The notes: generated by a model not told the origin, from the letters alone. A stretch of DNA of 64,000 nt from Leptolyngbyaceae cyanobacterium (GCA_965263355.1 CBDHHL010000032.1:2240001-2304000); one strand, 5' to 3'; numbered from the stretch's first letter, positions 1-64,000 are shown. Numbers and translations are program-made.

Positions 1-1075
1 TTTGACCCACTTCATCATGGTTATATCTAGCCCAGCCATAGGCCTCATCATAATAATCCAGAGCCTGGTCATAGCCTCGTCTGACAAAGTGAAGTTGCCC
101 CAGATGACTCAGGGTCCGGCTATAGTCTGGCCCTATGTACTTGTCTCGGTATGCCAACGCTTCGTGCAACGTATCTAGGGCCCGGTTAAACTCACCCTGC
201 TCAGCATACAGCTCACCCAGGTTGTTCAGAATACTGGCCAGTTCATGCCACTGGCCCTGGGAAATAGCGCTCTCTTTGGCTGCTAGATAAACATCCTGGG
301 CTTTACCATAGGCCTGCTGTTGTAAATAAACATGGCCCAAGCCATTGAGATATCGGGGGATCCCTTTCCAATATCCAACAAACTTGGCCTCGGTGAGGGC
401 TGTTTCATAGGCAACCTCAGCTTGGGCGTAATCCCCCAGGGTGTAGTGAATATTTCCCATTTCTGCCAGGATTCTGGTGCGATCCACCCGATCTGAACTT
501 TGGGCAAGGGCCGATGCTAACGTATCCAGAGCCTTACTATACTGTCCCGTGTGGCGATAAACTTCCCCCAGCGCTAGATTGTATCGATTTTGCTCAGCAA
601 AGTCGGAGAGTAATCCCCGTTGCACCTGACGGAGCCGTTGCCAGCTGCGGCTAATATTGCCCTGCTCTAGCCAGATTAGCGCCTGCATTAGAAACCCTCG
701 GTTACGCTGGGTGATGGCTAAGCCTGAAGGGATGGCAAGTTGGTCAGCTTGGTTAAGGGTTTGCTGAGCCCGATCATAGTTGCCCAAACGATAGTGGGCA
801 AAACTTAGGTCGATTAAGCTATTGTGCTCACCGACTAGATCTCCAGCACTGCGATACATCTGAATAGCCATTTCCAATGGGCGGATAGCGGCTTGACTAC
901 TGCCCATACGGAGAAATGTTTTTCCTTGTTGATGCTGCCCTTGGGCGGCATTAGTGGATTTGCTTCCAGCAATTTGTGTGGTATTTGCCTGGCCAGCTCG
1001 GGCCTCTGCCCCCGACCCTACTGCCCCTAATAAACCAATAATCAGCAGCCAGCCAACCCCTCGAAAACCTGCCAT
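1..1075 (-). CDS. Tetratricopeptide-repeat protein with N-terminal signal/TM segment; runs off the left edge of the window
   Basis: Not in the ORF track. Manual translation from ATG at 1075 gives MAGFRGVGWLLIIGLLGAVG..., then TPR-like helices (SLIDLSFAHYRLGNYDRAQQTL). The same frame reads DYYDEAYGWARYNHDEVGQ at the window edge. Confidence 0.8.
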   Translation of the reverse strand, partial: MAGFRGVGWLLIIGLLGAVGSGAEARAGQANTTQIAGSKSTNAAQGQHQQGKTFLRMGSSQAAIRPLEMAIQMYRSAGDLVGEHNSLIDLSFAHYRLGNYDRAQQTLNQADQLAIPSGLAITQRNRGFLMQALIWLEQGNISRSWQRLRQVQRGLLSDFAEQNRYNLALGEVYRHTGQYSKALDTLASALAQSSDRVDRTRILAEMGNIHYTLGDYAQAEVAYETALTEAKFVGYWKGIPRYLNGLGHVYLQQQAYGKAQDVYLAAKESAISQGQWHELASILNNLGELYAEQGEFNRALDTLHEALAYRDKYIGPDYSRTLSHLGQLHFVRRGYDQALDYYDEAYGWARYNHDEVGQ

Positions 1076-1215
1076 AAACGCCCAATTCTGTGACAACTAT
1101 CCATAGAACCCGTATTGTCCCCAAGATCAATACCCAGATTGATCTAATTGCTTATACAGGCTAACTTGGGCCGTTTTAGGATGCTTATGGCATATTTCTG
1201 CCACCGTACTTGGCA

Positions 1216-1280
1216 ATCGGTGGGCTATGCCTACCCTACGATCCTTGGGGATCGGTGGGCTAGGCCCACCCTACGATCCT
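1216..1280. repeat. Two ~30-bp REP-like palindromic direct repeats
   Basis: atcggtgggctatgcctaccctacgatcct (1216-1245) and atcggtgggctaggcccaccctacgatcct (1251-1280). The minus strand reads GTAG followed by a GGTGGGC..GCCCACC hairpin. Confidence 0.65.
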
Positions 1281-1401
1281 CTTCACTCACGTCGCCACCC
1301 ACTCCCTCTCTAACCTCAAGATTGTTATCCTTTAAATAGAATAAATAGAAAAAGTCACAATCGAAGTTTGTCTGACGCCAAGCTATGGTTATATACCGCT
1401 G

Positions 1402-2676
1402 GTGGATTACACAAGACGAGTTGGCATGATGAGAGTTCTGGATAAACGACACCGGATAATGGCATTGCTGTTTGCAATGATGATATTAGTGTCGCTGGGC
1501 TTTTGGCTAGACCGTGGTGATGTTAATAGTCCTAATGCTGCCTGGGCGGCTAAGAGGAATTTTTGGGGTGATCGGCAAGTGGTGGCGGCGTTACGATCTG
1601 GGTTTGACCAGGCGGACCAGGCGGCACAATTAGCCCAAACTGCTAGAACGGTCGATCAGTGGGATGAGGTGGTAGAGGTCTGGACGGGTGCGATCGCATC
1701 ACTGCAAACTATTCCCGCCCAAAGCCCGGAGCGTTTTTTTGCCCAACGTAAACAGCGAGAATATTTACAAAATCTAGCGTTGGCCCAACAACAGGCCAAT
1801 CAGCTGAGTTGGCCCAACGTATTTCCCAGCCTGGGCAGTGCGATCTTAGATGAACAATTACGGCTTTACCTCAGCTATCTGGCCACAATGGGGCCCCCAG
1901 ACATTCTAATTATTGGCAGTTCCCGCGCTCTTCAAGGATTAGATCCGCAGCAGTTACAGGCAGGGTTAAACGATCAGGGTTATCCTGCTAGGGTCTACAA
2001 CTTCAGTATTAATGGTGCAACGGCCCAGGTGATGAACTTTGTCCTACAGCGCCTATTTACGCCAGAGCAGTTGCCTAAGTTGGTAATCTGGGGTGACGGG
2101 TCACGGGCATTTAATAGCCGTCGGGTAGATGCCACATTTGCCCAAATTCTTAACTCACCGGGGTACCAGGCCATTGTGGCAGGGCAGCAACCTGGATTTA
2201 CCGACAGCTCGACCGTACCCAAACAACCCAGTGCCATAAATGCCTATGGTTTTTTGCCTGTGGCGACTGTGTTTGATCCAGATAGCTTTTACCAAACCTA
2301 TCCTCGCGTCAGTGGCCAATATGATGGCTTCTATAATCCGTTTGGTCTGACGGGGTTACAGTTGGGATCGTTGCGATCGCTGGTGGACTATCTCAAACGC
2401 CGCAATATTGATTTAGTTTACGTCAATCTTCCCCTGAGTGGTGACTATTTAGATGACTATCGTCTATCCGTCGATCAACGTTTTCAACAGTTTTTGCAAA
2501 CCCAAAGTGAACGTCTAGGGTTTACTGTTGTTGATCTCCTGTCCCAATGGATAAGGCAGGATAACTTTTTTGCTGACCCCAGCCACTTAAATCAAACAGG
2601 GGCCGCAAATGTGGGGCAACAGCTAGCCCGTAATCCATTGGTATTGGAAAAACTAAGGGCCTTAAACATGAACTAA
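1402..2676 (+). CDS. Membrane-anchored SGNH-hydrolase-like (DUF1574-like) protein
   Basis: N-terminal TM helix; motifs IIGSSRA, YNFSING and DPSHLN (SGNH blocks). The true start may be a downstream ATG. Confidence 0.65.
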
Positions 2677-2693
2677 GGGAGGGTATTAACATC

Positions 2694-3941
2694 TTGAAGC
2701 AGGGACTGAGTGAGATAGTGTTAGCACATACCCCGATTCTCAGCCCTCACCCCATGCTTATTGAACGGTTATCTACCAAGGACTTTAGTGCCTTAGCAGA
2801 ACTCTACCGGTCCACACTGCTAGAAACAGTATTGCCCTTTTGGCAGCGGCACTCATTAGATCACGATTACGGCGGCTACTTTACATGTCTAGACATCCAG
2901 GGCAATGTTTACGACACTGATAAATTTATCTGGCTACAAAATCGACAGGTTTGGACATTTTCGATGTTGTATAACCGTCTAGAGCAATGTGCCGATTGGT
3001 TAGCTATTGCTCGTCACGGTGCTGATTTTCTGGCGCAACACGGGCGTGATGCTGATGGCAATTGGTATTTTTCCCTAGATCGCCAGGGACGTCCCCTAAT
3101 ACAGCCTTACAACATTTTTTCTGATTGTTTTGCGGCCATGGCCTTCAGCCAATATGCCCAGGCCAGTGGCGATGGTACTGCTAAAGAAATAGCACTGCAG
3201 GCCTACAACAATGTACTGTGTCGTCAAGATAACCCTAAAGGTCAATATAACAAGGCCTATCCAGGCACTCGCCCGATGAAATCTTTAGCAGTACCGATGA
3301 TTTTGGCTAACCTAACCCTGGAAATGGACTGGTTGCTAACCACAGAACATCTAGACTCAGTGCTCAATCAAACTATTCAGGCTGTCATGGAAGAGTTTTT
3401 AGATGTTGAAAGTGGCCTAATCTATGAAAATATTGCCCCGGATAGTTCCCCCATTGACTGCTTTGAAGGGCGGTTACTTAATCCTGGTCATGGTATCGAA
3501 GCCATGTGGTTCATGATGGATATTGGCCAGCGACGTCAAGATACGACATTAATTAATCGCGCTGTCGATACTACCCTCAAAATTCTTGAACGAGGCTGGG
3601 ACAACCAGTACGGTGGCATTTTTTACTTTCTAGACCGCATGGGCTACCCACCTCAACAACTGGAATGGAGTCAAAAACTTTGGTGGGTCCATCTAGAAAG
3701 CTTGATAGCCCTGCTTTTAGGATATCGACTCACCCAACGAGATGACTGCTGGAAATGGTATTGCACCGTTCATAACTACACCTGGTCTCGATTTAATGAT
3801 CCAGACCACGGTGAGTGGTTTGGGTATCTCAATCGCCAGGGAGATGTTTTATTGCCGTTAAAGGGAGGTAAGTGGAAAGGCTGTTTCCATGTACCACGAG
3901 CACTTTACCTGGGTTGGCAACATGCCCAGGCATTAACTTAA
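2694..3941 (+). CDS. AGE-family N-acylglucosamine 2-epimerase
   Basis: Motifs [36 protein letters not shown] and [11 protein letters not shown] at 2754 is the likelier start. Confidence 0.9.
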
Positions 3942-4144
3942 CGTTTTGTTTTATTTTTTACCTGAGACGGTGGCGGCCCTAAAAGTTCGCTAACACAGGT
4001 TATCCATTGCTCTGTTTGCTGGCGTAGCAGCTCCTCATCCATACCCTCAAAGGGAAAATCTTTTTCCAACTGTCGCCAAAACTCCGGATCTTGATTGCAA
4101 CTGGAAGAACGAGATGAACTTTTAGCAGATTTATTCAAAGCCAT
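3938..4144 (-). CDS. Small hypothetical protein
   Basis: 68-aa ATG ORF whose stop overlaps the convergent epimerase stop; no motif recognised. Confidence 0.5.
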
Positions 4145-4718
4145 AAAATTCCTTGGTTAGCTGAATAGGTCGTGGGTACTCAACTAATTTCAAGGTGCCC
4201 AATGATACACAGCTTTTCAGAATACTTGGGAAACTTAAGCGTTTTTGACGATAACCTAATCACTAATATTAAGTGGGTTTAACCAGGAACGTCCTTATTT
4301 AATAACATTCTGGTGTTATAACTACGTAGGAATGGCTACTCGTGGCAATTTTTATGCAATCTGAGATCGCCATATTGGGCTACCTAGTGGCATTTAAAGT
4401 TTTTAGCGTTGATGCTGCACTAGACCTTGAGATCTGGCCCTACGCTATAGATACGTACAGCTATTAATCAAACGAAGAATTAGCCGTACTCTAAATTAAT
4501 GTGACACTCTTGGGGATTGCTACAGGTGGCACAGTACTTATTAGCTGCACCTAAAGCTAGAGCTATAATGTCGCCATCTATGTATTCCGTGGTTTACAAA
4601 GGTCACCTTATTACGTTTTATTCTCAGTAAGGCAATCCTGCTGAGGTAACTACAGACCAACCTTGATTTCCACCTATTGAGTTACCGTACAAAACTTTGT
4701 ACAGCAAACTCGGCTTAT

Positions 4719-4740
4719 ATTTAGTACAAATGAACTAAAT
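4719..4740. promoter_or_regulatory. Palindromic operator, possibly a cyanobacterial LexA box
   Basis: ATTTAGT-ACAAATGA-ACTAAAT has perfect 7-bp arms. The core AGTACAAATGAACT is one mismatch from AGTAC-N3-TGTACT. Confidence 0.3.
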
Positions 4741-5484
4741 CGTGATACTATCCCCCTGTAGCTATCCATCTAAGCAAGTCTCATATGCCGTTTAGGGGAA
4801 GTAGGTTTATTTATCTATTTCACTCATAGGTCTTCATTGATTTTACTTATGGTGGATGTCGATCACTGGGTTTAGTCTCGAAATAAGACAAAAGTTGTTC
4901 TAAAAACTACAGAATTGCCCCCGGTTCGCCCCTAAACTTTAGAGCTGACTAAATCACTAAGGGAAGAGTTGCAACAAATCGGTAGAGGAAGTGTGGAGTG
5001 AGTGTAGAAATCTATTTGTTACCGATGTTTATAAGTTCGGTTATCGCCTAAGGAAAACCCCACCTAAGCGCTCAAAGGTTAAGCCATACTAGCAATGTGG
5101 AAATTGTCATTATCCTTTCTTCTCTCAGGTAGCTCTAATCTTAGCCTATGTTAATTTCTCATCTACCTAAATTAAAGTAATGGCAATGGAGATGTGTTTT
5201 ATGAGAGTTATTTCATCTAGTGCAATCAACACTATTAGTTAGGGTAAAATCAAACTCATAATGAATCCGATTTGAGTTCGTTTTTTCAGAAATATAGGTA
5301 TTATGTTTGGCCTTGGCCTAGGCGGTTGAAACGGATTTTAGGGTAATTTCACTGATTGAAATCCGATTTGTTGTGCTCTGCGTATTCCTAATACAACTCG
5401 TCATTAACGATTCAAACCAGGAACAAGGGTGAAATCCACATCCTACACCTGACACACTTTTTCCAGCGGAGGTCCATAAAAGCC

Positions 5485-6471
5485 ATGTCAAAGCTGAAAG
5501 CCCCAAAACGAGCTTCCCAAGTTGCGTATAGCACTGATACTGTACGCACTTATTTGCAGGAGATTGGGCGTGTGCCCCTACTTACCCATGAAGAGGAAAT
5601 TGTATTGGGTAAGCAAGTGCAGTGTCTGATGGCCTTGCAGGAAATCAAGGATAAATTGGACGACGAACTTGGGAGCAACGCCAGCCGATCAGCTTGGGCG
5701 CAGGCTGCTAGTATTTCAGAAACCGAGTTGACTCATCAACTACGGCACGGTCAGCGCGCAAAACGCAAAATGATTGAGGCCAATCTGCGTCTTGTCGTGG
5801 CAGTGGCTAAAAAGTATCAAAAGCGTAATCTAGAGTTTCTAGATTTGATTCAAGAAGGTACGTTGGGCCTAGAGCGCGGTGTGGAAAAGTTTGACCCTAT
5901 GAAGGGCTATAAGTTTTCTACCTATGCTTATTGGTGGATTCGCCAGGCGATTACTCGTGCGATCGCTCAGCAGTCCCGCACAATTCGCTTGCCTATTCAC
6001 ATTACTGAGAAGCTTAATAAAATTAAGCGTGAGCAGCGTGTGCTTGCCCAAAGACTAGGACGTAGTCCATCAGTGGGTGAAATTGGTCAGGAGCTTGACC
6101 TGACCCCCGAACAGGTCAGGGAATATTTGACCATGTCCCGTCAGCCTATTTCTCTGGATGTCCGTATTGGTGACAACCAGGACACAGAACTTCAGGAACT
6201 TCTAGAGGACGACACCGTGTCTCCTGAAGACTACACCGTTCAGCAGTCACTGCGGCAAGACATTCGCAATATGCTGACTGAGCTTACCCCCCAGCAAAAG
6301 GAAGTCATCAATCTTCGATTTGGTCTGGTAGATGGAACCCAGCTATCCTTGGCTAAAGTAGGTCAGCGCATGGGCATTAGCCGTGAGCGTGTCCGCCAGC
6401 TAGAACAGCAGGCGCTTAAGCATCTCCGTCGCCGCAAGGCTACATTCCAAGGTTACCTAGCAGCTGGTTAA
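5485..6471 (+). CDS. Group 2 RpoD-family RNA polymerase sigma factor (SigB-like)
   Basis: [40 protein letters not shown] and SRERVRQLE; lacks region 1.1. Confidence 0.92.
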
Positions 6472-6514
6472 GGTACTTTGTAGCTAGATTGGCTTTCCCT
6501 GGACATCTACAAAC

Positions 6515-6544
6515 AGGCTCCTGGTTAAGGCCGGGAGCTTTTTT
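6515..6544 (+). terminator. Intrinsic terminator after the sigma factor gene
   Basis: GCTCCTGG-TTAAGG-CCGGGAGC stem-loop followed by TTTTTT. Confidence 0.75.
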
Positions 6545-6565
6545 ATCTACCACGGACTAGGTTTC

Positions 6566-7579
6566 CTATAATAATGTGCTTAGTTGTTCTCCAGGTTCCA
6601 ATCGCCCCCCATTGGCAAACGCCCAACCAGACTGAGATTTTTTACCTGCAGGCTGTAACTGACGCAACAGCAAATATCCATCACCGGTACTAATAACGGG
6701 ACCATGGTTTTTCCAGATAGCCACAATTTGGCCAGGAACCGCAGGCTCTAAGTGGCTATAAGCCTCTTTTAGGGACTGATATTCCTGGGGTAGTTGAGCC
6801 CAAACCTCATCACAGAAGGGGATAGTTTCAGTGATTTTAAGGGATTGCCTGCGCAGTTGAGTGACACAGCTGGGATAAAACCCCCGTATTTGGTTGTGAA
6901 TATCTAACGCTGAACGTTGCCAGTCAATAATGAAATTCTCTTTTTTGATTAATGGCGCGTAGGTAGCCTGGTCCTCAGTTTGAGGAATAGGACGAATTGC
7001 TTGACCGTCGAGCTTGTGCAGGGTACTCAGCAGCAACTCAGCTGTCAATGTAGCCAATGTTTCAGCAATGGACCAAGCATTATCCAGCAGTCCAATGGAA
7101 ATGGTTTCTTTCAGTAGCATTGGCCCCGTGTCCATGCCAGCATCCATAAGCATAGTGGTGACACCGGTTTCAGTTTCACCATTAAACAAACTCCACTGGA
7201 TGGGAGCTGCTCCACGATACGTCGGTAAAATTGACCCATGGCCATTGATTGCTCCTAATCGTGGCATGTCTAAAATTTCCTGAGATAGAATTTGGCCATA
7301 GGCAACTACAACAAACGCGTCGGCCTGAGACACACTCAAAAAATTTAAGGTATCAGCGTCTTTTTTAATTTTTTGAGGTTGCCATACCGGGATACCTGCT
7401 TCAGTCGCCACTACTTTGACTGGGGATGGCGTAACCTTACTCCCTCGACCACGGCGTTTATCTGGCTGAGTTACGACAGCAACTACATCAAAATCAGGAT
7501 CCTTAATCAAGCGGACAAGGCTGGGTACCGCAAATTGTGGGGTGCCAAAGTAGACAACTTTCATTGCAACAGGGGTCAC
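6566..7579 (-). CDS. fmt: Methionyl-tRNA formyltransferase
   Basis: [40 protein letters not shown] and MDAGMDTG. Confidence 0.95.
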
Positions 7580-7610
7580 GGAATAGGTGAATTGATTATC
7601 AGCATGCCGC

Positions 7611-7860
7611 TAACGGCGATCAATAGCAATTCCAATATGGCAAGGCGTGCAGTCCGTCGCTAACGGCGATCAATAGCAATTCCAATATGGCAAGGCGTGC
7701 AGTCCGTCGCTAACGGCGATCAATAGCAATTCCAATATGGCAAGGCGTGCAGTCCGTCGCTAACGGCGATCAATAGCAATTCCAATATGGCAAGGCGTGC
7801 AGTCCGTCGCTAACGGCGATCAATAGCAATTCCAATATGGCAAGGCGTGCAGTCCGTCGC
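7611..7860. repeat. Perfect tandem repeat, 50 bp x 5
   Basis: Unit taacggcgatcaatagcaattccaatatggcaaggcgtgcagtccgtcgc repeats head-to-tail with no spacers. Its first half matches the last codons of the adjacent OmpA-domain gene. Confidence 0.95.
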
Positions 7861-7904
7861 AATTTCAATATGCAAGGCGATTGCAGCTGTCGCTAATTGG
7901 GGAT

Positions 7905-8006
7905 CTGTTATCAGTGATGGGCCGACTTTGACCATAGCCGATGGTAACCCAGCGATAGTCTGGTAAATTACCCGCTAAATAGGACCTCAAAGCATTGGCT
8001 TGTTGA
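7905..8006. repeat. Exact 102-bp duplicate of 8073-8174 (3' part of the OmpA-domain gene)
   Basis: ctgttatcagtgatggg...cattggcttgttga occurs twice at an offset of 168 bp. Confidence 0.9.
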
Positions 8007-8014
8007 GTCCGTCG

Positions 8015-9025
8015 CTAACGGCGATCAATAGCAATTTCAATGCGACGATTGCGCTGACGCAATTGGGGATTGCTGTTATCAGTGATGGGCCGACTTTGAC
8101 CATAGCCGATGGTAACCCAGCGATAGTCTGGTAAATTACCCGCTAAATAGGACCTCAAAGCATTGGCTTGTTGAAACGCTAAGTTACGACTTTGGGAGGG
8201 ATCCATATGGTCATCAGTGTGGCTACCAATCAGGATGGTAGCGTTTGGATATTGGGCCAAATCTTCAAAAATACTACCGAGAAGTTCCGGCGCAGTGGTT
8301 AGTAGCCGGGCTTCGCCGGGGACAAATAAGGCATCACTGGGTAGGGTGATTTTAAGTTCAGTTGTCTCTAAAAGTGGATGTTGTGACGTTGTCAGAGTAT
8401 CTTTCTTGTCAGTTTCTGATTCAGTTTGGGATGCGTTAGTAGGCTGGATAGGGAGTTCGTCTGACTGGCCAGAAATCAGTTGACGCTCTAAGCTAACTAG
8501 CCTGCTTTCTACGTCGGCGGTAGATTGTGCCTGTCCCAATCTACTCTCAAGGTCAAACAAGCGTTTGCGAATCGTTTCAAATTCCTGTTGTAGAGCAACC
8601 AGTTCTTCTTCTGCGATCTGACGTTCGCGCTCATTTAAAGCGGCAGGGGGTGTGGTTAATGGATCAACGGGTTGTATGGGAATAGGGATAGGCTCGATGC
8701 GAGTTTCAGGCGGGGGGGCAGGTCGCCAACGACCAGGCAAGTGATAAATTTCTGTAATCACCCGATTAGTACGACGTAAAACGACCTCCTGTAAGGGCAT
8801 CCGTTTAGCTGGAGCTGAAATTAACCTAGTGGTGCCAATACCTAATAACCAAGCGATTGGTATACCTACAAGCAATAAACCGAGCCCTAGTAAGACATTT
8901 GTCCCACGTCCTATCCAACGATGACGAGAAATAGGAGGAGGGGCCTCTATAGTGGGCTCTACAGTAGGGGAGAGTTCTGAAACTGGGTAGGGGGCAGGAA
9001 GTTCAGGGTATCGCTCACTAGACAC
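8015..9025 (-). CDS. Membrane-anchored OmpA/MotB C-terminal domain protein
   Basis: TM helix and coiled coil, then LPSDALF, IGSHTDD, GYGQSRP and NRRIEI. Confidence 0.88.
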   Translation of the reverse strand: MSSERYPELPAPYPVSELSPTVEPTIEAPPPISRHRWIGRGTNVLLGLGLLLVGIPIAWLLGIGTTRLISAPAKRMPLQEVVLRRTNRVITEIYHLPGRWRPAPPPETRIEPIPIPIQPVDPLTTPPAALNERERQIAEEELVALQQEFETIRKRLFDLESRLGQAQSTADVESRLVSLERQLISGQSDELPIQPTNASQTESETDKKDTLTTSQHPLLETTELKITLPSDALFVPGEARLLTTAPELLGSIFEDLAQYPNATILIGSHTDDHMDPSQSRNLAFQQANALRSYLAGNLPDYRWVTIGYGQSRPITDNSNPQLRQRNRRIEIAIDRR

Positions 9026-9056
9026 AACAATGATCCTCTAGTACCAATAAATTAAC

Positions 9057-10646
9057 CTATTCCTCGGGCCAACCATCCCAAGGATTAACTTCCACCACGT
9101 TTACATCATTGATGACGACTAGAAAATCAAGTTGAGGTTGATCCTCAGGGATAGCCTGGCTCAGACCGGATAGTTTGAAATCATCTGCATAGTCTTCTGC
9201 GGCTGGGTTAGTGGCTTGGTAGCCTGTAATGTTACCGGCCTGATCCAAACGGACCCGATAGCGTAATTCTGGCCCAGTTCGGTCTGGATCTCGGTTGTTA
9301 ATAATGGTTCGTCGCAACTCTTGATTGAGTTCATAAATGCGGTCAACATCCTGAATTGGAGTAGCGACAAAGGCAGAAAGAGTAGCACTTGGTGAGGTTA
9401 TGGTTTCAGAGTTGCTATCTATAGCAACGTCATTGTTTGGTGCAGAGGATTGCTGCCCCATATCATTGCTTGGGTTGTCAGATGATATCCCGTCCTCTGA
9501 GGAATTTGGGTCCTCTGAGGAATTTGATGATTCCACCACATCGGGAATGGTAGCTTCAGAGGCGTCCGTTTCGGGCTCAGGTGTGACGATTTGGTCAGAT
9601 ACCACCTCAACAGTGCCATCGGTTGCAAATGTAACTTCAAACTGAGCCAGTGGCCCTACAGATGTATCACCGACTGGAATATACGTCAGTTCGGGTAGGG
9701 GCGTGTCATCCAAATTGTTTAGTGATGTGTCATTCAATGGGTTATAGCCGACAATATCTCCATTTTCAGCAACGGAAACTTGATAGCTGAGTGAGTCTGT
9801 AAAGCCAGCATCGCTGGGTAAGCGAGTGCTAAGTTGCTGCTGAACCTGTTGCTGCAGGGACACTAATTGAGTACTGTCAGTGATCGTAGTTCTAGTTGGG
9901 GCTGTTTCCCCAGTAACCTCATCAGTAACTTCGCTAGCATCAGTCTCGTCTGTTGGCAACTCAGTTGCTACATCATCATCAGTGGTTGGACTGATGCCAT
10001 TGCTCGTTGGATCGTCCAATACATCTTCCACTCTAGACGTATTCTGTTGCTCTAGCGCCTCGGGCTCAGCTAGTTCTGGCACTGGTAAGAAGAATAAACC
10101 GAACGCGGCTACAGCCAAAGTGCCCATCCCTAATAAGGGGGGAATTACTCTTTGGGTCAAAGGTTCTGCAGCTCGGACATACTTACGGGGTAGAGGAGCT
10201 AGACCGACTGACACATCGGGTAAAGCTTGGCTGTCGGCATAAAACTGATCGATAGCTTCAGCCATATCAAACAGTTGTACTGTCGACAGCTTGATGGTCT
10301 TAGAAACCATATCATCAGTACTTTCACTGGATGAACCATTTAACAGCTCAGGTTTTACGATTAGACGATGGTATTGTCCTTCATCAGGTTCAACCGATAC
10401 CGGTGATGATTGGGATGCCATGTGTTCCGGATGGTCTAACCCACTAATCAAACGTTGGCAATAGGCACTGACGGCAATGACCAGTGCTTTAAAGAAATCT
10501 GTGCCGCCTGATAGGGATTGTTCATCAAGTCCTGCAATCTTAAATTCAGCGTTAGCCAATATGGAGAGCACATTGGATGCATCGGTACTTAAGCCTTCTA
10601 ATATCAGGCTGCAATTTGGCAGCACATACTGTCGTTTAATGGTCAT
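9057..10646 (-). CDS. DUF4335-type cyanobacterial protein
   Basis: MTIKRQYVLPNCSLILEG and LSTVQLFDMAEAIDQF, one TM helix and an acidic C-terminus; translationally coupled to DUF3038. Confidence 0.75.
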   Translation of the reverse strand: MTIKRQYVLPNCSLILEGLSTDASNVLSILANAEFKIAGLDEQSLSGGTDFFKALVIAVSAYCQRLISGLDHPEHMASQSSPVSVEPDEGQYHRLIVKPELLNGSSSESTDDMVSKTIKLSTVQLFDMAEAIDQFYADSQALPDVSVGLAPLPRKYVRAAEPLTQRVIPPLLGMGTLAVAAFGLFFLPVPELAEPEALEQQNTSRVEDVLDDPTSNGISPTTDDDVATELPTDETDASEVTDEVTGETAPTRTTITDSTQLVSLQQQVQQQLSTRLPSDAGFTDSLSYQVSVAENGDIVGYNPLNDTSLNNLDDTPLPELTYIPVGDTSVGPLAQFEVTFATDGTVEVVSDQIVTPEPETDASEATIPDVVESSNSSEDPNSSEDGISSDNPSNDMGQQSSAPNNDVAIDSNSETITSPSATLSAFVATPIQDVDRIYELNQELRRTIINNRDPDRTGPELRYRVRLDQAGNITGYQATNPAAEDYADDFKLSGLSQAIPEDQPQLDFLVVINDVNVVEVNPWDGWPEE

Positions 10647-11251
10647 GATATTTCCCCATCAAAGAGGCTGGTCCAAAGGCGTTCTTCACCACGAGTGCCT
10701 GTGCATATCAACAGCTGAGTCAACAGTGAGAGCGCTAGTTTATCAAGTTTTTCATCGGTGCTGTAGGTAATCACCGTAGCCCGCTTAGGATTCATACGAG
10801 CCCGGAAATGGGCACGAAATCGCTTCAAATATTTGGCCAAGCGAAAATGGTGATCCAGAGAAAGCTGCTGATCTTGTAGTTGTTGATAGCCTAAAAATAG
10901 CTGTCGAATCAACCCCGTTAGCTTACGACATAAGTAGCAGACCACTAGCACTAGCGCTTTAGCTTCTTCCAAAGTAAGGGGTTGACGCTGATTAAATTTC
11001 CGTAGCGGGTTAGTACTGCGCAACCGCCAAAGATGCACACGGCTTTTAAGCACATCTTGCAGTCCCAGCTCTCTGATAGCAGCCAACATTACCTGAGATG
11101 CATTAAGTTCAAGGGCCTCAATGGCAAGCATAATAAAGTCCAGCTGCGTTTTTGCCCGACGGGGGCACTCATCGCTTTGGATTCCGTAGTTTGGCAACTT
11201 GTCCAAGATTGGAGATCTGACGGGTTTCTCTGGTGGGCTTTTAACGGTCAT
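10643..11251 (-). CDS. DUF3038-type cyanobacterial protein
   Basis: QLDFIMLAIEAL, LWRLRSTNPLR and RLWTSLFDGE. Confidence 0.8.
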   Translation of the reverse strand: MTVKSPPEKPVRSPILDKLPNYGIQSDECPRRAKTQLDFIMLAIEALELNASQVMLAAIRELGLQDVLKSRVHLWRLRSTNPLRKFNQRQPLTLEEAKALVLVVCYLCRKLTGLIRQLFLGYQQLQDQQLSLDHHFRLAKYLKRFRAHFRARMNPKRATVITYSTDEKLDKLALSLLTQLLICTGTRGEERLWTSLFDGEIS

Positions 11252-11628
11252 TCCCTATACGGCTCTTGATAAATTTAGTCGCTGCAGTGGATGTAACTGG
11301 ATATTTACAAATGGGCCAAAAGGCCAGCTCCTATCAAAACATAAACCACATCCAGGTTGAAACCCTGAATTTTCTCCTAGGAAAACCTTAAATTATGACT
11401 GGAAATAGGATTCAGGGTAAACCATATCAACAGCTATATTTCTATGGTCGGCGGTATGTCTCAAGAGCTACATCTAGCATCAACACTTATTCATATCTCT
11501 TATGAAAGTACCCGGTAGCTTAGCCTGAATGAACGTGATTTCCTTAAATGCTTAGGCAACCGGTTTAATCGCAATTTTACGATCTAGAGATGGGGTGCTA
11601 CTCTATGGTGCATTAGTAACTATGTACT

Positions 11629-13125
11629 TTGTCTATGGAGTGGCCGGTAATTTTTCTGGCGGGGGCAGGGACAGGCTGTCTGGCAAGTTGGTTGGTTTGG
11701 CAGTCGCGGTATCAGGTAGTGCGAGAGCGGGCCAAACATGACTTAGTGGCTGAACGCGCCACTATGATTGAACAGTTACGAGCAAAGGATGCTCAACTGA
11801 ATGATTTACAACAGCGGTGCCATAACCTACAAACGGACCTTGAACAGCAGCGAAAAAACCTGACAGCAGAGGCTGCCCAACGGGCCGTGGCTGAAACTAA
11901 AGCTAGCAATATGGCTCATTTAAAGGAACAGCTGCAAACGTTACAGATAGAGAATAGTCGACTGACAGTTCAATTGACCCACAGCCAGACTCAACTTCAG
12001 GAACAGCAGAACGCGACTGACGAGAAGCTGGCCATGCTGCATCAAGCCAAAGTGCAAATGATGGAGGCGTTTAAGGTGCTGTCGGCGGAAGCGTTGCGAA
12101 CTAACAACGAGACCTTTTTAAACTTGGCTCAGACAAAACTGGGGCAAGTTCATAGTCAGTCAACGGGTGAGTTGCTACAGCGGCAGCAGGCGATTGATGG
12201 CTTAGTTCAGCCGTTGCAATCATCTTTAACTAAAGTAGAAGCATATTTACAGGACCTGGAACGTAATCGCTTGTCGGCTTACACTCAGCTCAGCGAGCAG
12301 ATCTCTCAACTAGCCAAAGGACAACTGCAGCTACAAACTGAAACTACTAAGTTAACTAAAGCGCTGAGGGCTCCTAATGTGCGCGGTCGGTGGGGAGAAA
12401 TTCAGCTGAAGCGGGTAGTGGAAATCGCTGGCATGGTTGAGCACTGTGATTTTACTCAGCAGGTAACAGCAGGGGCTTTACGTCCCGATATGGTAGTACA
12501 ACTACCTCAGCAGCGGCATATTGTGGTAGATGCTAAAGCTCCTCTAGCAGCCTATTTAGAGGCCTTAGACATGGCAGAAGAGTCGCGTCGAATCGTCAAA
12601 CTCAAAGAGCATGCGAACCAGGTACGCCGTCATATTCAGCAGCTGGGTCAAAAAGCATATTGGGACCAGTTTCAACCCAGCCCTGAATTCGTGGTGTTGT
12701 TTTTGCCGGGGGAAATTTTCTTTAGTGCCGCTCTGGAACAGGACCCCAGCTTGATAGAAACTGGCATTGCCCAGCGGGTTATTTTGGCCACACCCACCAC
12801 TTTAATTGCACTGCTTAAGGCGGTTGCCTATGGTTGGCAGCAGAATGCGGTTACGGAAAACGCTCAGCAAATTAGTCACCTGGGTCGAGAACTCTATGAA
12901 CGGATGCGGGTGTTTACTGGACATTTGCAAAAAATGCGTCGAGGGTTGGATACCACAGTCGATACCTTTAATAAGGCGGTGGGCTCTTTAGAAAATCGAG
13001 TTTTGGTGAGTGCCCGTAAGTTGAAAGCCCTGGGAGCTGCATCAGGTGATGAGCTAGAGACCGTTGAGCCGATTGATCGCTTACCTCGCAATGTGCTGCC
13101 ATTAGAGGATTTGGGAAAAAATTAG
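11629..13125 (+). CDS. rmuC: DNA recombination protein RmuC
   Basis: N-terminal TM and coiled coil; RGRWGEIQL, RPDMVV, VVDAKAP, VVLFLPGE and ATPTTLIALL. Confidence 0.92.
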   Translation: MSMEWPVIFLAGAGTGCLASWLVWQSRYQVVRERAKHDLVAERATMIEQLRAKDAQLNDLQQRCHNLQTDLEQQRKNLTAEAAQRAVAETKASNMAHLKEQLQTLQIENSRLTVQLTHSQTQLQEQQNATDEKLAMLHQAKVQMMEAFKVLSAEALRTNNETFLNLAQTKLGQVHSQSTGELLQRQQAIDGLVQPLQSSLTKVEAYLQDLERNRLSAYTQLSEQISQLAKGQLQLQTETTKLTKALRAPNVRGRWGEIQLKRVVEIAGMVEHCDFTQQVTAGALRPDMVVQLPQQRHIVVDAKAPLAAYLEALDMAEESRRIVKLKEHANQVRRHIQQLGQKAYWDQFQPSPEFVVLFLPGEIFFSAALEQDPSLIETGIAQRVILATPTTLIALLKAVAYGWQQNAVTENAQQISHLGRELYERMRVFTGHLQKMRRGLDTTVDTFNKAVGSLENRVLVSARKLKALGAASGDELETVEPIDRLPRNVLPLEDLGKN

Positions 13126-13593
13126 GCTTGTTCGCACTATAAGACATCTAAATTCTTCATTTTTTTCGTCATAACAGTTTAATAATGAGGATTGACTGAA
13201 GCAATGGCACAACTGGGGTCGACAAACTTGTTAGAAATTTGTCGGTTTATGAGTTAATAATTGCGAGAAACATATAAATGCTGATCAGTAGAGAAGTTTG
13301 TTGCCAATAATGTTTATATGGAGGGTGAGGCACTGCAAAATCATTTTTTCTCGCCTCCCCCCACTTTTTGTGCGCGCAAATCTGGCCTAGGATGAGCAGA
13401 AGACCAAGACTTATTTGGGCTATTCAAATTGCCCCTTTCGCATAATGTCAAAAAGGACATATATGCTTCTGAAGCCTAGTCAGGAATGCGAGTCTTTTAT
13501 CAGGTTAAACATGCCCTCAGTTAATTTCAAGGTTCTGCAGGGCAACCTGTACTGAAAACTCAAGTGCTTTTCCAGACTCTTGCGTTTATCTAA

Positions 13594-15120
13594 ATGCTTT
13601 TGCAAAGATCTTGGGCTATGACTTCTCACAATATTATTTCTATAAAAGGTCTTAATCATTATTTTGGAGAGAATTCTCTTCGGAAGCAGATTCTTTTTAG
13701 TATTAATCTTGAGATTCGCCCTAAAGAATTTGTGATTTTAACTGGACCTTCAGGATCAGGAAAGAGCACATTATTAAGCCTGGTTGGATGTTTACGCTCT
13801 GTGCAATCGGGTAGTCTTAATGTCTTGGGTAAACAACTCAGGGGCGCAAAAAAACAAGATTTAATTCAAGTACGTCGTCAGTTTGGCTATATTACCCAGT
13901 CCAGTAATCTACTAGAATTTCTGACAGCACAACAGAATGTGCAAATGTCGCTGGAATTGCATTCAGAGTTTTCTGCTTCAGAGCGGCGTAATCGGGCAAG
14001 CGCTATTTTGGATTCTGTTGGATTAGGTGATTTTATCAATAGCTATCCCGATAATCTTTCCGGAGGACAGCGTCAGAGGGTAGCAATTGCTTGTGCTCTA
14101 GCTTCCAGGCCTAAATTGATCCTCGCTGATGAACCAACGGCTGCCTTGGATCGTAAATCGGGCCGGAATGTAGTTGCCTTAATGCATCGTCTCGCCAAGG
14201 AACATGGCAGTGCTGTTCTAATGGTGACCCACGATAATCGAATTCTCGATCTAGCCGATCGGATCATCAATGTTGAGGATGGCAAATTAGGATTAGCAGT
14301 GAGTCAAGAACTCGCGATCGCATTCCCTGGCCTGAATCCCTCAATTTTAGAGGACACCGAAACACAACCTACACTTTTGGCCTATGCTGCTGGCGAAGAC
14401 ATTGTGAAACAAGGTGATAGGGCTACGAAGTTTTATGTGTTACTCGAAGGTAAGGTTGATGTATTGATAGAAACGCCTGAGCAAGGCTTAAAGCGAGTTA
14501 GACAGATGACACGAGGAGAGTATTTTGGCGAAATTGGTTTATTGCAAGGTGGTAAACGCACTGCGACAGTCAGGGCTTCTCAAGACTCAGAAGCTAAAGT
14601 AATGGTAATCGATGAAGCACTTTTCTATATCCTCTTAGCAGATTCTGAGCTAACAAACCTGGATATTGCTCACAATCTTCATCAACGAATTATGACCAGT
14701 CATTTAGCACTGGCATTACCAAACCTGACGTCAGCTCGCCTCTCTGAGATTTTAGCTAAAGTAGACGTTATTCGTTATGGACCTAATTCTAAAATCATTC
14801 AAGCAGGTGATCCTGTCAATAAATTCTATTTAATCTACACTGGCAAAGCCTGTGTTTTCAAGATAGGAGAACACGGAGAAAAACAGCTCTTTCAAACTCT
14901 GCAGGCTGGAGATTTCTTTGGGGAAACAGAACTGATCAACTCAACTCCTTATCCTATGACCATTCAAGCGCATCCTGATAATGCTGTAGATGTCATCAGT
15001 CTTAACCAAGAAGATTTTCGTAGCCTTGTGATTGATACTAATGTTAGTCAAGATGAAGTGGCCACTGTTCTTCGTGATCGCTTAATGAGTCAAATTGATA
15101 AAACACTGGTATTAGATTAG
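13594..15120 (+). CDS. DevA-family ABC ATPase fused to two cyclic-nucleotide-binding domains
   Basis: GPSGSGKS, LSGGQRQR, ADEPT and VTHDNR, then GEYFGEIGLL..RTATV and GDFFGE. Confidence 0.88.
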   Translation: MLLQRSWAMTSHNIISIKGLNHYFGENSLRKQILFSINLEIRPKEFVILTGPSGSGKSTLLSLVGCLRSVQSGSLNVLGKQLRGAKKQDLIQVRRQFGYITQSSNLLEFLTAQQNVQMSLELHSEFSASERRNRASAILDSVGLGDFINSYPDNLSGGQRQRVAIACALASRPKLILADEPTAALDRKSGRNVVALMHRLAKEHGSAVLMVTHDNRILDLADRIINVEDGKLGLAVSQELAIAFPGLNPSILEDTETQPTLLAYAAGEDIVKQGDRATKFYVLLEGKVDVLIETPEQGLKRVRQMTRGEYFGEIGLLQGGKRTATVRASQDSEAKVMVIDEALFYILLADSELTNLDIAHNLHQRIMTSHLALALPNLTSARLSEILAKVDVIRYGPNSKIIQAGDPVNKFYLIYTGKACVFKIGEHGEKQLFQTLQAGDFFGETELINSTPYPMTIQAHPDNAVDVISLNQEDFRSLVIDTNVSQDEVATVLRDRLMSQIDKTLVLD

Positions 15121-15196
15121 TAGTGTAGATGCGAAAAACAGTCCATTAGCGGGAATACTGTAGTGGTCTCAAAAGCTAATCCGATAAATTTCTCGC

Positions 15197-16378
15197 GTGA
15201 ATATTAATCAGTTTCAACTAAAATCCAAGCCATGGATAGCTGTTCTGACAATAGCTACTGGTTTGATCATGGTTAATACTCTAGCAGCTGTTTACTTTTT
15301 TAAGTTTCAAGATAAGCCAGAACAAAATATTGGGTTAGCCACCTCAGAAAATGAACCCACGGTTACTACTATCAATGCTCTAGGTCGAATAGAGCCCCAA
15401 GGTGCCACTACAAACTTGTCGACTACTGGTCAAAGATTAGCCCAGGTACTTGTCAAAGAGGGTGACATTGTTCAAGCTGGGCAAGTGATTGCCATTGCAG
15501 ATAGCGTTCACATTCGTAAGGCAGCACTGGAGGAAGCCAATGCCAAAGTACAAACTGCTCAAGCTAATTTAACCAAGATACAGGCTGGGACTAAAGTAGC
15601 TGATATCAATGCCCAACGCAGTAAAGTAGCGATGTTAGAAGCTCAATGGGCAGGAGATATCGCCACACAAGAAACAAAAATTACTCAATTAGAAGTAGAG
15701 CTACGTAATGCAGCCGCAGAATACCAACGGCACCTAAATCTATATCAGAAAGGTGCGATCTCAGCCTCTGAGTTCGAGACTCAAAAGTTGACGATGGAGT
15801 CGCTACAAGAACAGGTACAAGGGGCTGAGGCAATGTTGGAAAAACTCAATAATACGGGACAAGCCCAAGTTCAAACCGAACGAGAAACCCTAAATAGTAT
15901 CTCCGAAGTTCGCTCGATAGATGTCGTTGAAGCTCAGGCCAGGGTCGCTGAAGCACTTGCATTACAGAGTAAGGCAGAAGCAGATTTAGACTTAGTCTAT
16001 GTGCGCTCTCCCATAGAGGGACAAATTTTAAATCTCCATGTCAAAGCAGGTGAAACGATAGGTTCTCGAGGAATTGCAGAAATTGGTAAAACTCAGCAAA
16101 TGTATGCAGTTGCTGAAATCTACGAAACGGATATTCGTCATATTCGGATTGGTCAGAAAGCAACGTTGACCAGTGAATTTGGTGGATTTATCGGTGAGTT
16201 GACAGGTACCGTCGATCAGATTGGTTTACAAATTGGCAAGCCTGGAACAGTTAACAATAATCCCAGTGCTGTTTCGGACGTAAGGGTCGTGGAAGTTAAA
16301 ATTCGCCTAAATCCTGAAGATAGCGATAGGGTTAAACATTTGAATAAATTGCAGGTTCGGGCATCAATTCAAATCTGA
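15197..16378 (+). CDS. DevB-family (HlyD-like) membrane fusion protein
   Basis: TM helix, ALGRIEP, long coiled coil, VRSPIEG, AEIYETD and RVVEVKIRL. Confidence 0.88.
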   Translation: MNINQFQLKSKPWIAVLTIATGLIMVNTLAAVYFFKFQDKPEQNIGLATSENEPTVTTINALGRIEPQGATTNLSTTGQRLAQVLVKEGDIVQAGQVIAIADSVHIRKAALEEANAKVQTAQANLTKIQAGTKVADINAQRSKVAMLEAQWAGDIATQETKITQLEVELRNAAAEYQRHLNLYQKGAISASEFETQKLTMESLQEQVQGAEAMLEKLNNTGQAQVQTERETLNSISEVRSIDVVEAQARVAEALALQSKAEADLDLVYVRSPIEGQILNLHVKAGETIGSRGIAEIGKTQQMYAVAEIYETDIRHIRIGQKATLTSEFGGFIGELTGTVDQIGLQIGKPGTVNNNPSAVSDVRVVEVKIRLNPEDSDRVKHLNKLQVRASIQI

Positions 16379-16803
16379 ACAGGTTACACTGTTGCTCAAC
16401 GTCCGAAATAACCCGCAGCAACAGCAACAGATTTAGTAGAATTTTAGTAAGATTACTGATGTTACTAGAAAATGTCAGCGTCAGCCTAAAAATACAATAA
16501 ATCAACAGGTTTAGTGAAAACACCGATCTTGTTGTAAATCTTCTCCTAAAACAACTAGAATTTGCAGCAAGAGATTGGTAAAATCACTGATTGTACTAAA
16601 AGCGGCATTTATCTTAAAGCACCTTTCAGCAAGGCATTTCAACTTTTTTCTCTTAGCTGCTACACTTTGTCGAAGGGTTCATCCTACACAAGATTTAGAT
16701 TATTCTAGATTTATGTGATGAAGCTGAAATCTGCCTGATTGTTTTTGGAACACGCTATAATTAATTAAATTATATTGTTACTGCTTAGGCAGCTTTAAAT
16801 CCT

Positions 16804-18627
16804 ATGGCGCTTTTTCCAAATGGTCATTCCTATCCATTGGAGGAGACTTCTTCTTTGGTGGACCTTTTACGCTATAGGGCTTGCTATCAGCCAAACCAAG
16901 TTGCCTATATCTCTTTACAAGATGGTGAAACCGAGTCTGGTCAACTTACCTATCAAGCATTAGATCAGCAAGCACGCGCAATTGCATCTCATTTACAAGC
17001 TTTAGGCGCAAACGGTTCACGAGTGCTGTTAAGCTATCCTCTTTCTGCAAGCCTGGAGTTCACCGCTGCTTTTTTTGGGTGTCTGTATGCTGGAGCAATT
17101 GCTGTGACAGCCTGGCCACCTCTCAACAAATCTTTATTATCTGAGCTGTTGTTTAAGGTATCGGATGCAGAGGTGACGTTTGCTCTCACCACTCGTGCAT
17201 TATTGTCTCGATTTCATCAACAGTTAACCTCAATGCCAAAATTGGCAGATGTGAAATGGGTAGCCACAGATGAAGTCAGCGGTTTGAACCTAGCTGCTAG
17301 CAATTGGCAGGAACCTCTTATTAAGAGCGCTTCATTGGCTTATTTGCAATATACGTCAGGATCCACTGGAAAACCTAAGGGAGCCATGATTACCCATGGT
17401 AATGTACTGGATAACCTGAATCTCATTGCCCATAGTTTTGATTATACATCGAACGACCGTGGGGTTTGTTGGTTGCCGCTTTATCATGACATGGGATTGG
17501 TTGGTGGTGTGATACAGCCCACCTATGTTGGTGGTACGGTAATCATGATGTCGCCAGTGGATTTTATTCTTAAACCTTATCGCTGGCTACAGGCAATTTC
17601 CCATTATCGAGCAACAACCAGTGGAGGACCTAACTTTGCCTATGAGTTATGTATTCGTAAAACCACTCCTGAGCAACGAGCCACCCTTGATCTGAGTTGC
17701 TGGGAAGTGGCAGCTAATGGGGCAGAGCCTGTTCTGGCTGAAACCTTAGAGCTATTTTGCAATACCTTCTCTCCCTATGGATTTAGGAGGAAAGCATTTT
17801 GTCCGGCCTATGGCATGGCAGAAACAACTGTCATGATATCCCTGTGCGCAAGAGCTACAGAGCCAACAGTTCAAACGGTTCATCGACAGGCCTTAGAACA
17901 AAATCAGGTTGAGTCAGCTAAAGACCAACGGAAATCACGGCAACGTGCCCTTGTGGGATGTGGTCAGATTGGACAAAACCATACCCTGGTTATTGCAGAT
18001 CCGGTTACCTCAAGACGGTGCTTGCCTAATCAGGTCGGTGAGATTTGGATATCGGGTCCAAGCATTGCCCAAGGCTATTGGAATCGTCCAGACGAAACTG
18101 AAAAAACATTTAAAGCTTATTTGACAGATACAGGAGAAGGACCGTTTTTGAAAACGGGAGACATGGGATTTTTGCAAGGGGATGAGTTATTTATTGCCGG
18201 ACGACAGAAAGATGTGATTATTCTTTGGGGACGAAACCACTATCCTCATCATCTTGAAATGACTGTTGAACAAAGCCATCCAGCATTGCGACCTGGAGGA
18301 GGAGCGGTCTTTGGTTTGGAGATAAACGGTGAAGAACAATTGGTCGTTGCCCAGGAAGTTGAGTCAAGATATCTGCCATCTCTAGATACGGATGCTGTTA
18401 TAAAAGCTATCCGGCAAGCATTAGTTTCTCATCATATGGTAGAGACCTATGCCATTGTCTTGTTACGACCTGGAAGCGTGCCAAAGACCCCAACCGGTAA
18501 AACTCAACGGTCTGCCTGTCGTACTCAATTTTTAGAAGGACGTCTAAATGTTATTGCCCAGTGGCTCAATAGCCAGCCTGCAAATGGAATTGTGCTTGAT
18601 GCTGCATTGGTTGCTGTAAATACATAG
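16804..18627 (+). CDS. Fatty acyl-AMP ligase (FAAL 1)
   Basis: YTSGSTGKPKG, WLPLYHDMGL, GGPNFAY, YGMAE, TGDMGF and GRNHYP. Confidence 0.92.
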   Translation: MALFPNGHSYPLEETSSLVDLLRYRACYQPNQVAYISLQDGETESGQLTYQALDQQARAIASHLQALGANGSRVLLSYPLSASLEFTAAFFGCLYAGAIAVTAWPPLNKSLLSELLFKVSDAEVTFALTTRALLSRFHQQLTSMPKLADVKWVATDEVSGLNLAASNWQEPLIKSASLAYLQYTSGSTGKPKGAMITHGNVLDNLNLIAHSFDYTSNDRGVCWLPLYHDMGLVGGVIQPTYVGGTVIMMSPVDFILKPYRWLQAISHYRATTSGGPNFAYELCIRKTTPEQRATLDLSCWEVAANGAEPVLAETLELFCNTFSPYGFRRKAFCPAYGMAETTVMISLCARATEPTVQTVHRQALEQNQVESAKDQRKSRQRALVGCGQIGQNHTLVIADPVTSRRCLPNQVGEIWISGPSIAQGYWNRPDETEKTFKAYLTDTGEGPFLKTGDMGFLQGDELFIAGRQKDVIILWGRNHYPHHLEMTVEQSHPALRPGGGAVFGLEINGEEQLVVAQEVESRYLPSLDTDAVIKAIRQALVSHHMVETYAIVLLRPGSVPKTPTGKTQRSACRTQFLEGRLNVIAQWLNSQPANGIVLDAALVAVNT

Positions 18628-18743
18628 ATAATTGCAGGTAAGTCCCTCGTAACACAGATTTTATCTGTCTGTCTGGTTAAAAATTCTTGTAATTTTCTTT
18701 TTTAGTTTCATTGATTTATAGCTGTTAGTCATCAGATATATAC

Positions 18744-21700
18744 GTGCTTAATTCTAGTATAAATAATTTTATTGATTTGTTAGAGTTCAGGGCTGAGAGC
18801 TGCCCTGACAAAACTGTTTATACCTTTCTTAAAGATGGTGAAGTAGAGGATACTTCCCTAACCTACAAAAACTTAAATCAAAGGGCAAAAGCGATCGCAA
18901 CTCAGTTGCACTCTCACTGTTCAGTTGGGGATCGTGCTCTACTACTCTATCCAGCTGGATTAGACTTTATTGCTGCCTTTTTCGGTTGTCTGTATGCTGG
19001 TGTGATTGCCGTTCCGGTGTATCCTCCCCGTCGCAATCAGAGTTTATTGCGTTTGAAAACAATTGCTCAGGATTGTCAGGCAACAGTGGCTCTCACCACC
19101 GCTGCCACATTGGCAACAGTCAAACGCTGGTGGGATACCGATCCGATCTCGTCACAACTAAACTGGTTGGCAACCGATGCACTAGAAATCTGTTCTGGTT
19201 TAGATACCTATGCTCCAATAACCCCTGAGACCCTGGCATTTTTGCAGTACACATCTGGCTCCACTGGCACCCCTAAAGGAGTCATGGTTTCCCATGGAAA
19301 TCTGATTCAAAATTGTTCCATTATCTGTACTTGTTTTCAAAATAGATCTGAGCATGTCGGGGTGTCCTGGTTGCCGTTCCACCATGACATGGGTTTAATT
19401 GGTGGACTTTTAGAATCAATATACAGCGGCGGATCGATGATTCTAATGGCCCCTGCAGCCTTTCTCCAGAAACCAGTTCGTTGGTTAAAGGCAATCTCCC
19501 GATATCAGGCAGTTACAAGCGGTGGACCAAACTTTGCCTATGATCTTTGTACCCAGACAATTAAACCAGAACAACTAGACGATCTTGATCTACACAGTTG
19601 GACCCTCGCATTTACCGGTGCAGAACCTGTGCGGGTGGAAACTTTAGAACGATTTTCGCAAATATTTACTGGTTGTGGATTTCGTCGAAATGCCTTTTAT
19701 CCCTGCTATGGCATGGCCGAGACAACGTTATTAGTCACGGGGGGGACTCGGGCAGAGAAGCCAATTATTCATACCGTTGACCGAACTGCTTTAAAGCAAA
19801 ACCAGGTGGTTGAGAGTTCTTTGTCAGCGGAGGGCAAAACTCTGGTGAGCTGTGGTCGTAGTTGGCTGGATCAAAACGTGATTATTGTGGAGCCAGATTT
19901 ATTAACGCGTTGTGAACCAGACAAAATTGGCGAAATTTGGGTGGCTGGTGCCAGCGTTGCTTGCGGGTATTGGCAACAACCCGAACAAACTTACCAAACA
20001 TTTCAGGCCCATCTGGCAGACACCGGAGAAGGACCCTTTTTAAGAACAGGTGATTTAGGCTTTTTGCGAGATGGGGAACTGTTTGTAACCGGGCGACTTA
20101 AGGATGTGATGATTATCCGGGGACGCAACCATTATCCTCAGGATATTGAGCTAACGGTTGAGACTGCCCATGGTGCTTTACAAGCCAATGCAGGAGCCGC
20201 TTTTACGGTGGAACAATCAGCAGTGGAGCACCTGGTCATTGTGCAGGAGGTGAAGCGCTTACAGCTGCGTAATCTGCAGCCAGATGAGATTATCTGGGCC
20301 ATTCGTAAGGCTATTTCAGAACACCATGAACTCCAGGTATCTACAATTTGTTTACTTAAACCGGGTAGCTTGCCTAAAACATCGAGTGGGAAAGTACAAC
20401 GACAATTATGTCGAACTCGGTTTGAGACCAACAGCCTGGCGACGGTTGCCCAATGGAGCCGAGATGCTCTCTCAGAGACTGATGCTGTTACTAAGCAAGA
20501 GTTTTTAGATATCAGTGGATTACAGGGTTTGGAAAAAGTTCAGGCCCTGGAGACATGGTTGGTGAACCGGATTGCCCAACAAGCACAGATTTTGTCGGCA
20601 GAGGTTGATCGCCATTGCCCTTTAGTGAGTTACGGTCTAGATTCACTGCAAGTGATTGAGATGTCTACGGAGCTAGAGGCATTGCTCGGGCAGCCTGTGT
20701 CTCCGACGATTGTGTATGATTATCCCACCATCACAGCCCTGGCTCAGCAGTTAGGTCTGGGACCACAGATGGCAAATTTATCCAGTCCATCATTACCCCA
20801 TGGGAAACAAGTCAGGCATGGGGAGGAGATCGCAATTATTGGTCTGGGTTGTCGTTTTCCTGGGGCCAACACCCCTGATGCGTTTTGGCAACTTCTGCAT
20901 GAGGGTCGAGATGCGATCGCAGAAGTTCCCCTATCGCGATGGGATAGCAGTCACTTAGGCTCCCTCCTTACAGACCAGCCCATTGCTCATTGGGGCGGTT
21001 TTCTCCAGCACATTGATCAATTTGATCCTCAATTTTTTGGCATTTCTCCTCGAGAAGCCGCCAGTATGGACCCTCAGCAACGCCTACTACTGGAGGTATG
21101 CTGGGAAGCATTAGAAAATGCTGGACAGTCTCCAGAGCGATTGAGCGGTAGCCAGTCCGGTGTATTTTTGGGCATTAGCAACGGCGATTATTCTCGCTTG
21201 CAGAGCAATCACCTGAGTACAAATGTTTACTATGGCACGGGGAATGCCTTTAGTATTGCGGCTAACCGTCTGTCGTATCTGATGGATTGGCATGGCCCGA
21301 GTTGGGTGGTGGATACCGCTTGCTCATCTTCACTGGTGGCTGTTCATCAGGCTTGTCAGAGCTTGCAAGCGGGAGAATGCAATCTGGCAGTAGCTGGCGG
21401 AGTAAACCTGATATTAAGTCCGCAATTGACGGTGACCTTTTCCCAAGCGCAAATGATGGCCTTAGATGGACGCTGTAAGACCTTTGACGCCGATGCCGAT
21501 GGCTATGTACGGGGTGAAGGCTGTGGCTTAGTTGTCCTCAAGCGGTTATCGGAGGCTGTAGAAGCAGGCGATCAGATTTTGGCCGTCATTAAAGGGTCTG
21601 CTGTCAATCAAGATGGCCGTAGTAATGGATTGACTGCACCCAATGGCTTGGCTCAACAACAGGTCATTCGTCAGGCGTTAGAGAATGCTGGCATCAATGC

Positions 21701-24700
21701 GACTCAGGTGAGTTACCTTGAAACCCATGGCACTGGCACGGTGTTAGGTGATCCCATTGAGGTCAATGCCCTCAAAGCCATCTTTGCAGATAAGCAACAG
21801 CGTGGGTTTCCCTGCTGGCTTGGCTCTGTCAAAACCAACATCGGTCATCTCGAACCTGCCGCTGGGATAGCGGGTTTGATCAAAGTGGTTTTATCCTTGC
21901 AGCATGGCGAAATTCCTCCTCACTTACACTTAAAGCAAGTTAATCCTTACATTCAGCTTCAAGATACCCCTCTGCAGATTCCCATCAAAGGACAAGCTTG
22001 GACTGTGGGTGAGCAACCCCGCATTGCTGGGGTGAGTTCTTTTGGCTTTGGAGGGACGAATGCCCATGTCATTGTTGCTGACGCAAACACTAGCCCACAA
22101 GATATTCCACAAGATATTTCACAAGATATTTCCCAGGACCGTTCTCATCAGCTGTTCACCCTCTCAGCCAAAAATGAGACCGCACTTCAAGGACTCGTAA
22201 AGCGGTATCAGATGTACTTAATGCAGTCGTCTGCAGCATCCCTGACTGACATTTGCTTTACGGCCAACACAGGACGAGCCCATTTTGACCATCGTTTGGC
22301 CATTCTTACATCGTCGAAGTTGAAATTAGAACAACAACTCAATGCCATTACCTCCGGTCAAAACACAGTTAATAACCATACGTCTGGAATTTACAAGGGG
22401 TATCAAGAAAACTATCAGCCCTTTAAAGTAGCGTTTCTATTCACAGGGCAGGGCTCTCAATATGTGAATATGGGCCGACAACTTTATGAAACTGAGCCTG
22501 TATTTCGAGACGCCCTTAACCAGTGTATTGATCTTCTTGGAAAAGAAGGACTCTCTTTGCTAACTGTACTCTATCCAGAGCAGGGGAGTAGGGAAGAATC
22601 CTCCCCCTCTCTTGACCAAACTGCTTACACCCAACCCGCTCTCTTTGCCATTGAATACGCCTTGACCCAACTGTGGCAATCCTGGGGCATCAAGCCGGAT
22701 ATTGTCTTAGGTCACAGTGTTGGTGAATATGTGGCTGCTTGTGTAGCAGGTGTTTTTAGTCTGGAAGCAGGTTTGACGTTAATTGCAGCCCGTGGGCGGT
22801 TAATGCAGGCCTTACCTGCTGGTGGGAAAATGCTATCGCTGTTGGCAACGATTACGGATGTGGAGCAGTGGATCGAGCCCTATGGAGATGAGGTTGCGAT
22901 CGCAGCCATTAATGGGCCTCAAAGTATTGTCATCTCTGGTGCAGAACAAGCGATTCAGGCAATTGAACGCGATTTAAAGGCAATAGGGATAAAGGCCAAG
23001 GTACTACAGGTTTCCCATGCCTTCCATTCTCCCCTGATGGCACCCATGATGTCCGCATTTGAAACAATTGCCCAGAATATTACCTATACGCCGCCCAAAA
23101 TACCCATTATCTCCTGTGTAACGGGTCAGCTTGCTAACTCTGACATGGCCACACCAAACTATTGGGTTCGCCATGTAGAACAACCCGTTAACTTTCTGGG
23201 GGGTATGACTCAACTGCAGGCCCTGGGATACAACGTCTTTTTAGAAATTGGCCCTAAATCGTTGCTATTGGGTATGGGCAAGAAAATTCTATCAAATCAG
23301 GGGGAGCTTGAAGGAATAACGAATAAACAACCGCATTGGCTCCCTAGTTTGCGTCCTGGTCAGGATAACTGGCAACAGATATTACAAAGTTTGGCCCATC
23401 TATATGTCAACGGTGCCACTATTGATTGGGTTGGCTTTGAACAGAACCCTACCCAGCATAAAGTATCGCTACCCACCTATCCATTTCAACGTCAGCGCTA
23501 TTGGCTAGAGAACGATCCAAATCCTGAGTCTTACCTTTCATTAAATTATCTGGTGGCAAACCAAGGGCAGTCTCAGTCTTTCAAACACCATCCATTGGTC
23601 GGACAGCGGTTTCACTCTCCGCTTCAATCCATTCAGTTTCAGTCTCAGCTTAGTCCTCAGCAGCCAGGGTATCTGACACATCATCGCGTCTTTGAACAGA
23701 CTCTGTTACCCGCTGCAGCCTATTTAGAAATGGCCTTGGCCGCAAGTAACCAAGTATCATCATCGCAGCTGATGCAGCTCACAGAGGTGACGATCCAGCG
23801 TGGCTTGATTTTGCCAGAAGGCACCTCTGTTACAGTACAAACCATTCTTACGCCTGAGGTGTCTGGGTCGTATCAGTTTGAAATCTTTAGTTTGACTCAG
23901 AACCAGGCTGAAAGGAATGGTAGTTTAAGTCAGACAACATCAACGACTCGAACACAATTGCAGGCAGATTCTTCCTGGATTTCCCATGCCAAAGGTGTCA
24001 TCAAACCCCTTAAAGATAGCGATATAGCCCCCTCTCAAATCGATCTTGAAACCTCTAAGGCCAACTTCTCAAAATCGATCCCTGTACAAGACTACTATCA
24101 ACAGTTATACCAGTGGGGATTGGACTATGGAGAGTCATTCCAAGCCGTCCAGTCCCTTTGGACGGAGGCCCATCAAGTACTTGGGGAAATTTGGCTACCG
24201 GAGTCACTGATTCGAGACAATGCCATTTATCAGCTCCATCCTGTTGTCTTAGATGCCAGTTTTCAGATTCTAGCAGCTGCCATTGGCACAACTCATGCCC
24301 AAGACACCTATTTACCCACAGGTGTGACACGATTTCAAATTATTCAACCGGTTCCAGAAAAAGTCTGGGCACTTGGGTCTATCCTAGAATCCGAGACTGC
24401 GAGTCCTCAAACCTTGACCGGAAATATTCGGCTTTATGATGCGACCGGTGCTTTAGTTGGCTATATAGAAGGCTTAACCCTGGCTCGAACAAATCGTCAG
24501 GTGCTGATGCATTATCTCCAACCGGAGAACTCTTCTAACTTATCTCCTGATCTATATGAAATTAACTGGCAGCTTGCCCCCTTACCATATCAGGTGGAAT
24601 TAGCTACCCCTGTGCCCAAAAAGGCTGGCACCTGGCTGATTTTTGCTCAACCTACAGACCTTAGGGCACAACTGGCAAAGTTACTTCAACAGCAAGAACA

Positions 24701-27500
24701 GGATTGTATTTTTGTATCCCTAGGTTCAGGGTATCAACAGCTCGATGCCCAGCATTATCAACTTGACCCTACTCAACCTGATAATTTTCAGCGGTTGTTA
24801 CAAGATATTCTCACTCCCTCTATTTCTTTACGGGGGATTGTCCATTTATGGGGAGTCATTCCCACCGCTTTAACGACTACCCAAGCTGTAGAAGACTCTC
24901 AAGTCTTAGGCTGTGCCTCAGGATTACACCTGGTACAGGCCCTGTCTAAGTTTCAGTCACGACTTCAGAGTCAATCGAAAATGCCAACTCTGTGGCTAGT
25001 AACCCAGGGAGCACAAACCCTTGAAAAGGATACAACTACATCAATACAGTTTCACCAAACCTCTCTTTGGGGGCTAGGACGAGTTATTGCCCTAGAACAC
25101 CCTGAGCTTCAGTGTCGGTGTGTTGATTTAGAATTTACCCCTGACCATACAACCTTGGCATCGAACGTTGTTCGACAACTTGCCCAGGACCTGATTGAGT
25201 CGGACGCCGAAAACCAGATTGCTTATCGTCAAGACAAGCGATACGTAGCTCGGTTATCTGCTTATCGGAGTTCTCAGTCTGAGCAGGTTTCTGACGCTGA
25301 AATATCTGACGCTGAAACAGTGGGTTTGCCCATTCCATCAGGGCATTCTTTTCAGCTCAAGTTAAAAGAATACGGTCTTTTAGACCATCTAAGGTTACAG
25401 GCAAATGAGCGTCGTATCCCAAATGCCAATGAAATCGAAATTCAGGTAGCTGCAGTAGGGCTTAACTTTCGAGATGTGTTAAATGTCTTGGGCCTGCTCA
25501 AAGAGTATTATGCTGAAAACTTAGGAATTACCCAGGCAAATCAACTCACCTTTGGATTTGAATGTGCGGGTATCGTTGTGGCTGTGGGTGATCAAGTTTC
25601 CTGTTATCAAGTGGGTGATGAAGTCATCGCGACCATGCTGATGGATGGGGCCAGCCGATTTGTAACCACCCGCACAGAGTTTGTGATACCCAAACCAAAG
25701 CACCTAAATTTTGTCGAAGCGGCCACACTGCCGCTGGCATTTTTGACGGCCAATTATGGATTAAACCACCTGGCCAAACTAAAATCAGGGGAACGGGTTT
25801 TAATTCATGCAGCAGCTGGTGGGGTGGGGCAAGCAGCTGTTCAAATTGCTCAAAAAGTAGGGGCAGAAATTTTTGCAACGGCCAGCCCAGGTAAGTGGGA
25901 CTTTTTGAGTTCCCAAGGCATCACCCACATTATGAATTCTCGCACCTTAAACTTTGCTGATGAGGTGATGAGGCTTACAGACGGCCAAGGTGTAGATGTC
26001 GTCCTCAATAGCCTCAATGGTGAGGTGATTGATAAAAGCTTTGCTGTTCTTGCTAAGGGCGGGCGATTTGTTGAGTTAGGCAAAATCGGCATCTGGGAAC
26101 AGCAGGAGGTAAAACAGAGACGGCCTGATGTTCAATATTCTCCATTTGATTTAGGGGAAGTGACTCGGGCAAATCCCACATTAATGTGTCAGCTTTGGTC
26201 CCAATTGGGCCATCAGTTTGAGCAAGAAAATTTTCAGCCGCTTCCTCACCGGGTTTTTTCGATTCAAAACAGTATTGATGCCTTTCGCTATATGCAGCAG
26301 GCGAAGCACATTGGCAAGGTGGTGCTGACGTTGCCCGTGATGCATCATCTGCCCATGGATGAAAAACTAAGTGAGATGCCCAGTATTGTCCCCTATGGCA
26401 GTTACTTAATCACGGGTGGTTTAGGAGCCCTGGGTATTCAAATGGCTCAATGGTTGATAGATCAGGGAGCACAGCAGCTTATTCTCACGGGGCGGCGTCC
26501 CCCCTCAGCTCAGGTCCAAAAAACAATAGAACAGCTAAAAGAAAACGGTGCTCAAGTTTCTGTGGTATTGGGTGATATTTCTCAACAACAGCAGGCTACT
26601 CACCTGTTTGATCAGATTTCGACATTGTCGCCGTTAAAGGGCGTGATTCATGCAGCGGGTATTTTAGACGATGGGTTGTTATCTCAACTTACCTGGGAAC
26701 GGTTTGCGCGAGTGATGGCTCCAAAGATATCTGGAGCTTGGAATTTACACCAATTGACCCAGGCATATTCCCTAGACTTTTTTGTTTGTTTCTCTTCAAT
26801 GGCGTCTCTTTTAGGTTCACCAGGGCAAGGAAACTATGCGGCAGCTAATGCGTTTATGGATGGTCTGATGCAATATCGTCGCTCCATGGGGTTACCTGGA
26901 ATGAGTATTAATTGGGGCCCCTGGTCTAACTCGGGTATGGCAGCTAATCTCAAGGCAAATGCTCAAGAGCGTTTGGCGGCACGAGGTATCTATGGGCTAG
27001 AACTACAGCAATGCTTTAAAGCATTGAATACATTGCTTTTCCAACAACAAAAATCTCAGGAAGTTTCTCAGGTGGGTGTTTTTTCGGTGGATTGGTTCCA
27101 GTTTATAGCTCAGTTACCTCGGACTGGAGTAATGCCAATTTTACATGACTTGCAGTCGGCCATAGCAGACAATCCCCAAAAGAAAGCGCCCCAATGGTTA
27201 GATCAGTTAAAGATGATGCCAATTATTGAGCGTCGTACCTATTTAATCGATCATCTGCGATCGCAAATGGCCGACATCCTAGGGTTCAGCACCCCCGATG
27301 ACATTGATCTCAATCAACCCCTGGCCGATTTGGGTGTGGATTCTTTAATGGCCGTTGAACTAGCTAATCAATTGGAGCAAAATTTAGGGCCAACTATTCC
27401 GTCCAGTTTTCTATTTGAGCATCCCACATTAGAGGAGTTAGTGAGCTATTTGATCGAGCATATGCCGGGTATTGAATTCTCCACGGTAACGGAAACCTAG
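18744..27500 (+). CDS. Type I PKS: FAAL-ACP-KS-AT-DH-ER-KR-ACP
   Basis: FAAL YTSGSTG; ACP GLDSL; KS DTACSSS, HGTGT, NIGH; AT GHSVG and HAFHS (malonyl type); DH HRVFEQTLLP and LDASFQ; ER HAAAGGVG; KR GGLGALG, LDD, YAAAN; ACP GVDSL. No TE or R domain. Confidence 0.95.
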   Translation: MLNSSINNFIDLLEFRAESCPDKTVYTFLKDGEVEDTSLTYKNLNQRAKAIATQLHSHCSVGDRALLLYPAGLDFIAAFFGCLYAGVIAVPVYPPRRNQSLLRLKTIAQDCQATVALTTAATLATVKRWWDTDPISSQLNWLATDALEICSGLDTYAPITPETLAFLQYTSGSTGTPKGVMVSHGNLIQNCSIICTCFQNRSEHVGVSWLPFHHDMGLIGGLLESIYSGGSMILMAPAAFLQKPVRWLKAISRYQAVTSGGPNFAYDLCTQTIKPEQLDDLDLHSWTLAFTGAEPVRVETLERFSQIFTGCGFRRNAFYPCYGMAETTLLVTGGTRAEKPIIHTVDRTALKQNQVVESSLSAEGKTLVSCGRSWLDQNVIIVEPDLLTRCEPDKIGEIWVAGASVACGYWQQPEQTYQTFQAHLADTGEGPFLRTGDLGFLRDGELFVTGRLKDVMIIRGRNHYPQDIELTVETAHGALQANAGAAFTVEQSAVEHLVIVQEVKRLQLRNLQPDEIIWAIRKAISEHHELQVSTICLLKPGSLPKTSSGKVQRQLCRTRFETNSLATVAQWSRDALSETDAVTKQEFLDISGLQGLEKVQALETWLVNRIAQQAQILSAEVDRHCPLVSYGLDSLQVIEMSTELEALLGQPVSPTIVYDYPTITALAQQLGLGPQMANLSSPSLPHGKQVRHGEEIAIIGLGCRFPGANTPDAFWQLLHEGRDAIAEVPLSRWDSSHLGSLLTDQPIAHWGGFLQHIDQFDPQFFGISPREAASMDPQQRLLLEVCWEALENAGQSPERLSGSQSGVFLGISNGDYSRLQSNHLSTNVYYGTGNAFSIAANRLSYLMDWHGPSWVVDTACSSSLVAVHQACQSLQAGECNLAVAGGVNLILSPQLTVTFSQAQMMALDGRCKTFDADADGYVRGEGCGLVVLKRLSEAVEAGDQILAVIKGSAVNQDGRSNGLTAPNGLAQQQVIRQALENAGINATQVSYLETHGTGTVLGDPIEVNALKAIFADKQQRGFPCWLGSVKTNIGHLEPAAGIAGLIKVVLSLQHGEIPPHLHLKQVNPYIQLQDTPLQIPIKGQAWTVGEQPRIAGVSSFGFGGTNAHVIVADANTSPQDIPQDISQDISQDRSHQLFTLSAKNETALQGLVKRYQMYLMQSSAASLTDICFTANTGRAHFDHRLAILTSSKLKLEQQLNAITSGQNTVNNHTSGIYKGYQENYQPFKVAFLFTGQGSQYVNMGRQLYETEPVFRDALNQCIDLLGKEGLSLLTVLYPEQGSREESSPSLDQTAYTQPALFAIEYALTQLWQSWGIKPDIVLGHSVGEYVAACVAGVFSLEAGLTLIAARGRLMQALPAGGKMLSLLATITDVEQWIEPYGDEVAIAAINGPQSIVISGAEQAIQAIERDLKAIGIKAKVLQVSHAFHSPLMAPMMSAFETIAQNITYTPPKIPIISCVTGQLANSDMATPNYWVRHVEQPVNFLGGMTQLQALGYNVFLEIGPKSLLLGMGKKILSNQGELEGITNKQPHWLPSLRPGQDNWQQILQSLAHLYVNGATIDWVGFEQNPTQHKVSLPTYPFQRQRYWLENDPNPESYLSLNYLVANQGQSQSFKHHPLVGQRFHSPLQSIQFQSQLSPQQPGYLTHHRVFEQTLLPAAAYLEMALAASNQVSSSQLMQLTEVTIQRGLILPEGTSVTVQTILTPEVSGSYQFEIFSLTQNQAERNGSLSQTTSTTRTQLQADSSWISHAKGVIKPLKDSDIAPSQIDLETSKANFSKSIPVQDYYQQLYQWGLDYGESFQAVQSLWTEAHQVLGEIWLPESLIRDNAIYQLHPVVLDASFQILAAAIGTTHAQDTYLPTGVTRFQIIQPVPEKVWALGSILESETASPQTLTGNIRLYDATGALVGYIEGLTLARTNRQVLMHYLQPENSSNLSPDLYEINWQLAPLPYQVELATPVPKKAGTWLIFAQPTDLRAQLAKLLQQQEQDCIFVSLGSGYQQLDAQHYQLDPTQPDNFQRLLQDILTPSISLRGIVHLWGVIPTALTTTQAVEDSQVLGCASGLHLVQALSKFQSRLQSQSKMPTLWLVTQGAQTLEKDTTTSIQFHQTSLWGLGRVIALEHPELQCRCVDLEFTPDHTTLASNVVRQLAQDLIESDAENQIAYRQDKRYVARLSAYRSSQSEQVSDAEISDAETVGLPIPSGHSFQLKLKEYGLLDHLRLQANERRIPNANEIEIQVAAVGLNFRDVLNVLGLLKEYYAENLGITQANQLTFGFECAGIVVAVGDQVSCYQVGDEVIATMLMDGASRFVTTRTEFVIPKPKHLNFVEAATLPLAFLTANYGLNHLAKLKSGERVLIHAAAGGVGQAAVQIAQKVGAEIFATASPGKWDFLSSQGITHIMNSRTLNFADEVMRLTDGQGVDVVLNSLNGEVIDKSFAVLAKGGRFVELGKIGIWEQQEVKQRRPDVQYSPFDLGEVTRANPTLMCQLWSQLGHQFEQENFQPLPHRVFSIQNSIDAFRYMQQAKHIGKVVLTLPVMHHLPMDEKLSEMPSIVPYGSYLITGGLGALGIQMAQWLIDQGAQQLILTGRRPPSAQVQKTIEQLKENGAQVSVVLGDISQQQQATHLFDQISTLSPLKGVIHAAGILDDGLLSQLTWERFARVMAPKISGAWNLHQLTQAYSLDFFVCFSSMASLLGSPGQGNYAAANAFMDGLMQYRRSMGLPGMSINWGPWSNSGMAANLKANAQERLAARGIYGLELQQCFKALNTLLFQQQKSQEVSQVGVFSVDWFQFIAQLPRTGVMPILHDLQSAIADNPQKKAPQWLDQLKMMPIIERRTYLIDHLRSQMADILGFSTPDDIDLNQPLADLGVDSLMAVELANQLEQNLGPTIPSSFLFEHPTLEELVSYLIEHMPGIEFSTVTET
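22095..22139 (+). repeat. In-frame 12-bp tandem repeat in the KS-AT linker
   Basis: ccacaagatatt x2, tcacaagatatt, tcccaggac; encodes PQDIPQDISQDISQD. Confidence 0.7.
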
Positions 27501-27588
27501 AAGGTAGACTCGCAACAGCTCAAGGCTAATGAACAACTGAAAAACGTTCTGAATTGATACCTGAATTTACAAGAGTGAGAAATCTTTA

Positions 27589-28698
27589 ATGGCAAATACT
27601 ATAAACATTGCAATTGTGGGTGTTGGCAACTGTGCGAGTGCCTTAATTCAAGGGCTGGCCCATTACCGTGAGACCGCTCACCAGCAGCAACCAGTGGGAC
27701 TGATGAATCTGGATTTAGGCGGTTATACCGCAGCTGATATTCAGGTGGTGGCGGCTTTTGATATTGATCAACGGAAGGTGGGTCAGGATGTTGCGATCGC
27801 AGCTTTCTCCCCCCCCAACTGCACCACTCAGTTTTATCCTGAGCTTAAACCTATGGGGGTAACGGTTAATATGGGGTGTATTCTGGATGGATTATCGGAT
27901 CACCTGCAGGACTATCCAGAAGAACATCGTTTTGTTCCCAGCGATCAACCGGAAGCATCTAAACAAGAGATCATCGAGATTCTTAAAACATCTAAAACAG
28001 ATCTCATCATCAACTATCTGCCTGTAGGCTCTGAAAAAGCAACTCAATTCTATGTTGAATGTGCTCTGGACGCTCAAGTTGGTTTTATAAACTGCATTCC
28101 AGTCTTTATTGCTAGTGACCCGATTTGGGCTAACAAATTTAGTAATGCCCATCTGCCCATCATCGGCGATGATATCAAATCACAGTTAGGGGCAACGATT
28201 ACCCATCGAGTGCTGTCTGATCTGTTTAAGCAGCGAGGGGTAAAAATTGAACGGACCTACCAGCTGAATACAGGGGGCAATACTGATTTCCTGAATATGC
28301 TTAATCGAGAGCGATTAGCGACCAAGAAAATTTCTAAAACTGAAGCGGTGCAATCAGCCTTAACCGAACGTCTGGATGCTGAAAATATCCATGTGGGTCC
28401 CAGCGACTATGTGCCCTGGCAAAAGGACAATAAAGTTTGTTTTATTCGAATTGAGGGCAAATTATTTGGAGATGTCCCCATGAATTTAGAGCTACGGCTA
28501 TCGGTTGAAGACTCGCCCAATTCTGCCGGTGTGGTGATCGATGCGATTCGCTGCTGCAAACTAGCCCTAGATCGAAAAATAGGTGGACCATTATGGTCAC
28601 CCTCTGCCTATTTTATGAAGCACCCGCCAAAACAACTTACAGAAGACGATGCCAATACGATGACAAAGAAATTTATTGCTGGTTCCGTTGAACGTTAA
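27589..28698 (+). CDS. ino1: myo-Inositol-3-phosphate (1-phosphate) synthase
   Basis: VGVGNCAS, NYLPVGS, GDDIKSQLGAT, QLNTGGNTDF and EDSPNSAG. Confidence 0.93.
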   Translation: MANTINIAIVGVGNCASALIQGLAHYRETAHQQQPVGLMNLDLGGYTAADIQVVAAFDIDQRKVGQDVAIAAFSPPNCTTQFYPELKPMGVTVNMGCILDGLSDHLQDYPEEHRFVPSDQPEASKQEIIEILKTSKTDLIINYLPVGSEKATQFYVECALDAQVGFINCIPVFIASDPIWANKFSNAHLPIIGDDIKSQLGATITHRVLSDLFKQRGVKIERTYQLNTGGNTDFLNMLNRERLATKKISKTEAVQSALTERLDAENIHVGPSDYVPWQKDNKVCFIRIEGKLFGDVPMNLELRLSVEDSPNSAGVVIDAIRCCKLALDRKIGGPLWSPSAYFMKHPPKQLTEDDANTMTKKFIAGSVER

Positions 28699-28765
28699 TG
28701 TTTTAAGCCACAAGAACAGAAATAGATTTCCATTGACGCATCTGTAGTTTCTGTGAATAGATAAC

Positions 28766-30541
28766 ATGCGTGATAGGACAGTAACATTAGCAACTGGTTT
28801 ACAGGTAAATACTCTGGTTGACCTATCACAGTACAGAGCTTTACATCAGCCCAATAAAGTTGCTTACACATTTTTACTAGATGGCGAGACACATGCCATT
28901 AGCTTGACTTATCAGGAGTTGGATCAACAAGCACAAAGTATCGCCGCTCGTCTGCAACATTGCGGTTCCCCTGGTGATCGGGTATTACTCCTATATTCCC
29001 CTGGGTTAGAGTACATCGCGGCTTTTTTCGGCTGTCTCTATGCAGGTATGATTGCCGTTCCAGCATATTTGCCTAGACCCAACCGGTCGCTTGAAACATT
29101 AGCCGCTATTACTGCTGATGCTCAAGTGACCATAGTTTTAACCACTGAGAAAACCGTTGCCAACTTAAAGCGATATAATCTACAGTCATTTGTTCTATCT
29201 ACTTGTGAATGGATAACCACTGATACCATTAATGGTGCCGATCAGTTCTGGGAACCTTGCAAAAATTCTCCTGATACCCTGGCATTACTGCAATATACTT
29301 CTGGCTCAACATCGACACCTAAGGGGGTAATGATTACCCACCAAAATTTGCTGCATAATTTAGGAGTAATTTCTAAGGGGTTTGACACAACCCCCCAGAG
29401 TAAAGGCATCATATGGTTGCCCCCGTATCATGACATGGGTCTCATTGGAGGAATTTTACAACCTTTATATGGTGGTTTTCCGGTTATCTTGATGTCTCCT
29501 CTAATGTTTTTACAAAGCCCCTTTCGCTGGTTACAATCAATTTCTCACCATCGGGGCACCATCAGTGGTGGTCCAAATTTTGCCTATGATTTGTGCGTTA
29601 AGAAAATCACCCCAGAGCAACGTGATAGTTTGGACTTGAGCTGTTGGGATGTGGCTTTTAATGGAGCCGAACCTATTTCCCCTCAAGTCCTCAAAGATTT
29701 CGCGGAGATGTTTGGCCCCTGCGGCTTTCGGCTAGAAGCATTTTATCCCTGTTATGGGTTAGCTGAAGCTACACTAATGGTTTCCGGTGGTAACAAAAAG
29801 ACTCCACCTATGGTCAAATCTTTTTCTAACTTCTCTTTAAGTCAATCTCACATTTCATCAGAAGCTGTATCTAAAGAGGCATCGATTGCCCTAGTCAGTT
29901 GTGGTCGAGTCTCTTCCCAACGGATTCGAATTGTAGATCCTCAAACTCATCAAACTTGTTTAGCCGGGGAAGTGGGTGAAATTTGGTTGTCTGGCCCCAG
30001 TATTGCTCAAGGGTACTGGCAAAAATCAGAGGAAACAATGCGAACTTTCAGGGCTTATCTGGCTGATACGGGACAGGGACCTTTTTTAAGAACGGGGGAT
30101 TTAGGATTGCTGGATCGGGATGAGCTTTTTGTAACAGGTCGTCTCAAAGACTTAATTATTCTCCATGGCTGTAACCACTATCCGCAAGATATTGAACGTA
30201 CCATCGAGGCCTATGTCCCTGTCATTAGACCCCATAGTTCAGCGGCCTTTTCTGTGGAAGTAGATGGAATCGAAAAATTGATATTGGTGGCTGAATTAGA
30301 GCGTAGATACTGGCAGCTTTGGAAAAAAGCAAATGACAATACTCCTACCAGCACAGCCAATGACACCGACTCAGATCTTCAGAGATTTACCCAGAATCTA
30401 AAAAACACGGTAACAAGAGAGCATTCGTTAAATCCTGAAATCGTCCTGCTATTAAAACCTGGCAGTTTGCCCAAGACCTCAAGTGGCAAGGTACAACGCT
30501 ATCTTTGCCGAGAACGTTTTCTAGCTGGAGCGCTAAAATAG
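28766..30541 (+). CDS. Fatty acyl-AMP ligase (second stand-alone FAAL)
   Basis: YTSGSTSTPKG, WLPPYHDMGL, YGLAE, LRTGDLG and PKTSSGK. Confidence 0.92.
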   Translation: MRDRTVTLATGLQVNTLVDLSQYRALHQPNKVAYTFLLDGETHAISLTYQELDQQAQSIAARLQHCGSPGDRVLLLYSPGLEYIAAFFGCLYAGMIAVPAYLPRPNRSLETLAAITADAQVTIVLTTEKTVANLKRYNLQSFVLSTCEWITTDTINGADQFWEPCKNSPDTLALLQYTSGSTSTPKGVMITHQNLLHNLGVISKGFDTTPQSKGIIWLPPYHDMGLIGGILQPLYGGFPVILMSPLMFLQSPFRWLQSISHHRGTISGGPNFAYDLCVKKITPEQRDSLDLSCWDVAFNGAEPISPQVLKDFAEMFGPCGFRLEAFYPCYGLAEATLMVSGGNKKTPPMVKSFSNFSLSQSHISSEAVSKEASIALVSCGRVSSQRIRIVDPQTHQTCLAGEVGEIWLSGPSIAQGYWQKSEETMRTFRAYLADTGQGPFLRTGDLGLLDRDELFVTGRLKDLIILHGCNHYPQDIERTIEAYVPVIRPHSSAAFSVEVDGIEKLILVAELERRYWQLWKKANDNTPTSTANDTDSDLQRFTQNLKNTVTREHSLNPEIVLLLKPGSLPKTSSGKVQRYLCRERFLAGALK

Positions 30542-30582
30542 CATTCTATTTCCCTTTACCCTATCAATTCTTTAAGTGAAAT

Positions 30583-31281
30583 TTAAAGGTAACTATTAGC
30601 AGCAGAGGCAACAAAGATTGGCAATATGCTAATCACTATAAATAAGGCGATCCAGCTATTCAAACCAATCTTCAGATGATTAAAAATATAATTTAGGTAA
30701 GGATTGAACCAACCACTCATAATACAAAAATTAGTACTAAACGGAGGTTTATGATGGATACCGTGTTCAGATGAGTTAAGAATAATATGGGCTTTCTTCA
30801 AAAGTGGCAGTGGATAATAAAGTGTGGTTTTAGGTAAATGAGCCCAACGATGGCTCATTTGCATGGCATGCAACATAAAAGCAACGGTAATATACAGTGT
30901 ATGGTGGGCTGGAGTATTGAAAATCGAAACTAACGGGTATACCAACGTTAGGGGCAAATGCATAACGTAGAGGTGTTTATAGAGACTCATCTCATAAATA
31001 TGATTAGGATTCTCATGATGGCTTTGAAAACCTTTAGCCAGGGAACAAATCAAAGGAATTTCTAGAGATTTTTCATCATCTAAAATCAGATGTAATAATC
31101 CACTAATAATATCAGTATAAAAATAAACAAAGATAATAATACAACCCACAAGTCTAAAGCTTGGAGGTGACTGGTAAAGTTTGAATAGTGAGAAAGACAA
31201 AAATAAACTTACCAGGACTGTAAATTTTATATCGTGACCTAGTTGAATTTTCATCTGTTTCTTCCGTATTTTTTTTTGCAA
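30583..31281 (-). CDS. CarF/TMEM189(PEDS1)/FAD4-family lipid desaturase
   Basis: His pattern SGLLH..FQSHH..SHRWAH..HGIHH, then NFCIMSGWFN. Likely ATG start at 31254. Confidence 0.8.
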   Translation of the reverse strand: MQKKIRKKQMKIQLGHDIKFTVLVSLFLSFSLFKLYQSPPSFRLVGCIIIFVYFYTDIISGLLHLILDDEKSLEIPLICSLAKGFQSHHENPNHIYEMSLYKHLYVMHLPLTLVYPLVSIFNTPAHHTLYITVAFMLHAMQMSHRWAHLPKTTLYYPLPLLKKAHIILNSSEHGIHHKPPFSTNFCIMSGWFNPYLNYIFNHLKIGLNSWIALFIVISILPIFVASAANSYL

Positions 31282-31298
31282 GCTCTAGGGTTTATTAG

Positions 31299-33092
31299 AT
31301 GCCTTTATTGACTCAATATTTTTCGGCTCAAGCTCTTGAACGTTACTTGGGTGATCCAATGAACCCAAAGCAAGAATTCTCGTTCAAAAAAAGCGTTGAG
31401 TTAGATGAACAGGAAGCTTACCCCACAGAGTTTTGTGATTTCCTTCACGAATGGAATGTTAGTGAATATTATATTCCACATCACTATGGTGGCAAGCTCA
31501 CATCCTTTGAAGAAATGTTAGCAATTGCCAGGGTAATTGCCCGCCGAGATTTAACGGTCACCATCGCCCATGGAGTCACCTATTTGGGCTCAGCAGTTGT
31601 GTGGGTAGGTGGTAACGATTTACAAAAAAAGCGACTGGCCACCAGGATCAAACAAGGACAAAAAGTAGCGTTTGGATTAACGGAAAAAAGTCATGGTAGT
31701 GATATTTTAGCGAGTGAAACCTTAGCCCAAAAGGTTGATCAAGGCTACGTCCTATCAGGAGAAAAGTGGCTGATTGGCAATGCTACCCATAGTGATGTCA
31801 TTGTCATCTTTGCTCGTACTAATCCTAAGGGTGGGCCAAGAGGTTTTTCTTGGTTTTTAATTGAAAAAGACCGTTTAGAGCCAGGTTCCTATACCCACTT
31901 ACCCAAAATCAAAACCCATGGACTAAGGGGGGCTGATATTAGCGGAATTTGTTTCCACAATTGTTTTGTATCTGATGACGCCTTAGTGGGGACTGCTGGT
32001 TCGGGGTTAGAGCTGGCTTTAAAGGCCTTACAAATTACCCGCACTCTCCATGCTGGGGCTGCTCCTTCTCTTGGTCAAGCTGATACAGCGCTACGAGTAA
32101 CATTAAATTTTGCCTTGTCTCGTCAGTTATATGGTCAATCTCTATGGGAGATGCCAAATGTGACCGATACTTTGGCAAATGCCTTTTTAGATATTTTGAT
32201 GTGTGAGTGTCTCTCAATTACCGCTGTCAGATCCTTACACACGAGTCCTGATCAAATGAGTCTACTTTCTGCTGTTGTTAAATATTTTGTTCCAGATCGG
32301 GTAGAATTACTGATTAATAATTTATCGGCTGTATTAGGCGCACGTTACTATTTGAGGGAAGAACACTGTTGGGGTATTTTCCAAAAAATTGTCAGAGACC
32401 ATGCCATCGTCAGTGTATTTGATGGTAGTGCAGCCGTTAACTTGAATAGTATTGTTTTACAATTGCATCAATTGGCTAGTTGTCGAGCAACTATTCGAGA
32501 AGATATTGATAACACAATTCATTCCTATCTTGATGCTACATATAATTTAACTAACACTCTGCCACACTTTAAGCCTCAACAACTAGAACTATACAATCGA
32601 GGTTTTGATTATACGCTTCAGGGAGTTAACATTGCACTGGATCACCTATTGACATTGAAATCAACTGAGGATTTAGAGGCCAGTGTCCTGAATAACATTA
32701 TTACACTTACCCAAAAACTGATAAACAAAATTCAGCAGCAGGATGCTCTAATCCTTGACTTAGGTGGACAATACATTGCTAAGTTAGGTAAATCTTCTGA
32801 TTTATTTGAGTTAGCAAAATATTACTGTATTTTTCATGTGGCAGTAACCTGTGTATTGATCTGGGTATATAACCGACAGAACTTAGGTGGTTTTTTCGCT
32901 CGGGGAGAATGGTTAGTTCTCTGTCTTAAACGACTGCTCAAAGATATCCGTTGTGAGAATATCTATCATGAGAAAGTCTTTGATCCTGATATTGATACTG
33001 AGAAAGCCTATTTTAGGAAGATTTGTGAGGAAGTACTGCGACTCCACAGGAATGGGCAACTGTTTTCTATCATCTCTTTGCAGTTAGGATAA
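31299..33092 (+). CDS. Acyl-CoA/acyl-ACP dehydrogenase (biosynthetic-cluster type)
   Basis: FGLTEKSHGSD, SGEKWLIGNA, RQLYG and VFDGS. Confidence 0.88.
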   Translation: MPLLTQYFSAQALERYLGDPMNPKQEFSFKKSVELDEQEAYPTEFCDFLHEWNVSEYYIPHHYGGKLTSFEEMLAIARVIARRDLTVTIAHGVTYLGSAVVWVGGNDLQKKRLATRIKQGQKVAFGLTEKSHGSDILASETLAQKVDQGYVLSGEKWLIGNATHSDVIVIFARTNPKGGPRGFSWFLIEKDRLEPGSYTHLPKIKTHGLRGADISGICFHNCFVSDDALVGTAGSGLELALKALQITRTLHAGAAPSLGQADTALRVTLNFALSRQLYGQSLWEMPNVTDTLANAFLDILMCECLSITAVRSLHTSPDQMSLLSAVVKYFVPDRVELLINNLSAVLGARYYLREEHCWGIFQKIVRDHAIVSVFDGSAAVNLNSIVLQLHQLASCRATIREDIDNTIHSYLDATYNLTNTLPHFKPQQLELYNRGFDYTLQGVNIALDHLLTLKSTEDLEASVLNNIITLTQKLINKIQQQDALILDLGGQYIAKLGKSSDLFELAKYYCIFHVAVTCVLIWVYNRQNLGGFFARGEWLVLCLKRLLKDIRCENIYHEKVFDPDIDTEKAYFRKICEEVLRLHRNGQLFSIISLQLG

Positions 33093-33161
33093 GGTTTTTA
33101 GTGAATGCCTATAGTTAGATGCCTGTAGTTAGATAATTAGTAGTTAGGTAGTTTAATAACC

Positions 33162-34127
33162 GTGGATAATCAGTTAGCTAATATTAAACGTGACTTTAAG
33201 AAGCCATTATCTAATATTCCTCATATCACTAGACTTAGGGTCTCTCAGCTCAGGCAAGAACGAAAAATTTTTGCAATGTCAATATTGCTGCCCTGTGTTG
33301 GTTTTTTAGGTATGCTGGCACTAGCTGTCTACTCAGGTATCTACTATCTTGATCTTGCTCTATTAGGAAGTTTTTTCCTGCTTACAGTCATTGGGATTGA
33401 AGTTGGTTATCATCGACTATTTTCCCATCATGCTTTTGAAACTACATCAGCCATTCAATTTCTGTTAGGCGTTGCTGGTAGCATGGCGTTACAGGGACCT
33501 GTTGTTTACTGGGCCAGTAATCATCGTCGTCATCATACCTGTAGCGATCAGTCTGACGATCCTCACTCACCCCAAGGACATGGTTCAGGTTGGCAAGGGT
33601 TGTTTCAGGGATTATGGCATGCTCATATTGGCTGGATATTTTCACCTGAGAGAACCTGTCCGGGGCACTATGGGCGAGACCTATTAGCTGATCCTATAAT
33701 TCAACAGATTGATCGTGGCTACCTCCTCTGGGTAAGCATAGGTCTGTTGTTACCTGCTCTTATTGGTGCCTGGGTCAATGGAGGGATGGGGAGTTTGCAT
33801 GGTTTTTTATGGGGAGGATTGGGACGTATCTTTCTTGTTCAACAGGGTACTTACAGCATTAATTCTTGCTGTCATAGCTTTGGGTCGCGTTTATTTAAGA
33901 CTGATGACCAGAGCACTAATAATCTCTGGTTGGCATTACCTACCTTGGGTGGTTCATTGCATAATACTCACCATGCTTTTCCTAATACAGCCACCAATAG
34001 AGTTCGATGGTGGCATCTTGATGTGAGTGGGTGGTTGATTCAAGCTTTGGCAAAGGTGGGTCTGGTTTGGAATATGAAAGTACCGTCATCACAGATGATT
34101 GAATCTAAGCTAATTAACCCTGGGTAG
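33162..34127 (+). CDS. Membrane fatty-acyl desaturase (delta-9/JamB-like)
   Basis: His boxes HRLFSH, HRRHH and HNTHH; SDDPHSP. Confidence 0.88.
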   Translation: MDNQLANIKRDFKKPLSNIPHITRLRVSQLRQERKIFAMSILLPCVGFLGMLALAVYSGIYYLDLALLGSFFLLTVIGIEVGYHRLFSHHAFETTSAIQFLLGVAGSMALQGPVVYWASNHRRHHTCSDQSDDPHSPQGHGSGWQGLFQGLWHAHIGWIFSPERTCPGHYGRDLLADPIIQQIDRGYLLWVSIGLLLPALIGAWVNGGMGSLHGFLWGGLGRIFLVQQGTYSINSCCHSFGSRLFKTDDQSTNNLWLALPTLGGSLHNTHHAFPNTATNRVRWWHLDVSGWLIQALAKVGLVWNMKVPSSQMIESKLINPG

Positions 34128-34167
34128 AATAAAAGGTTTTTGTTGTTCTACCCACTCATGTCGACTC

Positions 34168-35160
34168 ATGGTGAGTAGCGGTCACCATCCAAAGCCTTTA
34201 AAGGCTAGCGTATATATGTCGAAAACGTTGAATCATCCTCAAATCACAATCGTTAACGATTATTTGCAAGCAATACAGCAACGTCATGCTTTTGCAATTA
34301 CACTTTTGCCTCTGTTGGGTGTAGTACTTGCCGTTGTTCAGGTGTGGAACTATGGTATTAGTGCTGTCGATATTGCTGTCTTGCTGATTATGTACGGACT
34401 GACAGTAATTGGAGTAGAAGTAGGTCTACATCGGTATTTTTCTCACAAGTCTTTTGATACTCATCCACCGATACGTTGGGTGTTGGGTGTGCTGGGCTCA
34501 ATGGCCGCTCAAGGTCCATTGATTTATTGGGCGGCTAATCATCGCCGCCATCATCAATTTAGCGATCGCACCGGTGATCCCCACTCCCCTTATGAATACG
34601 GAGTACCTACTCAACAACGGTTAAAGGGACTTTGGCATGCTCATACAGGCTGGATGTTTCATCATACAACACCTAATCCAGCATTCTTTACTAAAGAGAT
34701 GTGTCAAGATACTTTAATTAATCAGATTGATCGTCTGTACTTAGGATGGGTTGCCTTAGGCTTGGGACTTCCTTCTGTTATCGTTGGATTGTTTACGCAA
34801 AGTTGGGCGGGGCTTTGGCTTGGATTTTTATGGGGTGGGTTAGTACGAATTTTTATTGTCAACCAAGGTGCCACTTTCTTTGTGAATTCTGTTTGTCATA
34901 CCTGGGGAAAACGACCATTTAATACCCAAGACTCAAGTACCAATAATATTTGGTTGGTCTTGGTTACCTTTGGGGGGGCCTGGCACAATAATCATCATGC
35001 CTTTCCAAATGCTGCGATGAATGATTTGGAATGGTGGCAGTTGGATTTGAGTGGTTGTCTTATTCGTGTACTCAAATGGATTGGTTGGGCCTGGAATGTT
35101 AAACAACCAACGAAGGCCATGATAGAAGCTAGAAAACATCAAAGTCTGGCATCTCCATAA
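34168..35160 (+). CDS. Membrane fatty-acyl desaturase (delta-9/JamB-like)
   Basis: His boxes HRYFSH, HRRHH and HNNHH; GDPHSP. Confidence 0.88.
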   Translation: MVSSGHHPKPLKASVYMSKTLNHPQITIVNDYLQAIQQRHAFAITLLPLLGVVLAVVQVWNYGISAVDIAVLLIMYGLTVIGVEVGLHRYFSHKSFDTHPPIRWVLGVLGSMAAQGPLIYWAANHRRHHQFSDRTGDPHSPYEYGVPTQQRLKGLWHAHTGWMFHHTTPNPAFFTKEMCQDTLINQIDRLYLGWVALGLGLPSVIVGLFTQSWAGLWLGFLWGGLVRIFIVNQGATFFVNSVCHTWGKRPFNTQDSSTNNIWLVLVTFGGAWHNNHHAFPNAAMNDLEWWQLDLSGCLIRVLKWIGWAWNVKQPTKAMIEARKHQSLASP

Positions 35161-35232
35161 TGTTATTTCGCAGATTCAATTTCTTTAGAGCCCCCCCTGA
35201 CCATTTATTTTATTGTCATAGAAGATACTGAT

Positions 35233-35679
35233 ATGAGTATTTTAAATCAAATTTTGACCCGACAAGAGAGACTACAACCTGAAGCTCCTGTTGTTAAGTC
35301 AATAACATCCGAGGAAATTAAATTGTGGCTAATTTCTCAGCTTGCAGAGAGGTTGGAAGTTCCTTCTGAGTCAATTGATCCCCATAAAGATTTTGTGGAA
35401 TACGGCCTTAATTCGATTGAAGCTGTCAATCTTTCTGGAGGGTTAGAAAACTATCTAGGCTGTCGCCTCTCGCCTACATTGATTTGGGATTGTCCGAATA
35501 TTGAAACCCTGGTGCGGTATTTAGCAGAAGAGAATATCGCAGGAGATATTACATCTTTAACACAAAATGACCTTCAACTACGTGAAGTACAAAAACTACT
35601 GGCTAATATGGATCAACTATCTGATGAGTCTGTAGATATGTTATTAAATGTTATGTTGCCTGAGCAAGATGATCGATGA
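35233..35679 (+). CDS. Acyl carrier protein with C-terminal docking-like helix
   Basis: YGLNSIEAV (Ppant Ser), LSPTLIWDCP and tail LLANMDQLSDESVDMLL. Confidence 0.85.
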   Translation: MSILNQILTRQERLQPEAPVVKSITSEEIKLWLISQLAERLEVPSESIDPHKDFVEYGLNSIEAVNLSGGLENYLGCRLSPTLIWDCPNIETLVRYLAEENIAGDITSLTQNDLQLREVQKLLANMDQLSDESVDMLLNVMLPEQDDR

Positions 35680-35731
35680 TGAATCGCTCGTATTCCAGGT
35701 TAAATGCCATGCTGTTTGAACAAGCGAGGGT

Positions 35732-37066
35732 ATGATGAGCATTCAACCACACATCAATAAGGTGAATCTCTCATCTCAGGAAAAACGTGCTCTACTGACA
35801 AAGTTATTGATGGAAAAAGCGCTTTTACCACCACTGTCGGTAGCCTCCTCAGATATTCCTTCTGAGTATTACTGTTTTGATCACTATTCAGGCTATCAGC
35901 AATTACAACAGCAACGCATCCAACTGCAAGCCTTAGGGTTAGAGAATCCTTATTTTGCAGTTCATGATCAGGTCGCTCAGAACACTACCCAGATAAATGG
36001 TAAAACATTTATAAATTACTCTACCTATAATTATTTGGGACTCTCAGGGCACCCTGCTGTTTCTAAAGCTGCTAAAGCTGCAATTGATCGTTATGGTACA
36101 TCGGTGTCAGCTAGCCGAATCGCCTCAGGTGAGAAAAAACTCCATCGAGAACTGGAGCAGGTCCTGGCAAAATTTCTAAATACGGAAGACTGTATTGTTT
36201 TTATTGGTGGCCATGCTACCAATGTATCCACCATTAGTCATCTGTTTGGGCGCAATGATTTGATCTTGCATGATGAGCTGAGTCATAACAGTATTTTGCA
36301 AGGGATTTTATTGTCGGGTGCCAGTGCGATCTCATTTCCCCACAATAACTGGCAGGCGCTAGATCGTCTTTTACAAGATCACCGTCATGCCTATCAACGG
36401 GTACTGATAGTCATTGAAGGCGTGTATAGCACTGATGGTGATATTCCAGATCTACCTCGATTTATCGAGGTTAAAAAACGCCATAAAACCTTTTTAATGG
36501 TGGATGAAGCCCATTCTATTGGTGTGTTAGGTAGCCAGGGAAGCGGTATTGGTGAATATTTTTCCGTAGATCGCACTGATGTAGATTTGTGGATGGGGAC
36601 CCTTAGCAAAAGTTTGGCCAGCTGTGGCGGATATATTGCTGGCAGTCAAGTGCTGGTAGACTATCTTAAATATACCGCCCCTGGTTTTGTCTATAGTGTC
36701 GGCATCTCGCCCGCCAATGCGGCGGCAGCCCTGGCAGCACTGCAACAGCTTCAATCTGAACCGGACCGTATTAGTCGTTTACATCAACGGGCCAACTTAT
36801 TTTTGAAGTTAGCCCAAAAGGCAGGCCTAAACACAGGCCTCAGTCATCATTCTGCTGTTGTACCCATTATTCTGGGTGATTCTCTACGATGTCTCCAACT
36901 AGCTCAATCATTATTCCAACAAGGAATTAACGTACAGCCATTGAGCGCACCCACGGTACCTGAAAAAACGTCTCGTTTGCGGTTCTTCATTAGCTGTCTA
37001 CATACAGAAGAGCAGATTCACTTTACTGTTGAAACCCTTATCCAGGCAGTGACAGATTTGCCATGA
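35732..37066 (+). CDS. PLP-dependent alpha-oxoamine synthase (serine palmitoyltransferase/BioF family)
   Basis: NYLGLS, SHNSI, EGVYSTDGD, DEAHS, GTLSKS (PLP Lys) and RLRFF. Confidence 0.9.
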   Translation: MMSIQPHINKVNLSSQEKRALLTKLLMEKALLPPLSVASSDIPSEYYCFDHYSGYQQLQQQRIQLQALGLENPYFAVHDQVAQNTTQINGKTFINYSTYNYLGLSGHPAVSKAAKAAIDRYGTSVSASRIASGEKKLHRELEQVLAKFLNTEDCIVFIGGHATNVSTISHLFGRNDLILHDELSHNSILQGILLSGASAISFPHNNWQALDRLLQDHRHAYQRVLIVIEGVYSTDGDIPDLPRFIEVKKRHKTFLMVDEAHSIGVLGSQGSGIGEYFSVDRTDVDLWMGTLSKSLASCGGYIAGSQVLVDYLKYTAPGFVYSVGISPANAAAALAALQQLQSEPDRISRLHQRANLFLKLAQKAGLNTGLSHHSAVVPIILGDSLRCLQLAQSLFQQGINVQPLSAPTVPEKTSRLRFFISCLHTEEQIHFTVETLIQAVTDLP

Positions 37067-37318
37067 TCAGTCAGCTATCCATCTCTCTAGTATCTTATGT
37101 ACTTTAGCACCAATATGCAATTATGACAGGGAGCTATGGTCTAGTAATTGAGGTTCATCAGCAAAGATATGGAACTAGCAGAGAGAAACAAATATCTCAG
37201 AAAATAGTTTGAGAATCTCGCTGAAAACTAAGACAGTGTTTCCCTACAATCTGTTGGGTGAACTGGTGAGTCTGTTACGGTGAAATTATTGACAAGATAG
37301 GTTTATTAAGGTGTTTCG

Positions 37319-38344
37319 ATGCAAGTGTTAGTGACTGGAGGTGCTGGTTACATTGGCTCCCATGTGGTCTATCAGTTAGAAAAGCAAGGGTATGATGTAG
37401 TTGTTTATGACAACTGTTCTGTCGGTAATCTAGCAAATGTCTTATCAGCAGACGTGCTTATCGGTGATCTAAAGGACATTGATAAACTTTCTAGTACATT
37501 TGCCAGATATCGATTCGATGCAGTACTTCACTTTGCTGCCAGCACAATTGTCCCTGAATCTATAACCTACCCGTTAGACTATTATCAAAATAATGTATGT
37601 GCCACGCTTAATTTGCTGCGTTGTTGCCAGACCTATCAGGTCAATCAGCTAGTTTTTTCGAGCACAGCAGCTGTGTACGGACATTCCCCCAATGAACCAA
37701 TAACGGAATCATTTCCCACATCACCGATTAATCCCTACGGACAATCTAAATTGATGTGTGAACAGATCATTCAGGATCATGCGCGGTCATCAGATTTACG
37801 TTGTACGATCCTGCGCTATTTCAATGTTGCTGGAGCTAATCCTCACATACCAGTAGGACAATCTGTACTTAATGCGACTCACCTGATCAAAGTTGTTTGT
37901 GAAGCTGCTGTCGGTAAGCGTCCTTGGGTGAAAATATTTGGTACCGACTTTCCAACCAGAGATGGAACAGGTATTCGAGACTATATCCATATAAACGATC
38001 TTGCTACAGCTCATTTGATTGCTTTAGAGTATTTATCCTCAGGAGGAACAACTGATATTCTGAATTGTGGCTATGGCAAAGGATACAGTGTTCGAGAGGT
38101 GGTCGAAGCTGCAAAAAGATTGTCTGGCATTGACTTTCCAGTCATCGAAACCGAACGACGTCCAGGCGACCCAGCTTGTTCGATTGCTGCTTCAGAACGG
38201 ATTCGACGGATATTGGGATGGCAGCCTCAACACGATGCACTAGACGTTATCGTTAGCAGTTCTTTAGCTTTGGAACAGCAACTATTACAGAATAATGGAC
38301 ACGCAGACAATAAGTACCCTGTGCCTCAAATAAAATGTTTATGA
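37319..38344 (+). CDS. galE: UDP-glucose 4-epimerase
   Basis: GGAGYIGSH, FSSTAAVYG, YGQSK, LRYFNVAGA and DGTGIRDYIH. Confidence 0.9.
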   Translation: MQVLVTGGAGYIGSHVVYQLEKQGYDVVVYDNCSVGNLANVLSADVLIGDLKDIDKLSSTFARYRFDAVLHFAASTIVPESITYPLDYYQNNVCATLNLLRCCQTYQVNQLVFSSTAAVYGHSPNEPITESFPTSPINPYGQSKLMCEQIIQDHARSSDLRCTILRYFNVAGANPHIPVGQSVLNATHLIKVVCEAAVGKRPWVKIFGTDFPTRDGTGIRDYIHINDLATAHLIALEYLSSGGTTDILNCGYGKGYSVREVVEAAKRLSGIDFPVIETERRPGDPACSIAASERIRRILGWQPQHDALDVIVSSSLALEQQLLQNNGHADNKYPVPQIKCL

Positions 38345-38356
38345 GCATACTGCTAG

Positions 38357-39238
38357 TTGCAACAGTATTTTTTACCATTGGGCATAACGTTATGCAAAAT
38401 AAAGATTGAAATACTAGCTATGAATATATTTAGCAAGAGATTCATAGGTCCTCTAGTTATGCAAAATCAGATCAAAATTATCAGGAAATTCTATCTTAAT
38501 GCTAATCTGATTTTTAGTTGGCTTCTATCCACAAGACTAATTCTTATACTTGGTTGCCAAAGGAGTGGGACGACATTAACTCATATGCTAATATCGTCGC
38601 ATCCAAAAATTGATGGGAAAGATGAGAGCGAAATTGGATTTGATTTTCCAAATTGGAAATTTCTAATTTGCTCCTTTTTGAAAGGGCATTACCTTAGCTG
38701 TAAGTTGCCAACAAAAACTCCAGAACTTGAGTCAATAATCCATAAATTTCCCCATGCGACAGTTGTATGGGTAACCAGGAATCCGCTGAGTGTTGTTTCA
38801 TCGATGAAAACCTTAAAAATTGGTGACACAACCAATTGGCTGCAAAAACATGGTAAAAGTGAACTTTTGAGACATGGGAAAATTTTTCCTGAACTTATGG
38901 CGATTGATTTTGAGCGGACGGATCAGATTTCATTGGGTGCGTATATTTGGAAGTACAAGCTGAAAACCAGGCAATTATATACTGATTCTCCCTTAAGAAA
39001 CTTTTCCTTTGTCTATGAGGATCTTGTCGCAAATCCGAAGAAAGAGATAACTCCAATGCTAAAGGATTTAGAACTTAACTGGAATGATAAGATTCTAAAC
39101 CACGAAGAAGTTCATCGTGGCAAAAGATATCCTGGCCGTACGATTGGCAGTAGGCCGATCGATCAAAGCAGAATCAATCCAACTTTAAATCTGGATGAGG
39201 ATGAGATCAAACGAGTGCGAAGTATACTAAAAGACTGA
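38357..39238 (+). CDS. Sulfotransferase
   Basis: 5'-PSB GCQRSGTT, 3'-PB RNPLSVVSS and YEDLV. Start uncertain. Confidence 0.8.
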   Translation: MQQYFLPLGITLCKIKIEILAMNIFSKRFIGPLVMQNQIKIIRKFYLNANLIFSWLLSTRLILILGCQRSGTTLTHMLISSHPKIDGKDESEIGFDFPNWKFLICSFLKGHYLSCKLPTKTPELESIIHKFPHATVVWVTRNPLSVVSSMKTLKIGDTTNWLQKHGKSELLRHGKIFPELMAIDFERTDQISLGAYIWKYKLKTRQLYTDSPLRNFSFVYEDLVANPKKEITPMLKDLELNWNDKILNHEEVHRGKRYPGRTIGSRPIDQSRINPTLNLDEDEIKRVRSILKD

Positions 39239-39337
39239 GCGAGTCTGATTTATAAATTTCCAGCGGTTTAGAAATAATTGTAGAGATAACTCCCCATCAA
39301 GATTGCAGCTACTGCTTAACGTATGGCAAACACTAAA

Positions 39338-39892
39338 CTATTGCTTTAAACCAAGTTGCTTTCGTAGCCAGGTTGCTCCCATAAATAAAAGAGGAGCAAC
39401 AATACAGCCCGTTAAAACTAAATGCTTAGGAAAAGCGAAAAAAAAGTACCATAGAATTAGAACTCCAAATGTTGAGTCCATATGATCGATGACGTAAAAG
39501 AGGCGATTACTTTCATCTCCTGGTGGTATTTGTAAGCGACGTTTAATAAACGAATTGGGAAGCTCAGCCAAATTAAAAATAAATCCAACGAATAGTCCAT
39601 AGACTATAGCGTTAAAATCTGACAACAACACAAAATTTGTTTTTTCTTGGAATAGATAGATTTCGGGTAGCTGTATAAGCCAGGTGCTGACAACCATTGT
39701 TATCGGTAAGCTGACTAAACCTCGCCAACGTTTGTTAGCACCAAACCAGGTCTGGTGGATAGGCTGATTCAAAGATTCAAAATAGGGTGTTTTCCAGAGA
39801 AAGGCTTCCAATACACCGGCAAGGAATAGACCACAACCTAACCACATTAGATTAAAAGTATCTCTTAAGATTATTAAAAAAATATTTTCCAT
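39338..39892 (-). CDS. CarS-like (CDP-archaeol/CDP-diglyceride synthase family) membrane cytidylyltransferase
   Basis: Hydrophobic protein with FGANKRWRG, ELPNSFIKRRLQI and IDHMDS. Confidence 0.75.
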   Translation of the reverse strand: MENIFLIILRDTFNLMWLGCGLFLAGVLEAFLWKTPYFESLNQPIHQTWFGANKRWRGLVSLPITMVVSTWLIQLPEIYLFQEKTNFVLLSDFNAIVYGLFVGFIFNLAELPNSFIKRRLQIPPGDESNRLFYVIDHMDSTFGVLILWYFFFAFPKHLVLTGCIVAPLLFMGATWLRKQLGLKQ

Positions 39893-39913
39893 CTTGATAA
39901 TTCTAATAGTGCG

Positions 39914-41245
39914 ATGATCTTATTTGAGAATAAACTGGGCCAGCTTATATCCCAGGGTGCTGCCTATGATTGCGATGGTTGGGGACAGCTGACGACAGAT
40001 ACCCTAAGCTGGTCTGTTAATGGAAAACACTATGCCCTTGCTCTGGCCGATACTGTCGGTGTGTCAGCTTGTGATTCCACAGAAAAACAGGGAGGTTTGT
40101 GTTTTGAAGTGTATGCTTATCCGCTAGTGTCTACTAAGCGATGGTTCCAAACCATCGCTTGCTCCAAACGGGTATTGCGAACCTATAAATTTGTTTGTCC
40201 AAAAGCTGAGGTGCGATCGCAATGGCTGCAATCCCTTCAATATGTTCTGAACCAGAGGCCGATCCAGGAAAACTCAAAACCACGTCACCTGCACATTATA
40301 CTCAACCCCACTAGTGGTAAAAGACAGGCCCAGAAGATCTATCAGCTGATTAAACCAATCTTTGAAAACAGCAATATTCAGATTACCCTAACCCAGACCA
40401 CCTCCATCAACCATGGCTTTGAACTCGCTAGAACTCTACCCCTAAATGAGTTAGATGGTTTGGTGGTTATTGGTGGAGACGGTACTTTATACGAAGTCAT
40501 TAATGGCCTTATGGAGCGGCCCGATTGGCAAACGGCTATTCAAACTCCCATTGGCATTATGCCAGCCGGTACTGGAAACGGTTTATGTAAAACCCTTTTA
40601 GAGCAGGCAGGTGAACCCTATGATCCCATTAGTGCCGCGTTTCTAATTGCCAAAGGCAAAACCTATCCCATAGACCTTATTGCTATTGAGCACTGTGGGA
40701 AACGTTATCACAGTTTTCTCTCCTTAGAATGGGCCATAGCCAGTGATGTAGACATCGGGTCAAATTATCTGCGATTTCTGGGTTCCCTCAGACACATGCT
40801 CTATGCCCTGTTTTGTATCCTACGTTTCCGAGTATATAAGGGGCGTTTTTCCTTCTTGCCTGCCCACCCACCCCACCTTCAGTTACACAGCCATGGGAGT
40901 AGCCCTTGGCAAACTATTGAAGATGACTTCATTTTCTTCTGGGCCATGAACATAAAATGGGCTGCCCACGATATGCAAATAGCTCCCCACGCGCAGTTAG
41001 ATAATGGTACTATAGACGTCATTCTGATTCGTAAGGGCATCTCTCGATTGCAGTTATTAATCGCGTTTCTAAAAACTGCTACGGGAGAATACATAAACAT
41101 GGAGAAAATAGAATACTACAGGGTAACGAGTTTCTTGCTAGAACCCCTAACATCAACAGGAATTTTGGCCGTAGATGGAGAGCAGATTGACTACAGCCCA
41201 CTCCAAGCTAATGTTAAGAAAGGCCTAGCCTGCATCATGGGTTAA
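39914..41245 (+). CDS. Sphingosine kinase-like lipid kinase (DAGK catalytic family)
   Basis: LNPTSG, GGDGTLYEVINGLMERPDW, PAGTGNG, SDVDIGS and VDGE; ~120-aa N-terminal extension. Confidence 0.85.
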   Translation: MILFENKLGQLISQGAAYDCDGWGQLTTDTLSWSVNGKHYALALADTVGVSACDSTEKQGGLCFEVYAYPLVSTKRWFQTIACSKRVLRTYKFVCPKAEVRSQWLQSLQYVLNQRPIQENSKPRHLHIILNPTSGKRQAQKIYQLIKPIFENSNIQITLTQTTSINHGFELARTLPLNELDGLVVIGGDGTLYEVINGLMERPDWQTAIQTPIGIMPAGTGNGLCKTLLEQAGEPYDPISAAFLIAKGKTYPIDLIAIEHCGKRYHSFLSLEWAIASDVDIGSNYLRFLGSLRHMLYALFCILRFRVYKGRFSFLPAHPPHLQLHSHGSSPWQTIEDDFIFFWAMNIKWAAHDMQIAPHAQLDNGTIDVILIRKGISRLQLLIAFLKTATGEYINMEKIEYYRVTSFLLEPLTSTGILAVDGEQIDYSPLQANVKKGLACIMG

Positions 41246-41251
41246 GGATTG

Positions 41252-41953
41252 CTAGGCATTATCTACCTGGGCAATAGCTTTAATTGATTCCAAAAGCTGC
41301 AATACATTTGTAGATTGTTTTATTACATAAAGAGGCAAACAGACCAGTATAGTTATTTGAACAAAACTCAAGCTACCCCCCATCCAACTCAACAAAGGTG
41401 TCTTGACATAATATGAAGAGTACAGAAGCAAATAAAGCAGTTCATTACCGATAATCAGTGCGTCCATAAATGGCTTGTTGCCATAATAAAGAGTGAGCAG
41501 TCTATTCTTCGACCAGGTAGTAGCTTCTTTATGGTTGATATACCCCCCAATTGCTGTTGCATATAGCAAATAGTAATGACTGCCGATATCCAATGCAATT
41601 AACAGAATAAAAATAGAGGTGTATTCAGGATAGAGTTCTGACAAAATAAGACATAGACCTGCTGTGGAACAGCGATCTGTCACCATATCTAGCGCTGCTC
41701 CAAAGTGAGAGCTTTGCTTAAACTGTCTAGCGGCCCGGCCATCAAACTCATCGAGTAGAAAAGCCAATGAATATAGACCAACAAAGATTTCCCAATGGCC
41801 ACCCCAGGTATGGCCAATGAATGCACCTGCGTAAAGGAACACTCGCAGATAGCCAATAAGATTGGGAATATAAAGGAAGACTCGATTATTCGTCATATTG
41901 ATTATGGATTCAAGCACCAGAAGCGTAAATGTTATTAAAACCTTTTGGCTCAA
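41252..41953 (-). CDS. CDP-alcohol phosphatidyltransferase, eukaryotic phosphatidylinositol synthase-like
   Basis: IPNLIGYLR, LDEFDGRAAR...GAALDMVTDR, LDIGSH and GNEL. Likely ATG start at 41896. Confidence 0.85.
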   Translation of the reverse strand: MSQKVLITFTLLVLESIINMTNNRVFLYIPNLIGYLRVFLYAGAFIGHTWGGHWEIFVGLYSLAFLLDEFDGRAARQFKQSSHFGAALDMVTDRCSTAGLCLILSELYPEYTSIFILLIALDIGSHYYLLYATAIGGYINHKEATTWSKNRLLTLYYGNKPFMDALIIGNELLYLLLYSSYYVKTPLLSWMGGSLSFVQITILVCLPLYVIKQSTNVLQLLESIKAIAQVDNA

Positions 41954-42113
41954 AAGATGAACAATATATAATTGACTATAGTCTGACAGCTTTTGCGATG
42001 TCTATAGGTCCAAAAACCTCAACATTAAAATGTGCTGTGAGGAGTCTTCGGAAGCAGCTTTAGTCTAGAAAACTCTTAGCAAGAAACCTCACGTAGAATT
42101 ACTTAGGAGAGAA

Positions 42114-43169
42114 TTGATGCTTGTAGTAACAACAGTAATTTCAACCATACTGTTTGGTATAACTGTTGCCATTATTATGATGCCAGCCAGCACCCAAAAA
42201 AAGAGGGTATTTTTGCAAGCAAAGAAAGATTTTATAGGCTGGGCAAGGGATTTCAAAGCTGTTCAGGTTGATAGTAAGGAGGAAACCTGGGCTAAAGATA
42301 TTACTATCATTATCAAAACGTTTGAGCGCCCTTGTTGTATCGTACAATTGCTCAAATCTATCAGACAATATTATCCTACGGTTCAGGTTTTAGTTTGTGA
42401 CGACAGTAGAGAAACTTTATTTCAGGATCAAGAATCGCCCCAAGCTAGCATTACCTGGTTCACGCTTCCTTTTGAAGCTGGCCATAGTATTGGTGCTGGT
42501 CGAAATCATCTGTTAGATCATGTTCGTACAAAATATGTATTTCTCTGTGATGATGACTCTGTTTTTAATGACCATACTTGTCTAGAAAAATTACATAGGT
42601 TTTTAGAAGAGTCTAATTATGACTTTATTGCAGGTGCAGCAGGGAAAGATAATGCCAATATCTCTGTTTTTGAGCAGCAGGGATCAGTTGTTTACCAACG
42701 ATTTGGTCGCCATAAAGGTGTGGTTAGTCCTGGTGTTGTCAGGTGCGATCGCGTCGATAATGTCTGGCTTGCTAAAACCGATGCCGTCAAGCAAGTTCGC
42801 TGGGAATCACGTACCGTTGCCAATGAGCATAATGACTTTTTTCTACGTGCCTCTCGACAGGATCTCAAGATTGCTCAAATGGCCAATGTGTATGTTGACC
42901 ATGATCGTAGCTGTGAGGTAGCCACTGGTATTGGTCGGCTAGTGCAATGGGTATTGCCCCAATATCATTGGGATCGCGAGTATTATAATTTAACGGTTGG
43001 ATCTAATAACTTCTTAGGAATTCGCAGCCATCAATCTAGACGATTAGAGCAAGAATATATTTTTAAGAAAAATGGTATAGACAAGATTGTGGATATTAAT
43101 ACTCCCTTTTCCCGTAGGCGGCTAAATAACTTTTTAAAGATCTCAGAACTTGGTATGCTCAATCCTTAG
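42114..43169 (+). CDS. GT-A glycosyltransferase resembling beta-1,4-GalNAc transferase (GT12/GT2-like)
   Basis: N-terminal TM; KTFER, SIRQYYP, DDS, AGRN and CDDD. Confidence 0.75.
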   Translation: MMLVVTTVISTILFGITVAIIMMPASTQKKRVFLQAKKDFIGWARDFKAVQVDSKEETWAKDITIIIKTFERPCCIVQLLKSIRQYYPTVQVLVCDDSRETLFQDQESPQASITWFTLPFEAGHSIGAGRNHLLDHVRTKYVFLCDDDSVFNDHTCLEKLHRFLEESNYDFIAGAAGKDNANISVFEQQGSVVYQRFGRHKGVVSPGVVRCDRVDNVWLAKTDAVKQVRWESRTVANEHNDFFLRASRQDLKIAQMANVYVDHDRSCEVATGIGRLVQWVLPQYHWDREYYNLTVGSNNFLGIRSHQSRRLEQEYIFKKNGIDKIVDINTPFSRRRLNNFLKISELGMLNP

Positions 43170-43224
43170 CTAAGAAGCCTGTAAAATATAGAAGTGCCAT
43201 GAGAATTAAGTCTAAGATACAGAA

Positions 43225-44295
43225 CTATAAGCTGCTTGCTTTGGTTACAGCATTACAGCCATAGGTCGCATAAAGGTTCCCTAAAAATCTGCCTGTAGTG
43301 CGTTGCATCCAAGGAATCATATCTTCAAAGGGATGTAGCTTCTTTAGCTTTCGTTGTCCTCTTTTGACGGAGGCAGGAATAAACACCTTATTACTTGAAA
43401 ATATTCTGTCAAACTTTTCAATAATTCTATCTTCATTCGTACATTCATTGGCAGTATTATTCAGAAAACGAGATTGAGATAGATAATGACGGTAAAGTTT
43501 CTCATTTTGATCAATTTCTTTAACAACTTCAATAACGGCATTAAATGATGGATAGTCATTGCAGTTGATGAAGGCTGCCGGATTGAAGTCCTGAGCGACA
43601 TCTGGATCTCCCCAATAAATAGGAATAGTATCGCCTACTAAAGATTGCATCAACTTTTCGGTGGTGTAGCCAGCATGTTGAGAATTCTCAAATGCCATAC
43701 TGAACTTGTAGTTTCTAAGGAATGCCATCTTGCCGACAACCTCATTCTCAACTTGATACCCAATATTATTAGCGACTGCCCCACCAGAATCTACCCTTTT
43801 ATATTTTGAAAGCTTGTTCAAGAAAATTAGCCGTTCCATCGCATTGGGATTAGAAATGAGACAGGCACAAAACTTTGTTTTCTCAGCAACAATTTTGTCA
43901 ACATTCCGAGGCTTAAATAAGCTTTCAAACTCTGTCTCATACATCCTGTACCATGGCAGCCTATAGTTTCGCTCAGTTTCAGGGTAATAACATGAAAATG
44001 CATAGTCACATCGATTCCAATTAGGACGAACACTTTCGCAAGAGAAAAAAATTCGAGGACAATCATAGTCCAAATAGTCGAGACCAAAGCAGCAATAGAT
44101 CAAAAAATCAGGATCATCGGATAGCACTATATTAAAATGTTTAGATAGCAAACGATAAAGACAATTGTTCTGACAAGTCTCTTTGGTAACAGGATCCCAA
44201 AAATCAGTAAAAAGAAGTTTTATGGGTTTAGAGTAGTTCATATGCTTAAAATCAAGGACAGGGATCATGATGAAAGTATTGATAAACTTTGGCAA
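43225..44295 (-). CDS. GT10 alpha-1,3/1,4-fucosyltransferase-like protein
   Basis: YKFSMAFENS..GYTTEK and IPIYWG. Likely start at 44241. Confidence 0.85.
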   Translation of the reverse strand: MPKFINTFIMIPVLDFKHMNYSKPIKLLFTDFWDPVTKETCQNNCLYRLLSKHFNIVLSDDPDFLIYCCFGLDYLDYDCPRIFFSCESVRPNWNRCDYAFSCYYPETERNYRLPWYRMYETEFESLFKPRNVDKIVAEKTKFCACLISNPNAMERLIFLNKLSKYKRVDSGGAVANNIGYQVENEVVGKMAFLRNYKFSMAFENSQHAGYTTEKLMQSLVGDTIPIYWGDPDVAQDFNPAAFINCNDYPSFNAVIEVVKEIDQNEKLYRHYLSQSRFLNNTANECTNEDRIIEKFDRIFSSNKVFIPASVKRGQRKLKKLHPFEDMIPWMQRTTGRFLGNLYATYGCNAVTKASSL

Positions 44296-45046
44296 CCGTA
44301 GTTATTACCATTCTCAAAAAATCAATAGCCAATCAGGCCTTTCAGTAGGAGACTTTGATCAGAGCATTCAATATACACCTAGAGATATTGATCGAGAATT
44401 TTGGCAGAAGAATCAGAGAGTTCTATCTCAAAAACGGGGAGCTGGCTACTGGTTATGGAAACCATATTTTATTAAAAAAGCATTAACCTCATTGCAGTGG
44501 GGTGATTATCTTTTCTATTGTGATGCAGGTGCCCATTTTATTGCTTCCATCAACCCATTGATCGAAATCTGTGAATCATCTAACCAAGACATAATTGTTT
44601 TTGAGTTGGAGTTATTAGAACGAGCATGGACCAAGCGAGATGCTTTCATCTTAATGGATGCTGATGTGCCGGAAATAATTGATACCCCTCAACGAATTGG
44701 AGGGTACCATCTGTGGAAAAAAACATCTTTTTCACTGAGTTTGATACAAGAATGGCTTGATTATGCGCAAGACGAACGCATTATTACAGACCTTCCTAAC
44801 CAATTGGGGCAACCTAACTATCCGGAATTTACTGAGCATCGCCACGATCAGTCTAGTTTAAGTTTACTCACCAAAGGGTATAAGATTCCTGCCCACCGCA
44901 ATCCATCCCAGTGGGGTAATCCTTTCATAGCACAGTACCCCCAGTCCACCTATGGGCAATTAATTCAAGGTACACGTCGCCGCGATAACTTATTCCAGCA
45001 AGGCATTAATTATATTTACGATATGAGTCTAGCTTTAACACAATAA
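44267..45046 (+). CDS. Putative glycosyltransferase-like protein
   Basis: RGAGYWLWKP, YCDAG and EHRHDQS motifs; GT-rich context. Confidence 0.5.
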   Translation: MMKVLINFGNRSYYHSQKINSQSGLSVGDFDQSIQYTPRDIDREFWQKNQRVLSQKRGAGYWLWKPYFIKKALTSLQWGDYLFYCDAGAHFIASINPLIEICESSNQDIIVFELELLERAWTKRDAFILMDADVPEIIDTPQRIGGYHLWKKTSFSLSLIQEWLDYAQDERIITDLPNQLGQPNYPEFTEHRHDQSSLSLLTKGYKIPAHRNPSQWGNPFIAQYPQSTYGQLIQGTRRRDNLFQQGINYIYDMSLALTQ

Positions 45047-45056
45047 AGAGGCCATT

Positions 45057-45854
45057 ATGCATACATATTGGATCAATATGGACCAATCTGTTGCCCGACG
45101 GGAGTTTATGGAGCAGCAGTTTGAACACTTGGACTATCAACACACACGGATAAGGGCTTATACACCTGAAACATCCCCTGTCATTCGAAAACCAGTTAAA
45201 TGTAAGCGTAGTGCTAAAGACTATGCATGTATTGCATCGCATTTCAAAACATTTCAAACTGCACTGCAAGATGATCAAGAAATTTTCATGGTCATGGAAG
45301 ATGATACTGTTATTCCTTTCCAAGTCGATTGGCTACAACTGATTAAAACATCGCCTCAAAACTGGGATATTCTACAGCTGTTTGTCATTAACAAACGTGT
45401 TGTCAGCAGACTTTATAATAACCGCTATAGGAGAGGTAAATTATGGCATCCCTGGAGCGTAAAACACTTCTCTGCCGGCATTTACCTGATCAAAAAAGTA
45501 GCTGCTCAACATTTAATCAATCTATTTTGGCATGATGGCACATTAGATTTTTCACAGCTCACCTATCCAGCCGTTATCGATGAAGTGCTGTATCGCCCTG
45601 TAAAGACCTATTCCCTGACCTACCCTGCATTTTTCTCCAACATAGATCTGGGTAGTACAGTACATCCAGATCATGTTGAACGTCATGCTCAATGTGTTTC
45701 TAAAATTCTTTCTATTCAACAAAATGGAGATATGCCTTCCTTTATTCATCCTATTATGTTTGATGTCTCCTCTTCGAATACGTTCACCAGTAATCCTTTC
45801 TCTGCCAAGACCTGGCCTTTTTCCTTGGCCTCTGTTTTTTCTAGAACAACTTGA
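45057..45854 (+). CDS. GT25-family glycosyltransferase
   Basis: YWINMD..RR, CIASH, MEDD and AGIYLI. Confidence 0.75.
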   Translation: MHTYWINMDQSVARREFMEQQFEHLDYQHTRIRAYTPETSPVIRKPVKCKRSAKDYACIASHFKTFQTALQDDQEIFMVMEDDTVIPFQVDWLQLIKTSPQNWDILQLFVINKRVVSRLYNNRYRRGKLWHPWSVKHFSAGIYLIKKVAAQHLINLFWHDGTLDFSQLTYPAVIDEVLYRPVKTYSLTYPAFFSNIDLGSTVHPDHVERHAQCVSKILSIQQNGDMPSFIHPIMFDVSSSNTFTSNPFSAKTWPFSLASVFSRTT

Positions 45855-47230
45855 TCATTATTGCTGCCCACAATTTTCATTTAAATATGAGAAAATTATA
45901 TATTCCTGTCTTTTCTAATGCAATTCAGTCTAAGCGATTCTCCATCGCTAAAGGCAACCCTGGCGTTGGGGGCACTGAGTTTAACTCCATTATTCTGGCG
46001 TTAACCCTAGCATCAGCCCATTTAAATTGGCAGATAGTTTTGGGCCATCAACATCCGATTATTCTTGAAGATGCTCCTTCAAACATAGTCCAGGAAATAT
46101 TTCCAGATATTTCAGCCTTCTTAAAGGCTTTAAAGTTATGTCCAACAGATCGAGCAATTGTGCCAGCCTTGATATTGATTAAGGCATGTACAGATCTGAT
46201 TAAACAAGTAGAACAGCAAATAGTATGTTGGAGTCATCACCCGTTTGATGTTGAAGCACAAATATTAAATTCTAGAGCAGATTTCAGAGCTATAGTATGT
46301 GTTGGGACCTACCAATTTTATTCAAATACAAATCTTCGCTCAAAGATTTACCATATACAGAATCTTTTTTATCTGCCACCCTTACAAAAGAAGAAAAAAG
46401 ATCAGTATTTAAATCATCGAAAACTCAATATCTTGTTCTTAGGGGCTTTAACATTGGGTAAGGGGTTTGCAGAAATTGCTAAGGCTTGGAAATCTCTTAA
46501 GCAGAAATTTCCAGATGTAAAACTACATGTGATTGGCTCCTCTGCGACCTACGGCTGGCCGACTGAGGCTGAGCTGGTACCCACCTCAAAAAAATATGCT
46601 AGTCAGATTCTTCGATCTATTCCTGAAGATGATATCCATCAGGGGCGCGTTATTTTCCATGGCAACCTCGGCATAGAAAAGTGGGATATCATGGCTCAAT
46701 GCGATATTGCACTCCTCAATCCTACTGGTCAAACTGAGGCATTTCCGGCCTCAGTTCTTGAGTGTATGGCCTGCGGTATTCCTGTCATTGCTTCAAACGA
46801 CTATGGTATGTCAGATACCATGAGATTTTTTCCTGAACTCGTTATCAATAACCATAAAAATATTACTGATAAGGTTGAGTGGCTGATTTCTAACCCATCC
46901 AGATATCGTGAGATGCAACAACGATCCTTAGCCATTGCTCAAGAGTTTAGCTCGCAGACAAATGTAATTGTGAAACGTTGGCATAAACTGGTAGAGGCAA
47001 TCTCTTCAAGTATCTCTGAGAGTCAACAATTGAGATTGGAGTTATCCCCAACGTTGCCTTTCTTTGGGGTAAAAGCAAAACTTCGTCGCCGTCAATTTTT
47101 TCAATCATACTTCATATTGAAAATGCGATGGAACATGTTCAGGAGTAATTTAGTATATAAAGCTAAAAACCAAAACTTAAACTCTGAAAAACCTTTAAAT
47201 AATATGACTATCGTGGAGAACCAAAGGTGA
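45851..47230 (+). CDS. GT4-family glycosyltransferase
   Basis: GKG and EAFPASVLECMACGIPVI. Confidence 0.8.
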   Translation: MIIIAAHNFHLNMRKLYIPVFSNAIQSKRFSIAKGNPGVGGTEFNSIILALTLASAHLNWQIVLGHQHPIILEDAPSNIVQEIFPDISAFLKALKLCPTDRAIVPALILIKACTDLIKQVEQQIVCWSHHPFDVEAQILNSRADFRAIVCVGTYQFYSNTNLRSKIYHIQNLFYLPPLQKKKKDQYLNHRKLNILFLGALTLGKGFAEIAKAWKSLKQKFPDVKLHVIGSSATYGWPTEAELVPTSKKYASQILRSIPEDDIHQGRVIFHGNLGIEKWDIMAQCDIALLNPTGQTEAFPASVLECMACGIPVIASNDYGMSDTMRFFPELVINNHKNITDKVEWLISNPSRYREMQQRSLAIAQEFSSQTNVIVKRWHKLVEAISSSISESQQLRLELSPTLPFFGVKAKLRRRQFFQSYFILKMRWNMFRSNLVYKAKNQNLNSEKPLNNMTIVENQR

Positions 47231-47305
47231 TTTTATTCCTAATAAATGTACCTTGGTTGACCTGAAATTGCTATAAAGAGATGACATCCTCTTTGAGAGA
47301 AACTT

Positions 47306-48163
47306 TCAAAAAAAATGTAAAAAAACAAATATTATGCCTAGCAAAACTAAGAGAATTTCTACTTTAGGCATAGGTAATTTAAACCTAGCAATTAAATATA
47401 TATGCATCATTGCCATTCTGCCAAATTTACTTTTTTGGCATATCCTGTTTACATCGGTGATTGAATCTACACAGGATAAACTATCACAAGAAAATGTCTC
47501 ACTCAATGCATAAAGTCTTACCTTTTTTATATAAGCAATGGATGACAATAGCAAATCATCATTTGTTTTTATCCATAAACCATAATTTTCAATATAGTTT
47601 GACCATTCTGTTGAAGGGAGAAAAAAGGTGGCAGTGCACATAATCATGCAAGCTGCTTCCAAAACAGCAACTCTATTAAATTCTAAATTGTTATAAATTC
47701 CAGAACTGCGACTAAACCGAAATGGGAAATAGTAGAATTGAACTCCCTGAAAGCCCACCATAACATTGGTATGGCCTAAGGAAGAATAATTTCTATACAA
47801 AATGCTGACGCTATCTGATGAGTAGTAAGTGTCATCATCAAAAATAACAATTTGGTTTTTGTCTGAAAAAAGGTCTAGTTTTTTAAGCGTTTCATGGATG
47901 TAAATAAACTTTGTGGCTGGGCCTTGATCCTCAACTTCAAAGACTTTTAGGATGGGTTCAGACGTAATTTTTTTTGGTAATCCTGGATATGCTTGGTTTA
48001 GCCTTTTGTTAAACCTGGGATAAAACAGGAGAATCAAATTTACTAATTTAGTATTTTTGATGGATTCAATATTTTTTTCTAAATTTCCTACTCTTGTAGG
48101 TGTAGTTGTAAGCGATCCAATAATCATATTTGAATAAAGAGAATGAGCATTAGTATGCAACAA
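47306..48163 (-). CDS. Putative GT-A glycosyltransferase with C-terminal TM
   Basis: SLTTTPTR, DQGPATK, FDDD and NDD; visibly AT-rich. Confidence 0.55.
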   Translation of the reverse strand: MLHTNAHSLYSNMIIGSLTTTPTRVGNLEKNIESIKNTKLVNLILLFYPRFNKRLNQAYPGLPKKITSEPILKVFEVEDQGPATKFIYIHETLKKLDLFSDKNQIVIFDDDTYYSSDSVSILYRNYSSLGHTNVMVGFQGVQFYYFPFRFSRSSGIYNNLEFNRVAVLEAACMIMCTATFFLPSTEWSNYIENYGLWIKTNDDLLLSSIAYIKKVRLYALSETFSCDSLSCVDSITDVNRICQKSKFGRMAMMHIYLIARFKLPMPKVEILLVLLGIIFVFLHFF

Positions 48164-48573
48164 CCAAAAAGACCCTAAAGGCTAACAATCCATTCCCATG
48201 GTGTCAAATTCAGTACTTAATGCTTCAGGTCATGCTTTTAACATTAGTAGTATAATTATCTATTACCCTCGGACTATTCTGTGAAAATTTGGGAGTATTT
48301 TTGAGGAAAAGTGTAAATATATAATCAGAGTAATATTCCTTAGGAAAATCTTGGTCTGGGGCTAATCAGACAAATCAGTGGGCGAATGGTGATCGCAAAT
48401 AGCACTAATGCCGTTACCAGACACTTGATACGTTTAGCATAAAAGTCACTTAAGAAAACAGCGGGGACATGCTTAGACCAACCTGAGACTAGTATGGCCA
48501 TATACTAGTGTTAACACTGATGGCTCAAGGAAAGTAATGATGTTGAATATTCAAATATACTTGTTCTATTGAT

Positions 48574-50667
48574 ATGACATTGCCCTGTTCACGACCTGAT
48601 CCTGATGAAACGGCAATCAATAAACCATTAACATTCCCTTCTTCCTATAGACCAGAAATCGATGGCCTTAGAGCATTAGCTATCATTGCTGTTATTATTA
48701 ATCATTTTAATGCAGACTTGTTACCTAATGGCTTTTTAGGTGTAGATATTTTTTTCGTGATATCTGGTTTTGTTGTTACTTCATCACTGTCTGGCAAACC
48801 TAATACATCTTGGAAAAATTATCTTTTGACTTTTTACACTAAACGAATAAAGAGACTAATTCCTGCCTTAGTGATTTGTGTTATCGTCACTGCCATTGTC
48901 AGTTGTCTGGTCATCGATGTTGATCTGGTTGTAACGCTGTTACCAACGGGAGCTGCATCGCTTCTTGGTGTATCAAATCTACAATTGTTACATCAGAATA
49001 ATAACTACTTTGGGCAGGCGGCAATATTCAACCCCTTTACTCAAACATGGTCGCTAGGCGTAGAAGAGCAATTTTATCTTATTTTTCCCATTCTTCTAGG
49101 TCTTTGTGGCTATAGCCGACAGCGTCGATTTGGAGGTAATCGAAATCTGATATTAGTGATATCAGTCCTAAGTTTTTTTTCACTAGTCAATTATATTTAT
49201 TTATTTAAAACTAATACCCAGGCAGCTTTTTATCTAATGCCAGCACGATTTTGGGAATTAGGTGCTGGATGCATGATGTTCTTGATTGTCACCTATTACT
49301 CTAGTTCCTTCTTAGTACGCTGGCAAACTACTGTAATGCCTCTTCTATATGGACTATTTTTAATCGGACTATTCTTATGGGGCGGAATAGATCGGGCATT
49401 TGCCACTATTGTTACAGTCTGTCTGACTTGCTTGCTGCTGTGGTCTTTCAATCAGAAGGGATTTTGGGTTAGCTTACTATCCTCTAAAAAGATTGTTCGA
49501 GTTGGTTTACTGTCCTACTCTCTTTACCTATGGCATTGGCCAGTACTGATTATTAGTCGTTGGACAGTTGGTGTCTCTAAATGGACTAGTCCTATTTTAT
49601 TGATTCTGATTATTGGGATAGCGATGACGTCCTATCACCTAATTGAGCAACCTCTTCGATATGCCCAGTGGTCAAAGGCTCGATTTAAAGCCATTGCTTA
49701 CGGGGTGTTTGCTACATTGGTATCTGCCAGCTTTTTGTCGGCACTTAGGCATGCTCCCCTGAAAGGAAAACTCTACTCTAGCAGGTATTTTCCTGAGCAA
49801 TATTTAGCCTCCTTTAAATTGAGCAAAAATTATCATCCTTGTCGTGATGCCAAACTGGCATCTAAAGATCTTTCTGAATGCTTTCATCCTTCAACAATCT
49901 CACCATCGACATTATCTCCAAGAATTTATTTTATCGGAGATAGCCATACATACTCACTGCAAGCAATGGCTAGTCGTCTGATCGAAAAGGGAAATGTTGC
50001 GCAAATTGCTATGGTTGCAAAGGATTCATGTCTATTCTCATTTACTTTGGTAGACATCAAACGCTGGCTAGGCGATCTTGCATGCAGGAAGTCTAATCGT
50101 GCTTTTTTAACTAAAGTAATGGAGACTGGAAAGTCTGGAGATATAGTTGTTATAACAAATTTTTATGATGCTTATTTTATTCCGAAATCGACCTTAAACC
50201 CACAGCCACCTGCTTTCTTGGTGCCAGTGAGTGGGGCCAAACTCGATAAAGATAAAGCCTTGGAGATATATTCAAAAGAATTAGTCAATATTGCTCAACA
50301 GTTATCTCAAAAAGGGATCTCTCTAGTTGTTCAATCCTCTCTTCCTACTTGGAAAAATAAATTATGGGAATGTCAGGCGCATTGGTTTCGACCAGCAGCA
50401 AGTTTACCTGAAACTTGCAAGTTGGATGCAAGCTTGGAATCGCAGGATCGCTTGCCACTCTTGCAAGCTTTTAAGAAGGCAGCAGCGAATTCAACTAATT
50501 TACATATCTATGATCCATTCCCTCTTTTTTGTAATCAAGATCGGTGTAACCATTTTTCAAATGATAACGTCCCTTTATTTAGAGATGAAAATCACTTAAA
50601 TAACTATGGTGCAGAGTATTTATATAGTGACTTCCTTGCGTTTCTCAAAACACGCTCGTTGTTGTGA
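48574..50667 (+). CDS. OafA-like acyltransferase-3 plus SGNH domain (O-acyltransferase)
   Basis: IDGLRA, GVDIFFVISG, WSLGVEEQFY and SYSLYLWHWP; GDSH and DENH. Confidence 0.9.
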   Translation: MTLPCSRPDPDETAINKPLTFPSSYRPEIDGLRALAIIAVIINHFNADLLPNGFLGVDIFFVISGFVVTSSLSGKPNTSWKNYLLTFYTKRIKRLIPALVICVIVTAIVSCLVIDVDLVVTLLPTGAASLLGVSNLQLLHQNNNYFGQAAIFNPFTQTWSLGVEEQFYLIFPILLGLCGYSRQRRFGGNRNLILVISVLSFFSLVNYIYLFKTNTQAAFYLMPARFWELGAGCMMFLIVTYYSSSFLVRWQTTVMPLLYGLFLIGLFLWGGIDRAFATIVTVCLTCLLLWSFNQKGFWVSLLSSKKIVRVGLLSYSLYLWHWPVLIISRWTVGVSKWTSPILLILIIGIAMTSYHLIEQPLRYAQWSKARFKAIAYGVFATLVSASFLSALRHAPLKGKLYSSRYFPEQYLASFKLSKNYHPCRDAKLASKDLSECFHPSTISPSTLSPRIYFIGDSHTYSLQAMASRLIEKGNVAQIAMVAKDSCLFSFTLVDIKRWLGDLACRKSNRAFLTKVMETGKSGDIVVITNFYDAYFIPKSTLNPQPPAFLVPVSGAKLDKDKALEIYSKELVNIAQQLSQKGISLVVQSSLPTWKNKLWECQAHWFRPAASLPETCKLDASLESQDRLPLLQAFKKAAANSTNLHIYDPFPLFCNQDRCNHFSNDNVPLFRDENHLNNYGAEYLYSDFLAFLKTRSLL

Positions 50668-50829
50668 GAATAAAATCCTTAAATCTTTTACAGTATATAA
50701 ATCCTGAATCAGTTGAACGAGAGGAGCTTTCAGATGAAGACGGCGGCAATGTTCTCTTCGTTAGAGTATAAGAAAATTGCTAAAATTCGAATGAGATTTA
50801 GTAATAGCAATATTTAGTGGCAGAAATAT

Positions 50830-50859
50830 ACTACTTTTTAAGTACTATTAAAAAGTAGT
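50830..50859. terminator. Perfect 12-bp inverted repeat between convergent genes; possible bidirectional terminator
   Basis: actactttttaa-gtacta-ttaaaaagtagt. Confidence 0.45.
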
Positions 50860-50863
50860 GCCT

Positions 50864-52816
50864 TTAAAAAGATTCCTTTAGGCTTAAAAGTTGATCTGAT
50901 TTGAGATTTTCGATTTTTTGGGATAGCTTTCCAGATCGAAAAATCCTTACTGTATTGGTCTTTTGGCTATTCCCAAGTCCAAAGTACATTCGGTAATGCC
51001 CCTGGGAGCGGGTAGCTCCTTCGTATTGTCCAACCTGTTGAAGACGATTGACTTTATCAGAGGTTTCGACCTGTATTTTAGTGCCAATAGCTGGACGATT
51101 GCCTGAGGGGCCTATGATTTCGACTTCAAGCCAGTGGTTCTTAAAACCAATATTTCGATAAAGTATTAACTTCCATTTTGAAAGGGTAAAAACAGATGTG
51201 GAACGATTGTGGAATGGGTTAAGCTTCCTAAGTTTTTGCCATAAGGGATCAGGGACATTGATCGCTAAGACTAAATCTTGTCCACCATCATTATCTGCAT
51301 CAAACCAGGTGCAAAAAACAGCATTAATACCATCTTTTTTACTTTTTAAGAGATCTGTATCTTCAAACTGCCCTCCTTGTTGCTGACGATATATGCCTTG
51401 TGGAAAAACATGGAGATCTATTAACCCATCGTTGTCATAGTCAATCCAATTAGCCGCAATACTTTTATTAGGCAAATCAAAAGTTTGAGGAGGCACTATT
51501 TCATAACTGCCATTGCTATTTATCAACAAAGTATTTGCTTTAGCCGATGCTACAAAGATATCAAAATCACCATCGCGATCATAATCAGCACTGGTTAATT
51601 GCTTGACCTCACCGGCATGTGAACCAATAGGCTGTGATTTAAACTTACCGTTATGATTGGTATATAGAAAAAATGTGTCGCGACCAGCAAATAATAAATC
51701 CATATCTTGGTCATTATCAACATCTAACCAAATAAATGGACCCTCTTCAGAGATATCAATTCCCACCTCTGTGGCGATATTTGTGAACTGCCCGTTGCTG
51801 TTTTGCCAGTGTAGTTGGTTAGGATAAAATTGCTGAATTCCGCTTTCTCGACCGCATCCGGTATAAATATCAAGTTGATTATCACCATCAAAATCAGTTA
51901 AGGCGACTCGACGACCTGGACAAGTTTCCTTACGAATACCCATTCGCATTGCCTGATCTTGAAATAGCTCACCCTCATTAATCAGAAGAGTGTCATTATT
52001 ACGCAGCGAGTTAGTTTTCATTTTTCCACCTCCACCCCCATGAATAATAAAAACATCGGTGTGGTCATCGCGATTGAAGTCAGCCCAGGCCAGGCCATGA
52101 CGATCTCTTCCAGGGTCGACTATAAACCTGTGAGATATGGGCTGTAATTTCTCGGCACCAATATAAATATGGTCAATTGGAAGCCGCTCATTGAGGTAAA
52201 AGTTGGGCGTAAAGAAAAACTTTTGGGATTCTATGATGAGCTGACCATTGCCTTGGGATATTAAGTTAAGTGTTAGCTTCCCTTGATGTTTTTGACCAGG
52301 TGCTTTGAATTGACCGCGAGTTTTAATAATCGCTGACTCAGGTAGTTGAAGCTGGCCTAAAATATTACTGCCTAACGCTGAATAAGACGTTTTAAGATGA
52401 TGAGCTTTGACAATCAGTTGTGATTTATGCCAATAAATATAAAGGCCGGGCTCACTGATTAAAGGCTTGATATCAGAGGGTTCAGTCCCTGGAAAAAGAC
52501 TATTGTGACTAAGTCCTAATTTTAGAAGTTGATCCGTAAATTTTCCATGCCCATCATTGATAAGCAAGCTTTGACGGGCACGATGGTTCACAGTGTAGAT
52601 ATCTAGCCAATTATCATCATTTAAATCAGCAACTCCAAAATCAAACAAATGATAAGTGGTTCCTAAAAATTGTTGTGAGAACCATCGATTTGTTTTTAAT
52701 GGATTAATTACACTGTTTATCTGGGACCATGATATTACGATTAGCAACGTGATTGTTCCTAAGATAACTATCCAATAAGTTCGAATCTTTGAGCGATGAG
52801 CAGCAGTATTAACCAT
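50864..52816 (-). CDS. CRTAC1-family FG-GAP repeat protein with C-terminal ASPIC/UnbV domain
   Basis: N-terminal TM; repeated DxDxDGxxD motifs; C-terminal AIGTKI...SQ...FGLG. Confidence 0.8.
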   Translation of the reverse strand: MVNTAAHRSKIRTYWIVILGTITLLIVISWSQINSVINPLKTNRWFSQQFLGTTYHLFDFGVADLNDDNWLDIYTVNHRARQSLLINDGHGKFTDQLLKLGLSHNSLFPGTEPSDIKPLISEPGLYIYWHKSQLIVKAHHLKTSYSALGSNILGQLQLPESAIIKTRGQFKAPGQKHQGKLTLNLISQGNGQLIIESQKFFFTPNFYLNERLPIDHIYIGAEKLQPISHRFIVDPGRDRHGLAWADFNRDDHTDVFIIHGGGGGKMKTNSLRNNDTLLINEGELFQDQAMRMGIRKETCPGRRVALTDFDGDNQLDIYTGCGRESGIQQFYPNQLHWQNSNGQFTNIATEVGIDISEEGPFIWLDVDNDQDMDLLFAGRDTFFLYTNHNGKFKSQPIGSHAGEVKQLTSADYDRDGDFDIFVASAKANTLLINSNGSYEIVPPQTFDLPNKSIAANWIDYDNDGLIDLHVFPQGIYRQQQGGQFEDTDLLKSKKDGINAVFCTWFDADNDGGQDLVLAINVPDPLWQKLRKLNPFHNRSTSVFTLSKWKLILYRNIGFKNHWLEVEIIGPSGNRPAIGTKIQVETSDKVNRLQQVGQYEGATRSQGHYRMYFGLGNSQKTNTVRIFRSGKLSQKIENLKSDQLLSLKESF

Positions 52817-53012
52817 TCACTCTTAACCATGTGACTAGATTTAGCTTAATTCATTCACAAGTTGTCTATTATCGGCTAGCTTAGCTATATTCATTTTCCA
52901 TCTGGATCAATAGCATGGTCATACAGCATCCGAGCATAGCCTTGGTCTCTCTTCCCAGCTTTCCCAAACCCCTAACAAGTGGAGCCATTTCACTTAGGTA
53001 GATGTGAACACC

Positions 53013-54101
53013 TTAACTAAAGCTTTCAAGGATTTTGAGCACTTCTGAAATGGTAACCTCAAAATTATCAAAGATGCCCTTTTCGTGACTATGCCAATGT
53101 CGATATTGATGTCCAAGGGATTTGGCAAGGAAATAATAGTGAGGTAAAAGAAACGGTGTTGGAAATAGTTCTAAAATCTTAATTTCTTGGGAGAAAATCG
53201 TATTGGTAAGCCCTGCGCCATGGGCAGCAATAACTATCTCGGCATCATAGAAAAGGGCAATTTGTTCCTCGATGGGTAAATGCTCAAGCACATAGCATTT
53301 AAAGCCCCATGGTCGAATAGCATCAAAGAGTGCTTCTTCGTTCAAAATACATCGCTGACGGCCCTTATGCGTGGCAATGCGGGAAATAAAAATACGGTGT
53401 TGCTGTTTTCGGGGACGCTGAGGAGCAACCTGATGCATAAACCATGTGCGATAATCAGAAGGTAAATGGCCTGAAAAACGATGACTCAAAAAACTTGGAA
53501 AAATAAGGTGTTTGAGCATATATAACTTGCTGTTATCCACCTGCGTAACTCTAACATTTTCAGGCAGAAGCTTTTTGAGGTAAAAGGCTTCTGCCGATGA
53601 GAGGTTGCCTGTACAGAGCAGCTTAATTTCTTTGATTTTTCTAAATTTTGGGTGGTGAAGTAAATATAACCTGGGCAAATTATCGATTATCGTATGATAG
53701 TACCCATTCTTATGGGAGCGAAATAAGCTGCAAATTCCCCGAATAGGAAGAACACATTTTCCATAAAAAGCTCTAGGGTTAAACTGTCCTAGCTCCTTTT
53801 GGGTACTGATAGATTCTTCTATAATCTGGCGAGATTGAGTATGTAATAGATTGTATTCGGGACAGAAACAGATGTCGTTAAGAGTTAGTGTGTAAATATC
53901 GGGTGTTTTATATATTGAATTTTGAATACATTTGGCTTCAGGTAAAAAGTTCATATCAGTAGCCTCAGCAGTTGTCATACTCTCTGCTAGGGCTGGATAA
54001 CGATACCAATCACTGTTTGAGAGATTAGGTAACTCAGTCAGTGACACTGAACTTAGAAGAAAATGTCTGAGGATTGATGAAATAAGATTTTCAAGGTTCA
54101 T
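53013..54101 (-). CDS. GT61 (DUF563) glycosyltransferase
   Basis: GYYH..DNLPR, IFISR, ILNE, EQIALF and HGAGLTN. Confidence 0.85.
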   Translation of the reverse strand: MNLENLISSILRHFLLSSVSLTELPNLSNSDWYRYPALAESMTTAEATDMNFLPEAKCIQNSIYKTPDIYTLTLNDICFCPEYNLLHTQSRQIIEESISTQKELGQFNPRAFYGKCVLPIRGICSLFRSHKNGYYHTIIDNLPRLYLLHHPKFRKIKEIKLLCTGNLSSAEAFYLKKLLPENVRVTQVDNSKLYMLKHLIFPSFLSHRFSGHLPSDYRTWFMHQVAPQRPRKQQHRIFISRIATHKGRQRCILNEEALFDAIRPWGFKCYVLEHLPIEEQIALFYDAEIVIAAHGAGLTNTIFSQEIKILELFPTPFLLPHYYFLAKSLGHQYRHWHSHEKGIFDNFEVTISEVLKILESFS

Positions 54102-54193
54102 CTTAAATGATAACTTTGGTTGTTAGACTCTCCAGATTTTTTTATGCTCATTCTATTCCTGGATGTTGACTAGAATGTGGCTTATAACCTGTT

Positions 54194-55123
54194 ATGAAAA
54201 AGTTTTACTCTCAGCCTATTTATATTGTTGGCTTACCACGCAGCGGTACTACCTGGCTTGCTTCTATTTTAAACACAGCCCAAGGTGTTAAATATTTCTA
54301 TGAACCATTTAATCCCCTAAGAGTCCCTGAAGCGTTACCTCATTTAATGAAATACTTGCGGGCAAATGATACTGACCCATCGTATAGCAGTTTTTGCCAA
54401 GCTGCTTTTTCTGGGCGATTAAAGAATCAGTTAGTTTATAAAAAAATGGCTAAACCCTATTGCCGATTTGGTAATGCTTTGCGATCGCTACCTGGGCGAG
54501 TCATGGTTAAAGACGTTCATTCTTTGATGTCTCTGGCTTGGATTCAGAAAACCATTCAACCGGTTATTTTAGTTGTTATTCGACATCCATGTGCAGTTGC
54601 AGCCAGCTGGTTTCGGTATTTTAACTTAGACGTTGAGTTAAGAGGATTACACAGTATATTTAACCAGCCTTCCCTTATGGAGGACCATTTATACCCCTAT
54701 GAACATCTTTTTTATGAAACAGTAGACTTTTGGCAAAAAATTGCCGTGTATTGGGGAGCCGTATACCATGTGATTTTTCAACAAAGTAAACGATATCCCC
54801 ACTGGAAAATTATTAGGCATGAAGACTTGTGTCATAACCCAACTCAAGCTTTTAAGGAACTCTTTTCCCAACTAAACCTGTGTTGGACTCATCAGACGGA
54901 TAGTCTATTAAAACTATCGACCTCTCAAGATAGCCATAGACCCTATATCCCTTTCAGAGTTTCTGCAGCAGAGCCAATGAAATGGAAAAAGGAGCTTGCG
55001 CCCTGGCAAATTGAGAAGATCAAGCATTTTACCCAACCTTTTGAAATCCCCTACTACTCAGATTTTAAAAGATTAGAATTTGACTCTAAAATGGAGACAA
55101 ATTTTCGTATTGATAAAACGTGA
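54194..55123 (+). CDS. Sulfotransferase
   Basis: GLPRSGTTW, YEPF, RHPCAVAAS and HEDL. Confidence 0.85.
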   Translation: MKKFYSQPIYIVGLPRSGTTWLASILNTAQGVKYFYEPFNPLRVPEALPHLMKYLRANDTDPSYSSFCQAAFSGRLKNQLVYKKMAKPYCRFGNALRSLPGRVMVKDVHSLMSLAWIQKTIQPVILVVIRHPCAVAASWFRYFNLDVELRGLHSIFNQPSLMEDHLYPYEHLFYETVDFWQKIAVYWGAVYHVIFQQSKRYPHWKIIRHEDLCHNPTQAFKELFSQLNLCWTHQTDSLLKLSTSQDSHRPYIPFRVSAAEPMKWKKELAPWQIEKIKHFTQPFEIPYYSDFKRLEFDSKMETNFRIDKT

Positions 55124-55181
55124 GATATGAAGATGCCATATTATCCAAGTTACTTGGCCCCAACAATGTTTAACTCATTGC

Positions 55182-56348
55182 TTGGTCTCAAAACCTGACC
55201 TGCAATCTCAAATACTATACCTTTTGGGCAAAGTAAGAAATCGCTTTTTCAAAGACTTAATCAATAGAGGGGCCTATAAGTATTCCATGGATTTAACCTT
55301 AAGGCGAAGAGATTATTTTTGGATCGATTGTATTCGGGGCATTGCTACATTTATGGTAGTTTTTTTACACTCGGCGGCACCTCTCCTATATAAATATAAG
55401 GATCTTCCCCTTGATTATTGGATGGCAGGTAATATTTATGACTCTCTTGTAAGAGTTTGTGTACCATTATTCTTTATGATTTCTGGTGCTCTGTTACTCT
55501 GTAAAGATGAACCAATTTTACTTTTCTTTTCCAAAAGGTTGAAAAGGATATTAATTCCATCTATGTTTTGGTCTTTATTTTTTGTGTTCTGGAAAGCCTT
55601 TTATGGAAAAAATTTGTTAATTACACCATTCTCCTTTTACAGTTTGCTATGGAGGCCAAGTTACTATCATCTTTGGTTTATTTATGTGCTGTTAGGCATA
55701 TATCTGTATATGCCAATCATTCGAAAAGTTATCAAAATCTATGATGATTCTATATTAATTTATTATGTTTTTGTTTGGTTTCTAGTAGCTTCAGTGCTTT
55801 TCTTTAGTGATAAGTTTGGAGATATGAGTATTCCAATCTATTTTCGACCGTTTTCTGGATATTTAGGTTATTTGGTTCTGGGATATTTACTAAGTAAGCG
55901 AGACTATCAAAAAAGACATGGCATTTGCGCCTTTCTTATATTTATCATCTTCACTTTTTTAACTGCTTATGGCACCTATCTTTTGACCGTAAATAATGAA
56001 GGTATTTTTGTCGGTTATTTGTATGGCTACTTAACGCCGAATGTTATTTTAGCTAGTATTTCCAGTTTTATTCTTATTAAGTACTTGGTGCATGTGACTA
56101 GGCTTGCACACAAAGCTTTTTTAGTCGTCTTAATAAAATCCATAAGTGATTGTAGTTTTGGTATATATTTTTTACATACTGTTTTTCTACGTTTGCTACA
56201 AGCAGGCGATCTTGGTTTTACACTATCTGCGTTTATAAGTCATCCTATGTATTCTGTGCCATTAACAGCAATAATTACATTTGTACTTTCCTATTTTTTG
56301 GTATTGCTTTTGTGTCAAGTTCCTACAGTACGAAGAGTTGTATCCTAA
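55182..56348 (+). CDS. Acyltransferase-3 family O-acetyltransferase (WecH/YiaH-like)
   Basis: IDCIRG..VVFLH, VPLFFMISG, YHLWF and SFGIYFLH. An internal ATG near 55287 is the likelier start. Confidence 0.85.
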   Translation: MVSKPDLQSQILYLLGKVRNRFFKDLINRGAYKYSMDLTLRRRDYFWIDCIRGIATFMVVFLHSAAPLLYKYKDLPLDYWMAGNIYDSLVRVCVPLFFMISGALLLCKDEPILLFFSKRLKRILIPSMFWSLFFVFWKAFYGKNLLITPFSFYSLLWRPSYYHLWFIYVLLGIYLYMPIIRKVIKIYDDSILIYYVFVWFLVASVLFFSDKFGDMSIPIYFRPFSGYLGYLVLGYLLSKRDYQKRHGICAFLIFIIFTFLTAYGTYLLTVNNEGIFVGYLYGYLTPNVILASISSFILIKYLVHVTRLAHKAFLVVLIKSISDCSFGIYFLHTVFLRLLQAGDLGFTLSAFISHPMYSVPLTAIITFVLSYFLVLLLCQVPTVRRVVS

Positions 56349-56416
56349 AGAAGCTCATATTTTTTGATGCTCAATAATGAAGTCACCTATGTTGACAAAA
56401 ATCATGAGATAGGAAG

Positions 56417-57505
56417 ATGATGCTTGGGGTTAGTGTTGTTATTTGTTGCCATAATAGTGCCGATACACTGGCGGAAACCTTACGATATCTTGCTGCTCAA
56501 TCCATTGCAGACAATATTCCTTGGGAAGTCATTATCATTGATAATGCATCAACGGATCAGACTGTCCAAGTTGCCTTAGACGCTTGGCCACAACAATACT
56601 CAACCCATTTAAGAATTGTTCAGGAACCTAAACTGGGTTTAATTTATGCTCGTTATCGAGGTTTGGCTGAGGCTCGGTATGAGGTGATTAGCTTCATTGA
56701 TGATGATAATTGGGTATGTTCTAGCTGGATACAAACAGTCTCAGAGATTATGGGTGGCCATCCCAGGGTGGGTGCCTGTGGTGGGCAGAATATTCCGGAA
56801 TTTGCTACTCCTGAGCCGGAATGGTTTGGCCTGAGTGGCAAAAGCTATGCCGTAGGCAGTCAAGGTCCAGCGTCGGGGGGGGATATCACCTGGTCAAGGG
56901 CTCGTTTGGTGGGGGCAGGGCTCACTATTCGTAAAGCCGCATGGCAGCAACTAGTTGACAATGGATTTCAATCTATGTTGGTAGGGTGTCAGGGAAAAAC
57001 CTTGAACCGGGGTGAGGATACTGAGCTTTGTTTTGCTTTGGTATTGGCTGGTTGGCATCTGTGGTACGAGCCTCGTTTAGTCTTGCGGCATTTTTTAACA
57101 GCGGATCGATTGCACTGGCATTATCTTCGTAAATTACGCCGTGGTGGTGGTCAAGCAACGGTGGGGTTCGATCCCTATAGATTGGTATTGGAGTCATGCA
57201 ATAGTAACCACTTCATTGATTTCTGGTGGCCTGCTTCGTTCACATCCACTAAGCACCCCTATGGACAACCTAAGGTATCCTGGTGGCGACAACAATTCCT
57301 GGCGATCATTAAGGAGCTACTGTGCCATCCATGGGCACTGATTCAATCGCTGACGTTGTTGGCAGAAGGTAATGCTAATGTCCTGGATGTGGAGATGCGC
57401 ATAGGTCGGTTAATCGAATTGATTAAAACTCGTAACACTTATGATGTGAGTATTCGATCTCTGTGCAAAGTGGCTTGGAGAAAACAATATGAAACGAAAT
57501 CTTGA
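56417..57505 (+). CDS. GT2-family glycosyltransferase
   Basis: VSVVICCHN, IDNASTD, FIDDD and GED. Confidence 0.88.
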   Translation: MMLGVSVVICCHNSADTLAETLRYLAAQSIADNIPWEVIIIDNASTDQTVQVALDAWPQQYSTHLRIVQEPKLGLIYARYRGLAEARYEVISFIDDDNWVCSSWIQTVSEIMGGHPRVGACGGQNIPEFATPEPEWFGLSGKSYAVGSQGPASGGDITWSRARLVGAGLTIRKAAWQQLVDNGFQSMLVGCQGKTLNRGEDTELCFALVLAGWHLWYEPRLVLRHFLTADRLHWHYLRKLRRGGGQATVGFDPYRLVLESCNSNHFIDFWWPASFTSTKHPYGQPKVSWWRQQFLAIIKELLCHPWALIQSLTLLAEGNANVLDVEMRIGRLIELIKTRNTYDVSIRSLCKVAWRKQYETKS

Positions 57506-57599
57506 TTTGTGGTATTCAATATTATTGGGCTGGTACAAGACGCAGCCCTTATAACAATGCCTTGTTTGAACTGAGTTGCTGCATTCAAACTTGGTATAA

Positions 57600-59450
57600 C
57601 TATGGCTGAGGGCTGATCTTAAACTGCATCTGGTGATATTTCCAGAGATGCCCACGGACTTGAATTAAATCTTGGTACCGACCCTGTTCAACAATGCGCC
57701 CTTTTTCTAACACGACAACTTTGTCTGCATTGACTATGGTGGATAATCGGTGTGCGATCGCAACCACGGTTCGCCCCTTAGCCAACTGATTCAACGACGT
57801 TTGAATTTTCCGCTCTGTAGCTGAATCCAGAGCACTGGTGGCCTCATCTAAGATCAAGATTTCCGGATTCCGTAGTAATGCTCTGGCAATAGCAATTCGT
57901 TGTCGCTGTCCCCCCGATAAACGCACCCCCCGCTCACCCAGTATGGTCTCAAATCCCTCAGGCAACTCCAAAATAAATTCCAGGGCGTTCGCCTGCTGTG
58001 CAGCTCTCCAGATCTCATTATCGTCCACGCCTTCAAGGCCATAGGCAATATTAGCTCGGGCCGTATCATGAAAAATAAACGTATCTTGACTCACAATCGC
58101 CATTTTGTGACGCAGAGAATTAATTTTTAACGCTCGAATATCGATACCATCAATCAAAATACGCCCCTGGGTCGGATCATAAAAGCGAGGTAACAAATCC
58201 ACCAGGGTTGTCTTTCCGGCACCCGAGGCCCCTACTAATGCCATCATTTTTCCCTGCCCAATTGATAACGTAATATCTTGCAGAACAGGCTCATTGGGGG
58301 TGTACGCAAAATCCACTGATTCAAAATCAATGGATCGCTGTAATCCTACAAATGGAGTGTTTCCGTCATGAAAATAGGGTTTGTCATCGCGCCTGAGCAA
58401 ATCGGTCACCGATTCCATAGCTCCCAAGGCAGCAACACAACTAATCCTCGTGTTATTCAGTGTGGATATCATTGGAATGGCTCGAATCAGTATGAATAAA
58501 AATGTTAGGAATTCCGATTCCATGACATGGTCTGTGGAAATCAATTTTCCATAGACTACAACAACCATACTGACTAACAGCGTCACTCCAAGTCCTTCCA
58601 TGATGGGTTGTACCAGGGCAAGAAGCCTGTGAACCCTGATCTGAGTTCTATAAACTTGTTCAGTGATTGTAGAATATTTTTGACGCTCAAACTGTTGGGC
58701 ACCAGCCCCCTGTACAGTCCGAATCCCATTGAGAAAAGCCAGTAAATTAACAGTAAATCTCCTATTTGCCTTGGGGATTGCAAGCCCTGCTTGTTGTGCC
58801 TTGTGAGTTAACCCTGTTAAGCTCATAGAGAGCAAGCTAAAGGAAATTACCGCTGTAAAAAACAGTGGCCATGACAACAGCAGCATGGCCACCAGATAGA
58901 CCAGTAGCTTAGCAAGTTGAATAATGGCCCCTAATAAATTACTAAACGTATTTTGGACCTGAGTAACCTCACTCCTGAGAGTACTCACAATTGTCCCAGG
59001 ATTAGTTGTGGTGTAAAAGCTTAGCCTGAAGCTTTCTAGCTGATCGAATATCCTATAGCGGAGGCGATCACCTAACTTGCAAGCAGCTATTTTACTGTAG
59101 ACATTACTTGAATAGTCAACTCCACTCCGCAACCAAACAATTACTAATAGTAGCCACGACAGACGATAAGTCCGTTGGGTTACCGTTGCCTGGGTGGCCA
59201 GAAAAACAGTATCAATCCACTGCAGACCTGTTTGAATAGGAGGTTGATCTGGTGTGGTTAATCCCTGTAAAAAGCAAACAATGAAGCCAACGGTGATGCC
59301 TTCCAAACAGGCACCTATAAGCGCAAATAAAATCGCTAAAACAATTGTCCAACGAAAATGTTTCAGCTCCTTAAAGATGAGGTGATAATCGCGCCGAAAG
59401 TGAGCTGCTTTTAAGACTCTGTGCAGAATGTAATTCAGCTTACGTTTCAT
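57600..59450 (-). CDS. HepA/MsbA-like ABC exporter (fused TMD and NBD)
   Basis: Multiple TM helices; GASGAGKT, LSGGQRQR, LDEATSALD and IAHRLST. Confidence 0.9.
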   Translation of the reverse strand: MKRKLNYILHRVLKAAHFRRDYHLIFKELKHFRWTIVLAILFALIGACLEGITVGFIVCFLQGLTTPDQPPIQTGLQWIDTVFLATQATVTQRTYRLSWLLLVIVWLRSGVDYSSNVYSKIAACKLGDRLRYRIFDQLESFRLSFYTTTNPGTIVSTLRSEVTQVQNTFSNLLGAIIQLAKLLVYLVAMLLLSWPLFFTAVISFSLLSMSLTGLTHKAQQAGLAIPKANRRFTVNLLAFLNGIRTVQGAGAQQFERQKYSTITEQVYRTQIRVHRLLALVQPIMEGLGVTLLVSMVVVVYGKLISTDHVMESEFLTFLFILIRAIPMISTLNNTRISCVAALGAMESVTDLLRRDDKPYFHDGNTPFVGLQRSIDFESVDFAYTPNEPVLQDITLSIGQGKMMALVGASGAGKTTLVDLLPRFYDPTQGRILIDGIDIRALKINSLRHKMAIVSQDTFIFHDTARANIAYGLEGVDDNEIWRAAQQANALEFILELPEGFETILGERGVRLSGGQRQRIAIARALLRNPEILILDEATSALDSATERKIQTSLNQLAKGRTVVAIAHRLSTIVNADKVVVLEKGRIVEQGRYQDLIQVRGHLWKYHQMQFKISPQP

Positions 59451-59542
59451 CGCTTAGGGGTCATAACTATTAGCGATATCGGATGCTACTAATCAGGATT
59501 GTGTACATATAAGCTCCAAGTGGGCATTGTCCCCCTCAGATC

Positions 59543-60397
59543 TTAAAGCCCTACCCTATCCAGCTTCCATCGTGAGATATCAAATTCATAGTTCACTTCT
59601 AACCTACGCAAATCATCACGGAGTTCACGGTAAACAAAGTTTCGCTGTTCTGATGAAAGTTTTACATGGTGGGTTATGCTATGTCCTAGCTTACGTTTTA
59701 GACTATCTCTAAGTGTTTCTGACAGCAATCCAGTCATTGGTTGGATAAAGGGCCATAGTTTACCTTCTATGACTTTGCCCTTAGTCGGATGGTAGTTCCT
59801 AGCAATATCTTTGAATATATAGGATGTGTCTAATGCTAACCATCGACATACATGCTCTAAAAGCTGTAGAGGATTATCTCTTAAATCATTAAAGTTCAAC
59901 AGAATAATTTGATCTTTAGAAAATCTCTGACAATAATTGTCTAACTGCTTTGCATATCTAGATATTTCTATCAGTTTTTGATCGATGCCGCTGTTGAGAA
60001 GTTTAAGGTCTTTTCCCCAACGGGTACTCAATGCATGGGTGTAATGGGACTCAATTCGTTCGATAGGATCCCGCATGATGTATATAAATCTAAAATCATA
60101 AGTAAACTGAGTTTGGAATTGAAAAATGCGTTCGACTACAGTTGAGGTATGCATTTTTGTATAGCTTGTGGAGCCTTCCAATGCAATTCTATGAATACTG
60201 GAATCGTAGCTCCAGAGTTGTTTATACCAGTCAGCCCCTTTGCTATAAGTCCCGTCTTCTGAGAAGAAATGAGGTTCTTTTTTGGGTTCGCAAGGGCATA
60301 TTTGAGGATGTTCTGCTAGATATTTAAAGAGGCTGGTGGTGCCACTTTTCATGGCTCCGATGATGAGTGCAAATTTGTTGATCATTAAACTGCTCAA
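59543..60397 (-). CDS. Sulfotransferase (heparan-sulfate ST-like motifs)
   Basis: IGAMKSGTTSL, KEPHFF and RDPIERIES. Likely ATG start at 60385. Confidence 0.85.
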   Translation of the reverse strand: MSSLMINKFALIIGAMKSGTTSLFKYLAEHPQICPCEPKKEPHFFSEDGTYSKGADWYKQLWSYDSSIHRIALEGSTSYTKMHTSTVVERIFQFQTQFTYDFRFIYIMRDPIERIESHYTHALSTRWGKDLKLLNSGIDQKLIEISRYAKQLDNYCQRFSKDQIILLNFNDLRDNPLQLLEHVCRWLALDTSYIFKDIARNYHPTKGKVIEGKLWPFIQPMTGLLSETLRDSLKRKLGHSITHHVKLSSEQRNFVYRELRDDLRRLEVNYEFDISRWKLDRVGL

Positions 60398-60408
60398 AAA
60401 CTGCTCGA

Positions 60409-61443
60409 ATGAATAGCGCCTGGCAAATAACGTGTAACTTGCGTATCCGACAATTAGCTAGCCAATTAATCAATAATCATCCGTGGAAGTACCGTATTCG
60501 ACCTATCACCTGGTGGAACGTTCCCAGCTGGGTAAAACAAACTATTAAACAAGATAGACGATTTTACCGAATCCGACCAAGACCCCCTTCAGTATCGCGA
60601 GTTCGCCATTTTATTTCACCCAATCTGTCAAACCCAATTTTTATTGTTGGTGCTCCTCGTTCTGGAACAACCTTTCTAGGACAGTGTATATCTGAATTAC
60701 CTCAGCTTAGCTACCATTTTGAACCGGTGTTAACTAAGGCCGCTGTTCGCTATATTTACACCCAGCAATGGTCGCCTAAAAAAGCTCAGCACTTTTATCG
60801 TCAGGTTTACACTGGGCTTATGCGTTTGTATCTAGATGGCGATCTCTGCTTTTGTGAAAAAACTCCTCGGAATAGCTTTATTCTTCCATTTCTCTATCAA
60901 ACCTTTCCAGATGCACGATTTGTTCACATTATTAGGGATGGGCGAGATGTTGCACTTTCACTATCGCAGCAACCCTGGTATCGTAACGATCGGCAAGGAT
61001 CAAGCGAGAAGGAGCCTGGGGGGTATCCATTTGGTCCGTCTGCACGCTTTTGGGTTGAACCTAATCGTACCCGAGAGTTTGAAACAACTAACGATCTGCA
61101 TCGCTGTATTTGGTTATGGCGTTGTTATGTAGAAAGCGCTAGGTCAGGAAGTGGGGCAATTCCCCCATCACAATACTATGAGCTTAGGTATGAAGACCTG
61201 GTGCAAGAGCCTGGTCGAGAAGCAACACGATTATTAGATTTTCTCAACATTACGGTTGAATCCTCTCAGATAGCCTTTAAACAAGCCGTTGTTACCAAGG
61301 CGCGACAAAACTCTATTGGGCAGTGGCGGCAAAATATCTCATCGCGCACTCTCAATCAAATGTATGCTGAGTCGGGGCAATTGCTTGAGTGCTTAGGCTA
61401 TACTGCGGTGGATATCAATGAACCTCTGATCCCTGATTCCTGA
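60409..61443 (+). CDS. Sulfotransferase
   Basis: GAPRSGTT, EKTP, RDGRDVALS and RYEDLV. Confidence 0.85.
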   Translation: MNSAWQITCNLRIRQLASQLINNHPWKYRIRPITWWNVPSWVKQTIKQDRRFYRIRPRPPSVSRVRHFISPNLSNPIFIVGAPRSGTTFLGQCISELPQLSYHFEPVLTKAAVRYIYTQQWSPKKAQHFYRQVYTGLMRLYLDGDLCFCEKTPRNSFILPFLYQTFPDARFVHIIRDGRDVALSLSQQPWYRNDRQGSSEKEPGGYPFGPSARFWVEPNRTREFETTNDLHRCIWLWRCYVESARSGSGAIPPSQYYELRYEDLVQEPGREATRLLDFLNITVESSQIAFKQAVVTKARQNSIGQWRQNISSRTLNQMYAESGQLLECLGYTAVDINEPLIPDS

Positions 61444-61487
61444 CCACTATCCTCAAGAAATTCTTCCGCCTTGAGCTGATACCCTAA

Positions 61488-62618
61488 TTAGCTCGCGGAA
61501 AGTACAAATTTATAGACCTCAATTGTCTTTTGAGTAATATAGTCCCAGGTCCATAATTGAGCCGTTTCAAAATTATGTTGACCCATTTTGGGTAAGTGCT
61601 CTCGTTGTGCGATCGCAGATTTAATAGCATTAACCAAACCATCCTGAGTTGCAGGATCATATAAAAAAGCCCCTGCTGGATCCAAAATATCCTTAAAAAA
61701 GCCTGTGTTAGGAGCAATACAGGCTTTTTTGAATGACATAGCCAGGACGGCCACACCGGATGCTGTAAATAGCGTATAGGGTAAAACCACTACATCGCTG
61801 GCATTCATATAAACCTGAATCTTCTCCTCAGGAATAGGGGCGGGAGGATCAACTAGTGAAACATTGGGGCAATTGGCTGCTTTTTCAAGAATTGTCTCAC
61901 GCATATCATCAGGCAGTTGACCCGTGATAATCAATTGGGTCATCCCATGGTCTACACCCTTAAATGCTTCAATGGCTTCTACTACGCCTTTACTACGATG
62001 AATACTGCCAAAATGTAAAAAAACAATAGATTCAGGCTCAATTCCTAATTGCTGTCTAGCAACGTCACGTTCAATTTGGTTTGGATAGGTTTCGATGTAA
62101 TTGTGATGGGGGATCGTAAAAATTTTCTTTGTATAGTTCTGGCCCAAAGCTGCCGTTTTTATGATTGTGTTTTTGGATGAGTCACAGTGGGTGATCATGG
62201 CCCCTAAAATCGCGCCTAAAATTTTAGTTTGAAGGGGAGATGGGGTGTAGTTGCCACTAGCCGTTGTCTTATCAATCCATTCGTGAACTGTCCAGATGAT
62301 TTTCACACCAACTAAACGTAAAAGTAAGACCTGACAAGTAAATATTGAAAATCTAAACCATCCATGAATGACGTTGGACGCTAAAAAGTGCTGCACAAAT
62401 TGAATATGCAGAATGGTAATATCCTTAAATAGAAAATTGTGGAAAAAGATCAAGGAAGGTGCATGGATGCTAGCCTTCAGACCCTTGGCATTTAAGTTTG
62501 CAATCAGGCAATCTTGATAGGGATTAAATTCCCAAGACGTTGACAGGAAAATTACTCGTATTGCCTGATTAAGGTTAGTACTTTGAGCAAAAAAATACTT
62601 TAAACATGAGAAAAGCAC
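61488..62618 (-). CDS. GT4-family glycosyltransferase
   Basis: NPY, WTVHE, FGSIHRSKG and DVVVLPY..SG. Confidence 0.85.
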   Translation of the reverse strand: MLFSCLKYFFAQSTNLNQAIRVIFLSTSWEFNPYQDCLIANLNAKGLKASIHAPSLIFFHNFLFKDITILHIQFVQHFLASNVIHGWFRFSIFTCQVLLLRLVGVKIIWTVHEWIDKTTASGNYTPSPLQTKILGAILGAMITHCDSSKNTIIKTAALGQNYTKKIFTIPHHNYIETYPNQIERDVARQQLGIEPESIVFLHFGSIHRSKGVVEAIEAFKGVDHGMTQLIITGQLPDDMRETILEKAANCPNVSLVDPPAPIPEEKIQVYMNASDVVVLPYTLFTASGVAVLAMSFKKACIAPNTGFFKDILDPAGAFLYDPATQDGLVNAIKSAIAQREHLPKMGQHNFETAQLWTWDYITQKTIEVYKFVLSAS

Positions 62619-62680
62619 AAATCAGAATCCTATTGCCTATTGTTAAATAAGTCTTTCTATAAAAATAAACTAATAAAAAG

Positions 62681-63391
62681 TTACCGCTTAAAAATTTCTT
62701 TTAAGCTAGTGTAGACGCTGCCAATTAAGTGTTTTGGAGGCACGTTTTCGTATTTCCATATAGTACTCTCAAAGTCACTCAAAACAGCAACATTAGGATA
62801 CATGCCGTAAGAAATGAGGTTGGTCAGATATGTTCTCCCCGTTAAACCATCGGCAGCCCATCTGATCGGATAGGCATTATTCAATAGTTTAGTTGCACCT
62901 TTGCGAGTGACTAGATACAAGCAAGCCCGATTGGCATATTCTTGATGCCTCGAAAATCTATAACCATCAAAGACAAATGGCCCAAACGGCTGTTGTCTGA
63001 CATCAGTTAGAAAATTTATAAATTCATAATCCTTGGGGAATTTCGATTTTCTTTCCAAAATCTTAAATAGCAATGGGTTAATTTCAACATCATCTTCTAA
63101 CACTAGAACTTCTTCGATACCCTCTTTAACAATTCTTTCCCAAATTCTGGCATGGGAAAGGGCACACCCTATTTCACCAAATCCTAGCCTTCTTCCACAG
63201 GAGTATATGGCAGCTTGTTGGGAATAGTGACTTAAATCTTGTTTACTTAGGGTCTTACCATCAACACCTGCGATGATTTCATAGGTGACATTGAGGACAT
63301 TTAACTGTTCTTGCATAAATGCGCGTCTTTCATGATCACGTTGCAGATTCAACACCCACACCGGGATTTGGTTTATGGCTTGTATCATCAT
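62681..63391 (-). CDS. GT25-family glycosyltransferase
   Basis: VLNL..RR, GVDG, GEIGCALSH and LEDD. Confidence 0.88.
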   Translation of the reverse strand: MMIQAINQIPVWVLNLQRDHERRAFMQEQLNVLNVTYEIIAGVDGKTLSKQDLSHYSQQAAIYSCGRRLGFGEIGCALSHARIWERIVKEGIEEVLVLEDDVEINPLLFKILERKSKFPKDYEFINFLTDVRQQPFGPFVFDGYRFSRHQEYANRACLYLVTRKGATKLLNNAYPIRWAADGLTGRTYLTNLISYGMYPNVAVLSDFESTIWKYENVPPKHLIGSVYTSLKEIFKR

Positions 63392-63404
63392 TTATCACCT
63401 GTGC

Positions 63405-64000
63405 CTAACGTAACGTAGTTGGATGGAATCCCAAGCTAAAACCCGTGAATTTACGGGAGGAACATGGGTTTTCAAACCTATCTATATAGTCGGTATACCC
63501 AAACGTATCAATATCTTTTTGATATCGCTCAGCCACCCAGGCCCAGGTTTGATAGTCATAATAGTCCAGGTAAGAGACTGGAGGCTTTTTTTTTCTAAGA
63601 CTCAGTAACCGCTTAAACCGCATCACTAACGACCTGGTCTCTGGCAATCTTTTACCTGAAGACTGGTTGACGTGGGATAAGTCTGGTAGTTGCCTATTGA
63701 TACGGTTACGTATTAGCTCGAAATCATGTTCTAATCGCTCAAAACGCCCAATAAAGTCAACCAGACAGGTTTTGTCGGCATCAAACAGATACTCATACTG
63801 TGGCATAACGTGACGCCAAACATCTGTCCAGCCTGGTTTTGGAAATGCTTTCTTCAGCCAGTATTTAAATGTATATTTGTTGTAATGCCCTCGCCAATTG
63901 TATTCAGAAACTAATCGTTCCCATGGATTCCGTACAAAGGAAAATTTGAAATACTTTGTAAATTCCTGGGGACTAATGTACCCATATGAAAGATATTCTT
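63405..64000 (-). CDS. Sulfotransferase family 2 protein; starts beyond the right edge of the window
   Basis: The frame of ORF 63405..63806 stays open to the edge: KYFKFSFVRNPWERLVSEY...RHVMPQYEYL...DFIGRFE. Confidence 0.85.
   Translation of the reverse strand, partial: EYLSYGYISPQEFTKYFKFSFVRNPWERLVSEYNWRGHYNKYTFKYWLKKAFPKPGWTDVWRHVMPQYEYLFDADKTCLVDFIGRFERLEHDFELIRNRINRQLPDLSHVNQSSGKRLPETRSLVMRFKRLLSLRKKKPPVSYLDYYDYQTWAWVAERYQKDIDTFGYTDYIDRFENPCSSRKFTGFSLGFHPTTLR

Follow-up and report, generated by a model that had tools for sequence, protein, structure and literature searches.

A candidate inositol-phospho-sphingolipid gene cluster in a Leptolyngbyaceae cyanobacterium

We analysed a 64,000-nucleotide stretch of a Leptolyngbyaceae cyanobacterium genome (GCA_965263355.1 CBDHHL010000032.1:2240001-2304000; hereafter the window), in which a sequence-only reading had described a cluster combining acyl assembly, base and head-group synthesis, glycan decoration and export. 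Every gene it named was found at 13594-64000 as an open frame with a family match. Gene orientations are mixed, the locus is not a single operon, and it probably extends beyond 64000. The region 30001-50000, across the junction of a core (16.8-42 kb) and a tail (42-64 kb), lies on a single contig with zero joints in two of three runs, both from one sample that may be the window's own source. The core is a conserved pathway and contains the following genes:

16804..18627, +, free-standing W-clade FAAL-like ligase with Trp475 (own branch among stand-alone FAALs)
18744..27500, +, FAAL-ACP-KS-AT-DH-ER-KR-ACP fully reducing PKS without release domain (Pfam; catalytic motifs present)
27589..28698, +, inositol-3-phosphate synthase, Ino1/MIPS (PF01658; TIGR03450 443 bits, under the cut-off of 638)
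28766..30541, +, ACP-loading FAAL (clusters with FAALs preceding ACP-AOS in relatives)
30583..31281, -, CarF/TMEM189-like lipid desaturase, strain-specific (PF10520)
31299..33092, +, acyl-CoA/ACP dehydrogenase, ACAD (Pfam)
33162..34127, +, membrane desaturase 1, FAAL/ACP-cassette type (PF00487)
34168..35160, +, membrane desaturase 2, FAAL/ACP-cassette type (identity to cassette genes)
35233..35679, +, stand-alone ACP (PF00550)
35732..37066, +, alpha-oxoamine synthase (AOS), probably of SgaB/RkpG type, PLP Lys293 (sequence comparison)
37319..38344, +, UDP-glucose 4-epimerase GalE, nested in core (TIGR01179 436 bits, cut-off 262)
38357..39238, +, sulfotransferase 1, nested in core (PF13469)
39338..39892, -, CarS-like CTP:lipid-phosphate cytidylyltransferase (PF01864 40 bits, cut-off 22)
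39914..41245, +, sphingosine-kinase-like lipid kinase (SPHK1 similarity)
41252..41953, -, eukaryote-PIS-like CDP-alcohol phosphotransferase (relatives and fold; likely start ATG 41896)

By Pfam, acyl assembly comprises three FAAL domains, the number previously claimed, together with the PKS, the ACAD, two membrane desaturases, the CarF/TMEM189-like desaturase and the ACP. The KS domain of the PKS is 49% identical to that of the PKS in a Sga-like Pseudomonas locus, L204. The ACAD has a 57% relative placed between FAAL and ACP-AOS in locus L171, and in relatives the ACP is fused to the AOS or lies immediately upstream of it. The nearest relatives of desaturase 1 (43-46%) sit in the FAAL-desaturase cassettes L273 and L274, whose genes are also 44-52% identical to desaturase 2, against 32-38% for other desaturases. 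Among stand-alone FAALs, the W-clade forms a branch with support 0.97, and the tryptophan (Trp475 in the window) is present in 17/18 clade rows versus 0/17 other rows. Its distribution tracks that of a ketosphinganine-reductase-like (KDSR-like) SDR (28/31 versus 0/13); the orphan W-clade FAAL is a candidate N-acylating enzyme.

The AOS is probably a serine palmitoyltransferase (SPT). Its top PDB match is an SPT (E 1e-68); against this, it falls under the cut-off for all NCBIfam SPT models, its top score being to BioF (366, cut-off 426). It is about 40% identical to the second AOS of carrier genomes, 48.7% to that of Sinorhizobium locus L202, an rkp-1-type PKS-AOS-SDR locus, and 55.7% to that of the Pseudomonas PKS-AOS-SDR capsule locus L204, which gene order and locus-tag spacing, rather than the sequence of SgaB, link to SgaAB. 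The gene downstream of the AOS is a true GalE, not a CerR reductase. Query search found no homologue of the 3-ketosphinganine reductase in the window; the KDSR-like SDR, whose top single-domain PDB match is TSC10, is nevertheless encoded, often unlinked, in 20/20 genomes carrying the kinase and in 0/7 lacking the AOS. It is missing from 6/17 genomes with the AOS only, indicating that the AOS family serves other products too. Known ceramide synthases are absent from the window, with no GNAT/bCerS-type match by Pfam.

The head-group and base genes in the window are the AOS, Ino1, the DAGK-family kinase, the CarS-like gene and the CDP-alcohol phosphotransferase. The kinase resembles human SPHK1 (E 2e-47) far more than AGK (8e-19) or DgkB (3e-11). 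Its D189, S270 and D280 align with SPHK1 D81, S168 and D178, which two reports give as catalytic or head-group residues (PMC6148460, PMC8560647); they are unchanged in 32/32. The kinase is predicted to phosphorylate a long-chain base at C1. The CarS-like protein, modelled at pLDDT 83, finds CarS (5GUF) as its best fold match (probability 0.98, TM 0.53, E 0.39) and scores far under the archaeal cut-off of NF003114.

The PIS-like protein has both the motif and the fold of a CDP-alcohol transferase. When we looked up ten of its near relatives, three, at 41-43% identity, fell in clusters labelled PI synthase (Komagataella, Naegleria, Andalucia), one was an unannotated amoebozoan protein and six had no name. 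Its similarity to BT1523 is weak (E 2e-4). Across 20 kinase-bearing genomes, 12 encode a PIS-like and seven an archaeal-AIPS-like transferase, never both; the latter, Acaryochloris-type enzyme has AIPS as its top NCBIfam match (E 5e-34, under cut-off), and both types are nearest to inositol-accepting families.

The sequence-only reading had named a lack of co-conservation as evidence that would count against it; we found the core genes each in 19-20 of the 20 kinase-bearing genomes. These encode the AOS, the CarS-like enzyme, Ino1 and one or other inositol-type transferase in 19/20 each, and Ino1, present in 2/241 genomes of the phylum sample, occurs in 0/17 AOS-only genomes. In a phylum sample of 381 genomes, the five that carry the kinase are also the ones that carry the CarS-like gene (0/376 others do), and all five belong to the 24 with the AOS. 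Such co-occurrence is far above chance, with nominal p-values inflated by relatedness: many carriers are closely related and do not count as independent cases. The exceptions, mostly draft genomes, are one each without Ino1 (G358), the AOS (G392), either transferase (G005) or the CarS-like gene (G395, whose kinase frame is split), and two with stops in the PIS match (G106, G396).

Physical linkage of core genes also repeats among relatives in differing arrangements. Locus L170 holds kinase, CarS, SDR, a FAAL-ACP-AOS fusion, W-clade FAAL and Ino1 within 12.5 kb, and L171 holds W-clade FAAL, FAAL, ACAD, ACP, AOS, SDR and CarS. Ino1, W-clade FAAL and CarS lie together in 7/20 loci, with L170 in addition, and CarS adjoins the kinase in L001, L012, L014 and L016. 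Named carriers are Acaryochloris, Pleurocapsa/Myxosarcina/Xenococcaceae, Zarconia and one Oscillatoriaceae genome. They include cultured cyanobacteria, among them Acaryochloris marina MBIC11017, which has a homologue or stand-in for every conserved core step and offers a strain for testing the hypothesis directly.

Taking homology and co-occurrence together, we think it likely that the core builds an inositol-phospho-sphingolipid. Lipids with inositol phosphate on a sphingoid backbone are usually associated with plants, fungi and certain gut bacteria. The FAAL at 28766 would put a fatty acid onto ACP, the ACAD and two desaturases would alter the chain, and the reducing PKS may contribute a second or longer one. 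The SgaB/RkpG-type AOS would then join acyl-ACP to an amino acid, most likely L-serine, the TSC10-like reductase encoded beyond the window would yield a long-chain base, and the SPHK1-like kinase would phosphorylate it at C1. The weakest step, at whichever stage it falls, is N-acylation, probably by the orphan W-clade FAAL. The CarS-like enzyme would turn the phosphorylated lipid into a CDP-lipid, and the PIS-like enzyme would exchange CMP for myo-inositol supplied by Ino1 and a housekeeping phosphatase; Acaryochloris-type genomes would use the AIPS-like enzyme, inositol phosphate and a histidine phosphatase instead. The earlier route from acyl-ACP and amino acid through long-chain base, phosphate and CDP form to inositol is backed by enzyme affinities and co-conservation. 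In the literature we found no report of such a pathway in cyanobacteria.

The same reading had continued this route through glycosylation, sulfation and export, which involves genes flanking the core:

13594..15120, +, DevA-family ABC ATPase carrying a pair of cNMP-binding domains (TIGR02982 341 bits, cut-off 296; Pfam)
15197..16378, +, DevB membrane-fusion protein (TIGR02971, above cut-off)
42114..43169, +, GT2 glycosyltransferase (PF00535)
43225..44295, -, GT10 alpha-1,3-fucosyltransferase-like (PF00852, PF18025)
44267..45046, +, GT-like lead, GT34 (Atlas lead; no Pfam/NCBIfam match)
45057..45854, +, GT25 glycosyltransferase (PF01755)
45851..47230, +, GT4 glycosyltransferase (PF00534)
47306..48163, -, possibly GT-A fold (without any family match)
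48574..50667, +, AT3-SGNH acyltransferase (PF01757 and PF19040)
50864..52816, -, FG-GAP/ASPIC-UnbV protein (family match)
53013..54101, -, GT61 glycosyltransferase (PF04577)
54194..55123, +, sulfotransferase 2 (family match)
55182..56348, +, AT3 acyltransferase (family match)
56417..57505, +, GT2 glycosyltransferase (family match)
57600..59450, -, HepA-family ABC exporter (NF045513 860 bits, cut-off 725)
59543..60397, -, sulfotransferase 3 (family match)
60409..61443, +, sulfotransferase 4 (family match)
61488..62618, -, GT4 glycosyltransferase (family match)
62681..63391, -, GT25 glycosyltransferase (family match)
63405..64000, -, sulfotransferase 5, 5' end outside the window (PF03567)

The gene counts agree with those claimed: about ten glycosyltransferases (eight by Pfam, the GT34-like lead at 44267-45046, and 47306-48163, presumably one by motif resemblance), five sulfotransferases, the last cut off at the window end, and two AT3 acyltransferases. 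As to two export systems, the HepA-family exporter stands; the other is represented by DevA and DevB alone, a DevC permease query finding no match in the window. The decorating part of the route drew no support from conservation, and a GIPC-like glycan is unproven because the 22-kb tail has relatives at 40% identity or more in 0/137 retrieved loci. With a probability just short of even, 42-64 kb is an unrelated, adjoining sulfated exopolysaccharide or LPS island, a reading that qualifies the decoration step and keeps the core. It would also fit the tail's GC content (39.5%; core 43.4%, upstream sequence 47.0%), mixed orientations and generic exporter. Against it, the AOS and CarS genes enclose GalE and a sulfotransferase, and relatives likewise carry variable decorating genes within the core: GT4, Stealth and LicD in L170, and GT4 in L219, L232 and L233, that of L219 being not specifically PimA/PimB-like. 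Moreover, the Sinorhizobium and Pseudomonas PKS-AOS-SDR loci sit amid capsule genes, so the lipid could anchor a glycan. Decoration of the inositol by these strain-specific glycosyl-, sulfo- and acyltransferases, ahead of export, is a tentative proposal, somewhat less probable than its contrary.

For the core itself, an ordinary PI route is an unlikely alternative. Here the CarS-like protein would be a dedicated CDP-diacylglycerol synthase, the PIS-like enzyme would make phosphatidylinositol, any inositol-ceramide would come from PI donating its head group (as with AUR1/BT_1522), and the kinase would act in turnover or signalling. Eukaryotic PIS does take CDP-DAG, and Bacteroides forms PI-DHC via PI-DAG and an AUR1-like enzyme. 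However, cyanobacteria already produce CDP-DAG for PG, the CarS-like gene matches the kinase exactly across the phylum sample and often adjoins it, and no AUR1/PAP2-like gene occurs among the annotated neighbours of the loci. This context suggests a donor other than CDP-diacylglycerol for the PIS-like enzyme.

We regard as very improbable an ether or long-chain alcohol lipid, in which an alkylglycerol kinase, CarS and CarF would give a plasmanyl or plasmenyl inositol and the AOS arm some other product: archaeal CarS and AIPS work on ether lipids and the window contains a CarF-like desaturase, but that gene was found in 0/5 kinase-bearing relatives, and the kinase is much nearer SPHK1 than AGK and keeps company with the AOS and KDSR-like SDR. 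Equally improbable is a diffusible, DevBCA-exported amino-lipid unrelated to membrane sphingolipids, for although loci L178-L180 combine FAAL-PKS-AOS, a methyltransferase and DevBCA without the reductase, their genomes lack kinase, CarS-like gene, Ino1 and W-clade FAAL, all four of which the window has.

The inositol-phospho-sphingolipid route that we favour has partial counterparts in known systems. PfSgaB of Pseudomonas fluorescens MYb115 is a proven serine-specific, PKS-fed SPT (PMC12134224). The earlier statement that no characterised cluster has this gene set holds for the whole set and fails for the AOS/PKS/SDR arm, to which SgaAB is related (PMC12134224); the genus table of 6,101 clusters in that study has no cyanobacterial genera. 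Like the SgaA/SgaB/SgaC pathway, the core pairs a reducing type I PKS, mono-modular and without thioesterase, with an AOS probably of the same subfamily, to judge by the L204 and L202 identities, and with a eukaryote-like KDSR, reduction by prediction preceding any acylation; here the PKS lies 8 kb from the AOS with an extra FAAL-ACP, and the KDSR would lie outside the window. Unlike Sga, the window has FAAL loading, a stand-alone ACP, an ACAD and desaturases, and its predicted inositol head, built by kinase, CarS-like and PIS-like enzymes, replaces phosphoglycerol; L204 carries an LTA-synthase-family gene in place of that set.

The ceramide-phosphoglycerate genes cpgA-D of Caulobacter crescentus (PMC11324152, PMC12275187) likewise combine a lipid kinase, a CDP-DAG-synthase-like protein and a CDP-alcohol transferase. 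There an NDP-activated ceramide was proposed, not shown, for CC_1161 (PMC11324152), and the sole cytidylyltransferase assayed yields CDP-glycerate (PMC11324152, PMC12275187). In contrast to the window, where none has a match, Caulobacter works with a ceramide kinase, a head group of glycerate and a bCerS/CerR core. With eukaryotic IPC/GIPC synthesis and with the inositol lipid genes BT_1522-1526 of Bacteroides thetaiotaomicron (PMC9246714), the core shares MIPS, an inositol CDP-alcohol transferase and, by prediction, the product class. In those systems an AUR1-like enzyme moves phosphoinositol from PI to ceramide, whereas profile searches found no AUR1/BT_1522-like IPC synthase family among the window genes. 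Finally, CTP activation by a CarS-fold enzyme followed by an inositol transferase recalls the archaeal route through CarS and archaetidylinositol-phosphate synthase, with a backbone predicted here to be sphingoid rather than archaeol.

A family profile search placed DUF3038, DUF4335, DevA/DevB and HepA families in the window, identifying it as cyanobacterial. Its fmt gene shares 58-63% identity with those of the five relatives compared, so the window is close to none of these five. Positions 30001-50000 form one contig without joints in two of three runs, both from one sample that is possibly the window's source. Promoter and terminator counts in the window did not exceed shuffled-sequence levels. 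The genes discussed below are as follows.

1-13125: ordinary neighbours (TPR protein, DUF1574, N-acylglucosamine 2-epimerase, group 2 sigma factor, fmt, OmpA-domain protein, DUF4335, DUF3038, RmuC)
13594-15120: DevA ATPase fused to two cNMP-binding domains
16804-18627: stand-alone fatty acyl ligase (W-clade FAAL)
27589-28698: inositol-3-phosphate synthase (Ino1)
35732-37066: alpha-oxoamine synthase (AOS)
37319-38344: GalE
38357-39238: sulfotransferase 1
39338-39892: CarS-like cytidylyltransferase
39914-41245: sphingosine-kinase-like enzyme (kinase)
41252-41953: PIS-like CDP-alcohol phosphotransferase
42114-64000: 17-gene glycosyltransferase/sulfotransferase tail

A similar DevA fusion occurs near an AOS in the relative locus L183. 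The sequence-only reading had proposed a candidate glycosyl-inositol-phospho-sphingolipid cluster at 13594-64000, and all the genes it named are present, including a HepA-type exporter; its other export system amounts to DevA and DevB, no DevC being found within the 64-kb window. In our count, eight frames are glycosyltransferases by Pfam and two more are unassigned, the fifth of the five sulfotransferases is cut off by the window end, and the two acyltransferases are of the AT3 type. A ketosphinganine reductase was not found within the 64 kb, and GalE, considered for this role, was rejected after it matched the GalE family model.

We asked how these genes are distributed among cyanobacteria, using a sample of 381 phylum genomes centred on G004, which was picked because it bears the kinase. 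The AOS was present in 24 genomes (E <= 1e-100; about 6%), and the kinase in five, the same five that carry the CarS-like gene; four of these also have the PIS-like gene, and the inositol module occurs in 5 of the 381, or about 1%. Kinase loci, which were found with an alignment as query (a single-sequence locus scan gave nothing), added 15 genomes to make 20, with 16 of the 19 cyanobacterial-type loci serving as handles. The AOS, the CarS-like gene and Ino1 are each present in 19 of these 20 genomes, and a ketosphinganine-reductase-like (KDSR-like) SDR, whose best single-domain PDB match is TSC10, in all 20. Ino1 was absent from all 17 genomes with an AOS and no kinase (the two weakest of 19 left out), and its only two occurrences among 241 phylum genomes are in kinase carriers. 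The SDR was found in 11 of the same 17 genomes and in none of seven AOS-negative ones. Nominal p-values for co-occurrence range from 1e-4 to 1e-11, ignoring kinship, and many carriers are related.

The inositol transferase comes in two types. The PIS-like enzyme occurs in 12 of the 20 kinase genomes and an AIPS/DIPPS/PIPS-type transferase in seven; the two never occur together, and a single genome lacks both. Of the signs that this slot joins inositol to the product of the kinase and CarS-like enzyme, the strongest is that two unrelated inositol-type transferases fill it. We conclude that the core probably encodes a real, conserved inositol-phospho-sphingolipid pathway of cyanobacteria, and probably an undescribed one.

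The two transferases differ in their affinities. Among ten PIS-like relatives looked up from 150 listed, three clusters are named eukaryotic PI synthases, one is an unannotated amoebozoan protein and six are without a name, while the second type has its nearest relatives in the archaetidylinositol-phosphate synthase, DIPPS and PIPS families. A 410-aa PIS relative (P0242) considered as a PIS-CarS fusion proved to be a tandem duplicate. The CarS-like protein scores above the Pfam cut-off, and the top fold match of its predicted model is archaeal CarS, with a weak E-value; a PDB sequence search with the PIS-like and CarS-like proteins gave no match. Acaryochloris has a histidine phosphatase gene between the AOS and the SDR, which would fit a phosphate-bearing inositol head, since such a head would need one. 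IMPase-family genes occur in 3/3 genomes and also in 14/14 controls, and are thus uninformative. The radical-SAM gene that follows the transferase in Acaryochloris was identified as lipoyl synthase. A separate B12-binding radical-SAM/DUF4070 gene (L014:7662-9272, L175-L177, L181, L282) adjoins the AOS, or the CarS-like gene or W-clade FAAL, depending on the genome; none was found in the window, and it is a possible lipid methylase.

The kinase is far closer to human SPHK1 (E 2e-47) than to acylglycerol kinase (8e-19) or bacterial DgkB (3e-11). Counted along the pairwise alignment, its D189, S270 and D280 align with SPHK1 D81, S168 and D178, and none of the three varies across the 32 relatives aligned; D81 and S168 are assigned to the sphingosine head group (PMC6148460), and D178 is described as a ligand anchor (PMC8560647). 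Plasmid matches of the kinase were distant ones only. A full-length relative at 44% (P0097) is named from the purple sulfur bacterium Thiorhodovibrio winogradskyi. A record labelled Candidatus Gracilibacteria (G395, locus L017) has cyanobacterial-type genes and a kinase frame split in two; no CarS-like gene was found in it.

Upstream in the pathway, the best solved-structure relative of the AOS is a serine palmitoyltransferase (SPT); the protein falls under every NCBIfam cut-off, the BioF model scoring highest. Its true neighbours are AOS genes in PKS-AOS-SDR capsule loci of Pseudomonas (L204, 55.7%) and Sinorhizobium (L202, 48.7%); the other AOS present in those cyanobacterial genomes that carry it is only about 40% identical. 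Relatives carry ACP-AOS, FAAL-ACP-AOS and PKS-AOS fusions, which indicates acyl-ACP as the substrate of the AOS. Cyanobacteria also have a wider family of FAAL/PKS-ACP-AOS loci (L170-L196, L203), which lacks the inositol module and has variable tailoring genes: OlsC/LpxO-like hydroxylases, a fatty-acid hydroxylase, a Rieske oxygenase, B12 radical-SAM, GT39/PMT, PagL-like, GH116 and sulfotransferase genes. This variety, which includes a Planktothrix agardhii plasmid, suggests several cyanobacterial sphingolipid types. Three of these loci (L178, L179, L180) combine FAAL(-PKS)-AOS with a methyltransferase and DevB/DevC in genomes where both the KDSR-like SDR and the W-clade FAAL are missing, and their product is probably a different amino-ketone. 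Elsewhere (L273:7396-13664), four tandem desaturases and then an ACP come after a FAAL, in what is possibly a polyene/polyyne cassette.

The ligase at 16804 forms its own clade with stand-alone relatives (support 0.97). A tryptophan at the residue-475 position is found in 17 of 18 distinct clade members and 0 of 17 others, and the aspartate of the following 'QD' is lost in most members. A DNA pattern for this motif was present in 28 of the 31 genomes that have the KDSR-like SDR and in 0 of the 13 that lack it, and its reversed control matched nothing; of its 35 matches, 30 became loci, all stand-alone FAALs without ACP. Some of the genomes scored had themselves supplied the pattern, so what is informative is that it was missing wherever the reductase was, six AOS-positive genomes included. 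The enzyme may simply load another ACP, but as an acyl-adenylating, carrier-free ligase present only where sphinganine can be made, it is a fair candidate for the N-acylating enzyme.

The core genes are mostly scattered in relatives, yet recurrently clustered in differing orders, as in two loci:

L170 (12.5 kb): kinase, CarS-like, GT4, Stealth, LicD, SDR, FAAL-ACP-AOS fusion, stand-alone FAAL, Ino1
L171: FAAL, fatty-acid hydroxylase, FAAL, ACAD, ACP, AOS, SDR, CarS-like

Ino1, the stand-alone FAAL and the CarS-like gene cluster in 7 of 20 loci of one locus set. In L001, L012, L014 and L016 the CarS-like gene and the kinase gene are oriented divergently; three of these loci, and L011 as well, have the second transferase type close by. 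The window gathers a pathway whose genes are dispersed in its relatives, and puts a name to each conserved step.

Whether the tail belongs to this pathway is a separate matter. At 40% identity and 60% coverage, its 17 genes and sulfotransferase 1 had no relatives in 137 cyanobacterial loci (1.72 Mb of partly overlapping flanks), as would be expected if the tail were fully independent of the core lipid; GC content drops from 43.4% in the core to 39.5% in the tail. Other features argue against full independence: the core itself encloses GalE and a sulfotransferase, different decorating genes take such nested positions in relatives, and the loci of proteobacterial relatives are set among capsule genes. 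It is possible, if not quite probable, that the tail acts on the core's lipid. The core-nested GT4 of the relative locus L219 was considered as PimA/PimB-like and rejected, having no specific likeness.

A more specific scheme, which we think rather unlikely in full, is that several cyanobacterial lineages make true inositol-phosphoceramides with a FAAL-derived ATP-dependent ligase as ceramide synthase and a CarS-family enzyme forming CDP-ceramide or a CDP-long-chain base, inositol then being added by either a PIS of eukaryote type or an AIPS of archaeal type, a route so far demonstrated in no organism; in this strain the head would be galactosylated, fucosylated and sulfated to a GIPC-like surface lipid. 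On the main reading, the locus would bring two new pieces of biochemistry: a CDP-activated sphingoid intermediate, known so far as a proposal for Caulobacter, and possibly a new ceramide synthase class. It also matters for the question of which organisms produce the inositol sphingolipids of mats and marine biofilms, and for that of bacterial PIS and sphingosine-kinase genes of eukaryote-like kind; cultured strains are among the gene carriers.

The literature, with partial coverage of subscription papers, held no report of the pathway in cyanobacteria, nor the terms CDP-ceramide, -sphingosine, -sphinganine or -dihydroceramide, the idea being present as 'NDP-activated ceramide' in PMC11324152. 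According to Belton et al. 2022 (PMC8895605), neither enzymes nor a genetic basis for sphingolipids had been reported from cyanobacteria, and their own work on Nostoc punctiforme turned up none. The base-forming arm resembles a FAAL-fed variant of Pseudomonas SgaAB: the gene order and locus-tag spacing of L204 are those of sgaA, sgaB and the SDR in Peters et al. (PMC12134224), where SgaB is a proven serine-specific SPT and the genus table lists no cyanobacterium. In Bacteroides and eukaryotes, phosphoinositol is transferred from PI (PMC9246714); the head-group arm here differs from that and resembles instead the proposed Caulobacter scheme, in which a CDP-DAG-synthase-like protein might give NDP-ceramide (PMC11324152, PMC12275187).
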